Shown here piece after piece: positions 1 to 64,000 of a DNA stretch of 64,000 nt. The stretch spans positions 552,794-616,793 of the forward strand of contig CAWFJJ010000025.1 of the NCBI GenBank assembly GCA_963816185.1, given 5' to 3'. The position numbers and the translations under genes are program-made. Position 1 is the stretch's first letter; the number at the start of each line of letters is the position of its first letter. A model generated the notes under the pieces. It worked only from the letters and a program-made list of their open reading frames with translations. It did no database searches and was not told where the DNA came from. Origin of the DNA: Thermoanaerobaculia bacterium. Lineage in GTDB: Bacteria > Acidobacteriota > Thermoanaerobaculia > UBA5066.

Positions 1-1881
1 CTGATCAACGCGCAGGGCGAGGATGTCGTGGCCGGCGTGCGCACGCCGCAGAAGATCGCGACGCTCGGCAGGAAGATGCCGAAGGTCTACGCGGAACTGC
101 TCGGCATCCGGAAGACGCTCGAGGACCACTACGGCGACATGCAGGACATCGAGTTCACGGTGGAGGCCGGGAAGCTCTGGATGCTCCAGACGCGGACCGG
201 CAAGCGCACGGGCTTCGCGGAGGTGCGCATCGCCGTCGAGATGGTCGAGGAGAAGCGCATCACGCCCGAGCAGGCCGTCCTGCGCGTGAACCCCGACTCT
301 CTGAACCAGCTTCTCAGGCCGATCTTCGATCCGGCCGCGAAGGCCGAGGCGATGGGCGCCGGCCAGTTTCTCGCGAAGGGTCTCAACGCCGGGCCGGGCG
401 CCGCCACGGGGCGCGCCGTCTTCACGGCGCTCGACGCCTTCGAGTGGGCCGAACGCGGCGAGAAGGTGCTCCTCGTACGCGAGGAGACGAGCCCCGAGGA
501 CATCAAAGGCATGAACGCGGCGGAGGGCGTCCTCACGGCGCGCGGCGGCATGACGTCTCACGCCGCGCTCGTCGCGAGGCAGATGGGCAAGGTGTGCATC
601 GTGGGCTGCGAGACCCTGCGGATCGACGCGCAGCAGCGCCTCATGACGATCGCCTCGCCCGGCGCGAAAGAGCCGCGCATCGTCCACGAGGGCGACTGGC
701 TCTCCATCGACGGCTCGACGGGCGAGGTCATCGAGGGCCGCATCGGGACGAAGCCGTCCGAGGTCCTGCAGGTCATCCTCGACCGCTCCCTCGATCCGAA
801 GAAGAGCGAGGTCTACCGGCGCTACGCGACGCTCATGAAGTGGGCGGACAAGGCTCGGCGCCTGAAGGTGCGCGCGAACGCCGACCAGCCGGACCAGGCC
901 ACGAACGCCGTCGCGTTCGGGGCCGAAGGCATCGGCCTCTGCCGCACGGAGCACATGTTCTTCGGCGGCGAGCGCATCACGGCGATGCGCGAGATGATCC
1001 TCGCGGACAAGACCGAGGACCGCGAGCGTGCGCTCGACAAGATCCTCCCCATGCAGCGCGAGGACTTCGTCGGCCTGTTCCGCGCGATGGGGCCGCGCCC
1101 GGTGACGATCCGGACGCTCGACCCGCCGCTCCACGAGTTCCTTCCGCACGGCGAGAAGGAGCGCGAGAGCGTGGCGCGCCAGGCCGGCGTCGACCCGCGC
1201 ACCGTGGCGCGCAAGGTGGCCGAGCTGCACGAGATGAACCCGATGCTCGGGCACCGCGGCTGCCGCTTGGGCATCTCGTTTCCCGAGATCACCCGCATGC
1301 AGACGCGCGCGATCCTCGAGGCCGCGTGCCGCGTCAAGAAGGAAGGCATCGACGTGAGGCCCGAGATCATGATTCCACTCGTCGGCCACGTGAACGAGCT
1401 GGCCGACCAGGCGAAGATCGTGCGCGACACCGCGAAGAAAGTCTTCGAGGCGGAAGGGATCAAGGTGAGCTTCCTTCTCGGCACGATGATCGAGCTGCCG
1501 CGCGCGGCGGTCACGGCGGACGAGATCGCTCGGGAGGCCGAGTTCTTCAGCTTCGGGACGAACGACCTCACGCAGACGACGTTCGGGCTCTCGCGGGACG
1601 ACGCGGGCAAGTTCCTGCCCGAGTACGTGCGGCGCGAGATCCTGCCCGCCGATCCCTTCGAGAGGCTCGACCAGATCGGCGTCGGCAAGCTCATGAAGAT
1701 GGCCGTCGAGCTGGGGCGCTCGACGCGCCCGGATATGCACCTCGGGATTTGCGGCGAGCACGGCGGCGACCCGTCCAGCGTGGAGTTCTGTCACCGCATC
1801 GGCCTCGACTACGTGTCCTGCTCGCCGTTTCGCATCCCGATCGCCCGGCTGGCCGCGGCGCAGGCGGCGCTGAGGAAGTGA
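1..1881 (+). CDS. ppdK: Pyruvate, phosphate dikinase (5'-truncated by window edge)
   Basis: Frame is open from the window start. Motifs MQDIEFT, LQTR, GGMTSHAALVAR (phospho-His), GIGLCRTEHMF, FFSFGTNDLTQ, GICGEHGGDP. Confidence 0.97.
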   Translation: MINAQGEDVVAGVRTPQKIATLGRKMPKVYAELLGIRKTLEDHYGDMQDIEFTVEAGKLWMLQTRTGKRTGFAEVRIAVEMVEEKRITPEQAVLRVNPDSLNQLLRPIFDPAAKAEAMGAGQFLAKGLNAGPGAATGRAVFTALDAFEWAERGEKVLLVREETSPEDIKGMNAAEGVLTARGGMTSHAALVARQMGKVCIVGCETLRIDAQQRLMTIASPGAKEPRIVHEGDWLSIDGSTGEVIEGRIGTKPSEVLQVILDRSLDPKKSEVYRRYATLMKWADKARRLKVRANADQPDQATNAVAFGAEGIGLCRTEHMFFGGERITAMREMILADKTEDRERALDKILPMQREDFVGLFRAMGPRPVTIRTLDPPLHEFLPHGEKERESVARQAGVDPRTVARKVAELHEMNPMLGHRGCRLGISFPEITRMQTRAILEAACRVKKEGIDVRPEIMIPLVGHVNELADQAKIVRDTAKKVFEAEGIKVSFLLGTMIELPRAAVTADEIAREAEFFSFGTNDLTQTTFGLSRDDAGKFLPEYVRREILPADPFERLDQIGVGKLMKMAVELGRSTRPDMHLGICGEHGGDPSSVEFCHRIGLDYVSCSPFRIPIARLAAAQAALRK

Positions 1882-3347
1882 GCCGCAGAGGCCGCCACCA
1901 CCGCTCCGATCTCGCCGACATCGCGCGCCGCGCGATGCAGGAGAAAGGGCTCAACCCCGACTTCCCGAAGGATGCGCTCGTCCAGCTCGGGAAGATCGAG
2001 GAGCCCGCGCGTGAGAAGGATCCCGCGATCCGCGACCAGCGCGACCTCCTCTGGGCCTCCATCGACAACGACGACAGCCGCGACCTCGACCAGCTTTCCG
2101 TCGCCGAGGAGCTCGCCGGCGGCGCCGTGAGGGTACTCGTCGCGATCGCGGACGTCGACGCGCTCGTCGGGAAGGGAACTCCGCTGGATGGGCGGGCCGC
2201 ACAGAACACGACGTCGGTCTACACGGCCGGCGGGGTCTTCCCCATGCTTCCCGAGAAGCTCTCGACGGACCTCACGTCGCTGAACCAGGACGAGGACCGG
2301 CTCTCCGTCGTCATCGAGTACGTCGTGAACGCGGACGGGACGCTCGGCGATTCCAACGTCTATCGCTCCCTCGTACGCAACAAGGCGAAGCTCGCCTACG
2401 ACTCGGTGGACGCGTGGCGCGACGGCCGCGGAGAGATGCCGGCCGCGATGGCGAAGGTTCCGGGGGTCGACGCACAGATCCGGCTTCAGGAGGACGTTTC
2501 GCAGCGCCTCCGCCACCTGCGTTACGCGCACGGCGCGCTCGACCTCCAGACGATCGAGGCGCGAGCCGTCTTCGACGGTGAGGAGATTCGCGACCTGACG
2601 GTCGACGAGCAGAACCAGCCGAGGCAGCTCATCGAGGACTTCATGATCGCCGCGAACGGCGTGACGGCCCGCTATCTCGAGGACGCGGGCTTCGCCGCTC
2701 TCAGGCGCGTCGTGAAATCCCCGGAGAGGTGGCAGCGCATCGTCTCCGTCGCCGCCGAGCACGGCTTCTCGCTCCCTCCGGAGCCGGACTCGAAGGCGCT
2801 GGAGGCTTTTCTCGCGGCGCGCCGCAAGGCCGACCCTCTGCGCTTTCCGGATCTCTCACTCGTCATCGTGAAGCTCATGGGCTCCGGCGAGTACGTCGTC
2901 GAGCTGCCCGGGAAGGAGCCGGTCGGCCACTTCGGCCTCGCCGTGCGCGACTACACGCACTCCACGGCGCCGAACCGCCGCTACCCGGACGTGATCACGC
3001 AGCGTCTTCTCAAGGCGGCGCTCGCGCATCGCCCGACGCCCTATTCGGCGTCCGATCTGAACGGCCTCGCCGTTCGCTGCACCGAGCAGGAGGACGCCGC
3101 GAACAAAGTCGAACGCCTCGTGCGCAAATCCGCGGCCGCGCTGCTCCTCGAGACGCGCATCGGCGAGCACTTCGACGGAGTCGTGACGGGTGCGTCGGAG
3201 AAGGGCACCTGGGTGCGCATCTTCCGGCCGCCCGTCGAAGGCAAGGTCGTCCGCGGCGAAGCGGGCCTCGAGGTCGGGAACAAGGTGCGCGTCAAGCTCG
3301 TGTCGACGAACGTCGAGCGCGGCTACATCGACTTCGTCAGGGCGTGA
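1878..3347 (+). CDS. RNB-domain exoribonuclease (RNase II/R family, no N-terminal cold-shock domains)
   Basis: GTG at 1878 overlaps the ppdK stop (GTGA). Motifs SIDNDDSRDLDQ, LIEDFMIAAN, HFGLAVRDYTHSTAPNRRYPD and a C-terminal S1-like domain. Confidence 0.92.
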   Translation: MSRRGRHHRSDLADIARRAMQEKGLNPDFPKDALVQLGKIEEPAREKDPAIRDQRDLLWASIDNDDSRDLDQLSVAEELAGGAVRVLVAIADVDALVGKGTPLDGRAAQNTTSVYTAGGVFPMLPEKLSTDLTSLNQDEDRLSVVIEYVVNADGTLGDSNVYRSLVRNKAKLAYDSVDAWRDGRGEMPAAMAKVPGVDAQIRLQEDVSQRLRHLRYAHGALDLQTIEARAVFDGEEIRDLTVDEQNQPRQLIEDFMIAANGVTARYLEDAGFAALRRVVKSPERWQRIVSVAAEHGFSLPPEPDSKALEAFLAARRKADPLRFPDLSLVIVKLMGSGEYVVELPGKEPVGHFGLAVRDYTHSTAPNRRYPDVITQRLLKAALAHRPTPYSASDLNGLAVRCTEQEDAANKVERLVRKSAAALLLETRIGEHFDGVVTGASEKGTWVRIFRPPVEGKVVRGEAGLEVGNKVRVKLVSTNVERGYIDFVRA

Positions 3348-4224
3348 CGCCCGTCAGGAAACGGATCAGGAGCTCGTTGACCCGCTGGGGCGCGTCGGCC
3401 TGCACCCAGTGACTCGCGTCCGCGATCCGCTCGACCGTCAGGCGCGGCACCCAGCGGTCGAGGCCCTCGAGGAGGCCAGGGCCGAGGTAGCGGTCGCGCT
3501 CGCCCCAGACGAGGAGCGTTCGGAGGTCTTCCGGCCACGTGCGGCCGCGGACCCGCGGCGGAAACCGGAAGGCCGCCCGGTAGTAGTTCACGGCGGCCGT
3601 GAGCGCGCCGGGCCGGGCGAGGGCTTCCTTGTACAGGCGGATGTCCTCGTCCGTAAAGGCTCCCGGCGACACGGGATCGCGCCGGAGCATCCTCTCGAGC
3701 ACCGCGAAGTTCCCGGCGCGGATTCGCCGCTCCGGAAGCCAAGGGAGCTGGAAGAAGAAGACGTACGAGGACTTCCTCCGCTGCGCGGGGTTCGTCCGCA
3801 GCTCGCGTCGGAAGGCGAGCGGATGCGGCGCATTGAGCAGGGTCAGCGAGAGCAGTCGCTCGGGATGGAAAAGCGGTGCGAACCACGCGAGGACGCCGCC
3901 CCAGTCGTGCCCGACGACGTGGGCCTTCGCGTTCGCTCCGCCGCCGAGCTGGTCGATCAGGCCCTCCAGGTCCGCGAGGAGGGTCTCGATACGGTACGCG
4001 GAGACACCTCGCGGCGTGTCCGAGAAGTTGTAGCCGCGGAGGTCGGGCGCCACGGCGCGGAAGCCCGCGGCCGCGAGCGCGGGGACCTGGTGGCGCCACG
4101 CGTACCAGAACTCGGGGAAGCCGTGGAGGAGAATGACGAGCGGCCCTTCGCCCTGCTCGACCCAGTGCAGGCGGATCCCGTTGACCCGGCCCTCGACGTG
4201 ACGGAGAGGCGAGGCCGCGTTCAC
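3337..4224 (-). CDS. Alpha/beta hydrolase, epoxide hydrolase-like
   Basis: LLHGFPEFWYAW, PDLRGYN, VVGHDWGG (Asp nucleophile), ASHWVQ. GTG start at 4224 overlaps the upstream stop. Confidence 0.9.
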   Translation of the reverse strand: MNAASPLRHVEGRVNGIRLHWVEQGEGPLVILLHGFPEFWYAWRHQVPALAAAGFRAVAPDLRGYNFSDTPRGVSAYRIETLLADLEGLIDQLGGGANAKAHVVGHDWGGVLAWFAPLFHPERLLSLTLLNAPHPLAFRRELRTNPAQRRKSSYVFFFQLPWLPERRIRAGNFAVLERMLRRDPVSPGAFTDEDIRLYKEALARPGALTAAVNYYRAAFRFPPRVRGRTWPEDLRTLLVWGERDRYLGPGLLEGLDRWVPRLTVERIADASHWVQADAPQRVNELLIRFLTGVTP

Positions 4225-7200
4225 CGGTTGGAATGGGCGACGAAGCTCCCGTCGTTCGTGGCGCCGCTCTGCGGCGTCGGTCCGTCGTTGACGACGCCGT
4301 ACGCGTAGAGCGCGCTCGAGCCTCCCGTGCGGAGGACGTGGACGTAGCCGTTCGCGACCCCATAGGACGTGAGGATGGGCGAGAACTGGAACCACCCGCC
4401 GACGGGAAGGTTCTGGACCTTGGAGCTGCCCGCCAGCTTTCCCGTGTCGCCGTTGTAGACGTCCACGCGGTAGGCGTCCGTCACGTTGACGTTCCCGAAG
4501 TTCACGACGGCGAGGTTCGAGCGGTTCGTCGCGTTCTGCTGGAGGCCGTACACCCAGGCCTCGCCCGAGGCGGCTTCGGACACCTGCGTCGCGCGGTAGA
4601 AGAGACCGTACTGGCCACCGCCCGCGGCGGGCGCCCCCGTCCGTGCCCCGACGAACAGCCACGCGAGACCGCCGTTGCGCATGGCGCTGATCTGGAGCGC
4701 CCCGGCGTAGGAACCGGCCCCCTTGGCGCCGATCGCGACGCCTTTGCCCCGCAGGTAGTCGAGGGCGTTGGGGATGATCTTCTGCTCGTACGGCTGGAGG
4801 CTCTCCATGGCGACGCCGCCCGCGCCGCCCGCCGGGCTCAGCGACTCCACGTACGTCATCGTGATGGTGATCGGCTCGGCGTACGGGCTTCCGAGAACGA
4901 GCTCGCTCTGGAACGTCCCCGTCTCCACGAGGACCGACAGGGTCTGGGGATTTCCCGGACTGAGCGGCATCGGGGGAACGAAGGACCCGTCCGACGTGAC
5001 GTTGTCGTTGAAGACGGCGTACGTGTAGAACGGTCCGGGCCCATCGACGAGCTCGACCGTCGCCCAGCCGTCGGCATAGCCGGCCGAAGACAGGACGTGA
5101 CCGATCTGCGTCCACTGGCCAGGCCCGAGGACGACGTTCGGGAGGACCATGGAGCGTCCGTCGGCGCCCGCGTGGAGAGTCACCCGGAGCGTGATCGGGA
5201 TCGCCGCGTTCATGTTCACGAGGGCGAGGTTGCTCCGGTCGGCGGCATTCTCGCGGAGGCCGAAGAGGTACACGGGCGACGTGAAGGCGTCGTCGAGCCT
5301 CACACCGGGATACGCGAGTCCCGCGCGCCCGCCCGCGGAGGGCGCCGTCGTCCGCGCGCCCGCGAAGGCGACGGAATCCGATGACAGACCCTCGAACGTG
5401 ACGAAGAGCGCCCCGCCCTGATTCGAGTCTGACGGGATCGTCAGGCCCTTCGTCCTCAAGTACGCGAGCGTATCCGGGATAATGATCTGTCGCCCCGCCG
5501 GGAGCGTCTCGCTCACGGTCCCGCTCCCGGAGGCGCCGAGCGAGGTCGCCGCGACGTACGTCATCTGCAGTGTGGCCGTCGTCGTGCCCCGGTTCGCGAG
5601 CGTCAGCTCCGACGAGAACCGCGCGCGCCGCCCACGCCCGAGACGTCGAGGACGATGGGGACGACCTTCGTGACCGCGCTGCCCGCGATCGCGGGGGCGA
5701 CCGTGACCGACTGCGTCTTCGTGTTCTCTCCGGCGGCGTTCGTCACCGTGAGCGAGACCTGGTATTGGCCCGCGGCGGCGAACGTGTGCGTCGGGTACGG
5801 CACCGCCGACACGCCCCCGTCGCCGAAGGTCCACGACCAGGACGTCGGGTTGCCGGTCGAGAGGTCCGTGAAGCCGAATGGCTGCCCGGCGACCGGAATC
5901 CCGGCCCACGTGAAGTCCGCCAGCGCGGGCGGCGTCGGGAAGCGGTAGACGCCCCGTGCGCTCGTGCCGACGTAGAGCGTCGCGGATCCCGGCGCGATCG
6001 CGAAGGCGTTCACGAAAGCGTTCCCGAGCCCGGCGTTGAAAGGCGTCCAGCTCGTCCCGTGGTCCGTGCTCCTGAAGAGACCGACGATCGTGCCGGCGTA
6101 GAACGTCGAGGCGGACGCGGGATCGAACTTCAGGGCGGTGATCGTCGTCGACGGCAGGCCGTTCGTGACCGGTGCCCAGCCCACGCCGCCGTCGGCCGAT
6201 CGAAACAGGCCCCCGTCCGTACCCGCCCACATGGTCGAAGAGGAGCTCGGGTCCATGGTCAGCGCGTAGACGACCCGGGTCGCCAGGGCGTTGTTCGTGA
6301 CCCACTCCAGTCCGCCGTCCTTGTGGACGCGGATCCCGTAGACGCCTGAGTCCGTCCCGGCGACCGCGGTCGCGCCGGGCGCGGGGACGACGATGCTCTC
6401 GAAGACGGGGAGCGGGGCGGGCGAGCCGCCGTAACCCGCCCAAGTGGCGCCGGCGTCGGTGCTCTTCCACGCGAGTCCCTGCGCCGGGGTTGTGGGGGCT
6501 TCGGGCGTGCCGACCCCCCCGGCGGCATAGACGGTCGTCGGCGATCCGGGGTCCGACGCCCACGCGTAGACGATGGCGATGGTGTCGATGTGCGTCCATG
6601 TCGCGCCGCCGTCGGTGCTCCTCCAGCCCCCGTCGCCCATTCCGGCGAGAATCGTCGAAGAGCCCGGGAGGATTGCGAGACAGAAAACGTTGGCGACGTT
6701 CGGGCTGACCGTGACGGACGTCCACGTCACGCCGGCGTCCACGCTCTTGTATAGGCCGACGTCGGTGCCCGCGTAGACAGTCGCGGGTGCCGTGGGATCG
6801 ACGGCGAGCGACAGGATCCTGACCGACGTCAGGCCCCTGTTCGAGGCCTGGGCGTTCACGCCCGCGTTCGTGCTCCTGAAGACGCCGTTCGCCGCCCCGA
6901 TGTAGACATTCGAGGGCGTCACGGGGTCGACCGCAAGGGCATTGATGACCTGTTGCGGGAAGCCGCCGGTCACCCGGCTCAGGGTCGCGGCCCCGTCGAG
7001 ACTCTTCGCGACCTGCACCGCGTTGGCGCAGGCATAGACCGTGGTGGGCGTGACGGGGTCGATGGCCAGAGCGAAGCCGGTCCCCTTGAAAGCGGCGGCA
7101 TTCCAGGTCGCCGCGCCGTCGGTGCTCTTGAAGACGCCGCCTCCGTTCGTCCCGGCATAGAGGGTCGAAGGCGTTTTCGGGTCAATCGCGATCGCGAAGA

Positions 7201-7933
7201 CCCTCGTCTGGGTCAACCCGTTCGAGGCCGCCGTCCAGGTCGCGGCCCCGTCCGAGGTCCGGAAGACGCCGTTGTCCCTCGTACCCGCATAGAGAGTCGA
7301 GGGCGAGACCGAATTGATCGCCAGGGCGAAAACCTGCACGGTCCCGAGGCCGGCGCTCGCGGCGGTCCAGCTCGCCGCGCCGTCCGTGCTCTTGAAGACC
7401 CCGCTGTCCGTCCCTGCATAGAGTGTGGATGGCGTCCCGGGGTCGATCGCAAAGACCCAGATCCGGTTCGTCGTCAGGCCGGCCGCCGCCCAGCTCGTCC
7501 CGCCGTCGGTGCTCCTCCAGACGCCGTGATTCCTCGTGCCCGCATACACGGTCGTGCTCGTGATCGGATCGATCGCGAGAGAGAGAACGGCATCCCCCGG
7601 CAAGCCGGTACCGGCAACCGCCCAGCTCGCCCCGCCGTTCGTCGTCTTGAAGACGCCGCCGCCGCCCGCGCTGCTGAACTTGAAGGCCCCGTGGCCGGTG
7701 CCCGCGTAGATCGTCGCCGGCGCGCGCGGATCGATGGCCAGGGCGAACACATTCCCCCCGGTCGGTCCGACGCTGCTCCACACGTCCACGTCGCCGCGGG
7801 CAACGCCCGCGAGAAGAAAGAGGGCCGCAAAAGTGGGGATAGAGACGAACCGGTGGGTGAGAAGGCAACGCAGCCTAACGAGCACGATCATGTCGTCGAT
7901 CGCTCCGGGAAACGCGCGATTGCGCGGCATCAT
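4221..7933 (-). CDS. Large secreted protein: BNR/Asp-box beta-propeller repeats + PKD domain + C-terminal beta-sandwich modules; frameshift near 5625
   Basis: Signal-like N-terminus, many (K/R)STDGGxxW repeats, PKD motif WSWTFGDG...YQVSLTVTN. ORF 5603..7933 joins the 4221 frame (RFSSELTLANRG) if 2 nt are removed from a (GC)n run at about 5620-5628. Start codon uncertain. Confidence 0.8.
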
Positions 7934-7948
7934 ATCGTGCGCGGGGGG

Positions 7949-9187
7949 TCACGAGCCCTCCCGCCGCGGCTCCCTGACGCGTGAGAAGAGCGCGGCGGAG
8001 AGGAGTCCGAGCGCGAGCATCGAGAGCCACAGCACGCGCCCGCCCCCGTGTTCGAGGAGCGCGGTTCCGAGCGGCGGCCCGACGACGATCGCGAAGCTGA
8101 ACGCCATCCCGTAGAGCCCCATGTAGACGCCGCGGCTCTCGGGCGGCGCGACGTCGGCTACCCACGACGCCATTCCGGGGAGCAGCATCATCTCGCCGAA
8201 CGTCCAGACGACGATCGTGAGGACGACGACGGGCATCGAGCGCGCGAACGCGAGCGCGCCGAAGCCAGAGGCGACGAGGACGGAGCCGAGCGCGAGCGCG
8301 CGCCGGTGCGACCAGTGCGCGGTCGCGAAGTTGAGCGGCACCTCGAGGAAGACGATCAGGACCGTGTTGACCGTGTGGAGGAGGCCGAACGTCCAGACCG
8401 GGAAGCCGAGGACCACGACGAGGAAGACGGGCAGGGACGACGCGTGTTGGAAGAAGACGATCCCCACCGGCACGAGCGCGACGAGGAAGTAGACGAGCGC
8501 CGGATCCCGCAGGCCCTCGCGCCGCGACGGGCCGACGCCGGCGGGTGCCGCCGCGGGGAACGCGATGTCCTTCGGGAAGAAGAGGGCGAGCGTCGCGGCC
8601 GCGAGGAGGGACGTCGCGCCGTCGACGTAGAACAGAGCGGGCCACGACACGGCCGCGAGGAAGCCGCCGAGCGCGGGCCCGATGCTCATCCCGAGATTCG
8701 AAGCGAGCCGCTGGAGCGCGAACGCCGCCCGCCGCTGTTCGGGCGCGGCGAGGTGCGTGATGACGCTCAGGCTCGCCGGCCGGAACGCCTCGTTCACGAC
8801 GGCGATGACGAGCGTGAGCACGGCGATCGACGGGAGGGTGCGCGCGAGCGGGACGAAGAGGAGGAAGAGGCCCGAGAGGAGGAGCGAGACGAGCATCATC
8901 CGCACGGGGCCGAAGCGGTCCGCGAACCGGCCGACGACCGGTCCCGCCACGAGCGCCCCGAGGCCGAAGAGCGCGAAGACGCCGCCCGCCATGGACGGGG
9001 TCACGCCCAGGTCCTTCGTGAGGTAGAGGATCAGGAACGGCAGGAACATCGTCCCCGACCGGTTCACGAGAGTGGCCCCCGCGAGCACCCAGAGCGCGCG
9101 GGGGAGATCCGAGAGTCCCCGCCAGGGGTTCAGCGCGAGTCTCCGGAGAGCGGCATCACGCGCGGAGCATACGTGCGCCTGCATCAT
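7949..9187 (-). CDS. MFS transporter
   Basis: About 12 hydrophobic segments and motif A (GRFADRFGP). Start approximate. Confidence 0.9.
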   Translation of the reverse strand: MMQAHVCSARDAALRRLALNPWRGLSDLPRALWVLAGATLVNRSGTMFLPFLILYLTKDLGVTPSMAGGVFALFGLGALVAGPVVGRFADRFGPVRMMLVSLLLSGLFLLFVPLARTLPSIAVLTLVIAVVNEAFRPASLSVITHLAAPEQRRAAFALQRLASNLGMSIGPALGGFLAAVSWPALFYVDGATSLLAAATLALFFPKDIAFPAAAPAGVGPSRREGLRDPALVYFLVALVPVGIVFFQHASSLPVFLVVVLGFPVWTFGLLHTVNTVLIVFLEVPLNFATAHWSHRRALALGSVLVASGFGALAFARSMPVVVLTIVVWTFGEMMLLPGMASWVADVAPPESRGVYMGLYGMAFSFAIVVGPPLGTALLEHGGGRVLWLSMLALGLLSAALFSRVREPRREGS

Positions 9188-9223
9188 TCCTGCCGGTCCG
9201 GCAGATTCCGAAGATAATCTCTT

Positions 9224-11836
9224 ATGCATGTCGCGTTGACGCTCAACGGCGTCGAGAAGACCTTTGACGTCGCCGCCGACGCGTCGCTCCTCGAGCTGCT
9301 CCGCGACGGCGCGGGGATCACGTCGCCGAAGGATGGCTGCTCGCCCCAGGGCCAGTGCGGGGCGTGCCTCGTGCTCGTGGACGGGCATCCGAAAACTTCG
9401 TGCGCGATTCCCGCCCGGAACGCCGCGGGGAAGAGCGTCCTGACGCTCGAGGGAGTGGCCGAGAGCGAGCGGCGAATTTACGGTGAGGCGTTCGCACGGA
9501 CGGCGGGCCTCCAGTGCGGCTTCTGCATTCCGGGCATCGCGCTCCGGATGAAGAGCGTCCTCGACGCGAACCCGGATCCGACGGACGAAGAGATCAAGCG
9601 GAAGCTCGATCCGCACCTTTGCCGGTGCACCGGGTACGTCAAGATCGTCGACGCGTTCCATGCCGCGGCGCGGCTGCGCCGCGGCGAAGCGCTCCCGCCG
9701 CCGGACGAATCGGGCCGCGTCGGAACCAGCCTCGACCGCTACGAGGCCGAGGAGCTGACTCTCGGGACGCGGCCGTACGTCGCCGACCTCGTTTTTCCCG
9801 GGATGCTCCACGGCGCCGTGGCGCTCTCGGCGCACGCGCGGGCGCGCGTAAAAAGGATCGACACATCGAGGGCGGCCGGCCACCCCGGCGTGATGGCGGT
9901 CGTCACCGCGCGCGACGTGCCCGGCAAGCGTTTCTACGGCCTGATCGTCCCGGACTGGCCCGGCTTCGTGGCGGAGGGCGAGGAAACGCACTATGTCGGC
10001 GACGTCCTCGCGGCCGTCGCCGCGGTCGACGCGCGGACCGCCCGCGCCGCGGCGGCGAAGGTCGACGTGGAGTACGAAGTTCTCCCGCCCGTGACCGACC
10101 CCGAGGAGGCGCTCCGTCCCGGCGCTCCGCTCGTGGGAGGCGAGGGCAACCTCCTCGAGCGCTCGGTCGTCAAGCGCGGCGACGTCGAGGCGGCGCTCGC
10201 GGCGTCGGCGCACGTCGTCGAGGGCACGTGGCAGACGCAGCGCATCGAGCACCTCTACCTCGAGCCCGAGGCGTGCCTCGCCGCGCCGGGCGATATCGCC
10301 GGGCAGAACCCTCGAGCGCGCCTGACCCTCTACACGCAGGGACAGGGAGTCTTCGACGACCGGCGGCAGGTGGCCGCGTTCCTCGGCCTCGCCGAGGACG
10401 AGGTGCACGTCGTCCTCGTCCCGAACGGCGGCGCCTTCGGCGGCAAGGAGGACATGTCGATCCAGGCGCAGACGGCCCTCCTCGCCCGCGTGACGGGGCG
10501 GCCCGTTCGACTCGTCCTCTCGCGTGAGGAGTCCATGCGGCTCCACCCGAAGAGGCATCCCATCCGGATGCATTACCGCGCCGGGTGCGACTCCGAAGGC
10601 AGGCTGACCGCGGTCCGGGCACGGATGATCGGCGACTCGGGCGCATACGCGTCGGTCGGGGGCAAGGTTCTCGAGCGTGCGGCCGGGCACGCGGCCGGAC
10701 CGTACAAGTGCCCGAACATCGATGTCGAGGCGCTGGCCGTCTACACGAACAACCCGCCCTGCGGCGCCATGCGCGGCTTCGGCGCGAACCAGGCCCACTT
10801 CGCCATGGAAGGCGCCCTCGACATGCTGGCCGAGAAAGCCGGACTCGACGGCTGGGAGATCAGGTGGCGCAACGCGCTCGAGGCGGGCGACGAGTGGTCG
10901 TGCGGGCAGAAGCTCACGGCTTCGGTCGGCCTCAAGAAGACTCTCCTCGCCGTCAAGGACGTCTGGGAGAAGAACCGGGGGCGCGCGGGCATCGCCTGCG
11001 GCATCAAGAACTCCGGCATCGGGAACGGGCTGAAGGAATGGGGAAGGGCGCGGCTCGTGGTGGAGGGCGGCGGCAGCATCACGCTTTACAACGGCTACAC
11101 CGAGATGGGCCAGGGCCTCCTCACTGTCCTGATCCAGTGCGCGTGCGAGGTGACGGGGCTCCCCGCGTCCGTCTTCCGCGCCCGGGTCGACACGCGCTTT
11201 CCGATGGAGGTGGGCCAGACGACAGGCTCGCGGGCGACGTATCTCGGCGGACGTGCCGTCGTCGACGCGGCGCGGAAGCTGAAAGCGGACCTCGATTCCG
11301 GCAGGACGCTCGAGGATCTTTCGGGCACCGTCTACGTGGGCGAAGTCCTCGTGGATGACACGACGAAGCTCGGCCACGAACCGCCTCCCGGAGTCCCGAT
11401 GAAGCTTCACTCGGCCTTCGGATTTGCCACGCAGGTCGTGATCCTCGACGAGAAAGGCCGCGTGTCGAAGGTCGTGGCAGCTCACGACGTGGGGCGCGCC
11501 ATCAACCCGAAGCTCTGCGAGGGGCAGATCGAAGGCTCCGTCCACATGGGTCTCGGCTACGCGCTCACGGAGGAGATGGTCTGCAAGGACGGCATGCCGG
11601 TTTCGTTCCGCATCCGCGACTACGGCGTCCTCAGGGCTCAGGACATGCCCGAAGTCGAGGTGATCCTCGTGGAGGACCCGCAGCCCGACGGCCCGTTCGG
11701 CGCCAAGGGCGTGGGGGAGATCGGCCTCGTGCCGACGGCTCCCGCGGTGGCCGCCGCCCTGCACACTTTCGACGGCGTCCGCCGGTTCACGCTCCCGATG
11801 CGCGATTCTCCTGCTGCCCGGGCGTTGAAACGGTGA
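9224..11836 (+). CDS. Molybdenum hydroxylase with fused 2Fe-2S domain (selenium-dependent xanthine dehydrogenase-like)
   Basis: GCSPQGQCGAC, QCGFCIPG, LCRCTGY, GGAFGGK, GAMRGFG, EMGQG, TTGSR, GPFGAKGVGE. Confidence 0.9.
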   Translation: MHVALTLNGVEKTFDVAADASLLELLRDGAGITSPKDGCSPQGQCGACLVLVDGHPKTSCAIPARNAAGKSVLTLEGVAESERRIYGEAFARTAGLQCGFCIPGIALRMKSVLDANPDPTDEEIKRKLDPHLCRCTGYVKIVDAFHAAARLRRGEALPPPDESGRVGTSLDRYEAEELTLGTRPYVADLVFPGMLHGAVALSAHARARVKRIDTSRAAGHPGVMAVVTARDVPGKRFYGLIVPDWPGFVAEGEETHYVGDVLAAVAAVDARTARAAAAKVDVEYEVLPPVTDPEEALRPGAPLVGGEGNLLERSVVKRGDVEAALAASAHVVEGTWQTQRIEHLYLEPEACLAAPGDIAGQNPRARLTLYTQGQGVFDDRRQVAAFLGLAEDEVHVVLVPNGGAFGGKEDMSIQAQTALLARVTGRPVRLVLSREESMRLHPKRHPIRMHYRAGCDSEGRLTAVRARMIGDSGAYASVGGKVLERAAGHAAGPYKCPNIDVEALAVYTNNPPCGAMRGFGANQAHFAMEGALDMLAEKAGLDGWEIRWRNALEAGDEWSCGQKLTASVGLKKTLLAVKDVWEKNRGRAGIACGIKNSGIGNGLKEWGRARLVVEGGGSITLYNGYTEMGQGLLTVLIQCACEVTGLPASVFRARVDTRFPMEVGQTTGSRATYLGGRAVVDAARKLKADLDSGRTLEDLSGTVYVGEVLVDDTTKLGHEPPPGVPMKLHSAFGFATQVVILDEKGRVSKVVAAHDVGRAINPKLCEGQIEGSVHMGLGYALTEEMVCKDGMPVSFRIRDYGVLRAQDMPEVEVILVEDPQPDGPFGAKGVGEIGLVPTAPAVAAALHTFDGVRRFTLPMRDSPAARALKR

Positions 11837-11840
11837 AGGC

Positions 11841-13091
11841 GTGAGCCGGCATCTGCCGAAGGTCACGGGCTTGAGATGCGTCCTGTGCGGGACCGTCTAC
11901 GCGCACGGCGAGAAGGAATACACCTGCCCGCGGTGCGGGATCGAGGGAATCCTCGACGTCGAATACGACCACGAGCTGATCGCCCGGACCTTCGGCCTCT
12001 CGTCCCTCGCGGCCGACCGCGATCTTTCGCTCTGGCGCTACCGGGCTCTCCTGCCTCTTCCCGACGACATCGTCCCGCCGCGCCTCCAGGTCGGCTGGAC
12101 ACCCGTGGTCGAGTCGCCCGTGCTCGCCAAGGAGCTCGGCCTCGGCGCCTTCTTCGTCAAGGACGACGGCCGAAATCCCACCGCCTCGTTCAAGGACCGC
12201 GCCAGCTCGGTGGGTGTCACGCGCGCGCGGTGGCTCGGCCGGAACGAAATCACCTGCTCGTCGACCGGCAACGCGGCGTCATCACTCGCGGGCTTCGCGG
12301 CCGAGGCGGGGATGGTAGCGTTCATCTTCGTGCCCGTTTCGGCCCCGGAGGCGAAGGTCGCCCAGCTCCTCGTCTACGGGGCGAAAGTCTTCCTCGTCGA
12401 GGGTCCGTACGAGGATGCCTTCAAGACGTGCCAGTCCTCGGTCGAGGCGTTCGGCTGGTACAACCGCAACTGCGCGATCAACCCTTATCTCGTCGAAGGG
12501 AAGAAGACGTGCGGCCTGGAGATCGCCGAGCAGATGCGCGGCCGGATGCCCGATGTCGTGACCGTCGCTCTCGGCGACGGCTGTACGACGGCTGGGATCT
12601 GGAAGGGGCTCGCCGAAATGAAGAGGCACGACGTCGTCGATCGGTTGCCGCGCATCCTGGCCGTCCAGGCCGAGGGCGCCGCGCCGCTCGCGACGACCTT
12701 CGCCCGTGGCGACGAGCACATCGAGCCGGTCGAGGCGACGACGCTCGCCGACTCCATCAACGTGGGCGCGCCGCGAAACGGCATCAAGGCCCTCCGCGCC
12801 GTCCGCGCCTCGGGCGGAGCGATCGTGACCGCGCGCGACGAGGCGATCCTGTCGTGGATCCCGCGCCTGGCCCGCGCCACGGGCGTCTTCGCCGAGCCCA
12901 CGGGCGTCGCCGCGCTCGCCGGCCTCGAGGTCGCGATCGAGAGGGGCCTCGTCAGGCGTGGGGAGCGCGTCCTCCACGTGGCGACCGGCAACGGCCTGAA
13001 AGACACGCGCGGCGCGATGCGTTCCGTCGGACCCCCGCGAAGAATTCCGCCCTCTCTCGACGCCGTCCGCGGCGCACTGGAGCAAGACTAA
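11841..13091 (+). CDS. Threonine synthase-like PLP enzyme
   Basis: N-terminal CxxC...CxxC, NPTASFKDR (PLP lysine), SSTGNAASSLA, EGKKT, ATGNGLKD. Confidence 0.88.
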   Translation: MSRHLPKVTGLRCVLCGTVYAHGEKEYTCPRCGIEGILDVEYDHELIARTFGLSSLAADRDLSLWRYRALLPLPDDIVPPRLQVGWTPVVESPVLAKELGLGAFFVKDDGRNPTASFKDRASSVGVTRARWLGRNEITCSSTGNAASSLAGFAAEAGMVAFIFVPVSAPEAKVAQLLVYGAKVFLVEGPYEDAFKTCQSSVEAFGWYNRNCAINPYLVEGKKTCGLEIAEQMRGRMPDVVTVALGDGCTTAGIWKGLAEMKRHDVVDRLPRILAVQAEGAAPLATTFARGDEHIEPVEATTLADSINVGAPRNGIKALRAVRASGGAIVTARDEAILSWIPRLARATGVFAEPTGVAALAGLEVAIERGLVRRGERVLHVATGNGLKDTRGAMRSVGPPRRIPPSLDAVRGALEQD

Positions 13092-14446
13092 TGATCCACG
13101 GCCCAACGTATTCCGAGATGCGCGACCCTTCGAGCCTGCCCGCGGAGCTGCGGCGTCGAGCCGCCGTCGCCGCGCGCGAGGCGCCGCTCGATCCGGTCAA
13201 CCTCTTCAACATCACGTGGCACGAAGAGGACGGCCGCGTGCGGGCTCTGCGCCTCCCCGAGGCCCTCACGGGCGTCGAGGCGCCCATCGTCCTCCTCCAT
13301 GCGGGGGATTTTCCGACCGGCGCACACAAGGTGGGGGCGACGTACTCGGTCCTCATGGAACACCAGCTCGCCGGCGACGTCACGCCCGGGACGTCGACGC
13401 TCGTCTGGCCCTCGACCGGCAACTACGGGATCGGCGGCGCGTGGGTCGGCCCGCGCATGGGCTACGAATCGGTCGTGATCCTGCCGGAGGAGATGAGCGC
13501 CGAGCGCTTCGAGAAGATCGCCGCGTACGGTGCGAAGGCCATCAGCACGCCCGGCTGCGAGAGCAACGTCAAGGAGATCTACGACGAGTGCAAGCGCCTC
13601 GCGGCGCAGCCGCGCGTCCGCGTGATGAATCAGTTCGCCGAGATGGCGAACTACCGCTGGCACTACCACGTCACCGGCGCCGCAGCGGCGGAGGCGGTCG
13701 AGACGCTCGGAGCCGGGCGGCCTGCCGCTTTCGTCTCGGCGATGGGCTCGGGAGGCACGATCGCGGCCGGCGACGCCCTCAAGGCGCTCTTCAGGACGCG
13801 CATCGTCGGTCTCGAGCCTGTCCAGTGCCCCACGCTCTCGCGCAACGGCTACGGCGGACACGCGATCGAGGGGATCGGCGACAAGCACGTGACGTGGATC
13901 CATCACGTGACGAATCTGGACGCCATGATGTGCATCGACGACGAGGAGTGCCTGCTGGGTCTCCAGCTCGTGAGCGAGCCGGCGGGCCGCGACTTCCTCG
14001 CCGCGGGAGGCGGGCTGGGAGAAACCGCGCATCGCCTCTCGACACTTCTCGGCATCAGCGGTGTCTGCAACATCCTCGGCGCGATCAAGACCGCGCGGTG
14101 GCTCCGGCTCGGCAAGAACGACGCGATCGTGACGGTGGCGACGGACTCCCTCGACCGGTACCCGTCCGTTCTCAAGCGCCTCGCGGCGCGCACGGGGCCG
14201 CTTACGCTCGAGCGGGCCGAGGCGCGCCTCGCGTCCGTTTTCCGCGGGCAAAAGCTCGACTGGATCTCGGAGGGGACTCGCGAGAGCCGAGAGCGCTGGC
14301 ACAACCTGAAATACTTCACGTGGGTCGAGCAGCAGGGAAAGACGATAGAGGAGCTCGACGCGCAGCGTTCCGAGAGCTGGTGGAGCGAACAGGCGGCGCT
14401 CGCGGGAGACGTGGATCGCCGGCTCCGCGAGGCGCGTGGGTGGTGA
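13091..14446 (+). CDS. PLP-dependent fold-type II enzyme (cysteine synthase/TrpB-like beta family)
   Basis: ATG at 13091 overlaps the previous stop. FPTGAHKVGA, WPSTGNYGIGG, MGSGGTIAAG, HAIEGIGDKH. Confidence 0.85.
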   Translation: MIHGPTYSEMRDPSSLPAELRRRAAVAAREAPLDPVNLFNITWHEEDGRVRALRLPEALTGVEAPIVLLHAGDFPTGAHKVGATYSVLMEHQLAGDVTPGTSTLVWPSTGNYGIGGAWVGPRMGYESVVILPEEMSAERFEKIAAYGAKAISTPGCESNVKEIYDECKRLAAQPRVRVMNQFAEMANYRWHYHVTGAAAAEAVETLGAGRPAAFVSAMGSGGTIAAGDALKALFRTRIVGLEPVQCPTLSRNGYGGHAIEGIGDKHVTWIHHVTNLDAMMCIDDEECLLGLQLVSEPAGRDFLAAGGGLGETAHRLSTLLGISGVCNILGAIKTARWLRLGKNDAIVTVATDSLDRYPSVLKRLAARTGPLTLERAEARLASVFRGQKLDWISEGTRESRERWHNLKYFTWVEQQGKTIEELDAQRSESWWSEQAALAGDVDRRLREARGW

Positions 14447-15666
14447 AAGAGGGGGGGCGACGCGGATCGGGCGCGAGGGGCCTCGCCATCGAAGGCGGCA
14501 CCGTCTTGGCGCTCGCCCCGCCCTCCCTTGAGCGGCGCGACGTGCTGTTGGGAGCCGAGCCACGGCGCCGGCTCGACGCCTCCGGCTGTCTCGTCATGCC
14601 CGGGCTCGTCATCGCGCACACGCATCTCTATTCGGCGCTCGCCCGCGGAATGCCGGGTCCGGCCGCGCCCCCGCGCACCTTCCGGGAGATCCTCGAGCGG
14701 ATCTGGTGGCGCCTCGACGCGGCGCTCGACGAAAGCTCGCTTCGGGCGTCGGCCGAGGTCGCTCTCCTCGACGCGGCTCTCTCGGGTGCGACGGTCGTCC
14801 TCGACCACCACGAGTCCCCGTCCTTCATCGACGGCTCTCTCGATGTCCTCGCAGGTGCGGCGAAGGCGGTCGGCGTGAGCGTCGCGCTCACGTACGGGGC
14901 GACGGACCGGCACGGACCGAAAGGAGCGGCGGACGGCCTCGCCGAGTGCGAGCGGGCGATCCGGGAAGGTCTCCCCGCAATGGTGGGTCTTCACGCCGGC
15001 TTCACGGTCTCGGACGAGACGCTCGCCGCCGCGTCGGACCTCGCGAGGCGAACGGGGGCCTGGCTCCACGTGCACGCGGCCGAGGACCTCTGCGATGAGG
15101 GATCCTTCGAACGTCTCGACCGCGCCGGAGCCCTCGGGCCGAAGACGCTCCTGGCCCACGGCGTTCACCTCGGGTCGAGAGAGCGCGAGCGGGCGCGCGA
15201 GGCAAGCGCGTGGATCGTTCACAACCCTCGCAGCAATCTCCAGAACGCCGTGGGATACGCCGACGTGGGGACCCTCGGCTCGCGCGTCGCCCTCGGCACG
15301 GACGGGATGGACGGCGACCTCTTCGCGGAGGCGCGCGTCGCGCACCTGCGCGCCCGGGAAGCGTACGGGCCGGCGGGCGGGATCGATGCGGTCGCTCTTC
15401 TTGCCCAGAGCCAGCGTCTGGCCGACGAGGCCGTCGGGCCGCGCCCTGGGGACTGGATCGTCCTCGAGTACGACCCTCCCACGCCTCTGACGGCGTCGAA
15501 TCTCGCGGGACACGTTCTCTTTGGCCTCGGGACGCGCCACGTGCGCGACGTCGTCGTGAACGGCGAGGTCGTCGTCGAAGGGCGGAGGTCCGTGCGCGTG
15601 GACGGCGCTCGCGTCCATGCCCGGGGGCGCGAGGAAGCGGCGCGGCTCTGGGAGCGGATGGCGTGA
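14443..15666 (+). CDS. ssnA: Amidohydrolase, SsnA-like
   Basis: MPGLVIAHTHLYSALARGM, WWRLD, DHHESP, GLHAGFT, HVHAAED, HNPRSN, GTDG. GTGA overlap with the upstream gene. Confidence 0.75.
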   Translation: MKEGGRRGSGARGLAIEGGTVLALAPPSLERRDVLLGAEPRRRLDASGCLVMPGLVIAHTHLYSALARGMPGPAAPPRTFREILERIWWRLDAALDESSLRASAEVALLDAALSGATVVLDHHESPSFIDGSLDVLAGAAKAVGVSVALTYGATDRHGPKGAADGLAECERAIREGLPAMVGLHAGFTVSDETLAAASDLARRTGAWLHVHAAEDLCDEGSFERLDRAGALGPKTLLAHGVHLGSRERERAREASAWIVHNPRSNLQNAVGYADVGTLGSRVALGTDGMDGDLFAEARVAHLRAREAYGPAGGIDAVALLAQSQRLADEAVGPRPGDWIVLEYDPPTPLTASNLAGHVLFGLGTRHVRDVVVNGEVVVEGRRSVRVDGARVHARGREEAARLWERMA

Positions 15667-17679
15667 GCACGCTCCGCCCGCTCCCGCTCTCCGTACTCGT
15701 ACGCCGCGCGGCGGAGGAGCTCCCTACGGGATCGGTCTACGACCTCCCGCTGCGACACGTGTTCAGGGGTTTCCCGGGCCTGGACCTCTCGGTGAGGTTC
15801 CACGGTCACCGCTGCGCGACGCCGGTCGGACCGGCGGCGGGGCCGCACACGCAGATGGCGCAGAACATCGCGCTCTCCTTCTTGGCCGGAGGCCGCATCC
15901 TCGAGCTCAAGACCGTTCAGGTGAACGATCGGCTCGTGATCCCGCGTCCGTGCATCGACATGCGGACCGTGGGCTTCAACATCGAGTGGTCGCAGGAGCT
16001 TCTGGTCGAAGAGTCCCTCCGCGAGTACGCGAAAGCGCGACTGCTCGTGGCGATCCTGTCCGAGCTCTGCGACATTCCCGACGCAGAGCGCGACTTCGTC
16101 CTCGACGTGTCCGTCGGCTACAGCCTCGACGGCATCAAGTCGCGCAAGATCACCGGATTCTTCGAAGGGGTCCGCGACGCGGGCGCTCTCCTCGACCGCG
16201 AGCGACAGGCTCTGCGCAGAGAGCTCCCTTCCTCTCTGAGGCGGTTCGCCGACGTTCCCTGCGACGCACGCCTCTCCGACTCGGTCACGCTCTCCACGTT
16301 CCACGGCTGCCCGGCCGGCGAGATCGCCGCCATCAGCCGGCATCTCCTCTCGGAGCTGGGACTCCACACCATCGTCAAGCTGAACCCGACTCTCCTCGGA
16401 TACGAGGAGACGCGGGAGATCCTTCACGACCGCCTCGGATACGCGCACATCGCGCTCCGCCGCGCCGCTTTCGAGAAGGACCTGCAGTGGAGCGACGGCC
16501 TCTCGATCGCTCGGGAGCTGTCGGGTGAGGCCGCACGGCTCGGTCTCGACTTCGGCGTGAAGCTCACGAACACACTCGTCGTCGAGAATCCTGCCGACTT
16601 CATGCCCGGCGAGGAGGCGTACCTGTCCGGCGAGCCGCTCCACGTCCTCGCGCTGACGCTCGGGTCGAGGCTTCGGGAAAACCTCGGAGCCGCATTCCCG
16701 ATCTCCTTCTCCGCCGGGATCGACTCGGCCAACGTGGCCGGCGCGGTCGCGAGCGGCTTCGTGCCGGTGACGAGCTGCACCGATCTTCTCCGGCCCGGCG
16801 GCTACGAGCGCCTTCACCGGCAGGTCGAGGCTCTCGCGGGCGCGGTGCAGGAATCGGGCGCCGCTGCGATCCCGGACTTCATCCGGGCACGCGCCGGAGC
16901 GGCAGCCGGCGGCGACGTCGCCGCCGCGTCTCTCCTGAATCACAGCCGCTTGGCCGCCGGGGCGCTCGTCAACGAGCGCTACTGCAGCCGCGAAGACCGG
17001 CCTCCTGCCCCGTAAGATCGGCTCACGCCTTCACCTTCTGGACTGCATCAATTGCGACAAGTGCATTCCCGTCTGCCCGAACGATGCCAACTTCTCCTAC
17101 GAGATGCCGCCTCGGACGATCACCTTCCGCGACCTCGTCTCCCGCGGCGGCCGTCTCTCACCCGCCGACGAACGGACCCTCGCGTGGGGAGCCGGGAAAT
17201 CGCCGACGCACCAGATCGCGAACTGGGCAGACGCCTGCAACGACTGCGGGAACTGCGACGTCTTCTGCCCCGAGGACGGCGGTCCCTACATCGAGAAGCC
17301 GCGCATCTTCCGGTCCTTGGCATCCTTCCTGTCCGATGACCCGCGCCCCGGTTTCTTCGTCCTCCGCGAGGAGGACGGCTCTCTCACGGCCTACGGCCGC
17401 TGGGGAGGCCGTGAGGTGGAGCTTCTCGTGAGGCCCGGCGGCTCGGCAATTTTCCGCGACGGCGTCGCCGAGCTGCAATTCGCGTCCGCCGAAGCCGTAG
17501 CTCCGGACGAAGCGCGCATCCTCGCGCCGCCGGCGCCCGAGGGACACGTCGTTCCTGTCGGGCACTACCATGTCCTCCGGGCGGTCCTGACCGGACTTTT
17601 CGCGCCGGGCGCCGTCTCCTGGCTGACCGCCATGTTTCCGGAGGTTTCCGGACCCACAAACGTCTCTTTGGAGAGCTGA
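15663..17679 (+). CDS. ygfK: YgfK-like oxidoreductase (FMN TIM barrel + C-terminal 4Fe-4S domain); frameshift near 16990-17010
   Basis: TPVGPAAGPHTQMAQNI, ELKTVQ, RPCID, STFHGCP, VKLNPTLLG, FGVKLTNT. After the shift: CINCDKCIPVCPNDAN and CNDCGNCDVFCPEDGGPY. Confidence 0.75.
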
Positions 17680-17680
17680 C

Positions 17681-18808
17681 GTGAAGACCACCGCTGCCGC
17701 CGATCCCGCCGTTCCGGCCGCCCTCGTGGGCCGGAGCCTCCTCCTCACGGACGACTACACGACGGCGGAGCTTTCCTCTCTCCTCGCCGTCGCCGAGAGC
17801 TTCTGCGCGCTGGACCGCGAAGGGAAGAAGGCGGAGCTCCTGCCCGACGAGCTCGCCTACGCGCTCTTCTTCGACAACTCCACGCGCACCAAGTCCGCGT
17901 GGGCGGGCGCCGCGGCCCGGCTGGGCATGCACCCGGTCATCGTGGACGGCTCGTCCACACAGGTCTCGCACGGCGAGACCGCGGCCGAGACCGGCGCCAT
18001 GCTCGGGATGAACGCGCACGCTCTCGGCGTGCGGCACGACCTGATCCTCGGCGAGGGCAACGCTTTCATGCGCGACGTGAAGAGAGGGATCGACGCCTAT
18101 CTCGTGGCCACGCGCGACGGGCGGAAGGTTCCCGTCGTCAACCTTCAGTGCGACATCGACCATCCCACCCAGACGCTGGCCGACCTCTGCTGGCTCCGCG
18201 AGACGTTTCCCGAAGGTGTCGCGGGCAAGCGCATCGCCGTGTCGTGGGCGTACTCGCCCAGCTACGCCAAGCCGCTCTCGGTGCCGCAGGGGCTCATCAT
18301 GCTCATGACGCGCTTCGGCGCGCACGTGACGCTCGCGCATCCGGAAGGCTATCGCCTCATGGACCGGTGCCTCGCGTCCGCGGCTTCGCATGCCGCCTCG
18401 TCGGGCGGCTCCTTTCGGACGGTTTCTTCCATGGACGATGCGTTCGAGGACGCCGACGTCGTCTATCCGAAGAGCTGGGGGCCGTACGACCTCATGCTCT
18501 CCCGTGTCGAGGCCAACCACGCGCGTGACGCGAAGCGAATGGGCGAGATCGAGAAAGAAGCGCTCGCGCGAAACGCGCAACACAAGGACTGGATCTGTGA
18601 CGAAAGGCGGATGAAGACCACGCGGGGAGGCGATGCCCTTTACATGCACTGCCTTCCCGCCGACATCGGGTCGGAGGTCTCGCCCGGCGTCATGGCGAAG
18701 CACGCCGTGAACGTCGCGCGCGAGGCGAACTGGAAGGTCTACGTCGTGATGGCGGCGCTCGCGACGGCCAAGGTGCCCGATCTCGCCCGCCGGATGGAGG
18801 CGTTGTGA
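17681..18808 (+). CDS. ygeW: YgeW-type knotted carbamoyltransferase
   Basis: FFDNSTRT, NLQCDIDHPTQ, WAYSPSYAKPLSVPQG, VYPKSW, LYMHCLPADI are characteristic of YgeW. Confidence 0.88.
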   Translation: MKTTAAADPAVPAALVGRSLLLTDDYTTAELSSLLAVAESFCALDREGKKAELLPDELAYALFFDNSTRTKSAWAGAAARLGMHPVIVDGSSTQVSHGETAAETGAMLGMNAHALGVRHDLILGEGNAFMRDVKRGIDAYLVATRDGRKVPVVNLQCDIDHPTQTLADLCWLRETFPEGVAGKRIAVSWAYSPSYAKPLSVPQGLIMLMTRFGAHVTLAHPEGYRLMDRCLASAASHAASSGGSFRTVSSMDDAFEDADVVYPKSWGPYDLMLSRVEANHARDAKRMGEIEKEALARNAQHKDWICDERRMKTTRGGDALYMHCLPADIGSEVSPGVMAKHAVNVAREANWKVYVVMAALATAKVPDLARRMEAL

Positions 18809-20367
18809 GTGAAACGAAGACGATGACGAGAAACGAGCTCGACGTGAAGGTCGCGGAGCTGGCGGCACGCTACCGGCCGATCGCGGAGAGAATTCTCAGG
18901 GAGGTCGTTCGCATCCCGGCCGATTACGTCGACCGGCCGAAAGATGCCGGCGGCGACCCGAGCTGCGGCCTTTCGAACCACGAGAAGCCGCGGCTCGAGT
19001 ACCTGAAACGCATGATCGTCGAGATCGGCGCGGTCCGCCGTCCCGAAGACGTCGGCTACGACGGCTACGGCAACCTCGTCTGGACGGTCGACGATCTTTC
19101 CGACCGCACCCCTGTGACGGACAAGCGCGTCATCTACTTCGACGGCCACACGGACACGGTCAAGGCCATCCGCCCGGCGTGGCGCGAGAAGACGGGAGGC
19201 GTCGACGCCTACGACGGGCTCGTCGACGCGGCGGCCGTCAAGCGCAACTTCCTCAAGACCGAACTCGGATACCTGCCGCCCGAGTCCGAGTGGGAGCATC
19301 TCGTCTTCGGGCGCGGCTCGGCCGACCAGCTTTCGGGCGTCGTGGCGCAGGTCGTCGCGTCGAAGATCCTCCTGGAGCTCTCGCCGCAGGGCTCGCTGCG
19401 CGGCGCGATCGTCCGTTCCTACGCGACGGTGACCGAAGAGGATAACGACGGCGGAGGACCGCAGTTCCTGATGAAGAAGGTCCTCCCGGGTGCCGGGGCG
19501 GAGCTCGTGCCGGACGTGGTCATCCTCACGGAGGGCACGGGCGACTCCGCGAAAGGAGCGCTCGGGATCTACCGAGGCCAACGCGGCCGCATGCAGATCG
19601 AGGTGAGCGTGACCGGGAAGTCCTGCCACGGCTCGATGCCGTGGGAGGGCCGCAACCCGCTCGAGTGGGGAGCGCCGATCCTCGCCGAGGCCGCGAAACG
19701 GTACAACGCCCGCGACGGCTTCCTCGACCACCCGTTCCTCGGCCACGGCACACGGACGGCCTCGTGGGCTCGACTCGACACGCCGAGCGACTGCGCCGTC
19801 CCCGAACGGTTCATCTTCCGATTCGACCGTCGCCTCACGATCGGGGAGACGCCTGAAAAAGCCGTCGCCGACGTCGAGGGGCTCGCGGCAGTAGCCGCCG
19901 CGCGGGCGGCGGGGCTGGCGGTCGACGTCAGCGTGCCGACGTACGACGAGCCGACGTGGAACGGCTTCATCCTCCACAACCCGCAGATCTACATGGGCTG
20001 GCTCACGCCGGAAGAGCACCCGGCCGTTCAGGCGGCCGTCGCGGCGTATCGCGCCGTCGTGTCTCCGCACGTTCCGGCCGGAGGCCAGCGCGGCGCCCTT
20101 CGCGCCGAGCCGCGCGTGGACCGGTGGATCTTTTCGACGGACGGCGTCGGCTTCCCGATTCGCGTCGACGACGCCTCGATCATCGTTCCCCTGCGCAAGG
20201 CTTGGGTCACGTCAGGCGCCGTGAAGCACCCCGCCATGCTCGGAATCGGGCCGGGCATCGAGCAGAACACACACAAGATCGGCGAGTGCGTCGACTTGCG
20301 CGAGGTCGTGAACGCCGTCGCGCTGCTGGCCCGCTTCCCGAGCGTGTTCGTGGCTGTCTCCGGCTAG
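18805..20367 (+). CDS. ygeY: YgeY-like M20 family amidohydrolase
   Basis: FDGHTDTV, GRGSADQ, EEDNDG, IYRGQRGRM, GKSCHGS, WIFSTDGV. Confidence 0.8.
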   Translation: MSETKTMTRNELDVKVAELAARYRPIAERILREVVRIPADYVDRPKDAGGDPSCGLSNHEKPRLEYLKRMIVEIGAVRRPEDVGYDGYGNLVWTVDDLSDRTPVTDKRVIYFDGHTDTVKAIRPAWREKTGGVDAYDGLVDAAAVKRNFLKTELGYLPPESEWEHLVFGRGSADQLSGVVAQVVASKILLELSPQGSLRGAIVRSYATVTEEDNDGGGPQFLMKKVLPGAGAELVPDVVILTEGTGDSAKGALGIYRGQRGRMQIEVSVTGKSCHGSMPWEGRNPLEWGAPILAEAAKRYNARDGFLDHPFLGHGTRTASWARLDTPSDCAVPERFIFRFDRRLTIGETPEKAVADVEGLAAVAAARAAGLAVDVSVPTYDEPTWNGFILHNPQIYMGWLTPEEHPAVQAAVAAYRAVVSPHVPAGGQRGALRAEPRVDRWIFSTDGVGFPIRVDDASIIVPLRKAWVTSGAVKHPAMLGIGPGIEQNTHKIGECVDLREVVNAVALLARFPSVFVAVSG

Positions 20368-21378
20368 TCAGCGAACGACGCGCGTCGCGGCGCGCGAGAG
20401 CCGGTCCATGATCGTCCGGCCGAGTCCGCGCCGGGGAACCGCGAGAACCAGCAGCTCGCTTCCGCGGCGCCGCGTGCGCAGCGCGGCGAACAGCGCGCGC
20501 GCAATCTCCTCGGGAGAAGAGCCGAGGGAAAGAAATCTTTGCTTCGGAAAGAGAAGAGAAAGACGCGCGGGGCCGAGCACGAGCGCGTTGGGATGCGATG
20601 ACGCATGGGAAATCAGAGAAGATTTTCTTAGAAAGAGAATGAGGGGACGGCTCGGAGCGTAGTGGACGTACCGCGTGCCGGGACTCTGCGCGGCGCGCCT
20701 CTTCACCTTCGAAGAAAGAGCGCCGCCGCCCATTGCGGGGCGCCCGCTCGAAGCGGCAAACCGAAGCCCGGGAATCATCTTTCTAAGAAGATCCCCAGGT
20801 ATCGCCCCTTCCCGCAGGATCCTCGGCGGGTCCAGCGCGACGACGGTGGACTCGACGCCGTGCTTTGTCGATCCGCCATCCAGGACGAAGACGTCCGGGA
20901 AGTCATCTGCAACGTGCCGCGCCGTCGTGGGGCTCGGGCGGCCCGAGACATTCGCGCTCGGCGCGGCGATCGGCACGCCCGCGAGGCGCACGAGATCGCG
21001 CGCGACGCCCTGCGGCATCCGGACGGCAACCGTGTCGAGGCCGGCGGTGACCGAAGAGGGGACCGAAGATTTCTTAGAAAGTATGAGAGTCAGGGGGCCG
21101 GGCCAGAATCGCGCGAGCAGCGCCTTCGCACGGGGCGGAGGCGCCTCTGCCACCTTTCTGAGCATCCTCATGTCGCTCACGTGAACGATCACCGGGTTGT
21201 CTTGGGGCCGGCCCTTCGCCTCGAAGATCCTCGCGACTGCTTTCGCGTCCAGCGCGTTCGCGCCGAGGCCGTAAACCGTCTCCGTCGGGAACGCGACGAG
21301 CTCGCCCCGGCGCAGCCGTGCGGCCGCCGTGCGCAGAGAGCGGGCGCTGACGGGATGGACGTTCTTCGAGCGCGTCAC
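20368..21378 (-). CDS. sua5: L-threonylcarbamoyladenylate synthase (Sua5/TsaC2)
   Basis: VAFPTETVYGLGA, KGRPQDNP, WPGPLT, AAPSANVSG, GVESTV and a C-terminal SUA5 domain (SPG..HYAP). Confidence 0.95.
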   Translation of the reverse strand: MTRSKNVHPVSARSLRTAAARLRRGELVAFPTETVYGLGANALDAKAVARIFEAKGRPQDNPVIVHVSDMRMLRKVAEAPPPRAKALLARFWPGPLTLILSKKSSVPSSVTAGLDTVAVRMPQGVARDLVRLAGVPIAAPSANVSGRPSPTTARHVADDFPDVFVLDGGSTKHGVESTVVALDPPRILREGAIPGDLLRKMIPGLRFAASSGRPAMGGGALSSKVKRRAAQSPGTRYVHYAPSRPLILFLRKSSLISHASSHPNALVLGPARLSLLFPKQRFLSLGSSPEEIARALFAALRTRRRGSELLVLAVPRRGLGRTIMDRLSRAATRVVR

Positions 21379-21436
21379 GCGCGCATCTTAGCGGCGGCCA
21401 TCGCGCTCGCGCGGAGTACACTTCCAAAGCAAGGTC

Positions 21437-22507
21437 GTGCGAGAAAAGAGCAGGTTGGGGTTGCTGTGGCGCCGGGTTCGCGCTCCGCGGTCGAACGGTG
21501 ACGAGGAGGAGCGCATCGGCAAACAGAACGCGGAGCTTCTCGGGGCCCTCCAGAAGTGTCCGGACTCCATCATCGCGACCGACGCGAAAGGTCTGGTGAC
21601 CATGTTCAACGCCGGGGCCGAGGAGCTGTTCGGCTACCGACCCTCGGAGGTCGTCGGCTTCTCGGCGGCGCGCTTCTATCCGACCCGCGAGGTCGCCAAG
21701 GGGATCATGATGGCGTTGCGGGAGGCCCCCGGCGGTCGCCTGCGAAACATCGAGGTCACGGTCCGCCGGAAAGACGGCCTGGACATCCCCGCGTTGATCT
21801 CGCTGACGCTCATCCGAAATGACCGCGGGGAGCAGGCCGGCACGGTCGGCTTCGTCAAGGATCTGATCTCCCAGAAGCAGGCGGAGCGGAAGCAGCAACA
21901 GGAGCTGGAGTACCTCGAGCGGAAGCTGAGCGAGATCATGGAGGTCTCCGAGGCCATGGCGCTCGGAGATTTCACACGCGAGGTCCGGGTCGAGCGCGAC
22001 GACGTCATCGGGAAGCTGGCCGCTTCCTTCAACCAGACGGCGCGGTCCCTCGGAGAGCTCGTGGCCCAGATCCAACGCACGGCCGAACGCATCGTCCGGG
22101 CCACCTCGCTGCAGGCGGAGGGCGCGGGCGGGGAGGAGCGGGTGATGGCGGCGGCCGTCGCCTCGATGAACGGCATCTCCCGGGCGTCGACGCAGATCAC
22201 CGAGATCACGGCGGTCATTGATCGGATCGCGCACCAGACGAATCTGTTGGCCCTCAACGCGGCCATCGAGGCGGCCCGGGCGGGGGAGCAAGGCCGCGGG
22301 TTTGCCGTGGTGGCGCTCGAGGTGCGAAAGCTTGCCGAACGCTCGGCCGAGGCGGCTAAGGAGATCAGGGAGCTCATCCAGGACTCGGTGCAGAAGGTCC
22401 ACGACGGCTGCGAACACGTGGATCTGGCCAGCCGGCTGGTGGGCGAGCAGGCCGACGAGCTGGGACGGATCGTGGGGCGCTTCCAGGTGGCGGGAAAGGG
22501 AGGTTAG
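21437..22507 (+). CDS. Soluble PAS-HAMP methyl-accepting chemotaxis-like protein
   Basis: PAS ([16 protein letters not shown]), HAMP ([13 protein letters not shown]), MCP hairpin [30 protein letters not shown]. No TM segments. Confidence 0.88.
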
Positions 22508-22555
22508 GGCGGCCCGGACGCCGGCCAAATGTCGTTCAGCTTGCCTGAAACGTAG

Positions 22556-23809
22556 CTACCGCATCGCCTCCATGGGCGAGAGGCGCGAGGCGCGGATCGC
22601 GGGATAGAGGCCGAACGTGAGCGCGAGGCTGAGGGCGACGATCCACGCCGTCATGAGCCCGAAGGGGTTGACGACGAGCCCCCACGGGAACATGGGCGAG
22701 AGCGCGCGGCAGACGATCGATCCGGCGACCGTGCCGACCGAGGCTCCGAGCGCGGCGAGCACGGCGGCCTCCAGGAGGAACTGGACGAAGATCTCGTGAT
22801 CGGACGCGCCGAGCGACTTGCGCAACCCGATCTCGTAGCGCCGGTCCGAGAACGAGATCAGCATGACCGAGAGGACGCCCACGCCGCCCACGAGGAGGAC
22901 GGTCGCGGCAAGGGAAAGGAGGACGATCCTCCAGCCCCTCATCTCGTCGAGGAAGCGCGCGTACGAGCGGGCGGCCTCGGTATCGAGGTCCTGGATCTCC
23001 ACGTCCTCGATCCCGTGGTGGGCCTGGCGAACGCGTCCCAGGAGAGCCGCGGAGATGTCGGCCAGGTCGTCCTTGTCCCGCAGCTTGACGGCGACCTGCG
23101 TGAGGGCGTGCGTCGTGTCGATGCGGTCCATGTAGGTCTCGAGGGGGATCTGGAAGCCGTTTGCGTCGTACCAGATCTCGTCGTTGAAGATCTGCATCGG
23201 AGCCTGGAGCCCCACGACGCGGAACGGGACGCCCTCGAGGACGACGTCGCGCCCGATGGGATCGGCGCCTCCGAAGAGCTTCGAGGCGAGGGTCGAGCCC
23301 ACGACCGCCACCGTGCTGCGGCGCTTCTGGTCGTCCGCGGTGAGGCCCCGTCCCGAGGCGATCTGCCGGTTCATGAAGAGCGCGTAGTCGTGCGTCACGC
23401 CGGTGACGGAGCACCGCTCCATGCCCGAAAGGGAGCGAACGGATGTGCGCTTCATGGCGCGAGGCAGGAAGGCGAGCACCTTGGGGTTCGCGAGCGTGAT
23501 CCGGGCGAGGTCCTCGTACCTCAGTCCCGGCGACATCGCGAAGCGCTTCTGCTCCTCCGAGGTCTGGGCCACCTTCGGGACGATGACGGCGGTACCGTCC
23601 CAGCTCATCCCCGAGAAGCCCGTCGCGACCTTGTCGAGGACCCCGTCCAGCACCGACGTCATGACGACGAGCGCGAAGACGCCGAGCATGAGGAGCGTGA
23701 GCGTGAGGATCGAGCGCAGCTTGTGGGCCCAGAGCTCGATCAGGCCGCCCGTGACGATCTCCCAGATCAGGGCGAGCCGGGCTCCGAGCGAGAGGGAGCC
23801 GCTACTCAT
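22556..23809 (-). CDS. ABC transporter permease (MacB/FtsX family)
   Basis: HKLRSILT, GGVGVLSVML, EIGLRKSLGA, FGLYPAIRASRLSP. Confidence 0.92.
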   Translation of the reverse strand: MSSGSLSLGARLALIWEIVTGGLIELWAHKLRSILTLTLLMLGVFALVVMTSVLDGVLDKVATGFSGMSWDGTAVIVPKVAQTSEEQKRFAMSPGLRYEDLARITLANPKVLAFLPRAMKRTSVRSLSGMERCSVTGVTHDYALFMNRQIASGRGLTADDQKRRSTVAVVGSTLASKLFGGADPIGRDVVLEGVPFRVVGLQAPMQIFNDEIWYDANGFQIPLETYMDRIDTTHALTQVAVKLRDKDDLADISAALLGRVRQAHHGIEDVEIQDLDTEAARSYARFLDEMRGWRIVLLSLAATVLLVGGVGVLSVMLISFSDRRYEIGLRKSLGASDHEIFVQFLLEAAVLAALGASVGTVAGSIVCRALSPMFPWGLVVNPFGLMTAWIVALSLALTFGLYPAIRASRLSPMEAMR

Positions 23810-25055
23810 ACCGAAGCGCTTCCATCGGGGAGAGGCGGCTGGCCTTCCACGCCGGATAGATCGCGAAGAGGAAGCCGAAGACGAGGGCCAGGAGGAAGGC
23901 CCAGACGAAGCTCTTCGGGTCCATGTAGAGCGGGACCTCGAGGACGCTCGTGATCACCTTCGAGAACGCGACACCGATGAAGAAGCCGACGAACCCGCCG
24001 AGGCCCGTCAGGAGCAGCGCCTCGGTCATGAACTCCTTGAAGACCTCGCGGCCCGAGGCGCCGATCGCCATCTTGACGCCCACCTCGCGCACGCGCTCCT
24101 TGAGCGTCGCGAGCTGGATGTTCACGTTCACCATCCCGCCACCGACGAGCGACAGGATGCCGGAGAGCATGAAGATCAGGTTGTAGACCTGGCCCTGGCT
24201 GCGCCTTTTCCGGACGCGCTTGGCGATGTCGTCGATCCGGAAATCCTCCTGCTGGCGGTGGCTGGACTTCAGGACCGCCGAGAGCCTTTCGCTGAACTTC
24301 TCGATGACGTTGATATCGGGGATCTTGAAGACGACCCGATCCAGCCGGTGGTACGCGTCTCCCTGCATCCGCTCCGCGACGAGGGTCGCCGGCAGTGCGA
24401 CGAGCTTGTTCCGCCAGGCGAAGATGTTTCCCTGGCTGTCGCGGAACCGGAAGACCTTCTCCTTCAGGATGCCGATCACCGTCACCGGGATGTCGCCCAC
24501 GCGGACGACCTGGTTGAGCGCCTCGCCCGTCGGGAAGAAGACGCTCACGGCCTCGTAGCCGAGCACGCACACCGGCGCGGCGGTCTCGACGTCGCGGGAC
24601 GAGAAGAGCCGGCCCTTGTCCAGCGTGTACCCGTTCACGGCGAGATAGTCGGCCGCGACGCCGGTGATCTGGCGGTCCTGATCGGCGAACGGCGACCGCA
24701 CGCGCGCCCGCGCGAACTTCTGAACGCTGACGCCCTGCACGGCTTTCATGTCGACCTTCTCGCCGCGCGAGGCGTCGTCCGCGCGCAGGCCGAGGTTCGC
24801 GTTCTGGAGCGCCGAGGGCTGCGTCCCGTCTTTGATGGCCTCCGACGGCTGGACGTTCAGCTTGTCGAACCCGCCGATCTTCGCGAACAGCTCGTCGGAG
24901 CGGCGCCGCTGGCTGTCCGAGATGGAGAAGCCGCCCAGGACCGACGCTACGCCGAGCATGACCCCGAGCGCCTGGAGGGTCGAGCGGCCGAAGTTCTCCC
25001 GGATCTCGACCCACGCGCTGAAGACGCGCTCGCGGAAGGCGCCGGTCGCGGCCAT
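23802..25055 (-). CDS. ABC transporter permease (MacB/FtsX family)
   Basis: ERVREVGVKMAIGA, YPAWKASRLSPMEALRYE. Confidence 0.92.
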   Translation of the reverse strand: MAATGAFRERVFSAWVEIRENFGRSTLQALGVMLGVASVLGGFSISDSQRRRSDELFAKIGGFDKLNVQPSEAIKDGTQPSALQNANLGLRADDASRGEKVDMKAVQGVSVQKFARARVRSPFADQDRQITGVAADYLAVNGYTLDKGRLFSSRDVETAAPVCVLGYEAVSVFFPTGEALNQVVRVGDIPVTVIGILKEKVFRFRDSQGNIFAWRNKLVALPATLVAERMQGDAYHRLDRVVFKIPDINVIEKFSERLSAVLKSSHRQQEDFRIDDIAKRVRKRRSQGQVYNLIFMLSGILSLVGGGMVNVNIQLATLKERVREVGVKMAIGASGREVFKEFMTEALLLTGLGGFVGFFIGVAFSKVITSVLEVPLYMDPKSFVWAFLLALVFGFLFAIYPAWKASRLSPMEALRYE

Positions 25056-25058
25056 GGC

Positions 25059-25748
25059 CTAGGCGGCGGCCGCTTCCGGCCCGAGGATCAGGCCGTCGCG
25101 CAGCTCGACCTTGCGCTCGGCCATCGCGGCGATGTGGGGATCGTGCGTGACGAGCATGACCGCGTTGCCCTGGCGGTGCAGCTCCTTGAACAGCTCGAGA
25201 ACCTCGGCCCCGGTCTTCGAATCGAGCGCGCCGGTAGGCTCGTCCGCGAGGAGGAGGGCAGGCCTGTTCGCGAGGGCCCGGGCGATGGCGACCCGCTGGC
25301 GCTGGCCGCCCGAGAGCTGCGCGGGGAGAACGTCGGCCTTCTCGGGAATTCCGACCTTCTCGAGCATCTCCATCGCGCGGCTGCGGCGCTCCTTGCGCGA
25401 GAGACCGGCATAGAGCAGCGGCAGCTCGACGTTGCGGAGGATCGAGGCCTTCGGCAGGAGGTTGTAGCTCTGGAAGACGAAGCCGACCTTCTCGTTGCGG
25501 ATTCGCGCGAGCGCGCCGCCCGACAGGCCCTCGACGGACTGGCCGTCGAGCGCGTAGCGGCCCGCGGTGGGGGAGTCGAGGCAGCCCAGGATGGCCATGA
25601 GCGTCGACTTCCCGGAGCCCGACGGCCCGATGAGGGCCACGAACTCGCCCTTCTCGACCACCATGTCGATCCCGCGCAGGGCGTGAACGGCGTTCCCGTT
25701 CGCACCGAAGACCTTCGTCAAGCCGGCTGTCTCAATGATCGTTGACAT
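25059..25748 (-). CDS. ABC transporter ATP-binding protein (MacB/LolD-like)
   Basis: GPSGSGKST, LSGGQRQRVAIARAL, LLADEPTGALD. Confidence 0.96.
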   Translation of the reverse strand: MSTIIETAGLTKVFGANGNAVHALRGIDMVVEKGEFVALIGPSGSGKSTLMAILGCLDSPTAGRYALDGQSVEGLSGGALARIRNEKVGFVFQSYNLLPKASILRNVELPLLYAGLSRKERRSRAMEMLEKVGIPEKADVLPAQLSGGQRQRVAIARALANRPALLLADEPTGALDSKTGAEVLELFKELHRQGNAVMLVTHDPHIAAMAERKVELRDGLILGPEAAAA

Positions 25749-25878
25749 CGTGTTTTTGGTTGGCTGGTCTTTCTTAGAAAGTGAATGCGGCCTTCCGTAC
25801 GCGTCGAGCTTGCCGTGTCAGGCCGCCGCGACCCGCCGCCTATTCATGTTCTAAGAAATCCCCTCTTCTCTCCGGTTC

Positions 25879-27099
25879 CTAGTTGTCGTCGTCTTTCTCT
25901 ACTTTTTTCTTCGTCGGATCCTCGAGGCAGACCTGATCGTTCGCCTTGAGGCCCGTCAGGATCTCCGCCCGCTCGAGCGTCGCGACGCCCGCCTGCACCG
26001 GAACGACATCGAAGTAATCCTTCCAGTGGTCCGAGAGCCAGATGAACTTGGCGCGGCCGGCGAGCCCCTCGCGGGCGTCCGCGAGCTGCTTCGGCTTGAG
26101 GTTGTCCTTGAGGCGGTACACGACCGTCTTTCCCTCGCGACGCTGGAGCGCCTCGAGCGGAACGGATACGGCCTTCTCGCGCTTCTCCCCGAGGATCTCG
26201 ACGTTCGCGCTCATGCCCGTGCGGTAGGCGTCGCCGAGCTCGTCGAGCGAGACCTCGACCGGGAAGACCTTGATCTTGTCCTGCAGCTTCGCCGCGGGCG
26301 CGACGAACCGCACCTTGCCCGTGAAGTTCTTCTGCGGGTACGCGTCGAGCGTGATGCGCACGATCTGGCCGACCCTGACCTTCGCGATGTCGACCTCGTT
26401 GAGATTCACGCGGATGAGGAGCGTCTTGAGGTCCGCCACCGTGAAGAGGACCGTCCCCGCGTTGAACGAGGAGACGCCGGACGTCACCGTCTCGCCGAGC
26501 TCGACGCCCTTCGTGATCACGACGCCCGACATCGGGCTCGTCACGCGCGCGCGCTGCGTGACCGCGTCGCCGCCGATCGGGATGCCGTGCCCCTCGACGA
26601 TCTCGTAGCGCTGGCGCGCGGCCTTGAGGTTCTCGGCCGCGAGATCGCGCTTCGTGACGTAGTCCTTCAGCGTCTCGCCCCCGATGAGGCCGTCCTTGAA
26701 GAGCCGCTCTTGCGACCGGAGCTGCCGCTCGGCGTCCTTCAGGCCGACGTCGGCCTGCGTGACTCCGGCCCTCACGTCGGAGAGCGACTGCGCCTGCGTC
26801 ACGTCGGGCTCGACCTCGGCGAGGAGGTCGCCGGATTTCACGATGGCGCCGTCGCGGACCTTCAGGGCCACGACCCGCCCCGAGACGGCGGACTTGACGT
26901 CGACCTTCGTCTCGGGGTCGACGACGCCGACCTCGCGCACACTCACCTGGAGATCTTCGGTCTGCACCTTCCCGACCCGGAACGGCGACTGGTCGGCTCC
27001 CTTGGCCTTGTCCTTGCCGCGCGAGGCGAAGACGGCCCCTCCGCCCGCGAGCAGGATCACGCCAGCGGACGCCAGGATCCATTTGAGTTTCTTGGACAT
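25879..27099 (-). CDS. Periplasmic adaptor (MacA/HlyD-like membrane fusion protein)
   Basis: N-terminal TM, VKSAVSGRV, VTSPMSGVV, LNEVDIAKVRVGQ, RTGMSANV. Confidence 0.92.
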   Translation of the reverse strand: MSKKLKWILASAGVILLAGGGAVFASRGKDKAKGADQSPFRVGKVQTEDLQVSVREVGVVDPETKVDVKSAVSGRVVALKVRDGAIVKSGDLLAEVEPDVTQAQSLSDVRAGVTQADVGLKDAERQLRSQERLFKDGLIGGETLKDYVTKRDLAAENLKAARQRYEIVEGHGIPIGGDAVTQRARVTSPMSGVVITKGVELGETVTSGVSSFNAGTVLFTVADLKTLLIRVNLNEVDIAKVRVGQIVRITLDAYPQKNFTGKVRFVAPAAKLQDKIKVFPVEVSLDELGDAYRTGMSANVEILGEKREKAVSVPLEALQRREGKTVVYRLKDNLKPKQLADAREGLAGRAKFIWLSDHWKDYFDVVPVQAGVATLERAEILTGLKANDQVCLEDPTKKKVEKDDDN

Positions 27100-27174
27100 G
27101 CAGGACCTCTCGTCGGGATATACGGATGCGAGCGGCGAAAGTTCGCGAATTTCCCAGGCACCTACAATCCCCGG

Positions 27175-28017
27175 ATGGACGAGGCGCGGATCCGGCAGCG
27201 TGTGGCCGCGGCGAGGCGGATCGTGGTCAAGGCCGGGACGAACGTGATCATGCGCGACGACGGCGCAGTCGCGCTGGGGCGCCTCTATGGGCTCATCGAA
27301 TCCGTCGCGAGCCTCAAGAAACAGGGGCGGCACGTCCTGATCGTCTCGTCGGGAGCCGTGGGGCTCGGGGCGCAGCGGCTGCGGCTGGGAAGAAGGCCGG
27401 GCTCGCTCACCCTCAAGCAGGCCTGCGCCGCCATCGGGCAGAGCCGGCTCATGTCCGTGTACGAGGAGGGGTTCGAGAAGATGGGCCTCCTCACGGCGCA
27501 GGTCCTCCTCACTGAAGACGATTTCATGGACCGGACGCGCTTCCAGAACCTCTCGGCGACGCTCGAGAAGCTCTTCGAGCTCGATGCCGTGCCGATCCTC
27601 AACGAGAACGACACGGTCTCGACGCTCGAGCTGGAAGCTCCCGACGGGACAGGCGTGCGCGGCCTCTTCGGCGACAACGACCGGCTCTCGGCGCTCGTCA
27701 TGAGCAAGGTGAAGGCGGACGTCCTCGTGATCCTCTCCGACGTGGACGGCCTCTTCACGGGGAACCCGGCGCACGACCGCACGGCCACGCTCATCCCCGT
27801 GGTCCGCGAGATCACGGAAGAGATCGCGCGGCACGCCGACGGCGGAAGCGGGCGCGGCGGCATGGCCTCGAAGCTGGACGCGGCGAGGATCGCGACGGGC
27901 TCGGGCGGCGTCGCGGTCATCGCGAACGGGCGGACGCCGGGAGTCCTCGACCGGCTCTTCGCCGGGGAGGCCGTCGGCACCGTGTTCGGTCCGAAGGCCG
28001 GGGCGAGAGACCGATGA
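27175..28017 (+). CDS. proB: Glutamate 5-kinase (no PUA domain)
   Basis: RIVVKAGT, VSSGAVGLG, QACAAIGQ, PILNENDTV, FGDNDRLSA, GRGGMASK. Confidence 0.95.
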   Translation: MDEARIRQRVAAARRIVVKAGTNVIMRDDGAVALGRLYGLIESVASLKKQGRHVLIVSSGAVGLGAQRLRLGRRPGSLTLKQACAAIGQSRLMSVYEEGFEKMGLLTAQVLLTEDDFMDRTRFQNLSATLEKLFELDAVPILNENDTVSTLELEAPDGTGVRGLFGDNDRLSALVMSKVKADVLVILSDVDGLFTGNPAHDRTATLIPVVREITEEIARHADGGSGRGGMASKLDAARIATGSGGVAVIANGRTPGVLDRLFAGEAVGTVFGPKAGARDR

Positions 28018-28050
28018 GGGAAGGACGAGGAGGATTTCTTAGAAGGGAAT

Positions 28051-29355
28051 ATGGGACCGGTTGAGATCGCGGAGCGCGCTCGAGTCGCCGCGAGGCGCCT
28101 CGCGTCACTGTCTTCCGAGACCAAGGATCTCGTCCTTCGAAGAGTCGCCGACGGGATCGATGCGGCGCGAGACGCGATCCTCGAGGCGAACCGCGTGGAC
28201 GTGCTCGAGGCCCGCACCACTTTCGAGGAAATCGCTCTCTCGCGTTCTCTCCTCGACCGCCTCGTCCTCGACGACACGAAGCTGGACGCGATGGCCGCGG
28301 GCGTCCGCGCCGTCGCCGCGCTCGCCGATCCTGTCGGGCGCGTGCTCTCGCGCACGCTGCTCGACGACGGCCTCGTTCTCGAGAAGGTGACGTGTCCTCT
28401 GGGCGTCCTCCTCGTCATCTTCGAGTCGCGTCCCGACGCGGTCGTGCAGATCGGCTCTTTGGCTTTCAAGTCGGGCAACGCGGCGATCCTCAAGGGCGGG
28501 CGGGAGTCCGCCCGGTCCACGGAGGCGCTGCTGGACGTGTTCACGAAGGTTCTCGCGGACTTCCCCGACATCCCCGAAGGCGCGCTCTCCTCCGTGGCCG
28601 GCCGGGCTGAAGTGGACGCGCTCCTCGCGCTCGACGAGTCCATCGACCTCGTGATCCCGCGGGGCGGCTACGAGCTCGTCAAGCACGTCCAGGCGCACAC
28701 GCGCATCCCGGTCCTCGGCCACACGGAGGGCGTCTGCCACGTCTACGTGGATCGCGCTGCGGACGAGAGGATGGCGACGGCGATCGTCCTCGACAGCAAG
28801 CTCCAGTACGCGGCGGCGTGCAACGCGATCGAGACGCTTCTCGTCCACCGAGAGGCCGCCAGTCGCTTTCTCGTTCCGCTGCTCGGTCGGCTCCTCGAGG
28901 CCGGCGTGGAGATCCGTGCCTGTGAGGAAACGCGAGCTCTCGCGCCGCCGCTCGTCCTCGCACCGGCCTCGGAGGAGGACTGGCGCATGGAGTACGGCGG
29001 CCCCGTACTCGCGGTGAGGATCGTGAATTCCCTGGACGAGGCGGTCGATCACGTCAACCGTTACGGCTCGCACCACACCGAGGCCATCGTCACCTCCGAC
29101 AAGACAGCCGCCGAGGCTTTCCTTTCCCGCGTGGACGCGGCGGGCGTCTTCCACAACGCCTCCACGCGCTTCGCCGACGGCTTTCGCTACGGCTTCGGGG
29201 CGGAGGTCGGAATCTCGACGAGCCGTATCCACGCCCGCGGTCCGGTCGGCCTCGACGGGCTCGTGACGTACAAATACGTCCTCAGGGGCAACGGCCAGAT
29301 CGTGTCGACGTACAGCGGGAAAGACGCCCGCCCGTTCCGGCATCAGCGGCTCTGA
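28051..29355 (+). CDS. proA: Gamma-glutamyl phosphate reductase
   Basis: IFESRPD, KSGNAAILKGG, CNAIETLL, YGSHHTEAI, NASTRFADG, HARGPVGL. Confidence 0.97.
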   Translation: MGPVEIAERARVAARRLASLSSETKDLVLRRVADGIDAARDAILEANRVDVLEARTTFEEIALSRSLLDRLVLDDTKLDAMAAGVRAVAALADPVGRVLSRTLLDDGLVLEKVTCPLGVLLVIFESRPDAVVQIGSLAFKSGNAAILKGGRESARSTEALLDVFTKVLADFPDIPEGALSSVAGRAEVDALLALDESIDLVIPRGGYELVKHVQAHTRIPVLGHTEGVCHVYVDRAADERMATAIVLDSKLQYAAACNAIETLLVHREAASRFLVPLLGRLLEAGVEIRACEETRALAPPLVLAPASEEDWRMEYGGPVLAVRIVNSLDEAVDHVNRYGSHHTEAIVTSDKTAAEAFLSRVDAAGVFHNASTRFADGFRYGFGAEVGISTSRIHARGPVGLDGLVTYKYVLRGNGQIVSTYSGKDARPFRHQRL

Positions 29356-29381
29356 AGGAGTGATCGGGAGCAGTCACTCGT

Positions 29382-29768
29382 TTACCAGACGCGCTGGACC
29401 GCGTAGGCGTCGAAGATGGCATCGTTGGAGAGAAGGGGAAACCCCTCGACGAGCGCCTGTGCGGCGAGCATCCGGTCGAACGGGTCACGGTGCCGGAGCG
29501 GTAGGCTGCCGGCTCGCTGAGCGTGGCGGACCGTGATGTCGAGCGGCTGAAATCCCTGACTCCCGAGACACGCCGAGACGTCCGCGGCAACGTCGAGAGC
29601 TCCCGGGAGCTTTCCTGCCGCCGCTTTGATGGTGATCTCCCACGCAGAGGCGGCGCTCACGAAGACTTCCGTCTTCTCATCGGCGACCAGCCGGCGTCCC
29701 CGCGAGGAGAGGCGGCGGTCGCCGTCGAGCCACCAGAGGAACGCGTGCGTGTCGAGGAGAAGGCGCAT
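29382..29768 (-). CDS. vapC: PIN-domain toxin (VapC family)
   Basis: LLLDTHAFLWW, SAASAWEI, HRDPFDRML. Confidence 0.93.
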   Translation of the reverse strand: MRLLLDTHAFLWWLDGDRRLSSRGRRLVADEKTEVFVSAASAWEITIKAAAGKLPGALDVAADVSACLGSQGFQPLDITVRHAQRAGSLPLRHRDPFDRMLAAQALVEGFPLLSNDAIFDAYAVQRVW

Positions 29769-29771
29769 CGC

Positions 29772-30005
29772 TCAGAGGCCCCAAGCCTTCAGGTCGGTCT
29801 TGGAAAGCGGCTTGAAGAACGCGGCCGACACGCGGGCGCGGCCGCGATAAGCGCCGAAACGGCGCGCCGGTTTGCCCACCCTGACCGGCACCAGCCGGAC
29901 GGCCGGGACCCTTCCTCGGGCGATGACGACCTCTTCGCCGGCCTCGGCCTTCTCGATGAGGCGCGAAAGATGCGTCTTGGCGGTGTGAACCGTGACGGTC
30001 TTCAT
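29772..30005 (-). CDS. Phd/YefM family antitoxin
   Basis: MKTVTVHTAKTHLSRLIE..GEEVVIARG; lies directly upstream of the PIN toxin. Confidence 0.92.
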   Translation of the reverse strand: MKTVTVHTAKTHLSRLIEKAEAGEEVVIARGRVPAVRLVPVRVGKPARRFGAYRGRARVSAAFFKPLSKTDLKAWGL

Positions 30006-30083
30006 GGAACCTCCATGGACCAATCATCTTAGCTAACACATCAGAGCGGAGCAATCCGTGCGTTCTCGTTCTAACATCCCGAC

Positions 30084-31943
30084 GTGGCTCCGATCCGGGT
30101 CCTTCCCGACGCCCTCGTCGATCAGATCGCCGCGGGCGAGGTCGTGGAGCGCCCGGCGTCCGCCGTCAAGGAGCTCGTGGAGAACGCGCTCGATGCCGGC
30201 GCGCGGCGGGTCCGCGTGGACGTCGAAGGCGGGGGGATCGCGCGGATCGAGGTCGTGGACGACGGCTCCGGCATGTCTCCCACCGACGCGAACCTGGCTC
30301 TCGAACGGCATGCGACCTCCAAGATCCGCACGTTTCAGGACCTGACCTCGATCGGCACAATGGGTTTCCGCGGCGAGGCGCTGCCCTCGATCGCCTCCGT
30401 CTCGCGCCTCGTCCTCGCGACGTCGCCGGACGAGTCCGGCCTCGGGACCGAGGTCGTGGCCGAGCGGGGCGCGCCTCCGCGCGTGTCACCCGCTCCACAC
30501 CCGAAGGGCACGCGCGTCGTCGTCGAGGACCTCTTCGGTAACGTCCCGGCGCGCCGCAACTTCCTGAAGAGCGCCGAGGCCGAGCTCCGCGCGGTCGTGA
30601 AGGTCGTCACGACGCTGGCGCTTTCGCGGCCGGACGTCGCCTTTGCGCTCGGGGCGGGAAGCCGGCTTCTCCTGGATCTGCCTCCGGCACCTGGAATCGC
30701 GTCGCGGTTCCGAGAAGTCCTCGGGCTCGCGGCCCCGGCACCCCCACGCGACGTGGACTTCGCATTGAACGGCATGACGCTCACGGGCGCCGTGACGCGG
30801 CCCGACACGACGTTTCCGTCGCGGGCGCACCAATGGTTCTTCGTGAACGGCCGCGCGATCCGGGACGCGACCGTGGCGCACGCCGTCGCGCTCGCGACGC
30901 GCGAGGTGCTGCGATCGGACCGCCACGCGGGGTTCGCGCTGTTTCTCGGCTGCGCGCCGGAGCTCTGCGACGTGAACGTACACCCGCAGAAGCTGGAGGT
31001 TCGCTTCCGCGAGCCGAGCGCCGTGCACACGCTCGTCCACCGCGGCCTCGTCCACGCGCTCACGGGGGGGAAGGGCGCCGTGGCGGTCCGTGGAGATGCA
31101 TTCGAAGGTGAAAGAGGAAGACGAGGAAGAGAACGAGATTTCTTAGAAAGGGATATTGGTTGGCGGGGCGTGTCTGAGGTCGGCGAGGGGTTGGCTCGCT
31201 ATGGCGGCGGGGACGCGGGAGCCGGAACGCTACTCGACGCGCGAGCGGCCGGCGCGTCCCCTTCCTCATATCCGCAGAAAATCTCCTCTTCTCTTTCCCC
31301 CTCTTCTCATTCGGAAGAAATCTCCTCTTCGTCTTCTTCGCTTTCCTCTTCCCCTCTCGGCCCCATTCGCCTCCTCGGCCAGTACCGCGATTCGTTCCTC
31401 GTGGGCGAAGGCGAGGAAGGGCTCGTGCTCATCGACCAGCACGTGGCGCACGAGCGCGTGAGGTACGAGAGATTTCTCGAGAGGCTCGAGGCGTCGGAGG
31501 TCTCGTCGCAGAATCTCCTGGCGCCGGTGACGTTCGAGGCGACGCCTGACGAGGCGGCGCTCCTTTCGCGGTCGGACGACTTCCTCGCCGAAGCGGGCTT
31601 CGTCGTTTCGGAGCTCTCGGGCCGGACGTTTCTGATTTCCGCCACACCGCCTGAAATGCCGGCCTCCTCGATCCTCCCCGCGCTTCGTGACACCCTCGCG
31701 CGCCTCGCGGCGTTGCCCGAGGGAGCCGCGTCCTCGCCCGCGCTCAGGCGCGAGGTCCTCGCCGCGTCGCTTGCCTGCCGTGGCGCGATCACGGTGAACC
31801 ACCGCCTCGCGCCGGCGGAGGCCGTGCGGCTTCTCGCGGACCTCGCCGCCTGCCGTGACCCGTGGACGTGTCCGCACGGGCGCCCCATCCTCCTCGCGTT
31901 TCCGCATGAAGAGCTCGAGAGACGCTTCGGGCGGCGCGGATGA
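30084..31943 (+). CDS. mutL: DNA mismatch repair endonuclease MutL
   Basis: IAAGEVVERPASAVKELVENALDA, HATSKI, GFRGEALPSI, DVNVHPQK, DQHVAHERV, CPHGRP. Confidence 0.97.
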   Translation: MAPIRVLPDALVDQIAAGEVVERPASAVKELVENALDAGARRVRVDVEGGGIARIEVVDDGSGMSPTDANLALERHATSKIRTFQDLTSIGTMGFRGEALPSIASVSRLVLATSPDESGLGTEVVAERGAPPRVSPAPHPKGTRVVVEDLFGNVPARRNFLKSAEAELRAVVKVVTTLALSRPDVAFALGAGSRLLLDLPPAPGIASRFREVLGLAAPAPPRDVDFALNGMTLTGAVTRPDTTFPSRAHQWFFVNGRAIRDATVAHAVALATREVLRSDRHAGFALFLGCAPELCDVNVHPQKLEVRFREPSAVHTLVHRGLVHALTGGKGAVAVRGDAFEGERGRRGRERDFLERDIGWRGVSEVGEGLARYGGGDAGAGTLLDARAAGASPSSYPQKISSSLSPSSHSEEISSSSSSLSSSPLGPIRLLGQYRDSFLVGEGEEGLVLIDQHVAHERVRYERFLERLEASEVSSQNLLAPVTFEATPDEAALLSRSDDFLAEAGFVVSELSGRTFLISATPPEMPASSILPALRDTLARLAALPEGAASSPALRREVLAASLACRGAITVNHRLAPAEAVRLLADLAACRDPWTCPHGRPILLAFPHEELERRFGRRG

Positions 31944-32860
31944 GCGACCGACACGACCTCTTCGCGCCGAAGCTCGGCCTCACGCTGCCGCTCTGCAGCT
32001 TCCACTTCATCTTCTTCTTGCTCCTCAGGATGAACCCCGAGCAGACATACGGGCTCTTCGCGTTCAATCCCCGGACCGCCCTCGAAAGGCCGTGGACGTT
32101 CGTGACGTACCAGTTCCTGGACGGAGGGCTATTCGAGCTCTTTTTCGGCACGCTGATTCTCTACATCCTCGGGTCCGCGCTCGAGGCGGAGTGGGGAACG
32201 GGCGAGTTCACCGTCTTCTGGCTCGTTTCGACGCTCGGGGCCTCCCTCGCGGCGCTCGTCACGGGAAACGCGCTCGTTTCGGGCGGCGTCGTGACGGGTG
32301 CGTCACTGCTCTTCGCGTACGCATACCTCTTCCCCGACATGCAGTTCCTGATCATGTTCGTGATCCCCGTGAAGGTGAAGTGGCTCGCGTGGCTGGGCGT
32401 GGCCTTCCTCGGATGGGATCTCGTGAAGGCGATTCTCGCGGGACGGCCGGGAGCGGGGTTCGTGTCAGTCGCCGGCGCCGGCGCGGGATTCCTCTTCTTC
32501 TGGATCCGCCACCACGGACGGTACCGCGTGAAGAAGGTGGCGCAGTCCGCGGTGGTCGCCGTGAAGTCCGCCGGTGCATTGCGTGAGGACGCGGTTCTCG
32601 AGCGCCGCAACCGCGAGCTGTTCCCGAAAGTCGAGGACCTGCGCCGGGCGACGCAGGGCGGCGGCGACCCGCCGCCGCGACAGCGCGAGTTCGCTGCGGA
32701 GCTCGGGAAGCTCGTCGTCCCCGGCGTGAACATCTGCAAGCCCATCGACTTCAAGGGCGACAAGGACGGCATCTGCGTGAAGTGCGAGGGCTTCGCCGAA
32801 TGCTCGCTCCGCTACGTCGCGGGGCAGCCGACCGAGATCGTCGTCAAGACGCGAGAGTAG
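31940..32860 (+). CDS. Rhomboid-fold membrane protein with C-terminal Cys cluster (possibly catalytically inactive)
   Basis: PWTFVTYQF, LGSALEAEWG, YAYLFPD, IPVKVKW. No clear GxSG or AHxxG catalytic motifs. Confidence 0.72.
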   Translation: MSDRHDLFAPKLGLTLPLCSFHFIFFLLLRMNPEQTYGLFAFNPRTALERPWTFVTYQFLDGGLFELFFGTLILYILGSALEAEWGTGEFTVFWLVSTLGASLAALVTGNALVSGGVVTGASLLFAYAYLFPDMQFLIMFVIPVKVKWLAWLGVAFLGWDLVKAILAGRPGAGFVSVAGAGAGFLFFWIRHHGRYRVKKVAQSAVVAVKSAGALREDAVLERRNRELFPKVEDLRRATQGGGDPPPRQREFAAELGKLVVPGVNICKPIDFKGDKDGICVKCEGFAECSLRYVAGQPTEIVVKTRE

Positions 32861-32895
32861 GGCGGGATAGAATCCCGCCCCAAAGGCGCCACGTC

Positions 32896-33396
32896 ATGCT
32901 CATCTTCGTCAGCCTTGCGGCGATCGGTCTCTTCCTGACCGCTGCCTCCGCGCTCCTCGGACACGATTTCGAGGCGCATCCCGAGCTCGAGGTAGGCGGG
33001 GTCGGGTTCATCAGCATGCGCGCGATGGCGATCTTCCTGCTGACGTTCGGGACCGTCGGCGCCCTCGGGCGGTGGCTCGAGAAGCCGCCCATCACGAGCT
33101 CCCTCTGGGGCCTTCTCGCCGGCGTCGGCACGTACGGCATCTACATCGCGGCCATGCAGCTCATCAGGTCCCAGCAGGCGAGCTCGCTCATCGAGGATCG
33201 CGAGCTCGTGGGCCTGACCGCCATGGTGACGGTCGCCATCCCCGCGGACGGCGTCGGAGAGGTGACGTGCCGGCTGAAGTCCCAGACGACGCGTCGGATG
33301 GCGCGGGCCAAGCACCCGCAGCCGATCGCCGAAGGTGCTCTCGTGAAGGTCACCGACCTGCACGGCGCGCTGCTGCTCGTCGAGCCCGTCACTTAG
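32896..33396 (+). CDS. NfeD-like membrane protein (YuaF/YqiJ type)
   Basis: Three TM segments, then an OB-fold tail (LVGLTAMVTVAIPADGVGEV...IAEGALVKV). Precedes flotillin. Confidence 0.82.
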   Translation: MLIFVSLAAIGLFLTAASALLGHDFEAHPELEVGGVGFISMRAMAIFLLTFGTVGALGRWLEKPPITSSLWGLLAGVGTYGIYIAAMQLIRSQQASSLIEDRELVGLTAMVTVAIPADGVGEVTCRLKSQTTRRMARAKHPQPIAEGALVKVTDLHGALLLVEPVT

Positions 33397-33417
33397 CTCT
33401 CCAAGGAGCCGCTTTCA

Positions 33418-34986
33418 ATGCCCAGCTTCATCCTTCCCGTTCTTCTCGTCCTCGTCGCGATCGTGCTTCTCGTCGTCCTGATGACGGCGGTCCGCAACTA
33501 CATCAAGGTCCCACCGAACAAGGTGGCCGTCTTCTACGGGCGAAAGCACAAGACGCCCGACGGAAAGCTCGTCGGGTTCCGGCTCGTGACCGGGGGCGCG
33601 GGCTGGAAGTGGCCCGTCCTGGAGAACGTCACGTACCTCGACCTGAGCGTCTTCCCGATCGATCTCGACGTGCGGGACGTGCCGAACATCGACGGCGTTC
33701 TCGTGAGCGTCCAGGCGGTCGCGAACGTGAAGGTCCGCAGCGACGAGCAGTCGCTCACGGCGGCCGCGGAGCGTTTCCTGGGGTCGACACCCACCGAGAT
33801 CAAGCAGATCGCCTACAAGAACCTGGAAGGGCATCTGCGCTCCATCGTCGGCCGCCTCACCGTGGAGGAGATCGTCCGCGACCGATCGAAGTTCAATCAG
33901 GAGGTCCTGACGGAGGCGACGTCGGACCTCGCGAAGATCGGCCTCGGCGTCGACGTCCTCACGATCCAGAAGGTCAACGATTCCGAGGGCTACATCGAGG
34001 CGCTCGGGAAGAAACGGACCGCCGAGGTGAAGCGCGACGCGCAGATCGGCGAGGCGAACGCGGCGCGCGAGGCCACGATCCAGTCCACCACGTCTCTCCG
34101 GGAAGGCAAGGAGAAGGAGAACGAGAACCTCGCGCTCGTCGCGCTGGCCGAAAAGGAGCGGGACGTCCGCAAGGCGACGTACGAGGCGGACGTCCTCTCC
34201 CAGCAGGCCACGGCCAAGCAGTCGGGGCCGCTTGCCGACGCACGGGCCCGGCAGCAGGTCATCGAGCAGGAGGTGATGGTCGAGCTGATCCGGACGCGCA
34301 AGCAGACGGAAGTCGCCGAGGCCGATGCCCTGAAGCGCGAGAAGCAGCTCCTCTCGGAGATCGTCAAGCCCTCCGAGGCGCAGAAGCAGCAGATCATCCT
34401 CCAGGCCGAAGCCTCCCGGCAGCGCGAGATTCTCGAGGCCGAGGGCAAGAAGTCCGCGATCATCGCGATCGCCGACGGCGAGAAGCAGCGGCTCGCGATG
34501 GAAGGCATGGGCCAGGCCGACGCGCTGCGCGCGAAGCTCCTCGCCGAGGCGGAGGGGAACAAGGCGAAGCTCCTCGCCGAGGCCGAAGGAAACAAGGCCA
34601 AGCTCCTCGCCGAAGCCGAGGGAATCAAGGCGAAGCTGCTCGCCGAGGCCGAAGGAGCGCTCCGAAAAGCCGAGGCCTTCGCGAAGCTGGACGACTCTTC
34701 CCGGGCGCTTCTCGTCCTCGAAAGGTTCCCGGAGATCATCAAGGCTTTCGCCCCGGTCGCCAGCGCGGTCGCCGCCCCGCTCGGGAACATCGACAAGCTC
34801 GTCATGATCGACTCGGGCGGGTCGGGAGACGGAAACAGCACGGTCAATCGTCTCGCGAGCACCGTTCCCACGACGATGTTCCAGGTCATGCAGGCGGCGC
34901 AGGCCTTGGGCCTCGACATGAGCGTCCTCCTGGGCAAGCTCGGGATCAAAGCGGAGGAAGAGACCAAGGGCGCGAAGAAAGCCTAG
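33418..34986 (+). CDS. Flotillin (SPFH/band 7 family)
   Basis: N-terminal TM, AAERFLG, LEGHLRSIVG, GYIEALGK, AEVKRDAQI, EA-rich coiled coil. Confidence 0.93.
   Translation: MPSFILPVLLVLVAIVLLVVLMTAVRNYIKVPPNKVAVFYGRKHKTPDGKLVGFRLVTGGAGWKWPVLENVTYLDLSVFPIDLDVRDVPNIDGVLVSVQAVANVKVRSDEQSLTAAAERFLGSTPTEIKQIAYKNLEGHLRSIVGRLTVEEIVRDRSKFNQEVLTEATSDLAKIGLGVDVLTIQKVNDSEGYIEALGKKRTAEVKRDAQIGEANAAREATIQSTTSLREGKEKENENLALVALAEKERDVRKATYEADVLSQQATAKQSGPLADARARQQVIEQEVMVELIRTRKQTEVAEADALKREKQLLSEIVKPSEAQKQQIILQAEASRQREILEAEGKKSAIIAIADGEKQRLAMEGMGQADALRAKLLAEAEGNKAKLLAEAEGNKAKLLAEAEGIKAKLLAEAEGALRKAEAFAKLDDSSRALLVLERFPEIIKAFAPVASAVAAPLGNIDKLVMIDSGGSGDGNSTVNRLASTVPTTMFQVMQAAQALGLDMSVLLGKLGIKAEEETKGAKKA
34531..34656 (+). 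repeat. 33-bp coding tandem repeat, about 4 units (AKLLAEAEG[NI]K)
   Basis: AKLLAEAEGNK-AKLLAEAEGNK-AKLLAEAEGIK-AKLLAEAEG within flotillin. Confidence 0.9.
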
Positions 34987-35026
34987 GAAGGCGCACGCGG
35001 CAGCCGAAGGCCGCTAGAATCCTCTC

Positions 35027-35569
35027 GTGCCGATGCCTTTCGCTTTCACTTTCGCTCTCGTGTTCGCTCTCGCGGCGCCCCCTTCGCCGATTCCAGGCGT
35101 GCCGTTCCCCCCCGGAGGAGAGATCGACCCCGTTCTCACGCAGGTCTTCACCGACCGCGCCGCAGTCGAGACGCGTCAGGCGCTGGCTCGCCTCGACGCC
35201 GACACGTCGCGAACCGCGGTCGAAAAAGCCGAGCTGAAGAAGCGGCTCGCAAAGCTCAAGATCGCGGTGTTCACGACGCCGAGGTCGCTGGACGAAAGCG
35301 TCGCCTCTTACGAGCGCCTGCTCCCGCAATCGCGCTTCATCTTCGCCGAGCGCAATCTCGAGGCCGACCTCAGGGACGGCATGAAGAGCGGCGCGATCCA
35401 GGCGGACGCGGCGGCGGTCGCGAAAGCCGTGGGCCAGAGAGGGAGGTCCGCGCGCTGGAACCGCGCGGACGGCGCCCTCGAAATCGACATCGAGGACCAC
35501 CTCATCGATCCGCGAACGGGCGCGATTTCCGAAAAGACGATCGTCCTCGTCACCTCGTTGGGGGATTGA
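35027..35569 (+). CDS. Hypothetical exported protein
   Basis: 180-aa ORF with a signal-peptide-like N-terminus and host-like codon usage. TAGAAT lies 6 nt upstream. Confidence 0.7.
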   Translation: MPMPFAFTFALVFALAAPPSPIPGVPFPPGGEIDPVLTQVFTDRAAVETRQALARLDADTSRTAVEKAELKKRLAKLKIAVFTTPRSLDESVASYERLLPQSRFIFAERNLEADLRDGMKSGAIQADAAAVAKAVGQRGRSARWNRADGALEIDIEDHLIDPRTGAISEKTIVLVTSLGD

Positions 35570-35608
35570 CGTTGCGCAGTCGAAGCCGGGCCGGCATTTG
35601 CGCGGGGT

Positions 35609-37780
35609 CTATTGGAAGTAGCCGTTCACGTCGACGATGACGTGAACCGGGCCGGAGGCATCGTTGAAGATCCCGACCTTTCCTGTCCCGTCACGCGAAA
35701 GCTCGAGCATGGCGTTGTTCGCCCGCGTCTGCCCCGCCCGGAAGCTGATCGTGCTCGCGACCGGGACCGCGACGTCTCCGGGGTAGGCGGTCAGCGATCC
35801 CGCGGCCGCGGGCCCCGTGACCGTCACGTTGACGGAAAGAGAGGTCGCCGTCATCGGAATGCCGCACCTTCCCTCGTGCGAAAACACGCGCGAGGAGGCC
35901 GCCGCCAGCGCCGGTGACGCGGCGTCGGGCCCGATCGGATTCCGCGTGTCGAAGAGCCGGCAAGGGGGGAGGGTGTAGAAGGACGAGGCGGCCGGGCTCC
36001 CGCTTCCGCCCGTCCCGGGGTTCCCGCTCGACGGGCCGTTCACCGGCCCTCTGCTCATGCGCGACACGTCGAAGAGAAACGTCTGGTTGCCCTGAGAGCT
36101 GCCGTACCCGATCACCCGCTCGTCCGTGTACGTATTCCCTGCCGCGTCGACGTACGTCACGTCCACGATTCCCGGATCGGAATCGACGGATGCCGTCGCC
36201 GGATGCGACGCGCTCGCCCACGGCGGAGCCGCAAGAAAAACGCCGTTCACGACGGGAACGGGTGGCCCGTCCGGAAAGCCCCTGTGATTCAGGGAGATGA
36301 CTCCGCCGTTCGCGCCGACGACTCCTCCGAACACGCCGGCGGCATTGCGCAGCGGGGCCCCGATGATCTGATAGGAGTCGTGCGTGACGGTCGTTCCCGC
36401 GGTGAATTGGACGCTCAGGCGGTACAGGTCGAAAGGCAGGACGCTCGTCGCGTACGTGGAGGGATCGCCGCCGGGCCAGGGAAGATTCGTGGCTTGCGTC
36501 GTGAGGTTCACCTCATCGCTCCCGAACCCGAAGAATGCGGGCGGGTTGTCGGTTGGCGCGATCTGGAGCCCCTTCTGCCAGACGACGTCGCCGCGGCTCG
36601 TGCGCAGCGTCGCCGTTCCCAGCGAGCCGTTCAGGTCGTAATAGACATAAGTGCCCGCGCTGTTGGTGTAGACCCAATCCGAGCCGTTCGAGAACGTCTC
36701 GTAGAGGAACGTCCGGTTGAAGATGAAATAGTCCCCGGACCACGGGTAGCGCTGCGTCTGGAGCCACACCTTCTTGCCGGGGTGATCCGCGCAGTCGAAG
36801 ATGTGCTGCTCGTCGATCCATTGCGCCGCGGACCGGCCCTCGATGACCGGCGCGACCGTCCGGATGATGTCCACGACGAGGTCACGCGACATGGTCAGGT
36901 GAGGATCGGCGTTGAGACGGCGATAGAACTCGGCGTTGAAGGCCCGATGAAAGCCCGGGTGCTCCCACTCGATCTTCGCGATGGCCGCGGCCGCCACCTC
37001 GTATCGAGTCCAATAGAGGAGCATTCCTCCCGAGTCGCTCCAGAAGTTCGTCGTCCCGAGCTCCGGCACGTTCTGGAAGTCGTAATCCCATTCGTGGCTC
37101 GACTCGTAGATTTGCTGGGAGAGTCCGAACGAAGGGAAGCGGCGCGCGAATTCCGTCATCGCCTCGTAAGAGACGGCCTGGGCGAAACCCTCCTCGAAGC
37201 CGTTCAGCGTGGCGTCGTACTGCCACGAGGGACCGCTGCTCAGGACCCGGTCGCGGCGAAAGGCGTGCACGAGCTCGTGCGTGAGCAGCTGGTACGTGAC
37301 GGTGTCTCCGAGGTGGATCTCGTCGACCGAGGGAAAAAAGACCGCCGACGCGGTGTATCGGAGGTCGCGAATGACGGTCAGGGTGTACGAAGTGGCCGGC
37401 GGGCCGTACAGGTCGGAGAGCACGGGCAGCATCTGATCCAGGAAGGCGCTGAGTGCAGCTACTTTCTGCGGCGGCCAGGTCGAGGTCTCCGTGCCGTCGG
37501 CGGCGAAGCCGGTCGAGGCGAAGGTGTACTTGATCTGGTTGCCGGCCTCGCCGTAGATCGTCGGTGCCGTGTCGGCCGCACGCCGAACCTGCTGGAGAGA
37601 GCCGGGCGCCGATCCCGACAGCGTGGGTCGCGTGATCCAGACTTCGCGGTCCACCGCCTCGCGGAGGATCGGCGTCTCGTGCGGGCCGACCTCCGCACGT
37701 GCCGTCCCGGCAGATCCGGCGGCCAGGAGAGCCGCGGCCAGGGCGGCGAAACGGAAGGAGGTCTTGGTGCGGGTGTCCAT
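35609..37780 (-). CDS. Secreted putative zinc metallopeptidase with conserved C-terminal module
   Basis: Signal peptide, THELVH...EEGFA (gluzincin-like), Gly/Ser linker, C-terminal FYTLPPCRLFDTR...VIVDVNGYFQ. Confidence 0.75.
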   Translation of the reverse strand: MDTRTKTSFRFAALAAALLAAGSAGTARAEVGPHETPILREAVDREVWITRPTLSGSAPGSLQQVRRAADTAPTIYGEAGNQIKYTFASTGFAADGTETSTWPPQKVAALSAFLDQMLPVLSDLYGPPATSYTLTVIRDLRYTASAVFFPSVDEIHLGDTVTYQLLTHELVHAFRRDRVLSSGPSWQYDATLNGFEEGFAQAVSYEAMTEFARRFPSFGLSQQIYESSHEWDYDFQNVPELGTTNFWSDSGGMLLYWTRYEVAAAAIAKIEWEHPGFHRAFNAEFYRRLNADPHLTMSRDLVVDIIRTVAPVIEGRSAAQWIDEQHIFDCADHPGKKVWLQTQRYPWSGDYFIFNRTFLYETFSNGSDWVYTNSAGTYVYYDLNGSLGTATLRTSRGDVVWQKGLQIAPTDNPPAFFGFGSDEVNLTTQATNLPWPGGDPSTYATSVLPFDLYRLSVQFTAGTTVTHDSYQIIGAPLRNAAGVFGGVVGANGGVISLNHRGFPDGPPVPVVNGVFLAAPPWASASHPATASVDSDPGIVDVTYVDAAGNTYTDERVIGYGSSQGNQTFLFDVSRMSRGPVNGPSSGNPGTGGSGSPAASSFYTLPPCRLFDTRNPIGPDAASPALAAASSRVFSHEGRCGIPMTATSLSVNVTVTGPAAAGSLTAYPGDVAVPVASTISFRAGQTRANNAMLELSRDGTGKVGIFNDASGPVHVIVDVNGYFQ

Positions 37781-37994
37781 TGGCTTTTGCGAGCTGCAGT
37801 CGCTGCGGGACACGTTGCAACCGCGGAACCATGAGGAATCTCAAGGGGATGCGGAGACTTCGTTGGAAACACGGCACTTAGCGCCCGCCTCAAAACTCGA
37901 AATGTGTCAGAGCCGTGGCGCACACGGTGTCAGACACAGCTCAGAGACAGCGGGGCAGGTCCGTCGTCAGGAGGAGCGAGCGGCGTGAGGCTCT

Positions 37995-38570
37995 TCAGCC
38001 CTCGGCAGATGGGCCGCCGTCGGCGCGCTTCGACTGATAGTGGCGGAAGACCTGCCAGGCGCCGAAGGCGACGAGGAGGATCGGCCACCAGTCGTCCAGG
38101 AAGGACAGGTCGATCGTCACGAATCGGTCGAGGAGCAGGAACCCCCCGATCAGGATCAGGAGAAGACCTGCCGTGAGGCTTCCGCTCACGCGCACCGGCT
38201 CGTCGGAGCCGAGGATGTTCGCTTCCGGCCGGCCCGTCATGTTGATCGCCTTGGCCTGGCGCACCGCGTCGATGATCGAGAAGACCATCCAGAACGGAAT
38301 GGCAATCCCCGGAAACGGCCCGTGGGAGTGTCCAGCGAGCGAGATGAAGAGGACCCAGACGCCGAAGAGGATCGCGGCGCGTTGGTAGAGGCCGAGATAG
38401 AGGTGCCCCATCCCCGGAATGATCCCGAGTGCGCCCGCGGCGCCGGGATTCTTCGGGAGCGGCGGAGCCGGCAACGCGCCCGCGGGAGAGAAGGCGACGG
38501 GGGGCGGCGGCGGCGCCTGTGAAAGCGACGCCGCGTTCGGTGGCTGCGGGTTCGTACTCGTGTCGTTCAT
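37995..38570 (-). CDS. Membrane protein (TM2-like + LiaF/DUF5668-like segments)
   Basis: KNPGAAGALGIIPGMGHLYLG and GLLLILIGGFLLL..WWPILLVAFG. RBS-like GGTG upstream of the ATG. Confidence 0.75.
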   Translation of the reverse strand: MNDTSTNPQPPNAASLSQAPPPPPVAFSPAGALPAPPLPKNPGAAGALGIIPGMGHLYLGLYQRAAILFGVWVLFISLAGHSHGPFPGIAIPFWMVFSIIDAVRQAKAINMTGRPEANILGSDEPVRVSGSLTAGLLLILIGGFLLLDRFVTIDLSFLDDWWPILLVAFGAWQVFRHYQSKRADGGPSAEG

Positions 38571-38584
38571 CGTTTCACCTGTCG

Positions 38585-39364
38585 TCAGGAACGTCGAAAG
38601 GGCTCGGAAGGTTCCGGCTTGTCGTGCGAGGCTTGCAGCGCGTCGACCGTCCCGCCGAAGAGCTTCTCGAAGACGAGCTGCGAATAGGCGACGGCGCGGG
38701 CGCGCGCCTCGGCGAACGCGCGATAAACGCGGTAGTCGAGCCGCTTCGTGATCGGGGCGGCCGCCCGGCCGAGGGCGCTGTCGTCGAAGCGGTTGACCGC
38801 GGCGATGCGCGCTTCGGTCAGTGCGCGCTCGCCCGCGGACGTCAGGTCGTTCGCCGCGCCGCGGGCCGCCGACATCGGATCGACGCGCAGGAGCGCGACG
38901 ATCAGGAACGTCGCCGCGTACGCGGCCGCGACGGCGAACCGCCAGTCGGTCACGATGGGCTTCAGCCGTCCGAAGACGCGCCGTCGCACGTTCGGCGCGG
39001 CGCTCGAAGGCGCGGGGCGGGGGATGGCGAGCAGCTGCCTCAGGAACGTGCGAGAAGGTTCCGGACGCGCGAGCGTTCCCGGGGTGAGGAACGACAGAAC
39101 TTCCGAGGCCTCCTGGCGAGCACGAACGTCGGCCGGAGTCTCCGCGAGGCGCGAGAGAAACTCGGGCGAGGGCTCGGGACACGCGAGGAACGCGAACACC
39201 CTCGCGTGCTCCGCGACGAGCGTCGCGAGAAGAGCGCACTCGGCGCATTCCACGGCGTGCGCGTCGGCGCCCGCGAGGGCACGGGCCGCCGCGGCCGCGC
39301 TCTCGCCGGAGAGGTCGAGGGCCTCGCCGAGGCGCTGCTCGAAGGCGCGACAGGCCGCGCTCAT
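38585..39364 (-). CDS. Putative membrane anti-sigma factor
   Basis: ATGA overlap with the ECF sigma gene, ZAS-like HAVECAEC motif, single TM. Confidence 0.7.
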   Translation of the reverse strand: MSAACRAFEQRLGEALDLSGESAAAAARALAGADAHAVECAECALLATLVAEHARVFAFLACPEPSPEFLSRLAETPADVRARQEASEVLSFLTPGTLARPEPSRTFLRQLLAIPRPAPSSAAPNVRRRVFGRLKPIVTDWRFAVAAAYAATFLIVALLRVDPMSAARGAANDLTSAGERALTEARIAAVNRFDDSALGRAAAPITKRLDYRVYRAFAEARARAVAYSQLVFEKLFGGTVDALQASHDKPEPSEPFRRS

Positions 39365-40002
39365 CGCGCTCCTCCCGTGGCCGTCGAGACGCGCGGGCCG
39401 AAGGGCGAGTAAAGAGATTTTCCGTCTCCCGTCGAGGCCCCGACGCGTCCCCTCACGACGCGTGCCAGCTCGATCCGCGCGCGGTTCAGACGCGACTTCA
39501 CCGTGCCGTCGGCCAGCTTCAGGAGGTCGCCGATCTCGCGATAATCGAGGCCGTCGAGGTCGCGCAGGATCACGACCTCGGCAAGCTCGTCGGGCAGCTC
39601 GGAGATCGCGTCGAGCAGCATTCTCACGCGCTCGCGGCGCACGGCGTCCGCCTGCGGGTCGTCGGTTGCCGGAAGAAGAGCCGCGACGGCGTCGTCGGAG
39701 AGGAACGCGAACCCCTTCTCCCTTTTTCTCCTCCTGTAGTGATCGATGCACAGGTTTCGCGAGAGCGCCGCGATCCAGGCGAGAAGCGAGGCTTCGGTCG
39801 GCTCGTAGCGGTCGAGGTTCTGCCAGACCTTGAGGAAACAGTCCTGCGTCAGCTCCTCGGCTTCCGCGCGGTCGTACGTCATGTGCCAGGCGATCCCGTA
39901 GACTTTTTTTCCATAGGAGGCGACGAGGTCTGCCCAGGCGCCCTCATCCCCCCTTTGGCAGCGGGCCACGAGCTCGGCATCGGGGTGAGGCTCTTCGGGC
40001 AT
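39361..40002 (-). CDS. ECF sigma factor
   Basis: AEELTQDCFLKVW, WIAALSRNLCIDHYR, LRDLDGLDYREI, GTVKSRLNRAR. Confidence 0.94.
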   Translation of the reverse strand: MPEEPHPDAELVARCQRGDEGAWADLVASYGKKVYGIAWHMTYDRAEAEELTQDCFLKVWQNLDRYEPTEASLLAWIAALSRNLCIDHYRRRKREKGFAFLSDDAVAALLPATDDPQADAVRRERVRMLLDAISELPDELAEVVILRDLDGLDYREIGDLLKLADGTVKSRLNRARIELARVVRGRVGASTGDGKSLYSPFGPRVSTATGGAR

Positions 40003-40020
40003 CGGTCCTCGAATCGGTGT

Positions 40021-40046
40021 AACGAGAAAGCGGCCGGATCGGTTCC
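40021..40046 (-). promoter_or_regulatory. Putative ECF autoregulatory promoter GGAACC-N16-CGTT
   Basis: Minus strand reads ggaacc gatccggccgctttct cgtt, ending 18 nt upstream of the sigma ATG. Confidence 0.6.
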
Positions 40047-40098
40047 GGCGCCGCTAAGTCTATAATCGCCAAGAGTTCCGAAGGAGAGCAGGAAGTCG

Positions 40099-40716
40099 AT
40101 GCGGAGTATTTCCGTCCGTTTTGGGCTTCTTTTGCTGCTGGCGTCGCGCCCAGCCGCGGCGCAGGACCAGCCTCCCCCCGCGCCCGTCGCCGCCCCGACG
40201 CCCGCTGCGGCCGCTCCCGCCCCCGCCACGACGGGTCCCGCCCCGGCCGCGGCGGCCGCCTCGCCGGCCTGGCGGCCTTTCCAGGAGCTCGCTTTTCTCG
40301 TCGGCTCGTGGTCGGGCAGCGCGGAGTCCGGCACGCGCGTCGGCGGGCGCGTCGCGCGCTTCACGCCGCAATTCAACGGGAATTACCTCGTCCACCGCGG
40401 AAGCACGATCCTCACGTCGGACGACGGCAAGGAGGAGACGATCGAGGAGGTGGGCTATTTCGCGTACGATCGGGAGAAGAGGAGGTACGTCGCCTCGTAT
40501 TTCTTTTCCACCGGTATCAGCGCCACGTTCGACGTCGTGATCGCGCCCGAGGGCGTGCGCCTCGCGTCGCGCGAGCTCCTGAACGCGGAGGCCGGGACGA
40601 AGGCGCGGATGCTTTTTTCGCCGAAGAGCGACGGCGAGCTCACTCTGTCGATGGATCTTGCGCCGGGAGGGAAGGATTTCGTGCCTTTCCTCACGAGCAG
40701 CCTTCGGAAGAAGTAG
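40099..40716 (+). CDS. Hypothetical exported protein
   Basis: Signal peptide, Pro/Ala linker, LAFLVGSWSG beta-barrel-like domain. TATAAT at 40061-40066. Confidence 0.75.
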   Translation: MRSISVRFGLLLLLASRPAAAQDQPPPAPVAAPTPAAAAPAPATTGPAPAAAAASPAWRPFQELAFLVGSWSGSAESGTRVGGRVARFTPQFNGNYLVHRGSTILTSDDGKEETIEEVGYFAYDREKRRYVASYFFSTGISATFDVVIAPEGVRLASRELLNAEAGTKARMLFSPKSDGELTLSMDLAPGGKDFVPFLTSSLRKK

Positions 40717-40802
40717 GGTTCATCGGAAAAACGGCGGTCTGGTAACCTGCAAGACCCGCGAGGCGGCCATTTTCGTGGCCCCGCGTTCCGAAAGCAGGCC
40801 TC

Positions 40803-42641
40803 ATGTCCGGACTTCGCAACATCGCGATCATCGCGCACGTCGACCATGGCAAGACCACGCTCGTGGACTGCCTCCTGAAGCAGTCGGGTACGTTCCGTGC
40901 GAACGAGGCGATGTCCGGCGCCGAGCGGATCATGGACAGCAACGACCTCGAGAGGGAGCGCGGGATCACGATCCTCGCGAAGAACACGTCCATCCACTAC
41001 CACGGCACGAAGATCAACATCGTCGACACGCCGGGCCACAGCGACTTCGGCGGCGAAGTGGAGCGCGTCCTCAAGATGGTGGACGCGGTGCTCCTCGTCG
41101 TGGACGCGGCCGAGGGCACGATGCCTCAGACGCGCTTCGTCCTGCGCAAGGCGTTCGAGCTGGGGCTGAAACCCCTCGTCGTCGTGAACAAGATCGACCG
41201 GCCGGACGCGCGGCCGCATCAGGTCATCGACGAGGTGTTCGACCTGATGGTCGACCTCGGCGCCACGGACGCGCAGCTCGACTTCCCGATCATCTACACG
41301 TCCGCCAAGCACGGCTTCGCGCGCCGCGAGGTGGACCACACGGAGACGGACGTGCGGCCGCTCCTCGACGCGATTCTCGTGGAGGTGCCGGAGCCCGGCG
41401 GAGACCCGGCCGCCCCGCTGCAGATCCTCGTGGCGTCGCTGGACTACGACAACTACCTCGGCCGGCTCCTCATCGGCCGCATCGTGAACGGGACGGCGAA
41501 GCCGGGGCAGCAGATCTCGGTCTGCAAGCTCGACGGCACCGTCACGAAGGCCAAAATCGCGATGCTGATGGCGTTCGAAGGGCTGAGACGCGTCGAGGTC
41601 GAGGAGGCTCACGCCGGCGACCTCGTCGTCATCTCCGGCATCGACGAGGTCACGATCGGCGAGACGCTGGCCGACCTGGAGAATCCCGTCGCCCTCGCGC
41701 CCATCGCCGTCGACGAGCCGACCGTCTCCATGACGTTCCGCGTGAACGACTCGCCGTTCGCCGGCCGGGAGGGCAAGTACGTCACGAGCCGAAACCTCGG
41801 CGAGCGCCTCCAGAAGGAGCTTCGCACGAACGTCGCGATGCGCGTCGAGGGCACGGACAGCCCCGACGCCTTCCGAGTCTCGGGCCGCGGCGAGCTGCAC
41901 CTCGCGATCACGGTCGAGATGATGCGCCGCGAGGGATACGAGTTCGCGCTCTCACGCCCCCAGGTCATCCTCAAGGAGGTCGACTCTCAGACGTGCGAGC
42001 CGATCGAGGAGCTCGTCGTCGACGTGCCGGAAGTCGCGATGGGCACCGTCATCGAGAAGCTCGGCCAGCGCAAGGCCGAGATGACGAACATGACGAATCA
42101 CGGCTCGGGACGCGTGAAGATCGAGTTCAAGATCCCGACGCGCGGCCTCTTCGGGTACCGCAACGAGTTCCTCACGGACACGAAGGGCGAGGGCCTCCTG
42201 TACCACGTCTTCCACGGCTACGAGCCGTTCAAGGGCGAGGTCACGGGCCGCGGGCGGGGCGCTCTCGTGTGCAAGGAGGCGGGAGAGACGACCGCGCACT
42301 CCCTCGAGCGGCTCGAGGAGCGTTCGACGCTCTTCCTGTCGCCCGGAGTCGAGGTCTACGGCGGGATGATCTGCGGCGAGAGTGCGCGGGAGAACGACCT
42401 CGTCGTGAACCCCTGCGTCAAGAAGCACCTCACGAACATGCGTTCGTCCAACTCGGACTTCGCGATCCGCCTCACGCCTCCGCGGCCGATGCCTCTCGAG
42501 CTCGCCATCGGGTGGATCGAGGACGACGAGCTCGTCGAGGTGACGCCGAAGTCCGTGAGGCTGAGAAAGCGCATCCTCGACCATACCCAGCGGCGCGTCT
42601 CCGAGAAGAGGAGCGCGGTCGTGGAAGAGGAGGAGGCGTGA
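40803..42641 (+). CDS. typA: Translational GTPase TypA/BipA
   Basis: [63 protein letters not shown]. Confidence 0.97.
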
Positions 42642-43300
42642 GCGCTCGCCGGGCGGTTGCCGCAGTCTGCCTGCTTCTCGCGCGGCCTCTCGTCGCCGAC
42701 GGGGGCCGTGCCGCGGAGGTCGCCGCCTGGCTCACGGGCACGTTCGAGCTGAAGAGCGAGAGGTCGGACGGAGCGCCCGAGGCGGTCCGGGTCGTCGTCG
42801 TGGCCGTGCCGAGGAGCCGGATCGCGAACGGTTCTCTCGTCCTCTATCGCGAGCAGGCCGCCGCGCCGAAGCTCGACGAGCCGTCCCAGCAGCGTTTCTA
42901 CCGCCTCGAAGACGCCGGAGATACGGTCCGCATGCGCGCGTTCGACCCGAAGGACCCCATCGTCGTGCGCGGCAAATGGCGAGATCCTTCTGCTCTCGCT
43001 CTTTACGGCGCGAGCGACGTGCGCGAGAGGCCAGGCTGCACGCTGCTGCTCAAGAAAAAGGGCGACCTCTGGGAAGGCGAGACGCCGGGCACGGACTGCC
43101 CCTCGACCGTGAAGACCGCGGCGACGGTGAGGTCCGTCTTGATCCTCGCGCAGGACGGCTTCACCCAGTGGGACCGGGGATTCGACGAAAAGGGTCAGCA
43201 GACGTGGGAGTCCCCGGAAGGCGGCATGCGGTTCCTGAAGAGATCGATGAACGCGCCCGTGGACGAAAAGCTCATCGAGCGTCCGGTCGGGCGCCGCTGA
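42638..43300 (+). CDS. CpcT/CpeT-family (bilin lyase-like) exported protein
   Basis: GTGA overlap with typA. WLTGTF, LYREQA..P.QQRFYRL, RPGCT, C.S, WDRGFDEKGQQTW. Confidence 0.72.
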   Translation: MSARRAVAAVCLLLARPLVADGGRAAEVAAWLTGTFELKSERSDGAPEAVRVVVVAVPRSRIANGSLVLYREQAAAPKLDEPSQQRFYRLEDAGDTVRMRAFDPKDPIVVRGKWRDPSALALYGASDVRERPGCTLLLKKKGDLWEGETPGTDCPSTVKTAATVRSVLILAQDGFTQWDRGFDEKGQQTWESPEGGMRFLKRSMNAPVDEKLIERPVGRR

Positions 43301-43311
43301 AGTCGCGCCGT

Positions 43312-43674
43312 CTACTTCGGCTCGACGACGAGCGTTCCCGTCATGTCTTCGTGGCCGTCGCCGCAGAAGACGTCGCAGTGGAACGGGAACGTTCCCTCCT
43401 TGTCGGGCGTGAGCGCGACCCGCGTGACGTCCTTCGGGACGATGTCCTTCCGGATCTTGAACGCCGGGAGGTTGAAGCCGTGAACCCGATCCAATGACGT
43501 CAGTTCGAGAACGACGGCTTCACCTTTCTTGACGTGTACCTCGGCGGGCGTGAACGAGAACCTCTTCGCGGAGATCTTCACGACCCGCGGCTCGGCGCCG
43601 CGCCCGGCCGCCGCGGCGGCGAAGACGGCCAGAGCGAGTGCCGCGCGCCCCGCAAGGACGCTGCCGGACCGCAT
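43312..43674 (-). CDS. Exported cupredoxin (CuA/COX2-like domain)
   Basis: Signal peptide, DRVHGF, HCDVFCGDGHEDM (CuA-type ligands). Confidence 0.88.
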   Translation of the reverse strand: MRSGSVLAGRAALALAVFAAAAAGRGAEPRVVKISAKRFSFTPAEVHVKKGEAVVLELTSLDRVHGFNLPAFKIRKDIVPKDVTRVALTPDKEGTFPFHCDVFCGDGHEDMTGTLVVEPK

Positions 43675-43676
43675 GG

Positions 43677-44594
43677 TCAACCCACGGCCGCGGCAGGTGT
43701 CCGCACCCATGTCGCCTTGATCGCCTTCTGCTCGAGGCGATATACGCCCTTGCCCGGATAAGCTTCGACGTCGCGCCAGCCGAGGCCGCGATACGGCTGC
43801 TTGTCGTCCCACGGGACCGGAGCCCTCTTTGGGACCGAGCCGGGGGCCGGGAGCGGGAACATCAGAGACGTGGCGGAGTGGTGCTCGATGTGGCCCGTCT
43901 TGTGGTGGTGCTCCTGGTGGATGTGCCCGTAAAAGACGGTCACGTGCGGGAACGGCTGGAGGACCTCGAGCGCGGCGGCGCCGTCTTTCGTGGCCCAATC
44001 CCACGAGGGGTAAAGGTCGAAGAGCGGGCGGTGCGTGAGGATCACGATTGGCTTGTCGGCTTTCCGCTTCGCGAGGTCGCTCTTGAGCCATGCGAGCTGC
44101 GCCTCGCCGATCGCGGCACCCGGATCGGACACGTTGTCGAGGACGGCGAAGTGGACCCCCTTGTGGTCGAACGAATAATGCGTCTCCCCGAAGAGCTCGT
44201 GGTACGCCTCGCCGCGGTCGAGAGAGGCGTCGTGCTCGCCCGGCAGGAACCGCACCGTCTTGGCCTTCAGCTTCCCGGCGATGTCGCGGAACTCCTTCAT
44301 GCGGTCGCGCCGCTTCACGCCATCGTCCGTCGTGTGCGTGAGGTCGCCGGTGAAGACGACGAAATCGGGCTGCGCCGACAGCGCGTTCACGGCCTCGATC
44401 GCCTTCGGAAGCGTGCCTTTCGCATCCGGGTTCGGAGGGCCTTCGAAGCCCCAGTGCGTGTCCGAGAGCTGGACGAAGTGGAACTCGTCGGCGGGCTCGG
44501 CCAGCGCGGTTCGCCACAGGCTCGACGCGAAGACGACGCCGCCTCCGAGGCCGGCCAGCTTCAGGAACTCCCGTCGATCGGTTTCGGCTTTCAT
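43677..44594 (-). CDS. Tat-exported metallophosphoesterase (calcineurin-like)
   Basis: DRREFLK Tat motif, QLSDTH, TGDLTH, PGEHD, THRP, GHIHQ. Confidence 0.9.
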   Translation of the reverse strand: MKAETDRREFLKLAGLGGGVVFASSLWRTALAEPADEFHFVQLSDTHWGFEGPPNPDAKGTLPKAIEAVNALSAQPDFVVFTGDLTHTTDDGVKRRDRMKEFRDIAGKLKAKTVRFLPGEHDASLDRGEAYHELFGETHYSFDHKGVHFAVLDNVSDPGAAIGEAQLAWLKSDLAKRKADKPIVILTHRPLFDLYPSWDWATKDGAAALEVLQPFPHVTVFYGHIHQEHHHKTGHIEHHSATSLMFPLPAPGSVPKRAPVPWDDKQPYRGLGWRDVEAYPGKGVYRLEQKAIKATWVRTPAAAVG

Positions 44595-44614
44595 GGCGCC
44601 TTCCTCCGCCGAGG

Positions 44615-44677
44615 AGACCCGCGCGAGTAGCCGTCTATTCCCGGATGCCGGGAATAAGATGACCCCGCCCGCGGTCT
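44615..44677. promoter_or_regulatory. Back-to-back divergent ECF-type promoters GGAATA-N17-GTCT
   Basis: Minus strand 44641-44615 and plus strand 44651-44677, with identical spacing. The two -35 boxes form the inverted repeat tattcccgg-atg-ccgggaata. Confidence 0.72.
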
Positions 44678-44683
44678 GTGGAA

Positions 44684-45226
44684 ATGGAGGGTTCCCTGCG
44701 CGAACCGGAACCGGGGGCGGAATTCGAGGAGCTGATGCTGCCGCTTCTCCCATCCGCCTATAACCTCGCGCGCTGGCTCACGCGCAACGACCACGATGCA
44801 GAGGACGTGGTTCAGGAGGCATTTCTGCGGGCTTATCGGTTCTTCCCTTCGTTCCGCGGCGGCGACGCGCGGGCCTGGCTCCTCGCGATCGTGCGCAACG
44901 CTTGCTGGACGTGGCTTCGCACGAATCGCGCGCGCGAGGACGCGACGGCCCTCGAGGACGCCGAAGAGCCGGCGGACATCGTCGCTTCCGTCGAGGAGGA
45001 CCTCGTGCGGCGCGCCGATGGCGCACGGCTGAGGCGGGCGCTCGACGAGCTGCCTGGGGAATTCCGCGAAGTGATCGTGCTCCGCGAGCTCGAGGAGCTC
45101 TCGTACCGGGAGATCGCCGAGGTCGCGGGGGTCCCGGTGGGAACCGTGATGTCGCGCCTCGCGCGGGGGAGGCGGCGCCTCCAGTCGGCGCTCGCCCGGC
45201 CGGCCGCAGCCGAGGTGGCGCCATGA
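44684..45226 (+). CDS. ECF sigma factor
   Basis: AYNLARWLTRNDHDAEDVVQEAFLRA, WLLAIVRN, LRELEELSYREIA, GTVMSRLARGR. Confidence 0.94.
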   Translation: MEGSLREPEPGAEFEELMLPLLPSAYNLARWLTRNDHDAEDVVQEAFLRAYRFFPSFRGGDARAWLLAIVRNACWTWLRTNRAREDATALEDAEEPADIVASVEEDLVRRADGARLRRALDELPGEFREVIVLRELEELSYREIAEVAGVPVGTVMSRLARGRRRLQSALARPAAAEVAP

Positions 45227-45963
45227 CCTGTCCGTTTCCCCGCGAGAACGCCCACGCCTGGCTCGACGGAGAGCTCTCGGTCGAGGCGACTCTGGAAGCC
45301 GAGCGCCACGCCCGAGAGTGCGCCTCGTGCGCCGCGGAATACCGGCGTGCGCTCGCCCTGCGGTCGGCGCTCCGGGAGGGCGGGCTCGTCGCCGTTCCTC
45401 CGGCCTCCCTCGAGGCGCGCGTTCGTGCCCGCCTTGCGAAAGAGCGCAGGCCCTCGTGGCGGCGCGGCGTGCCGGAGTGGGCCGCACTCGCCGCAGCGCT
45501 CGTCCTCGGTGCCGCGCTCACGGCCCTCCTCATGCCGCTGCGCGAGTCGATCCGCGCCCGCGGCCTCGACGAGACCCTCGTCGACACCCATGTGCGCGCT
45601 CTCATGAAGGGGCCTCTCATCGAGGTCGTCTCGTCCGACCGTCACACGGTCAAGCCGTGGTTCGCCGGGCGCATCGACCTCTCGCCGAAAGTGAAAGACC
45701 TCGCGGACCGGGGCTTCCCGCTCTCCGGCGGACGGGTGGACGACCTTTCGGGGCGCCGGGTTGCCGCCCTCGCGTATACGCACGGGCGGCACGAGATCGA
45801 CCTCTTCGTCTGGGTCGCGGCGGCGCCCGCTCCGGCCGTGACCACGGCCGTTTTGCGCGGCTACCACGTCGCGCGCTGGACGGAAGGCGATCTCGCCTAC
45901 GCCGCCGTGTCCGACATGGACGAGGAGGAGCTGCGCACGTTCGTCGAGCTCATCCGCAACTGA
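45223..45963 (+). CDS. Zinc-binding transmembrane anti-sigma factor
   Basis: AWLDGEL, HARECASC, TM, SSDRHTVKPWFAG, GFPLSGGRVD. Confidence 0.9.
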   Translation: MTCPFPRENAHAWLDGELSVEATLEAERHARECASCAAEYRRALALRSALREGGLVAVPPASLEARVRARLAKERRPSWRRGVPEWAALAAALVLGAALTALLMPLRESIRARGLDETLVDTHVRALMKGPLIEVVSSDRHTVKPWFAGRIDLSPKVKDLADRGFPLSGGRVDDLSGRRVAALAYTHGRHEIDLFVWVAAAPAPAVTTAVLRGYHVARWTEGDLAYAAVSDMDEEELRTFVELIRN

Positions 45964-46150
45964 CCTCGAAAGAGGAAGGATTCTTTTCAAAAGGGGAAGA
46001 TGGGAAGAGAGAGATTCTTAGAAAGGGAAGAGGCGGCGGCGCGCAAATCTCAGCGGCGGCGCGGCTGAGAACAGGCGACCGCATCGGACAAGCCGCAGCC
46101 GCGGCTCGGGACCATTCGAAGAATCTTCATCGGCATGTCTAGAATGCAAC

Positions 46151-46948
46151 ATGCCATCCCGCGTGAGGCCGGCGATTCTGTCTGTTCTTCTTCTCACGGC
46201 CGCGTCGGCGGCCGCGCAGCAGGACGTCTCCGGCCGCCGGAGCGCCTCGGGCGTGGAGGAGAGCTACGCCGAGCGTGCGAGCTCGAGCATCCTCCTCGTC
46301 TACGACGGGAGGCGCGTGGAGCCGGGGCTCGAGCGTGTGCTCCTCTCGTCGCTCGAGCAGGCCTACGCCGATCTCGTTCAGGATTTCGGCTCGGGTCCCG
46401 TCGAGAAGATCGTGGTCGTGGTCTACGCCGAGCGCGACTTTCAGGCTTCGACTCAGGCTCCCGCCTGGGCCGACGGCCTCTTCGACGGGAGGGTGCGTGT
46501 GCCGGCGCGCGGCCTCACGGGCGTCACGCCGGAGCTTCTCTCCGTTCTCAAGCACGAGATGACGCACAGCTTCGTCCATTTCCGCGCGAAAGGGCGCGCC
46601 CCGACCTGGCTTCAGGAAGGGCTCGCACAGGTCGAGGAAGGGAAGACGTCCGCACGGTTCGCGTCCGCCCTCGCGGATTCCTATGCCGCGCGCGGCACGT
46701 TCCAACTGCAAGGCCTCGAAGGGGGGTTCACCGGTTTTTCCGCGTCGCAGGCGCGGGGCGGATACGTGATCTCGCTTGCCGCGGCCGAGATGCTGAAAGA
46801 CACGCGTGGCTTCGGCGCGCTCGTGCATTTTCTCGACCGCCTGGGTGACGGCGCTCTCGTCGAGGACGCCATGCGCGAGACGCTGCGCGCCGACTACGCG
46901 CGGCTCGAGTCCGACCTCGCGGACTGGCTGAAGAGCCGCGCGCGTTAG
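46151..46948 (+). CDS. Exported peptidase MA-like domain protein
   Basis: Signal peptide, PAWADGLFDG, VLKHEMTH, PTWLQEGLAQ. Confidence 0.8.
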   Translation: MPSRVRPAILSVLLLTAASAAAQQDVSGRRSASGVEESYAERASSSILLVYDGRRVEPGLERVLLSSLEQAYADLVQDFGSGPVEKIVVVVYAERDFQASTQAPAWADGLFDGRVRVPARGLTGVTPELLSVLKHEMTHSFVHFRAKGRAPTWLQEGLAQVEEGKTSARFASALADSYAARGTFQLQGLEGGFTGFSASQARGGYVISLAAAEMLKDTRGFGALVHFLDRLGDGALVEDAMRETLRADYARLESDLADWLKSRAR

Positions 46949-48315
46949 GTCGGCGCCGGCGCGGTCGAGACCTCCGGCCGGCGGCGGCGGCCCCGGCGGC
47001 GCCTGCGGGCGGGCGCACGGCCGTCCGGCGCGGGCTGAGAGATCGCGTCCGGCGGGGCCGGTGCCCCGGGAAACGGCGCGGCGAGACGGTGCGAGCCGAG
47101 GCCATGCTCCACGGCTTCTTCCCAGGCCGCGGCGGCCTCGCGGTAGCGGCCGGAAGCGCGCGCATAGAGCGAGAGAAGCGCGACGGTGGCTTCGAGGTAC
47201 GGTCTCGCCACGAGACGCCGCGCGCCCGGAGCTGTCGGGGGCGTGCTCGTGAGGCGCCCCAGCGTCTCGAGGACGTGCTTGACGGTCTGCGTGAGATGGT
47301 TCGGAAGAGCCATGCGGACCGCGAGGGGGTTCACGGTGTCCTCGAGGACGAGGAGAATCTCGCCGGGGGCGCCGGACGAGAGAGGCCCGCGGCGCCTCAC
47401 GGCGTCGAATACGACCGGCAGGAACATTGCGGAAAGAAGCGTCGCGTCCCCGAGCCTCTCCCCTGCAGACCGCTTCGCATCGATCTCACGCAGAAGCGAG
47501 GAGAGAAGCCCGTCGGCCGATCCCTCGGCCGCGCGCGCGGCGCCGACGCCGCCGAGCTCGGGCAACAGCGCGTCGAGAAGGCCCGCCTCCGACCAGAGGC
47601 GATACGTGTCCTGTCCCCAGCCTCGCCGCAGCGGGTCGAGCAGCTCCTCCGTGACGCGGGGCGCGGCGCTCTTCGTGACCTCGCGGTTGAGCTCGGCGAT
47701 GGCCCCACGCACGTCCTCGGACATCTCGAACGAGAGGCGCGCCGCGAACTCGCAGGCGCGGAGCATCCGGACCGGATCCTCGCGAAACCGGATCATCGGG
47801 TCGCCGATCGTTCGCACGACGCGCCGTTCGAGGTCCTCGACGCCGCCTACGAAGTCGAGGACGGCGTACGTCGCGATGTCGTAGAAGAGCCCGTTGATCG
47901 TGAAGTCGCGGCGGAGCGCGTCCTCCTCGGGCGATCCGAACGTGTTGTCCGAGCGGATGAGGAGATCGTCGTCCCCTTCCTGGCCCTGCTCGCCCTGCAC
48001 GGCGTCGGGCGTCTTGCGGAACGTCGAAACCTCGACGACCTTTCCCCCTTCGAACAGGATGTGCGCGAGCCGGAAGCGCCTCCCGATGACGCGCGAGTTG
48101 CGGAACAGGCGGCGGACTTCCTGAGGGCGCGCATCGGTCCCGACGTCGAAGTCCTTCGGCGTACGGCCCGTCATGAGATCGCGCACCGACCCTCCGACGA
48201 GATAGGCCTTGTAGCCGGAGCGGTGCAGCCGGTACAGGACGCGCAGCGCGTCGGGGTCGATGTAGCCGCGCGATATCGGATGCTCGGCGCGAGGCAGGAT
48301 GCGGGGAATGCTCAT
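46945..48315 (-). CDS. pcnB: Poly(A) polymerase I
   Basis: AYLVGGSVRD, PKDFDVGT, IGRRFRLAHI (PAP signature), RRDFTING, RFREDPVRMLRA, Arg-rich tail. An alternative start lies at 48348. Confidence 0.9.
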   Translation of the reverse strand: MSIPRILPRAEHPISRGYIDPDALRVLYRLHRSGYKAYLVGGSVRDLMTGRTPKDFDVGTDARPQEVRRLFRNSRVIGRRFRLAHILFEGGKVVEVSTFRKTPDAVQGEQGQEGDDDLLIRSDNTFGSPEEDALRRDFTINGLFYDIATYAVLDFVGGVEDLERRVVRTIGDPMIRFREDPVRMLRACEFAARLSFEMSEDVRGAIAELNREVTKSAAPRVTEELLDPLRRGWGQDTYRLWSEAGLLDALLPELGGVGAARAAEGSADGLLSSLLREIDAKRSAGERLGDATLLSAMFLPVVFDAVRRRGPLSSGAPGEILLVLEDTVNPLAVRMALPNHLTQTVKHVLETLGRLTSTPPTAPGARRLVARPYLEATVALLSLYARASGRYREAAAAWEEAVEHGLGSHRLAAPFPGAPAPPDAISQPAPDGRAPARRRRRGRRRRPEVSTAPAPT

Positions 48316-48388
48316 CCCGCGGGATGTCGAATCGACATCGAGCTTCATTGTAACTGTTTCGGCGCGGCTGGAAAAATGAAACACTCGG

Positions 48389-50711
48389 ATGGTGTTGAGG
48401 CGCTTCCGCCGGGATGACGACCGGCGCCGCGAGCCGCCGCTCGCTTTCGCCGCGCTCGTCTTGGGCGCCGTCGCCGCCTCCCGGTTCTTCGCGCTCGCGC
48501 ATTCGCCGGGCGAGATCGACGAGGCGATCTTCGCGGGCGCCGTGACGCATTTCGACCTGTTCGACCTGTCGCCGCAGGCGCCCGGCTTTCCCGTGTGGAT
48601 CCTGCTCGGCCGGGCCCTGCTGCCGTTGTGCGTCACGCCGTTCAACGCGCTCGCGACGGCGTCCACGGTGCTCGCCGCCTGCAGCGTTCCCGCCCTTTAC
48701 GTCTGGGGCCGGCGCGTCGTCGGCGGGTGGGCCGCGCTCGCGGGCGTCGTCTTCGCGTTCGCGCTTCCCGTCGTCTGGGTGAACGGGGGGCGCGCGTTCT
48801 CCGACACGCCCGCCACGGCTCTCTTCCTCGGCGCGCTCGCGTGTCTCGGGACCGCCGAGGAGAGGCGCTCGCCGAACCAGACGCGCTGGCGCGACCTGGT
48901 GGCCGCCCGGCGCGCCCGGCTTCTCGGGCTCGCGGCGGGGCTCCTCGCGGCCGCGGGCTGCGGCGATTCGGCCGCATCTCCTTCTCGCCTTCTTCCCGAT
49001 CCTCCTCCTCTCCATGTTGCGGCTCATGGTCCGGCACGACCGGGCCGACGCGGCTTGGACGTTCGGCCTGTCCGCTCTTGCCGGCACCTCCGCGTGGTTC
49101 GTCTGGCTGTTCGCGCAGGCGGGCGGCGCGCCCGGGCTCTTCGCGTCGCTGTCCGAGCGCGCCGAATTTCGCACGCACGCGTTCGCGACCGGCACCGTCG
49201 GGTCACTCCTCGACTCCTTCCTCGTGCGGGACTTTCTCACGTGGCGGCGGGCGCTGGTCGTCCTCGCGGTCGCGGCCACGGGCCTCCTCGCCCTCGCCAT
49301 CCGCAAACGCCGAGGCTTTCTCGATCTCGTCCTCGTCCTCGCCCCGACGTTCTTCTCGCTGTGGTTCCTCCACAGCCGCGCGATGTCCCGCTACTCCGTG
49401 CCGTTCGTCCTCGTCCTCGGCCTCGCGGTGGGGGCGGGGCTCGAGGCGCTCCTCCGGCGCGGCTTCCTCGCGTTCGGCGCGGCCGGTCTCGCCGGGCTCT
49501 TCCTGGCTCGCGAGGCCTGGCCCGAGGTGCGCGCGAGCGCACGGGAGGAGACTCCGCCCATCGCCGCCCTGCGCGACCTCGAACGCTGGGTGCATCCCGG
49601 CCGCGAGACGATCGTGGCCGATCCGGACTTTCAAGCCTTCCTCAGGACCGAGCGTTGGGAAGGGCGCCTCGTCGTGTGGGGCTACCTGGATCACGAGCTC
49701 GTGCAGGCGCCGCGCCAGATGAACAAGCGCCTCGTGCGCCTTGCCGACTTCACGGACGAAACCGGCCCGCCGACCCTCGTCGATCCTCTTTGGCGCTCTT
49801 ATGAGAGAAGCGGACGGGTGGCGGAGGCGCTCGGGAACCGTCGGCTTCTCCACGTCGCCGTGCGCGATCCGGCGCCGCCGCTCTTCGGCGTGGGGTTCGG
49901 CGTGAGGGAGTCGATACCAGGCAAGCCTTCGTTTCGCTGGGCAGGACCCGTCGCGCATCTGTACGTGCCGGCAGATCAAGGCCCGCTCTGCGCCGTGCTG
50001 TCGGGCGAGCGGCCCGAGGACGCCGGCGAGACGACGCTGCGCGTGACGGAAGCGGGCTCGGGACGCCTGCTCCTCGAGCGCCGGATCGCGCCGGGTCCGT
50101 TCGACCTTGCGATCGTGCCTCGCGCGATCTTCGGGCCGATGCCGGGGCCCTCGGAATACGTGCTGTCCTGCGACCGGTCGAAGGACTTGCCTCCGCTCGA
50201 GGGCGCGAAGCGGCCGGCGAAAGGCTGTTTCACGATTCGCGAGGCGACGTACGCCTACGCGCCGGAAGCGCTCTGGACGAAGCAGGAGCCTCGGCTCGTG
50301 GCCGACCTCGGCGCGCCCGACGACGGCCGCTTCGACCCGGAAGGCTTCTTCTCACGCGAGAAAAGCGCGGACACGGGCCTCGATCTCCGTTGGACGACGA
50401 ACACCGCTTCGATCGTCTTCTCTCCCGTTCCGGGCTTCACCCCGTCGCGGCTCATCCTGCGCGCGCGCTCCGTCGCGTCGCCCGTCGACGTCGACGTGTC
50501 GGTCGGTGAGGTGCCGGCCGGCTCTGTCCGCGTGGATGTGGGCCTTGCGGAAGTGTCGCTCCCGCTGTCGTCCGACGCCCAGCGTGCTCTCGCGGGCCCC
50601 GAGCCCGTCCGGCTTTGGTTCCACACGCCGACGACCGTTCCGAAGGACGCCGGAAAGGGAGACGACACCCGGGCCCTCGGGATCGGCGTCGACCGGGTCT
50701 CGCTGGAGTAG
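48389..50711 (+). CDS. Polytopic membrane protein, GT-C glycosyltransferase-like; frameshift near 48963
   Basis: EIDE..F, PQAPGFPVW, AFSDTPA and many TM segments. The frame continues as IRPHLLLAFF into ORF 49014..50711. Confidence 0.65.
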
Positions 50712-50765
50712 ACGGAACGTGTGCTCGCTGACGTGGAGCGGTGGTTCGATCACTTCGCAGGCTTC

Positions 50766-51152
50766 TCAGGCGATGACGGCTCCCCGCTCGAGAAGGAGCT
50801 CACGGAGAATAGACCGATGACAGCGTTCCTCGGAAGGACAGTAGCAGCCTACCGAGAACGACGTGGCGTGAGAGAGAGCGGCGAGAAGATCCAGGACATG
50901 CGCTTTGTCCGGCCGCTTCATCTCGGTGCGATAGCGTCTGCTGAAGGCCCGCCATCGGACAGCGTCGTCTGCCGCCCGGCCCGCCTTGACGAGCTCCTCG
51001 CTGGGCGCCACCTCGGGAAGCCAGATGTCGTAGAAATCGCGGGACGCGAAGTCGGCCTTCGGGACTCCGCGCGGCGGGCGTCGAACCGTTCCGATCCGAA
51101 GGCCCTCGCCCGGGAGCCTTGAACTTCCTAGTCTGACGACGCGAATGGACAT
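50766..51152 (-). CDS. DUF488/YeaO family protein (probable cassette-derived gene)
   Basis: RIGTVRRPPRGVPK, WLPEVAPS, F.RRYRTEM, CYC...RCHRSIL. Confidence 0.85.
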   Translation of the reverse strand: MSIRVVRLGSSRLPGEGLRIGTVRRPPRGVPKADFASRDFYDIWLPEVAPSEELVKAGRAADDAVRWRAFSRRYRTEMKRPDKAHVLDLLAALSHATSFSVGCYCPSEERCHRSILRELLLERGAVIA

Positions 51153-51194
51153 TCGTATCTCCTGGGGCGGTCTTCCGTGACCGACTCTGAGCAC

Positions 51195-51254
51195 GCCTGA
51201 CGATAGCGACCTCGACGGCGGGCGCACGCGATCCCGCTGCATGGGGTGTCAGGG
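51195..51254 (-). other. Degenerate attC site
   Basis: gcctgacgatagc...cccgctgca...gtcaggg aligns along its length with the 60-bp attC consensus of this array. The upstream ORF stop (51249-51251) lies inside its core site. Confidence 0.6.
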
Positions 51255-51638
51255 AGGACACGCCTTTTCGAATTGCACACGCAGACCCTGAAACGACAGG
51301 CTGTACGAGTAGCCGCGTGACTCGTCGCGCCGCCAGGAAACGACTCTGTCGCGCCACCCTGGATGTGCCCGCAGGGTACGGTCATAAGCGTTTCTGGCTC
51401 GTGACGACTCCCTGGGGTAAAGGCAATAACAGCTGTCTGCGGGCGCCAGATGACGCTTGACGCAGTCCGCGACTCTATCCCTTACCGCGTCGATCGCGGT
51501 CTTCAGCACCGCCGCATCGTGAACGTCGGCAGGCCTCTCCAGTGTGATCGGCGGGGACGGGGTTGCCCCAGCACCGTGCGCCGGTGATCCCGCCGAGCCG
51601 GTTGACAACAGCAGTACGGTGTAGAGAAGTGGGCTCAT
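51249..51638 (-). CDS. Hypothetical exported protein (gene cassette)
   Basis: 129-aa ORF with a hydrophobic N-terminus and several Cys; it ends inside an attC-like site. Confidence 0.6.
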   Translation of the reverse strand: MSPLLYTVLLLSTGSAGSPAHGAGATPSPPITLERPADVHDAAVLKTAIDAVRDRVADCVKRHLAPADSCYCLYPRESSRARNAYDRTLRAHPGWRDRVVSWRRDESRGYSYSLSFQGLRVQFEKACPP

Positions 51639-51705
51639 GCGTGCCGATCCTCAAGCAGCGAGAGCAGCGGATGCGATGGCGACAATGGAACCTATGGGTC
51701 CCATA

Positions 51706-52242
51706 CTATCCTCCATCTCCGAGTGTTACAGAGGCACGTTTCGTCCACTGCCACAGGCCGGCGGTCACTGCGGCTGGCAAGCGGAAGCCGATCTGCCTCG
51801 CCACCAACACGATCTGTCCGCGGTGATGGCCCTCGTGAGCGACGAAGTACGTTAGCAGGTGGCCGACGTCCAGCGGCAGATTCCTCCACACGTAAGCCGG
51901 GCTGGCTGGAACCTTTCCGCCGCAGCCACACCCGAGCCGCAAGAGGTCTTCGATGCCCCGGCTACTCCTGTTCAGTGCCGCGACCAGCTGGCGGCGGCTC
52001 ACCTTCCGGCGGTCGACGGCGGACGGAACCGGGATGCCATGGGGCCGGCCGAGGGTCTTGAGCCACATGCAGCGGGCGTTGTGGAGGTGGCCGGCGAGCA
52101 TGCGAATCGTCTTCCGCGGGGCTCCGGGCACCGGGGCCTCCCATACCGCGGTGGGGACGTGCCTGACGAGAAAGACAGTGACCTGATGATTGGTCCGCCA
52201 AGCCGCCAAGATGGTCTCGGTGAGATCGCGAAGGGCGGGCAT
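51706..52242 (-). CDS. DinB family protein (gene cassette)
   Basis: GHLHNARCMW, YFVAHEGHHRGQI. RBS AGGAG upstream of the ATG at 52242. Confidence 0.85.
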   Translation of the reverse strand: MPALRDLTETILAAWRTNHQVTVFLVRHVPTAVWEAPVPGAPRKTIRMLAGHLHNARCMWLKTLGRPHGIPVPSAVDRRKVSRRQLVAALNRSSRGIEDLLRLGCGCGGKVPASPAYVWRNLPLDVGHLLTYFVAHEGHHRGQIVLVARQIGFRLPAAVTAGLWQWTKRASVTLGDGG

Positions 52243-52278
52243 TTCGGGTCTCTCCTGATATTTCGCGCTGACGCGTAA

Positions 52279-52332
52279 CGCTAACAAGGTCGGCAGCAAG
52301 CGTTGCGAGTCCGCTGCAGCGCGTCGTTAGGC
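52279..52332 (-). other. attC site
   Basis: Minus strand GCCTAAC-gacgcgctgcagcggactcgc...-GTTAGCG, directly downstream of the CoA-binding gene. Confidence 0.8.
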
Positions 52333-52343
52333 AGCGGCCCAAC

Positions 52344-52811
52344 CTACCCGGGGACGCGACGCCAGAGACGAAGCCACCAACGGAAAAGCCGGTGACCAGG
52401 ATCCACGGGCTGGCAATACATGAGTGGGCAACCACCCACGATGGGCTCGATGCCGTGCTGCCGACATGCTTCGAGTGCCTCGGACGACACACTGCCAGCC
52501 CCGAAAGACCTGTGGAACCAGATGCGGCGAATGCCCCGGGCCGCCGCCTCTCGCACGATGGACGCCCCGACAGACGGATGGGTGGCGACAAGGACGCCGT
52601 GCAGTTCGCCCGGGACGGCTGAAAGGGTGGGATAAGCGCGCGCTCCTTCGAGCTCGGACGCGTTGGGATTGACGGGAATGGCTTCATGCCCGCATTGCTG
52701 GAGGCGACGAAAGATGGCGTTGGCGGGCGCGCGACCCGTACGCGAGACACCAGCGACGACGATGCGTTTACCGGCGAGAAAATCGGCGACGGACGGGGGA
52801 AGAGGCTGCAT
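52344..52811 (-). CDS. CoA-binding protein (YccU-like; gene cassette)
   Basis: KRIVVAGVSR, IPVNP, AYPTL, RIWF..G, GGCPLM. Confidence 0.88.
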   Translation of the reverse strand: MQPLPPSVADFLAGKRIVVAGVSRTGRAPANAIFRRLQQCGHEAIPVNPNASELEGARAYPTLSAVPGELHGVLVATHPSVGASIVREAAARGIRRIWFHRSFGAGSVSSEALEACRQHGIEPIVGGCPLMYCQPVDPGHRLFRWWLRLWRRVPG

Positions 52812-52836
52812 GGATGCGATGCCGCACTTATCGGCC

Positions 52837-52916
52837 GCCTAACGATATCGCGCTCAGCGGTGAGAAGGAAGGAGCCCGGTGGCTGACGCCGAGTCCGCTG
52901 CAATAACGGGTTAGGC
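52837..52916 (-). other. attC site (intact, 80 bp)
   Basis: Plus strand gcctaac gatatcgc gctcagcgg...ccgctgca...gttaggc, with complementary core sites and L boxes. Confidence 0.85.
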
Positions 52917-52931
52917 GACGGTTCTCGAACC

Positions 52932-53612
52932 TCACGCGAGGAGTCTGGGGCCGAGCCCCTGAACGACGACGTCGCCGACAAAGTGGCAAATGATCGCGTA
53001 CGGAAGACCCCAGCGCCAGAACAGCCAGCCGAAGAGCAGGCCTCCGGCACCGTTAAGAAGCAGTACCGCGCCGATCAAGGTTGTGGTCGGATGCGCTACC
53101 GCCAGCCAAGCTGGCAGATGAACTAACGCGAAAAGCAACGCGGAGGTGAGGAGGGATAGGAACATGGCTCGCGCTGAAGTGGGACTTAGCCAATTGACCA
53201 ACCAAGCGATGACACTCATTGCAAAAAGGCGAAAGACAACCTCTTCGAGAATCGACGATTCGAAGGCCAACGCCAACGGGCGCCATGCTGGCTCAGTGAG
53301 ACGATTCAGGAAGCGAGCATGAAGCGCTGGCTCACGCTGGGCCAGGAACGCGAGAGCGGCCAAGAGCACGAACCCGAGTGCGCCACCGGCCACGGCAGAG
53401 AGGAGGGCTAAGCGGCCTCGCTGTCGTCCTAGATGCGCCGGAACGCGGCGGCAGCGCGACGCAGCGGAGAAGCCCGAGATCACGAAGAAAGCGCCCGCGA
53501 CGGAGCCGACCGCTACGTAAATCACGTTGGCCGGCTGTGGCACCGCCAGACAGAGCGCGAGCACGAATGCCAGCCAGGTGCCGAGGAGTGTGACGATGGG
53601 TTCTCTGTCCAC
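52932..53612 (-). CDS. CPBP (CAAX protease-like/Abi) intramembrane metalloprotease (gene cassette)
   Basis: EEVVFR, LFALVH, GWLFWRWGL..AIICH. GTG start at 53612 preferred because the 53666 start lies in an IS remnant. Confidence 0.85.
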   Translation of the reverse strand: MDREPIVTLLGTWLAFVLALCLAVPQPANVIYVAVGSVAGAFFVISGFSAASRCRRVPAHLGRQRGRLALLSAVAGGALGFVLLAALAFLAQREPALHARFLNRLTEPAWRPLALAFESSILEEVVFRLFAMSVIAWLVNWLSPTSARAMFLSLLTSALLFALVHLPAWLAVAHPTTTLIGAVLLLNGAGGLLFGWLFWRWGLPYAIICHFVGDVVVQGLGPRLLA

Positions 53613-53646
53613 GCTGCCTGCGAAGTGACTCGTTGCCGGCTCCGCA

Positions 53647-53772
53647 GCCTGAGGATATCGTTTCAATGAAATCGAGAAAAGGGCCGTCCTCGCCGACCAA
53701 GCAAGGGAGGACAGCCCGATGAGGTGCCGACCTCTCTGGAGGGGTTCTCCTCGCTGCGGCGCGTTGTTAGGC
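53647..53772. mobile_element. Degenerate attC containing an internally deleted remnant of the IS1111-type element
   Basis: gcctgag gatatc gtttcaatgaa...gtcctcgccgac / caagcaagggaggacagcccgatg / aggtgccgacctct...ctcg: three pieces of the IS at 55694, joined to the attC half gctgcggcgcgttgttaggc. Confidence 0.8.
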
Positions 53773-53778
53773 AGCAGG

Positions 53779-55183
53779 CGGGTTCAGTCCGGGCACATGG
53801 GTTACAGAACGGTCCAGGCACATGGGTGACACAGGGCAGAGTTCGGGCGGGAGGAGAAACGCCCGATGCCCTGGAAGGAGACGACACCCGTGGCCGAGAG
53901 GATGCAGAGCCTGGTGGATTATCGAAGCGGGCTTTTCACGGTGAGCTTTCTGGCCGAGCGGCACGGCGTGAGCCGCAAGACGCTCTACAAGTGGATCGAG
54001 AGATTCGAGGCGGAAGGTGTGGCAGGGCTCGAGGACCAGATGCGCCGGCCGCACTGGCACCCGAATCAGACCGCTGGGGATGTCGAGTCGGCCATCACCG
54101 AGTTTCGACGCAAACACCCCGACTGGGGCCCGAAGAAGATCGTCCACGTGCTGGCGACGCGCGACCAGGAGACGAGCTGGCCGGCACGAAGCACGGTGGC
54201 GGCGATTCTCAAGAGACACGGGCTCGTGAAGGCGCGGCGCCGCAGACGGCCCGTCGGGCATCCGGGACGTCCGATGACGGTGGCTGAGAAGGCGAATGCG
54301 CTGTGGGCCACGGACTTCAAGGGCGAGTTCCTGACGGGCGACGGGATCTACTGCTACCCGCTGACGGTGAGCGACCTCTATAGCCGATACCTCATCGGGT
54401 GCAGAGGGCTGCTCTCGACGAAGGCGGACGGCGTGAAGAAAAGCTTCGAACGGCTGTTTCGCGAACATGGATTGCCCGATGCGATCCGAAGCGACAACGG
54501 GGTTCCGTTTGCGTCGACGGGCCTGGGGCGGCTCTCGCGCCTCTCGGTGTGGTGGATCAAGCTGGGAATCAGGCCCGAGCTCACGCAGCCGGCCCACCCC
54601 GAGCAGAACGGCTCGCACGAGAGGATGCATCGCACGCTCAAGCGGGCGACGACTCACCCCGTGGGGCGCGACCTCAGAGGCCAGCAGAAACGCTTCGACG
54701 CCTTCCAGCTGGAGTTCAACACCGAGCGGCCCCACGAAAGCATCGGCATGAAACGGCCCGCCGATCTTTACCGTCCTTCACTGCGCACGTTCCCGTCCAA
54801 GCTCGCACCCATCGAGTACCCGGGCCACTTCGAGGTCAGGCGCGTCAGCCGCAACGGCGGGATCCGCTGGAAGACGGGCTGGCTCAGCGTCAGCCACCCC
54901 CTGATCGACGAGTACGTCGGGCTCGAGGAGGTCGACGACGGCATCTGGAACCTGTACTTCGGTTCGCTACTGCTGGGGCGCTTCGACGAGCGCGACAAGA
55001 AACTCTATGCAGCCTTTTATGAACACCGGCCCTGGCACCGCGGCGGCCGCACTAGGCGCGGGGCTGAGAGCTCTACGCAAGAAGATTTCCACGATCTCCA
55101 CAGCACGACGACGACGAGGTAACTGTTGATAAGTGTTACCCATGTGCCTGGACTAAAGTGTTACCTATGTGCCCGACCGTTCA
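53779..55183 (+). mobile_element. IS481-family insertion sequence, copy 1
   Basis: Both ends carry two copies of ggcacat(g/a)ggt.aca in inverted orientation (53787-53832; 55135-55183). Exact termini are uncertain by a few bp. Confidence 0.85.
53866..55122 (+). CDS. IS481-family DDE transposase
   Basis: HTH GVSRKTLYKW; rve core WATDFKG, RSDNG, QNGSHERMHRTLK, FNTERPHE. Confidence 0.92.
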   Translation: MPWKETTPVAERMQSLVDYRSGLFTVSFLAERHGVSRKTLYKWIERFEAEGVAGLEDQMRRPHWHPNQTAGDVESAITEFRRKHPDWGPKKIVHVLATRDQETSWPARSTVAAILKRHGLVKARRRRRPVGHPGRPMTVAEKANALWATDFKGEFLTGDGIYCYPLTVSDLYSRYLIGCRGLLSTKADGVKKSFERLFREHGLPDAIRSDNGVPFASTGLGRLSRLSVWWIKLGIRPELTQPAHPEQNGSHERMHRTLKRATTHPVGRDLRGQQKRFDAFQLEFNTERPHESIGMKRPADLYRPSLRTFPSKLAPIEYPGHFEVRRVSRNGGIRWKTGWLSVSHPLIDEYVGLEEVDDGIWNLYFGSLLLGRFDERDKKLYAAFYEHRPWHRGGRTRRGAESSTQEDFHDLHSTTTTR

Positions 55184-55811
55184 CTGCGGTTCAGGCGAGC
55201 TCTTGCCCACGCTTGGCGACGCGCTTCCGTACGGGCTGCGCTTCGATCAGCCACAGGCTGCCCGTGGGTACGCTGACCTGCGACACGGAATTCGCGCCAG
55301 TACTCGTGCATGACGTGCCGAGCTCTGCTTGAGAAATGGGATAGCCGGTTGCGGCGAGTCTCCTTCGCTCAGTTTTGTACAGGCGATGCCATCCACCAGA
55401 ACGCGGTAGCCCGTAGGCGTGCGGAGTGCCGCGTGGCTTATATCAGACGGGGCGACGCCCCGCGTTTGTGACCCGAAGAAGGCCGGTGAGACCCATCCGC
55501 GCCGGACCGGCCGCTGGCAGGACTCTCCATGACCGAGTTGGCGCGGCGACGACCGCCTGCGGGCGATCACGACGGCAGTCGAGGATGGAGAGAATGACCC
55601 CGGACTGCCCGAACAAGAGGCCCGCGACGACGGTCAGGATCGGTGAGGATCGAGGCCATGTACACGCACCTCGTTGCCGGGCCTAACGATATCGTTTCAA
55701 TGAAGAGGAGAAAAGGGCTGTCCTCGCCGACGTGGTCACCGAAGAATCGGGCCACAACGATTAACGGGGTCAACCTCCGAGGAGGTGCCCCAAGCAAGGG
55801 AGGACAGCCCG

Positions 55812-56915
55812 ATGAAATCTTATGTGGGACTGGACGTTCACAGCAAGTCGAGCGTTTTCATGATTCAGAACGAGCGGGGAGAGGAGCTGGGACGAGGCGA
55901 GGTGCCGACCTCTGTGGAAGGGTTTTCCTCGTTGCGGCTACGTTTCAAGCTTCGCGCCTCGACGCTGGTGGCTCTCGAATCGGGGACGATGGCGTTTTTT
56001 GCGGCGCGAAAGCTCAGTGAGCTGGGGCTTTCGCCCGTCGTGGTGGATGCGCGAGAGGTCAGGATCAAAGCCCATCGGCCCCGGCAGAAAAGCGACACGA
56101 GAGACGCCGTTGAACTGTGCGAAGGCCTGCGGCGTGGAATCTACCGGTCGATCGTGCATGTGCCGCCGGAGAAGATCGAGCACCTTAGAAATACCCTCTC
56201 GAGGCGCCGCCATTTCGTGCGTCTCGGGACGGCGCAGATCAACGCGGCGAAAAAGATGCTCCGGAGCGCGGGGCTCTCCGAGCTCAGCCGCCAGCATCTC
56301 GGGACCCTTCGCGCGTGGCAGCGCCTTCTTGGGGCCCTGGTTCCACATCCGCAGGTAAGGAGCTACGTCGAGCTTCACCACCGCGCCTGGCAGACTGCCC
56401 TCGAGCAGAAGAACGCGTGCGAGAAGAGCCTCGAAAGCCAGCACGCCGCCTTCGGCGAAGACCTCGAGAGACTCAAAACCGTTCCAGGAGTCGGGGAGAT
56501 CGTGGCGCTGACGGCAATCGCTGTCTTCTCAGACGCCACGCGCTTTCCGACCGCCAAGCATGCGGCGAGCTACGCGGGGCTCGTCCCGCAAACCTACCAG
56601 TCGGGCGAAACGAACCGCCAGGGCCACATCACCAGGACGGGTTCGCCGGAGCTGCGGGCCATGCTCGTGCAGGCGGCTCACACGGCCAGGCGGCAAAGCA
56701 GCCCACTGAATCCGTTTCTGAGAACTCTCACGTTGCGCCTGGGGACACGCCGCGCTGTCACGGCCGTGGCGCATCGTCTCTGTCGGGTTCTTTACGCGAT
56801 GCTTCGAGACAAGACGAGCTTTGATCGATCGATGCTGAAAGCCCACGAGCCGCGCACGGCGGTAAAGGATGCCCGGATCTATCGACTGAAACCTCAAGCG
56901 GCAAAGAGCCGCTGA
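55812..56915 (+). CDS. IS110-family DEDD transposase/recombinase
   Basis: YVGLDVH, ALES, KSDTRDA, VPGVGEIVA, YAGLVPQTYQSG. GGAGG RBS before the ATG at 55812. Confidence 0.95.
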   Translation: MKSYVGLDVHSKSSVFMIQNERGEELGRGEVPTSVEGFSSLRLRFKLRASTLVALESGTMAFFAARKLSELGLSPVVVDAREVRIKAHRPRQKSDTRDAVELCEGLRRGIYRSIVHVPPEKIEHLRNTLSRRRHFVRLGTAQINAAKKMLRSAGLSELSRQHLGTLRAWQRLLGALVPHPQVRSYVELHHRAWQTALEQKNACEKSLESQHAAFGEDLERLKTVPGVGEIVALTAIAVFSDATRFPTAKHAASYAGLVPQTYQSGETNRQGHITRTGSPELRAMLVQAAHTARRQSSPLNPFLRTLTLRLGTRRAVTAVAHRLCRVLYAMLRDKTSFDRSMLKAHEPRTAVKDARIYRLKPQAAKSR

Positions 56916-57112
56916 AGACGAAGAAAGGAAAAGCACGCCGCAAATCTTGCCGAGAATCGGGTGGATGACCCTGCTGCTGAGCATTGGGCCGCAGAGCCCG
57001 GGATATCGTTTGGGGCGCCATCCGCTGAAGTGATACGTGGGGCTCTGACCCCGAATGGACGAGTGGCCGGCTGTTTCGTGCGGCGCAAGCAAGACATTAT
57101 TCAGCGAGGGGC
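56916..57112 (+). ncRNA. Putative bridge/seek RNA of IS1111-type copy 1
   Basis: Non-coding region 3' of tnp. Predicted internal loop carries GCTGAGC (56976-56982) and GATATCGTT (57002-57010), both matching the attC target. Limits are inferred. Confidence 0.6.
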
Positions 57113-57174
57113 TTGACAGGAATCTTCATGGGCAAGCTCAGCGGCGAGCGCAGCGAGTCCGCTGCAGCGCGTTG

Positions 57175-57405
57175 TTAGGCAGCAGGGACCGCGTGACCGA
57201 GTGCGCGCTGAACCTGGGCAGGAAGAGTGATGGCCCTGAAGAGGTTCTTCGGATAGACGTAGTCCTCGCCCGACTCGTCGACAACGCGCAGGTGGTCCGC
57301 GGGCCCGTGTGCCGGCGCACCGAGCGTGCGATAGACCTTACCGACCTCGAGCGACGCCGCATAGCCCGCCGAGTTGACGCAGATGACCCACCGACGCGCC
57401 GGCAC
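57175..57405 (-). CDS. Small conserved hypothetical protein, putative immunity/antitoxin (cassette gene 2)
   Basis: VICVNSAGYAASLEVGKVY..LRVVDESGEDYVYP. Its stop TAA is inside the attC core GCCTAAC. Start uncertain (57405 or 57465). Confidence 0.7.
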   Translation of the reverse strand: MPARRWVICVNSAGYAASLEVGKVYRTLGAPAHGPADHLRVVDESGEDYVYPKNLFRAITLPAQVQRALGHAVPAA

Positions 57406-57409
57406 CGCG

Positions 57410-57643
57410 CTACGGGAAGTACCGCTTGACCTTGAGTTCCTTGCGCCCGATGCCGCTCGCTTCATACCAGTGAATCTCCGCGCGATAGGTTAGACCATCG
57501 GCGGCGCGGACGAAAGCGAAGCCCTTCCGCTTAAGCCAGCGCCCCGCACCGTAAGCCCGACGGAGCCGAGCCACCTCACGAATGGCCGCGCCGCGCGCGA
57601 TGGTCTCGATGCCGGTGATCGGAGAGAGAAGCTCGAAATCCAA
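57410..57643 (-). CDS. Small basic hypothetical protein, putative toxin (cassette gene 1)
   Basis: IETIARG..IRE..RL...YG.GRW.KRKG...AEIHWYEASGIGRKELKVK; TTG start. Confidence 0.72.
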   Translation of the reverse strand: MDFELLSPITGIETIARGAAIREVARLRRAYGAGRWLKRKGFAFVRAADGLTYRAEIHWYEASGIGRKELKVKRYFP

Positions 57644-57793
57644 CGTGGCAGCGCTTTCTGCTGCCTAACGATATCGTTTCAATGAAGAGGAGAAAAGGGC
57701 TGTCCTCGCCGACGTGGTCACCGAAGAATCGGGCCACAACGATTAACGGGGTCAACCTCCGAGGAGGTGCCCCAAGCAAGGGAGGACAGCCCG

Positions 57794-58897
57794 ATGAAAT
57801 CTTATGTGGGACTGGACGTTCACAGCAAGTCGAGCGTTTTCATGATTCAGAACGAGCGGGGAGAGGAGCTGGGACGAGGCGAGGTGCCGACCTCTGTGGA
57901 AGGGTTTTCCTCGTTGCGGCTACGTTTCAAGCTTCGCGCCTCGACGCTGGTGGCTCTCGAATCGGGGACGATGGCGTTTTTTGCGGCGCGAAAGCTTAGT
58001 GAGCTGGGGCTTTCACCCGTCGTGGTGGATGCGCGAGAGGTCAGGATCAAAGCCCATCGGCCCCGGCAGAAAAGCGACACGAGAGACGCCGTTGAACTGT
58101 GCGAAGGCCTGCGGCGTGGAATCTACCGGTCGATCGTGCATGTGCCGCCGGAGAAGATCGAGCACCTTAGAAATACCCTCTCGAGGCGCCGCCATTTCGT
58201 GCGTCTCGGGACGGCGCAGATCAACGCGGCGAAAAAGATGCTCCGGAGCGCGGGGCTCTCCGAGCTCAGCCGCCAGCATCTCGGGACCCTTCGCGCGTGG
58301 CAGCGCCTTCTTGGGGCCCTGGTTCCACATCCGCAGGTAAGGAGCTACGTCGAGCTTCACCACCGCGCCTGGCAGACTGCCCTCGAGCAGAAGAACGCGT
58401 GCGAGAAGAGCCTCGAAAGCCAGCACGCCGCCTTCGGCGAAGACCTCGAGAGACTCAAAACCGTTCCAGGAGTCGGGGAGATCGTGGCGCTGACGGCAAT
58501 CGCTGTCTTCTCAGACGCCACGCGCTTTCCGACCGCCAAGCATGCGGCGAGCTACGCGGGGCTCGTCCCGCAAACCTACCAGTCGGGCGAAACGAACCGC
58601 CAGGGCCACATCACCAGGACGGGTTCGCCGGAGCTGCGGGCCATGCTCGTGCAGGCGGCTCACACGGCCAGGCGGCAAAGCAGCCCACTGAATCCGTTTC
58701 TGAGAACTCTCACGTTGCGCCTGGGGACACGCCGCGCTGTCACGGCCGTGGCGCATCGTCTCTGTCGGGTTCTTTACGCGATGCTTCGAGACAAGACGAG
58801 CTTTGATCGATCGATGCTGAAAGCCCACGAGCCGCGCACGGCGGTAAAGGATGCCCGGATCTATCGACTGAAACCTCAAGCGGCAAAGAGCCGCTGA
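57794..58897 (+). CDS. IS110-family DEDD transposase/recombinase
   Basis: Protein identical to copy 1. Confidence 0.95.
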   Translation: MKSYVGLDVHSKSSVFMIQNERGEELGRGEVPTSVEGFSSLRLRFKLRASTLVALESGTMAFFAARKLSELGLSPVVVDAREVRIKAHRPRQKSDTRDAVELCEGLRRGIYRSIVHVPPEKIEHLRNTLSRRRHFVRLGTAQINAAKKMLRSAGLSELSRQHLGTLRAWQRLLGALVPHPQVRSYVELHHRAWQTALEQKNACEKSLESQHAAFGEDLERLKTVPGVGEIVALTAIAVFSDATRFPTAKHAASYAGLVPQTYQSGETNRQGHITRTGSPELRAMLVQAAHTARRQSSPLNPFLRTLTLRLGTRRAVTAVAHRLCRVLYAMLRDKTSFDRSMLKAHEPRTAVKDARIYRLKPQAAKSR

Positions 58898-59094
58898 AGA
58901 CGAAGAAAGGAAAAGCACGCCGCAAATCTTGCCGAGAATCGGGTGGATGACCCTGCTGCTGAGCATTGGGCCGCAGAGCCCGGGATATCGTTTGGGGCGC
59001 CATCCGCTGAAGTGATACGTGGGGCTCTGACCCCGAATGGACGAGTGGCCGGCTGTTTCGTGCGGCGCAAGCAAGAAATTATTCAGCGAGGGGC
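58898..59094 (+). ncRNA. Putative bridge/seek RNA of IS1111-type copy 2
   Basis: Same sequence as 56916-57112 except one substitution. Confidence 0.6.
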
Positions 59095-59170
59095 TTGACA
59101 GGAATCTTCATGGGCAAGCTCAGCGGCGAGCGTAGCGAGTCCGCTGCAGCGCGTTGTTAGGCGGCGCTGA

Positions 59171-60515
59171 CGGGTTCAGTCCGGGCACATGGGTTACAGA
59201 ACGGTCCAGGCACATGGGTGACACAGGGCAGAGTTCGGGCGGGAGGAGAAACGCCCGATGCCCTGGAAGGAGACGACACCCGTGGCCGAGAGGATGCAGA
59301 GCCTGGTGGATTATCGAAGCGGGCTTTTCACGGTGAGCTTTCTGGCCGAGCGGCACGGCGTGAGCCGCAAGACGCTCTACAAGTGGATCGAGAGATTCGA
59401 GGCGGAAGGTGTGGCAGGGCTCGAGGACCAGGTGCGCCGGCCGCACTGGCACCCGAATCAGACCGCTGGGGATGTCGAGTCGGCCATCACTGAGTTTCGA
59501 CGCAAACACCCCGACTGGGGCCCGAAGAAGATCGTCCACGTGCTGGCGACGCGCGACCAGGAGACGAGCTGGCCGGCACGAAGCACGGTGGCGGCGATTC
59601 TCAAGAGACACGGGCTCGTGAAGGCGCGGCGCCGCAGACGGCCCGTCGGGCATCCGGGACGTCCGATGACGGTGGCTGAGAAGGCGAATGCGCTGTGGGC
59701 CACGGACTTCAAGGGCGAGTTCCTGACGGGCGACGGGATCTACTGCTACCCGCTGACGGTGAGCGACCTCTATAGCCGATACCTCATCGGGTGCAGAGGG
59801 CTGCTCTCGACGAAGGCGGACGGCGTGAAGAAAAGCTTCGAACGGCTGTTTCGCGAACATGGATTGCCCGATGCGATCCGAAGCGACAACGGGGTTCCGT
59901 TTGCGTCGACGGGCCTGGGGCGGCTCTCGCGCCTCTCGGTGTGGTGGATCAAGCTGGGAATCAGGCCCGAGCTCACGCAGCCGGCCCACCCCGAGCAGAA
60001 CGGCTCGCACGAGAGGATGCATCGCACGCTCAAGCGGGCGACGACTCACCCCGTGGGGCGCGACCTCAGAGGCCAGCAGAAACGCTTCGACGCCTTCCAG
60101 CTGGAGTTCAACACCGAGCGGCCCCACGAAAGCATCGGCATGAAACGGCCCGCCGATCTTTACCGTCCTTCACTGCGCACGTTCCCGTCCAAGCTCGCAC
60201 CCATCGAGTACCCGGGCCACTTCGAGGTCAGGCGCGTCAGCCGCAACGGCGGGATCCGCTGGAAGACGGGCTGGCTCAGCGTCAGCCACCCCCTGATCGA
60301 CGAGTACGTCGGGCTCGAGGAGGTCGACGACGGCATCTGGAACCTGTACTTCGGTTCGCTACTGCTGGGGCGCTTCGACGAGCGCGACAAGAAACTCTAT
60401 GCAGCCTTCTATGAACACCGGCCTTGGCATCGCGGCGGCCGCACTGGGCGCGGGGCTGAGAGCTCTACGCAAGAAGATTTCCACGATCTCCACAGCACGA
60501 CGACGACGAGGTAAC
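59171..60515 (+). mobile_element. IS481-family insertion sequence, copy 2 (right end removed by IS3 insertion)
   Basis: Matches copy 1 from cgggttcagtcc to just after the tnp stop. The right terminal repeats are absent. Confidence 0.85.
59258..60514 (+). CDS. IS481-family DDE transposase
   Basis: Two aa differences from copy 1 (M/V, R/G). Confidence 0.92.
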   Translation: MPWKETTPVAERMQSLVDYRSGLFTVSFLAERHGVSRKTLYKWIERFEAEGVAGLEDQVRRPHWHPNQTAGDVESAITEFRRKHPDWGPKKIVHVLATRDQETSWPARSTVAAILKRHGLVKARRRRRPVGHPGRPMTVAEKANALWATDFKGEFLTGDGIYCYPLTVSDLYSRYLIGCRGLLSTKADGVKKSFERLFREHGLPDAIRSDNGVPFASTGLGRLSRLSVWWIKLGIRPELTQPAHPEQNGSHERMHRTLKRATTHPVGRDLRGQQKRFDAFQLEFNTERPHESIGMKRPADLYRPSLRTFPSKLAPIEYPGHFEVRRVSRNGGIRWKTGWLSVSHPLIDEYVGLEEVDDGIWNLYFGSLLLGRFDERDKKLYAAFYEHRPWHRGGRTGRGAESSTQEDFHDLHSTTTTR

Positions 60516-60545
60516 TGAAACGCCCCGGGTTCTCCGGAGACCTGT

Positions 60546-61777
<1,232 letters not shown>

Positions 61778-61827
61778 GGCTCCATCCTCTCAAGTGTTGG
61801 AGCCTCCGGAAATGCCGGGGCGATTCA

Positions 61828-62602
61828 CCTTAGTTCTTACGGGGCCTACGATGACCTGTTCCGTGCCCTCCAAGACGTTTACGCCCAGGAGATCGAGCGA
61901 ACTGCGACCACGGCTCCGGATGATGCTTCCAGCCGTGATCTAGGGCAACACTTGGCGATTCTTTATGCCCGTCGGGTACTCCCAGATGATGGCGCGTTTC
62001 TGCATCGGTTTTTTGCTCTGGCTTCAGACGCTGTTCGCGCAGATACCATCGCTTTCATCGGCCGGGTACTTCACGCCGAGAAGAATCGGCGATTGCCGGA
62101 TGTTCGAGAGCGATTCGAGGGATTCTGGCGAGAAAGGCTAGCCTCGCTCCGCGGCGCACCTGGGGGCTCGTTGCTGGAACTGGCGGCCTTTGGATCGTGG
62201 CTCGCGGCCGACGCAGTTGATCCCGGAGTAACCGGCCTTCTCCTTCTTGATTCAGCCCGCCTCCGAGGCGGCTTGCCGGTGTCCTACGGTCTTCTAACCC
62301 AGCTGGTGGCCTTTGCTCCGAAGTACCCGGAGATGGCTCTCGATCTACTTGAACAGTTCCTCGATGGCGAAGGTGATTCAGACAAGTTCTCGTGGCATGA
62401 CCGAGAGATTCGCCCGATTCTCGTCGCCGCACGGGACGCTGGAGGGGGTGAAATCAAGCCGCAGTTGACGCGCGTCATCAGCAGACTAGGTGCCCGAGGT
62501 TCGCCGGTTTTCGTTTCCGTGCTGAAGGCAGGCGCCTCGGCGGAGGGAGGCGAGGGATCAAGACACTCGCCTACGCCGCCGCCCGGCGGCGAAGTCCAGT
62601 AG
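61828..62602 (+). pseudogene. 3' remnant of a larger helical protein gene, truncated by the IS3 element
   Basis: About 257 open codons run from the IS end with no start of their own. AT-richer codon usage than the core genes. Confidence 0.6.
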
Positions 62603-62862
62603 TAGTGCCCTTCGTGTCACCCGTTGCGGTCGTACCGGGGGAGGACCTATGGTGCCGCGACCACTCGTGTGAACGGCCTCGCAGACCTCCTACCTTTTCA
62701 GCCTCTGCGCGACCGCGATATCACGCGCCGTGGTGGAGCTGAGTCGCCCGACCGCGCACCGAATCCTTGGTGCGGAGCACTCTCGGCGTCGCTGACCGTT
62801 CGCGGATTGAACGCAAGCCGAGCCGGTACATACTGACGTCGGAAACGAGGAGGAGGACCGCC

Positions 62863-63445
62863 ATGTCAAATACGATCCTGATGCTGGTGGGCGACTTCGT
62901 GGAGGACTACGAGGTGATGGTGCCGTTCCAGGCGCTCCAGATGGTGGGTCACACCGTCCACGCCGTCTGCCCGGGGAAGAAGGCGGGCGAGAAGGTGCGG
63001 ACGGCGGTCCACGACTTCGAGGGGGACCAGACCTACAGCGAGAAGCCGGGCCACAACTTCGCCCTCAACTTCTCCTTTGCGACGTGAAGGAGGCTGGATA
63101 CGACGCGCTCGTGATCCCGGGGGGGCGCGCGCCGGAGTACCTGCGGCTGAATCCCCGCGTCCTCGAGATCGTCCGGCACTTCATGACGAGGGAAAGCCGG
63201 TCGCGGCGATCTGCCACGGCGCGCAGATTCTCGCGGCGGCCGGGGTGCTCGAAGGGAGGAAGTGCTCCGCCTATCCGGCGGTCGGCCCGGAGGTGACGCG
63301 GGCCGGGGGCAACTATGCCGAGATCGCTGTGGATCAGGCCGTGACGGAAGGGAACCTTGTCACGGCGCCCGCGTGGCCGGCGCACCCCGTCTGGCTGTCG
63401 CAGTTCACGAAGCTCCTCGAGTCGCGCGTTCCGGCCCATTCGTGA
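62863..63445 (+). pseudogene. DJ-1/PfpI family protein with two frameshifts (about 63080 and 63187)
   Basis: [17 protein letters not shown] / [16 protein letters not shown] / [22 protein letters not shown] in three successive frames. Strong RBS. The frameshifts may be assembly errors. Confidence 0.85.
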
Positions 63446-63544
63446 GGGGAAGGGCGTGACCCAGATCGCCCGCGCCGTCGGGCTCTCGCGACCGACCGTG
63501 ACCGCATCCTCGCCGCGTAGAGCAGCGAGCGAGTAGCTGCAGCG

Positions 63545-64000
63545 TCAAAGATAACGCTGCCAGTGAGCCCGATGCATCGGGCCGAGGCGAAAGTTCGGAG
63601 GATTTGCCTTGTCAAGCAGTTCCTCCGAGCCCAAGAAACAGTGCCAGTGAAGACTATGCGGGTTGTAGGTAAACACGAGCCAGACGTCCACGAGGTGCTT
63701 TATGCCGATTTCGCCTTCCGCCCGAAGAAAGGCGATGTAGAGGTCCTGGTGACTGACGAGCTGGAAATCAGCCGAGTCCACGACGAGGACGGTTCGTGCC
63801 CCCTGCTTCCGGTAGTCCAGCAGGCGCTCGCGTTTGTGATTGAGAGCCCGCTGCATGGTGGCGAGAAGATCGATCCCGCGTTTGATCTTGGAAGGGCTGG
63901 TCACCGCGACGGAGAATGGGATGCGCAGCTCATCCTGCCGAAGGAGCCAGAATGGGAATGGAACTTCGGCAATGGCGTGCTCGGACCTTCCCGCAGTGGA
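63545..64000 (-). CDS. Hypothetical protein (5' end beyond window)
   Basis: Frame is open from the window edge to the stop at 63545. No family recognised. Confidence 0.55.
   Translation of the reverse strand, partial: STAGRSEHAIAEVPFPFWLLRQDELRIPFSVAVTSPSKIKRGIDLLATMQRALNHKRERLLDYRKQGARTVLVVDSADFQLVSHQDLYIAFLRAEGEIGIKHLVDVWLVFTYNPHSLHWHCFLGSEELLDKANPPNFRLGPMHRAHWQRYL

Follow-up and report, generated by a model that had tools for sequence, protein, structure and literature searches.

A short AT-rich DNA word iterated through genes and spacers of one lineage of uncultured soil Acidobacteriota

The nine-base word TTCTWAGAA occurs 337 times in a MAG that is 94.9% complete, in genes as well as in spacers. 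We tentatively read it as the centre of an iterated signal, restricted to this lineage and acting on duplex DNA, that is selected or driven in the manner of HIP1, uptake sequences or MITEs. Purifying selection or a conversion-type drive maintains the 9-bp core, whereas the sequence between paired copies drifts, and new copies arise in two ways, by insertion of a whole ~130-bp pair and by length-neutral overwriting of coding sequence, the latter seen in Sua5.

Results

Abundance and distribution of the motif

The window (the whole 64,000-nt stretch that was analysed) contains eight exact matches to TTCTWAGAA, at 20625, 20781, 21071, 25771, 25849, 28036, 31140 and 46015, and none past 46023. Dinucleotide-preserving shuffles of the window gave a mean of 0.03 and a maximum of 1 (0 of 100 reached eight), in agreement with the first-pass annotation, which had listed these eight copies against about 0.03 expected. 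Its further observations hold too: both orientations occur (plus-strand readings are TTCTTAGAA six times and TTCTAAGAA twice), ORFs and Pfam domains place the copies in sua5, in mutL and between genes, and the four in-gene copies fall in different frames (SKK, LLRK, FLRK and FLE). The Sua5 and MutL ORFs of the window remain open across their copies. Degenerate copies beyond the earlier list lie at 46115–46123 (TTCGAAGAA), near 45981 and, in mutL, near 31273 and 31308. From ~50.7 kb on, the window has a lower GC content (0.63–0.66) and no synteny with four relatives.

Genome-wide, the 337 copies (165 and 172 by orientation; 0.066 per kb) compare with ~5.6 expected from a third-order Markov model. 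Called genes hold 128 copies against 1.4 expected by synonymous resampling (40 replicates, maximum 4) and spacers 196 against 3.8, with a 4.5-fold enrichment of copies in spacers; these genic and intergenic counts are approximate because the gene calls are home-made. Together, the Markov and codon-aware nulls put the excess at ~50- to 90-fold. The annotation had supposed a genome-wide signal and proposed a codon-aware k-mer test of it; the signal is there, and is not limited to the window.

In an 11-mer form the word is present in 28/28 genomes of the genus, at 50–329 copies each, and in all eight genomes of the sister genus, at 1–45 copies with identical pair anatomy. Eight other genera (27 genomes) have 0–2 copies and other families of the order (12 genomes) 0–1. 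The motif family is confined to one genus plus, at low copy number, its sister genus. Records with multiple hits come from different assemblers (NODE_, k141_ and contig_ names), and the motif is not an assembly artefact. A literature search found no prior description of a TTCTWAGAA-type motif, as the annotation had anticipated. Copy number within the genus varies ~six-fold, a range that fits drive or a mobile element more easily than an indispensable host function.

A directional half-element that often forms inverted pairs

The oriented profile of the genome copies defines a directional half-element of ~45 bp, an A-rich purine tract followed by ATT-TTCTTAGAA-GGTGAAKAGGG, whose self-complementarity is restricted to the 9-bp palindrome. 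The earlier description as a plain palindrome thus falls, the word being preceded by T in 71% and followed by GG in 65% and 92%; the purine-tract setting also described is real, but lies mainly on one side of the core.

Convergent arms of the form (A/T)T-TTCTTAGAA-GGKGAA... face each other in 69 of the 118 adjacent copies less than 3 kb apart. About two thirds of copies (214/336) have a convergent partner within 250 nt, leaving 122/336 unpaired, and pair spacing has its mode at 74–78 bp (28 elements), so that terminal inverted repeats bounding a short non-coding unit are a feature of the family. The pair interiors (~58 nt) are unique, GC-rich and unstructured. Most (51/58) have no other match in the genome, and the remaining seven have short 20–33-nt matches or, in three cases, contain a second nested repeat family; the interiors of three copies in the low-copy genome G049 likewise differ. 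This missing shared interior could reflect great age of the copies. Interiors of 23 elements showed no excess fold (mean z 0.05), and the outer tracts of pairs are not complementary beyond composition (p 0.12). Orthologous pairs differ widely in spacing (one goes from 81 to 117 bp, another from 174 to 138), which lends no support to cooperative binding at a fixed distance. The second repeat family, nested in or beside some copies, is younger and has a conserved interior.

The genome copies favour neither strand, whether judged by transcription or by GC skew: in co-directional spacers, singles split into 19 in the same and 19 in the opposite sense and paired copies into 37 and 41, and division by GC skew gives 123/126 and 42/46. 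In-gene copies run in both directions and use all four stop-free frames (36, 33, 43 and 16). At least 38 units (10/58 pairs and 28/122 singles) are in frame within ORFs whose flanking sequence is open and coding to either side. Spacers between convergent genes are depleted (18/195 spacer copies vs 15.8% of spacer length) and those between divergent genes slightly enriched (61/195 vs 25.5%). A start codon lies within 15 nt of only 35/337 copies. Rfam gave no match at E 0.1 or better across 19–48 kb of the window, and there is no terminator-like site at the intergenic pair (25771/25849). Links to RAYT, terminators, Shine-Dalgarno signals, Rfam families and C5 methylase were each tried and found unsupported.

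Three copies written into sua5 without change of length

The sua5 ORF (20368..21378, minus strand; Pfam Sua5_yciO_yrdC and Sua5_C, matching solved Sua5 structures at E 1.8e-73) carries three half-elements. One, at 20600..20645 (plus), lies in the Sua5_C domain, where it is translated as FLRKSS and comprises a purine tract and a TTCTTAGAA core at 20625–20633. Another, at 20768..20812 (minus), occupies the YrdC domain end and linker (LLRKMIPG), with a TTCTAAGAA core at 20781–20789; together with the 20625 copy it makes a convergent pair spaced 156 bp apart. The third, at 21040..21095 (plus), is in the YrdC domain (LSKKSSVPSS), with a TTCTTAGAA core at 21071–21079. All three crowd within 450 bp of a 1-kb gene, for no evident reason.

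Comparison with solved Sua5 structures and other genera revealed no indels at the three sites. Relative to motif-less genomes of the sister genus, the 20625 copy differs by 9 substitutions in 15 bases, toward consensus; among the Sua5 changes is a Ser codon switched from AGC to TCT at site 1. At the 20781 position outgroup genera use GC-ending codons, and the 21071 region is of equal length in the Sua5 of Pyrococcus and in the outgroup genera, whose sequence there is LPKR..VPDAVT. The GC3 of sua5 fell from ~0.95 to 0.78. In 10/12 genus orthologues the DNA of site 3 (20625) is near-invariant, synonymous sites included, and the rare codons CTA AGA AAA TCT TCT are retained. The 21071 copy is weaker, because the Ser codon within its core varies among species.

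Conservation, insertion and decay at orthologous positions

The annotation had named conservation at orthologous positions as a check, and this we carried out between two species. Of 73 sites orthologous in genome G011, the core is intact at 38 and carries one mismatch at 15 and two at 1; a further 5 sites are diverged and 14 gapped. Identity over the 59 sites present is 0.932 for the 9-mer, 0.63–0.64 for interiors and 0.83–0.85 for far flanks; the exact 9-mer is retained at 38/59, against a neutral value estimated by hand at ~0.8^9 = 0.13. The contrast of 93% with 63%, the frozen site 3 of Sua5 and the codon-aware excess in genes all support the annotation's inference of selection on DNA rather than protein.

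A complete inverted pair forms a 131-bp block at 25750..25880, with cores at 25771–25779 (plus) and 25849–25857 (minus), 78 bp apart, between an ABC-ATPase gene and its upstream neighbour (both minus-strand). Among the genomes compared the block is present in G000 and G038 only. The site is empty in 9/10 aligned relatives, and among the matches listed the flanks are separated by just 7–25 nt in most genomes. Contigs from related soil populations show the empty form, joined at 25749/25881, and one contig spans the filled form. At base level, this one insertion compared with nine empty relatives shows no target-site duplication at its junctions, and the count of TTCTTAAGAA, the TA-type empty target that was predicted, is 0.

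A single half-element at 28018..28050 (plus) fills the 33 nt that separate an amino-acid-kinase (ProB-like) ORF from an aldehyde-dehydrogenase-family (ProA-like) ORF, in the order purine tract, core (28036–28044), GGGAAT and an ATG at 28051. It is exact in G011 and degenerate in G003, and its purine tract differs in length by 11–21 nt among species. The spacer element at 45964..46130 begins after a stop codon (45961–45963) and holds a degenerate copy near 45981–45994, an exact core at 46015–46023 (plus) and, in TTCGAAGAA, a decayed convergent partner; G038 and G003 have shorter, degenerate counterparts at the same locus.

In mutL (ORF 30084..31943), an element at 31101..31356 lies in frame in the interdomain linker between DNA_mis_repair (aa 223–326) and MutL_C (aa 431–575). 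It consists of a purine tract and a core at 31140–31148 (FLE), decayed right halves near 31273–31284 and 31308–31322, and then pyrimidine tracts that encode a Ser-rich peptide. The exact core is found in 8/15 genus orthologues; in G013 the left half is missing, and four outgroup genomes have shorter MutL linkers without the element.

Searches for associated genes

No candidate reader protein for the core was identified. The Y1 transposase family PF01797 has 0 matches in G000, and occurs in 2/18 genus genomes vs 8/12 motif-less genomes of other genera. By eye, convergent pairs 300–3000 bp apart enclose what look like ordinary genes and no transposase-like ORF, and no autonomous element with half-element ends was found in the 94.9%-complete MAG. 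Only two contig ends come within 1.5 kb of a copy, and contig ends do not fall within the element. The sole C5 methyltransferase of G000 is split into two ORFs and was not found in the other 28 genus genomes; a search for Dam-type enzymes found none, and for N6/N4 methylases there was a single weak, partial match. ComEC, DprA and a ComEA-like gene occur in G000.

Discussion

In the reading that we tentatively prefer, a DNA-binding protein of the lineage, sequence-specific and probably dimeric, would recognise the core. The family may have originated as a miniature inverted-repeat element with an ancestral pair spacing near 76 bp, a transposon origin that is conjectural because neither a target-site duplication nor an autonomous element was found. 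Its end sequence would later have been retained, and copied to new places, since the putative DNA-binding protein reads the core; its role might lie in chromosome structuring, regulation or recombination. An active process of templated short-patch overwriting, which would install a ~15–45 bp signal in unrelated chromosomal sequence with length unchanged, essential genes included, is in our judgement distinctly doubtful. If real, it would amount to a novel type of molecular drive, different from transposition and also from point mutation combined with uptake bias. That idea draws on Sua5, with 9/15 bases changed without indel, three sites in one gene and the drop in GC3, and the template could be dispersed copies (conversion), or single-stranded DNA or RNA, possibly coupled to uptake.

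Transformation or recombination machinery that favours half-element DNA would let motif alleles replace motif-less ones, the word accumulating by substitution wherever tolerated. Such a drive, akin to the DNA uptake sequence suggested in the annotation and in our view unlikely, would account for the length-neutral creation of Sua5 sites by many substitutions toward consensus, orthologous conservation above neutral, the occurrence in either orientation and in every stop-free frame, a sharply defined core between compositional flanks, and a lineage-specific distribution with widely varying copy number. The competence genes named above are present, and a passage of one preprint says that HIP1 raises transformation efficiency in a cyanobacterium. 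However, such genes are widespread among bacteria and are no proof, and a palindromic core, a preferred spacing and three sites in 450 bp are not predicted. Depletion in convergent-gene spacers with slight divergent enrichment also argues against uptake, as does a density far under that of known uptake sequences. A purely selfish MITE, moved in trans by a transposase missing from the assemblies and conserved in its core only as the transposase end, is in our estimate unlikely. It fits the small, non-coding units with inverted arms of ~20–25 bp, their sharp modal length, whole-pair presence or absence between species, copy-number differences among lineages and the spacer enrichment, and the second, younger repeat family implies that small mobile repeats are active here. 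But transposition cannot preserve ends at a fixed locus while interiors diverge, three Sua5 copies came without length change, most interiors are without a match elsewhere, the one clean insertion lacks a target duplication, TTCTTAAGAA is absent, and neither long-range pairs nor contig ends point to a transposase-bearing form. The decayed miniature repeat offered in the annotation thus survives in part: inverted pairs and block insertions speak for it, length-neutral overwriting in Sua5 and the conserved core against it.

Action at the RNA level, with the pair folded into a long hairpin that would serve RNase III-type processing or termination, or the purine arm acting as a Shine-Dalgarno-like translation signal paired with the 16S rRNA tail, appears improbable. 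The arms do pair by construction, the forward arm is similar to the complement of the 16S 3' end (...CACCTCCTTTCTAAGG), and some copies sit 1–9 nt ahead of a start codon, 28036 among them; yet orientation is indifferent to transcription (19/19 singles, with in-gene copies both ways), few copies lie near a start codon, 122/336 are partnerless, interiors have no excess structure, outer tracts are not complementary, convergent-gene spacers are depleted, and Rfam across 19–48 kb and the terminator check at the intergenic pair came up empty. A HIP1-like palindrome, made and maintained by a cognate methyltransferase with methylation-dependent short-patch mismatch repair, seems very improbable, even though the word is a short palindrome with a single cytosine per strand and all three single-letter changes of that C have 0 copies against 0.8–2.7 expected. 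Conservation within and between ORFs is shared with HIP1 as described in part of PMC5861425, and a section of PMC4390886 has Elhai linking alternate HIPs to matching methyltransferases. Against this stand the split C5 enzyme, not found in the other genus genomes, the failure to find a Dam-type enzyme and the weak, partial N6/N4 match, and near-cognate repair would not write a variable purine tract or insert 130-bp pairs. Chance, compositional bias and assembly or sequencing artefact are negligible as explanations: no shuffle reached the observed count, both null models are far exceeded, all 28 independently assembled genus genomes carry the word, as do records from different assemblers, orthologous positions are shared, and ORFs stay open through it.

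The uptake sequences of Neisseriaceae (DUS) and Pasteurellaceae (USS) occur at ~1 per kb, frequently as terminator pairs. Like the present motif, they are lineage-specific words, sharply defined in the core and compositional in the flanks, that run in either direction, enter genes by substitution where the frame tolerates them, persist at orthologous sites and often form inverted pairs. The motif differs from them in its palindromic core, far lower density and convergent-gene depletion, and in pairs ~76 bp apart rather than a tight terminator hairpin. Correia-type miniature inverted repeats share the ~130-bp units, inverted ends of ~20–25 bp, hundreds of copies mostly in spacers near genes, and presence or absence between relatives; here, by contrast, interiors are unrelated, target duplication and autonomous partner were not found, and arms also occur alone or overprinted on coding sequence without insertion. 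Rickettsia palindromic elements (RPEs) are similarly in-frame repeats whose translation yields additional or altered peptide at the surface or in linkers, as happens in MutL, but they add residues, whereas the three Sua5 copies add none, and RPE copies are alike along their whole length, not in the arms only. Like REP/BIME sequences, the motif is a dispersed short repeat, often in inverted pairs with variable linkers and conserved at orthologous spacers; unlike them, its half-element is not itself a hairpin and 128 copies lie in called genes, and the Y1 transposase of REP/BIME systems with RAYT was not found in G000 and was seen in only 2/18 genus genomes.

HIP1 (GCGATCGC) is likewise a short palindrome far over expectation in genes and spacers, with no peptide or RNA role. 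Passages of PMC5861425 and PMC4390886 describe it as conserved within and between ORFs, infer selection on DNA and leave its function open; for alternate highly iterated palindromes of cyanobacteria, part of PMC4390886 (Elhai) reports a cognate methyltransferase where the palindrome is abundant. HIP1 is GC-rich and reaches more than one copy per gene, whereas the present word is AT-rich in a GC-rich genome at ~0.07 per kb, and has a directional flank (purine tract, GG), inverted pairs of modal length and block insertion. Searches for C5, Dam and N6/N4 enzymes here found no lineage-wide methyltransferase.

DNA words kept at hundreds of loci, genes included, are known from a few lineages only (HIP1, and the uptake sequences of two proteobacterial families), and their origin and function are still debated. 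The present motif would be an independent case, in uncultured soil Acidobacteriota, and a tractable one: across genera there is a clear before-and-after series in which substitutions write the word into a conserved enzyme, and in the same genomes block insertion is a second route of arrival. The sharp limit of its taxonomic range and the spread from 1 to 329 copies invite phylogenetic profiling for the reader protein, and the word is a practical marker for binning and classifying the lineage. Translated forms of the motif also explain odd Ser-rich or Glu/Arg/Gly-rich low-complexity stretches in proteins of the lineage.

A palindrome restricted to one lineage

The window holds exactly the eight copies of the 9-bp palindrome TTCTWAGAA that a first-pass annotation had picked out by eye, against a mean of 0.03 and a maximum of 1 in 100 dinucleotide-preserving shuffles, and their contexts agree with that account: three lie in sua5, one in mutL and four in spacers. 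The minus-strand gene holding three copies is identified as Sua5 by Pfam and solved-structure matches, and the mutL copy maps to the MutL interdomain linker. No exact copy occurs past 46023 in the window, in agreement with the cassette/IS region reported earlier as motif-free; the last 13 kb have lower GC and no synteny with four relatives. Positions 50700–64000 (GC 0.63–0.66, no synteny with four congeners) are consistent with that accessory cassette/IS region.

The motif is neither confined to this stretch nor present at Markov expectation, and its description as a genome-wide signal stands. The source genome, G000 (a 5.09 Mb MAG in 30 contigs, 94.9% complete with 3.4% contamination), carries 337 copies, of which 165 face one way and 172 the other, versus 5.6 expected under a third-order model. 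Called genes contain 128 copies versus 1.4 expected (replicate maximum 4, n = 40) when synonymous codons are resampled with proteins and codon usage held constant, and spacers contain 196 versus 3.8. Several small contigs of G000 closely match parts of large contigs (C14 versus C24, C11 versus C1, C27 versus C25 and C10 versus C11; 95–99.8% identity over the 409 nt compared), which suggests strain-variant or redundant contigs, so that a few of the 337 copies would be counted twice. Among large contigs, motif density is uneven by about five-fold (C28, 75 in 644 kb; C29, 11 in 467 kb).

The element is lineage-restricted and widely variable in copy number. Counted as the 11-mer TTCTTAGAARG, it is found in 28/28 genomes of the same genus (50–329 copies per genome) and in 8/8 of a sister genus in the same family (1–45 copies; controls 0–7), with 0–2 copies per genome in 27 genomes from 8 other genera of the family and 0–1 in 12 from other families of the order; this pattern holds without two unpublished genomes (G019 and G024) included in the 12. 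A one-genome-per-species scan returned repeated matches in contigs titled Thermoanaerobaculia or Acidobacteriota MAGs, built by different assemblers, and single matches only outside those MAGs, mostly in unrelated taxa. At least 115 viral contigs have one match each to a 15-mer, and none has several. The null models, the counts in relatives and the multi-assembler matches together establish the motif as real and lineage-specific, and not an artefact. Literature matches to the 9-mer, among those listed, come from eukaryotic, viral or primer contexts, and a search on repeats in Thermoanaerobaculia found nothing relevant.

Half-elements and convergent pairs

With the central base used to set the orientation of each copy, the profile is asymmetric and describes a half-element of ~45 bp composed of an A-rich purine tract, ATT, the core and GGTGAAKAGGG. 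The upstream ~20–25 nt are purine-rich (C plus T about 0.2–0.3; commonest words GAAGAG and AGAAGA), the base before the core is T in 71% of copies, and G occupies +9 in 65% and +10 in 92%, followed by K-G-A-A and a G-rich patch. One-letter core variants are few (TGCTTAGAA, 48 copies; CTCTTAGAA, 23; TTCTTTGAA, 60), with TTCTTCGAA at 287 copies versus 132 expected; all three substitutions of the core's single C stand at 0 copies. Many long purine tracts that are not near an exact copy hold degenerate cores, and the element family is therefore larger than 337; an nhmmer profile of the half-element proved too insensitive, adding only ~30 degenerate copies. A-rich purine-only runs are themselves frequent in this 67%-GC genome (3,067 of at least 12 nt versus ~1,240 naively expected), and of the 284 runs of at least 18 nt, only 68 have an exact core 60 nt or less away. 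The purine tract at window 28018–28035 has undergone a microsatellite-like length change between species.

Of 118 pairs of neighbouring copies less than 3 kb apart, 69 are convergent, and a weight matrix finds a convergent partner within 250 nt for 214/336 copies (weight-matrix thresholds, gene calls and orthology anchors throughout come from simple home-made scripts). Pair spacing has a sharp peak at 74–78 bp (28 distinct elements) and a minor cluster at 151–156. The enclosed interiors are ~75% GC, lack any conserved column and, for 51/58, match nothing elsewhere in G000; they fold no more than expected (mean z 0.05, n = 23 elements), and a structured interior is rejected. Outer tracts within a pair share composition only and are no more alike than tracts from different pairs (p 0.12), against a long hairpin running through them, and the inner arms have a small within-pair excess of similarity (p 0.002). 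Judged by eye, ORFs between long-range pairs look like ordinary genes. Pairs in the sister genus are built alike, and their interiors too are unrelated to one another.

Placement relative to genes

On our home-made gene calls, spacers carry 0.164 copies per kb and genes 0.036. For at least 10/58 pairs, and at least 28/122 singles (copies that have no convergent partner), the element is read in frame within an ORF whose coding sequence continues open to either side. Every frame in which the core's own TAG and TAA are avoided is used, four in all, with the readings FLE (36 copies), (F/L/I)LR(K/R) (33), SKK (43) and (L/F)LR(N/K) (16). The element is a duplex-DNA feature, free of strand logic. In co-directional spacers there is no orientation bias relative to transcription (19 with and 19 against for singles, 37/41 for paired copies), and none is seen relative to local GC skew (123/126 and 42/46).

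Spacer context, on the same gene calls, reveals a modest excess at promoter-bearing spacers and a deficit at terminator-only spacers (chi-square ~9, 3 d.f., p ~0.03, by hand). The 195 copies comprise 63 in ++ spacers (34.6% of spacer length), 53 in -- spacers (24.1%), 61 in divergent (-+) spacers (25.5%) and 18 in convergent (+-) spacers (15.8%). A test of depletion near compositionally atypical genes had the opposite outcome and is confounded, because the presence of an element in itself depresses the coding score. A Shine–Dalgarno or start signal is rejected, with an in-frame coding-ORF start within 15 nt for only 35/337 copies; such a start lies within 40 nt of 19/122 singles and 29/214 paired copies. 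A role as terminator fares no better: copies are depleted between convergent genes, and a terminator consensus scan is at background (7 versus 6.6), with zero sites at the intergenic pair.

A constrained core created by two routes

Conservation at orthologous positions, a check proposed in the first-pass annotation, is evident in the congener G011 (880 kb), the one genome used for these statistics: across 73 G000 copies anchored on both sides, the core is exact at 38 and has one mismatch at 15, the remainder being 1 with two mismatches, 5 diverged and 14 gapped. Among the 59 sites that are present, the 9-mer has an identity of 0.932, the proximal tract 0.74, the stretch just inside 0.73, interiors 0.63–0.64 and the far, mostly coding flanks 0.83–0.85. 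The core is under constraint, with the exact 9-mer retained at 38/59 sites versus a neutral ~0.13 (by hand, from ~0.8 per site), an expectation that approximates one lineage's retention because G000 was selected as intact. The spacing of orthologous pairs is often altered (81/117, 126/86 and 174/138; unchanged at 76/76 and 75/75), and the 76-bp mode thus looks like an ancestral length with no rigid requirement.

The element has been created by two routes. The pair at 25750–25880 is carried by G000 and a second congener, G038; the flanking genes abut in 9/10 aligned relatives, and the flank matches lie 7–25 nt apart in most genomes listed. Contigs from related soil populations have the empty joint 25749/25881, with the filled form in one run. 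Between G000 and G038 the two cores are the same at 9/9 and 8/9 positions and the interiors have diverged. No target duplication was seen at this site, the sole insertion examined at base level. Other cases of an absent pair look like internal deletions with the outer tracts left in place. Soil-population contigs also show skips such as 31052/31335 and 20717/20837, which may derive from other species.

Substitution versus insertion was traced across genera for Sua5 and MutL. The three Sua5 copies involve zero length change relative to solved Sua5 proteins (6f87 and 9d3h). At site 3, outgroup genera read CTC TTC CGC CGC TCG CGC GCG GCC, two sister-genus genomes (G050 and G044) read CTC TTT CGC CGG AAG GCC GCC, and a third (G049), together with five aligned genus genomes, reads CTC TTT CTA AGA AAA and then TCT TCT (GAA for AAA in the relatives G038 and G009; no more than one C variant in TCT TCT). 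This amounts to 9 changes in 15 consecutive bases, indel-free and all toward the half-element consensus. Site 1 changes from LPKR..VPDAVT to LSKKSSVPSSVT, again indel-free, and includes a Ser switch from AGC to TCT. The GC3 of sua5 is 0.78 in G000 versus 0.90–0.98 in other genera. The rare codons, which the first-pass annotation had ascribed to selection on DNA, give that reading good support: 10/12 genus species share the same DNA sequence at site 3, CTA, AGA, AAA and TCT included, and third positions of the adjoining codons vary freely within the genus. The MutL element lengthens the linker, its translated purine arm being Glu/Arg/Gly-rich and its pyrimidine arm Ser-rich; the exact core is present in 8/15 genus orthologues, and the left arm is missing in the relative G013.

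Candidate origin and function

The closest analogue of the motif's in-gene behaviour is cyanobacterial HIP1, described in PMC5861425 as 15- to 300-fold over-represented and conserved within and between ORFs, with a peptide or RNA role absent and a nucleoid function possible; HIP palindromes are linked to cognate methyltransferases in PMC4390886. A C5-methylase link is not supported for TTCTWAGAA: the sole G000 enzyme found (C5:226767–228047; locus L283:847–2127) is split into two ORFs of 278 and 145 aa and was not found in 28 other genus genomes. Three genomes from other genera have copies ~68% identical to it, and the split gene is probably a recent acquisition in decay. Set against HIP1, and against uptake sequences, Correia-type MITEs, RPEs and REP/RAYT, the element displays the defining features of no system in full and is therefore assigned to none. 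A RAYT link is unsupported by a transposase search, a TA-target transposon model is rejected with TTCTTAAGAA at 0 copies, and a known RNA family by zero Rfam matches at E 0.1 or better in 19–48 kb of the window. Origin from an rRNA processing stem is likewise rejected, the matching arm being absent in the 16S leader; the reverse arm (…ATTCACC-TTCTAAGAA-ATC…) resembles the 16S 3' end and spacer start (…ATCACCTCCTTTCTAAGGGATC…; L001:3040–3075).

We tentatively propose a composite reading, to which we give somewhat less than even odds. The core, with one C per strand of its 9-bp palindrome, would be the site of a sequence-specific, probably dimeric, putative DNA-binding protein. The pairs, because of their sharp modal length, may be descendants of a miniature inverted-repeat element, with interiors that drifted to a GC-rich neutral composition, and the AT-rich word and A-rich tracts would be kept against drift by selection or by a conversion-type drive. 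The present data do not distinguish a selected protein site from a drive linked to uptake or conversion: the promoter-side bias and palindromic core lean towards a binding site, and the overwriting in patches and the six-fold range of copy number among genomes of the genus towards drive.

A second dispersed repeat, of ~150 nt with two hairpins, is found at G000 C25:104848–105242 and at 9 other loci (L287–L296). One hairpin has arms ending in CGATGTCAAGGG at a distance of exactly 43 nt (29 copies of the arm; reversed control 0), and the other is GC-rich. Copies are 85–98% alike, and this family is younger than the motif family. It is often nested in or adjoining TTCTTAGAA pairs, and the TGCTTAGAA variant also lies beside it.

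Follow-up and report, generated by a model that had tools for sequence, protein, structure and literature searches.

An attC-targeting IS1111-type element of Acidobacteriota and the co-variation of its predicted guide RNA with its insertion sites

Insertion sequences of the IS1111 type are distinguished by a longer non-coding region 3' of the transposase gene (tnp), subterminal inverted repeats of 7-17 bp and a transposase (Tnp) of 330-350 aa (PMC11187229, PMC11208160). The RNA derived from this 3' non-coding region, termed seekRNA, carries a match to the top strand of the target 5' of a match to the bottom strand and can be reprogrammed (PMC11187229). Among members that target attC sites, seekRNAs were established experimentally for ISKpn4 and ISPst6 and predicted for ISPa25 (Siddiquee 2024; PMC11187229). 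The seekRNAs of ISKpn4 and ISPst6 are described in the same work as co-purifying with their transposases and as needed for movement (PMC11187229). The known attC targets, read in the sense of the IS and as tabulated in PMC13604230, end in TTGAA to the left of the insertion point and continue to its right with CGAATTGTTAG, the heptamer GTTAG lying 6 nt right of this point. A single sentence in PMC3001079 places the known IS1111-attC insertions near the 5' end of attC and in antisense orientation.

Here we document the anatomy and site specificity of an element of this kind, the covariation of the helices in its 3' non-coding region and the co-variation of two guide arms with the flanking DNA, in a 64,000-nt stretch of Acidobacteriota DNA that we call the window. 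The explanation that we favour, with a probability of about 0.88, is that of an IS1111-type insertion sequence whose DEDD/Ser recombinase is guided by a seekRNA/bridge RNA originating from the 218-nt region downstream of tnp. An earlier, sequence-only reading of the same DNA had proposed an IS110/IS1111-type recombinase with a 3' non-coding RNA holding guides for both sides of attC, and this proposal is borne out by helix covariation and by guide/flank co-variation in close as well as distant relatives.

The element resembles ISKpn4, ISPst6 and ISPa25 in its DEDD recombinase, in the long non-coding region after tnp and in a predicted guide whose top-strand match lies 5' of the bottom-strand match. 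Like them, it targets attC antisense to the cassettes at 6 nt from the 7-bp core heptamer. Unlike these three elements, which occupy the 5' (R'') end of attC with the heptamer on the right, it has the heptamer GCCTAAC on its left and occupies the 3' (R') end. The published seekRNA matches overlap in the target, whereas those of the window's lineage abut. The element thus shares attC targeting and antisense orientation with the IS1111-attC group (ISPst6, ISPa21, ISKpn4), and differs from it in the end of attC that is used. This comparison draws on the published target descriptions. The features of the locus are collected in Table 1.

Table 1. Features of the attC-inserted element and its surroundings. 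Positions refer to the 64,000-nt window; the + strand is the sense of the IS and is called 'top'.
Feature	Position	Strand	Remarks
Uninvaded attC, GATATC-GC-GCTCAGC	52837..52916	+	
Decayed, internally deleted remnant in a third attC (site 53647-53772)	53660..53759	+	flank GCCTGAGGATATC
Left part of invaded attC, copy 1	55681..55693	+	GCCTAAC heptamer and GATATC; same flank type in 7/7 left junctions
IS copy 1	55694..57133	+	1440 bp, ends GTTTCAATG...TTCATGGGC
Left subterminal inverted repeat ATGAAGA	55700..55706	+	6 nt from tip; partner TCTTCAT
Transposase/recombinase gene	55812..56915	+	367 aa
Predicted guide RNA core, about 150 nt	56936..57085	+	closed by CGCCGCA/TGCGGCG (56936-42/57079-85) and GCCG/CGGC (56949-52/57068-71)
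Target-binding stem-loop (predicted)	56959..57023	+	P1 56959-64/57018-23; P2 56969-72/57012-15; hairpin 56986-89/56996-99
Arm 1, GCTGCTGAGCATT	56973..56985	+	complementary to + strand right flank, +1 to +12
Arm 2, GGGATATCGTTT	57000..57011	+	same sense as left flank GATATC plus IS left end GTTT; would pair with bottom strand
Second domain, candidate donor-binding loop	57024..57064	+	5' strand 57024-38; hairpin 57039-43/57047-52; 3' strand GAATGGAC 57053-60; GAGT 57061-64
TTGACA (-35-like), right end	57113..57118	+	motif only
Right subterminal inverted repeat TCTTCAT	57123..57129	+	4 nt from tip
Right part of invaded attC, copy 1	57134..57180	+	AAGCTCAGCGGC ... GTTAGGC
IS copy 2, next attC	57676..59115	+	left attC part 57663-57675, right part 59116-59162
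IS copy 2 guide arms	58955-58967 and 58982-58993	+	

As the sequence-only reading had stated, the two IS copies of the window are near-identical and sit at one base of two attC sites opposite to the cassette genes. They differ at 3/1440 positions, and both have GCCTAACGATATC as left flank and AAGCTCAGCGGC as right flank. The boundary of copy 1 is ambiguous by 1 nt because its left flank and its right end both finish in C. The host genome (30 contigs, 94.9% complete) holds six full copies at 99-100% identity, together with one 5' fragment and two decayed remnants. All six full copies lie at GATATC^AAGCTCAGC (^ marks the insertion point) inside attC sites, antisense to cassette genes; within this genome the left junctions read CTAA(C/G)GATATC^GTTT in 7/7 cases and the right junctions GGGC^AAGCTCAGCGGC in 6/6. 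The frames of the full-length copies are open. That the element was recently active, another suggestion of the sequence-only reading, is plausible in view of these six near-identical open-frame copies and of two perfect empty targets still left in the genome. The decayed remnants, about 100-170 bp long, internally deleted and with pieces 82-98% identical, come from a related element and occupy two attC sites (window 53647-53772 and C24:732659-732831 of the same genome); the one in the window has neither right end nor RNA region.

Uninterrupted GATATC-NN-GCTCAGC occurs four times in the genome, NN being AA twice, CA once and GC once, the last at the uninvaded attC of the window, where the GC in place of AA had been noted correctly. 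Since two empty sites read AA, the insertion point is fixed and no duplication accompanies insertion. The sites are attC-like in that GCCTAAC and GTTAGGC enclose an imperfect palindrome; they were recognised through a listing of motifs, a strict attC finder having returned nothing. Sites of this type with the target of the element are present on contigs C2, C24, C25 and C29 of the genome. The cassette ORFs with Pfam matches (CoA_binding_2 and Rce1-like) are both encoded on the minus strand, which makes the element antisense to the cassettes; read along the cassettes, the insertion precedes the R' heptamer, at the 3' end of attC, by 6 nt. The 94.9%-complete assembly yielded no integron integrase above the TIGR02249 cut-off. 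Either these are cassette arrays without an integrase or a break in the assembly has removed the integrase gene; the array leads into further insertion sequences and the end of the contig.

The Tnp protein matches the Pfam domains DEDD_Tnp_IS110 (PF01548, residues 5-152, E = 8e-14) and Transposase_20 (PF02371, residues 219-296, E = 6e-24), and scores 226 bits against the NCBIfam model NF033542 'IS110 family RNA-guided transposase' (cut-off 140); by its domain content it would be an RNA-guided recombinase of the IS110 family. Residues D8, E56, D95, D98 and S264-G265 are invariant among five close relatives. Over 11 sequences down to 55% identity, D8, D95, D98 and S264 remain invariant, and E56 and G265 are kept in at least 90%. 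The spacing of D95 and D98, which with D8 and E56 are the candidate D-E-D-D residues, equals the D-x2-D of IS621 D102/D105, a correspondence based on sequence conservation. PDB chains of the ISCro4 and IS621 transposases show similarity to the C-terminal domain. The catalytic serine motif, defined as G--P----SG in PMC11187229, is present as GLVPQTYQSG and aligns with the ISCro4 chain. The hallmarks of IS1111 are found in the longer 3' non-coding region (118 nt before tnp, 218 nt after), the 7-bp subterminal repeats and the lack of duplication; at 367 aa, Tnp is somewhat longer than the 330-350 aa given for the group.

Homologues of this protein are numerous in metagenomes (1255 proteins at E <= 1e-10 among 8000 scored, several hundred of them 55-62% identical); plasmid-borne homologues (PLSDB) reach an identity of about 32% at most. 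The element is rare among sampled genomes: of the 301 searched in the class, 3 have Tnp at E <= 1e-60. In the phylum, 6 of 401 genomes contain a match to a 15-nt motif conserved in the RNA; two of the matched loci (L046, L047), as well as an extra locus of the host genome (L057), proved to be unrelated sequence, leaving the element in 4/401. A scan of viral contigs gave no match to the element and a plasmid DNA search with the non-coding region gave none either.

In an Rfam scan of positions 50000-64000 at E <= 1, the non-coding region gave no match, the sole hit being an ALIL pseudoknot located elsewhere, and single-sequence folds were no better than those of shuffled sequences (z = 0.67 and -0.78). 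With single folds uninformative and Rfam silent, relatives were needed. Seven loci on genome contigs, with Tnp 85-95% identical, came from Thermoanaerobaculia/Acidobacteriota MAGs; metagenome contigs provided further close relatives and four at 54-63% identity (L029-L032), and genome searches added L048, L049, L051 and L059. One of these (L051, G225:C169) consists of the RNA region and the right end with only the last ~30 tnp codons, a truncated element whose guide RNA is apparently intact.

A structure of 31 pairs was assessed on a 15-sequence alignment (A3), amounting to 465 cells. Pairing is maintained in 93.3% of these cells and 15/31 pairs have changed on both sides. None of 500 shuffles did as well and sliding the partners by 1-3 columns lowered pairing to 35-47%. 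The G-U pairs, such as those at column pair 41:101 in five sequences and 52:92 in eight, fit the tnp-sense strand only. The check that the sequence-only reading had called for, covariation across homologues with different targets, thus came out in its favour: no shuffle matches the scaffold, and the arms follow the flanks, as detailed below. Helices P1 and P2 of the predicted target-binding stem-loop are 98.8% paired with five doubly changed pairs, and the inner hairpin is 100% paired with two such pairs. The outer closing helices are 81-93% paired over the 15 sequences and weaker in the distant relatives, where the alignment is poor. Variation in the non-coding region gathers in the loops and arms. 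The fold that had been proposed, a stem with two arms around an inner hairpin, is upheld by covariation in the 15 sequences; its outer stem ggatg/catcc is not, the conserved helix being GGGTGG/CCATCC (56959-64/57018-23). The helix gctgaa/ttcagc, thought to close the second domain, does not survive comparison: it is perfect in only 3/10 rows of alignment A1, all from the host genome, and was replaced by CGCCGCA/TGCGGCG and GCCG/CGGC. Pairs CGU/ACG beside the second hairpin, proposed by RNAalifold, were likewise dropped, as they are not kept in L029 or L032.

The two arms framing the inner hairpin match the two sides of the target. Arm 1 can pair with the right flank through 10 Watson-Crick pairs and one wobble, with mismatches at +2 and -1. 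Arm 2 equals the top strand over the left junction GATATC^GTTT at 10/12 positions, its last 4 nt being the first 4 nt of the element; these change jointly from GTTT to GTAT in L030 and L031. GATATC is palindromic, so the window alone fits either strand. In L016 and L019, the flank is GATACC and the arm too reads GATACC (GATACCGTTT), which excludes a minus-strand reading of arm 2. Of the earlier claim on the arms, the match to both sides of the target therefore stands, and the minus-strand reading gatatcgtt(agg) of GATATCGTTT gives way to the + strand sense GATATC^GTTT.

Across relatives, arm 1 changes with the flank: GCTGAGCTT goes with AAGCTCAGC, GCTGAACTC with GAGTTCAGC, GCTGAACGC with GCGTTCAGC and GCTGAGCGC with GCGCTCAGC. 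In the attC-targeting relatives, arm bases TT, TC and GC at +1/+2 correspond to AA, GA and GC in the flank, and G or A at +4 to C or T. The four distant relatives L029-L032 are inserted at unrelated sites, and each has arms that match its own site, over 10 contiguous nt in L029 and L031, 8 in L032 and 7 in L030; in L029 and L031 this stretch of arm 1 spans the empty target across the insertion point. Permutation of 11 distinct guide/site combinations, leaving out L014, whose left end is out of register, and L048, which lacks a left flank, gave for arm 1 a score of 110 with its own flanks, a permuted mean of 80.4 and 0/20000 permutations as good, and for arm 2 a score of 103, a mean of 85.8 and 18/20000, figures that overstate independence because the sequences are related. 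For the seven attC-type rows alone, arm 1 scores 72 vs 65.0 (99/20000); the co-variation of arm 2, which there hangs on one variable position, is not significant (2884/20000).

The guide of the host genome places A opposite A at +2 in 6/6 occupied sites, and the guide of L013 and L024 matches perfectly. A guide tuned to the attC family of its host, as had been suggested, is thus correct only in part: guides match sites, with a +2 mismatch at all six sites here and perfection in these two relatives. Sites with one or two mismatches are found in L018 and L026, and in L028 a GATACC arm accompanies a GATATC flank. The 3' arm of L030 does not match its own left flank (7/12); that flank matches the 3' arm of L031 over 10 contiguous nt. 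The L030 and L031 junctions suggest that two related elements have recombined or that the guide changed once the element was in place. The left end of L014, GATATC-GAGTTCAATG, is one base longer than the others (GATATC-GTTTCAATG), and an extra GAG at L014:2370-2400 equals the first bases of the L014 right flank; this junction may stem from aberrant resolution or from an error of assembly. A core of 2-3 nt right of the insertion point, an idea prompted by L014, was rejected since it predicts junctions that are not observed.

The geometry of the guides differs between lineages. Their matches abut at the insertion point in the window's lineage and overlap by 3 nt in L029-L031, as well as in L032 if its hairpin is taken as a 12-nt palindrome. 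Arm 1 of the window's lineage is one base longer than in L029-L031 and its register relative to the hairpin is shifted by 2 nt. A perfect 16-nt palindrome, GATAACCGCGGTTATC, has the L029 target at its edge, and an inverted repeat surrounds that of L032; targets of palindromic type seem to be frequent in this clade.

The second domain is a candidate for the donor-binding loop. Such a loop would be a multi-branch loop, an arrangement described for many IS1111 members (Durrant et al., PMC11208160). Its hairpin (57039-57052) is invariant and hence uninformative either way. The 3' strand GAATGGAC agrees with the right tip TCATGGGC at 5/8 positions, and its only change, to GAATAGAC in L032, coincides with the only matching change of the tip, TCATAGGC. 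The 4 nt following GAATGGAC agree with the first four of the right flank at 58/84 positions over 21 rows, with a permuted mean of 46.3 and 2/20000 permutations as good; in the six rows of the host genome, 2/4 of these positions are matched. For the 5' strand, pairing with C^GTTTCA is possible at 6/7 positions; the two change jointly in L030 and L031, in a register not kept in L029 and L032. No register for donor guides was consistent across the lineages. Junction-matching extensions in the manner of handshake guides seem to be present in the GUUU that ends arm 2 and in the 4 nt that follow GAAUGGAC.

We infer from the published relatives that RNA would be made from this region, bind the recombinase and direct recombination. 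The RNA would fold into the conserved scaffold, the first internal loop of which would present two guides. The 5' arm would pair with the top strand right of the insertion point (AAGCTCAGCGGC), and the 3' arm with the bottom strand on the left (GATATC) and then over 4 nt into the left end of the element, in handshake-guide fashion. Within the non-coding region itself, no sigma-70-like promoter was detected. In the circularised element, TTGACA of the right end lies 17 nt from TTCAAT of the left end (55696-55701), a putative junction promoter recognised by motif only, which the excised circle would carry. This circle would recombine with attC at GATATC^AAGCTCAGC, 6 bp from the R' heptamer and without duplication, and attC would be split.

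Other explanations can be set against this proposal. Were attC recognised by protein contacts alone, in folded or sequence-specific form, the arm matches would be due to chance or be the relic of a captured target. A 7-nt match between arm and flank is by itself unremarkable and not improbable in about 220 nt, and the folds of minimal free energy that do no better than shuffles and the mismatch at +2 in every occupied site would agree with this idea. Yet the arms vary with the flanks in close and distant relatives on a constant scaffold, the helices carry compensatory changes, and homologous systems are RNA-guided by experiment (PMC11187229, PMC11208160), so that recognition by protein contacts alone is very improbable. 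Even less credit is due to the notion that no RNA gene is present and that the conservation reflects a DNA site acting in cis or the remains of a coding sequence. Minus-strand ORFs of 67-187 aa do overlap it; compensatory and G-U changes nevertheless maintain the helices on the + strand, and the concentration of variation in loops and arms also speaks against this notion.

The main task of the arms might instead be to recognise the DNA flanking an integrated copy when it is excised and forms a circle, target choice being a secondary effect. This would suit the contiguity of arm 2 with the integrated left junction, flank plus 4 nt of the element, at 10/12 in most rows, and the likeness of the 12 nt GAATGGAC+NNNN to the right junction, through both the element end and the flank. 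In the experiments reported by Siddiquee et al., changes to the donor flank were needed besides those to the seekRNA (PMC11187229). Against it, the 10 contiguous nt of arm 1 in L029 and L031 form a stretch present only in the uninterrupted site. Both roles fit the published mechanism, and a mainly excisive function of the arms appears unlikely, though the least far-fetched of these alternatives. Guidance of the recombinase to attC by an RNA encoded downstream of tnp remains the explanation that we retain.

An element guided in this way would share with the IS621 bridge RNA (Durrant 2024, PMC11208160; Hiraizumi 2024, PMC11208158) an internal loop of which one strand pairs with one DNA strand on one side of the crossover and the other with the opposite DNA strand on the other side. 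Handshake-guide extensions matching the partner DNA after exchange, a junction promoter (here a motif only) and a related C-terminal domain with Ser-Gly are further likenesses. Unlike IS621, in which the RNA is described as upstream of the gene, with the guide order reversed and a 2-nt CT core, the present element has its RNA region downstream, shows only a single shared base (C), carries a handshake-like extension of 4 nt and would have its donor loop within a multi-branch loop. The natural retargeting described for ISEc11 and ISXne4 (PMC11187229), close relatives with a common scaffold and different arms and targets, is paralleled here. Unlike that pair, the present lineage offers a finer series, in which single-base guide variants track single-base attC variants (+1, +2, +4, -2).

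The mechanism and the case of attC targeting are already published; the finding is real and leaves the established mechanism unchanged. A literature search found no published attC-targeting element of Acidobacteriota. What is modestly new is the divergent environmental (Acidobacteriota) lineage, the use of the opposite (3', R') attC end and a natural series of guide/target co-variants. The nearest relatives outside the attC lineage (54-63% Tnp identity) occupy unrelated, partly palindromic sites. At somewhat under even odds, this lineage may have acquired attC targeting on its own, separately from the known gammaproteobacterial IS1111-attC group, its guide loop having been reprogrammed naturally in a large uncultured environmental clade. 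The element would then attack the R' arm in flipped orientation with a variant geometry, in which the guides meet at a core of 1 nt and both loops bear handshake-like extensions of 4 nt that spell the two product junctions. If this is true, the co-variants (AA/GA/GC at +1,+2; C/T at +4; T/C at -2) and the tolerated mismatches would form a natural map of guide stringency. The series adds a well-documented instance of natural RNA-guided retargeting, single-base guide changes following attC variants and distant relatives having wholly different guides and sites. Cassette arrays of uncultured soil/sediment Acidobacteriota are invaded at the attC end opposite to that used by the clinical IS1111-attC group, and the affected cassettes should be immobilised by insertion in their attC. 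Guide design for IS1111-type recombinases could draw on the compact scaffold and on its 4-nt extensions, which appear to match the junctions.

Other insertion sequences share this part of the window. Two IS481-like copies (53774-55170 and 59166-60517), with a 418-aa ORF and the domains HTH_32, rve and LZ_Tnp_IS481, each start within a few bases of an attC, just past its GTTAGGC end; the second copy is broken off after about 1350 bp by another insertion sequence. An IS3-family element on the minus strand (60546-61777) carries the ALIL frameshift pseudoknot (61383-61499, minus strand; Rfam RF01497, 95 bits) and adjoins the truncated IS481-like copy, so that the contig end is a nest of insertion sequences.
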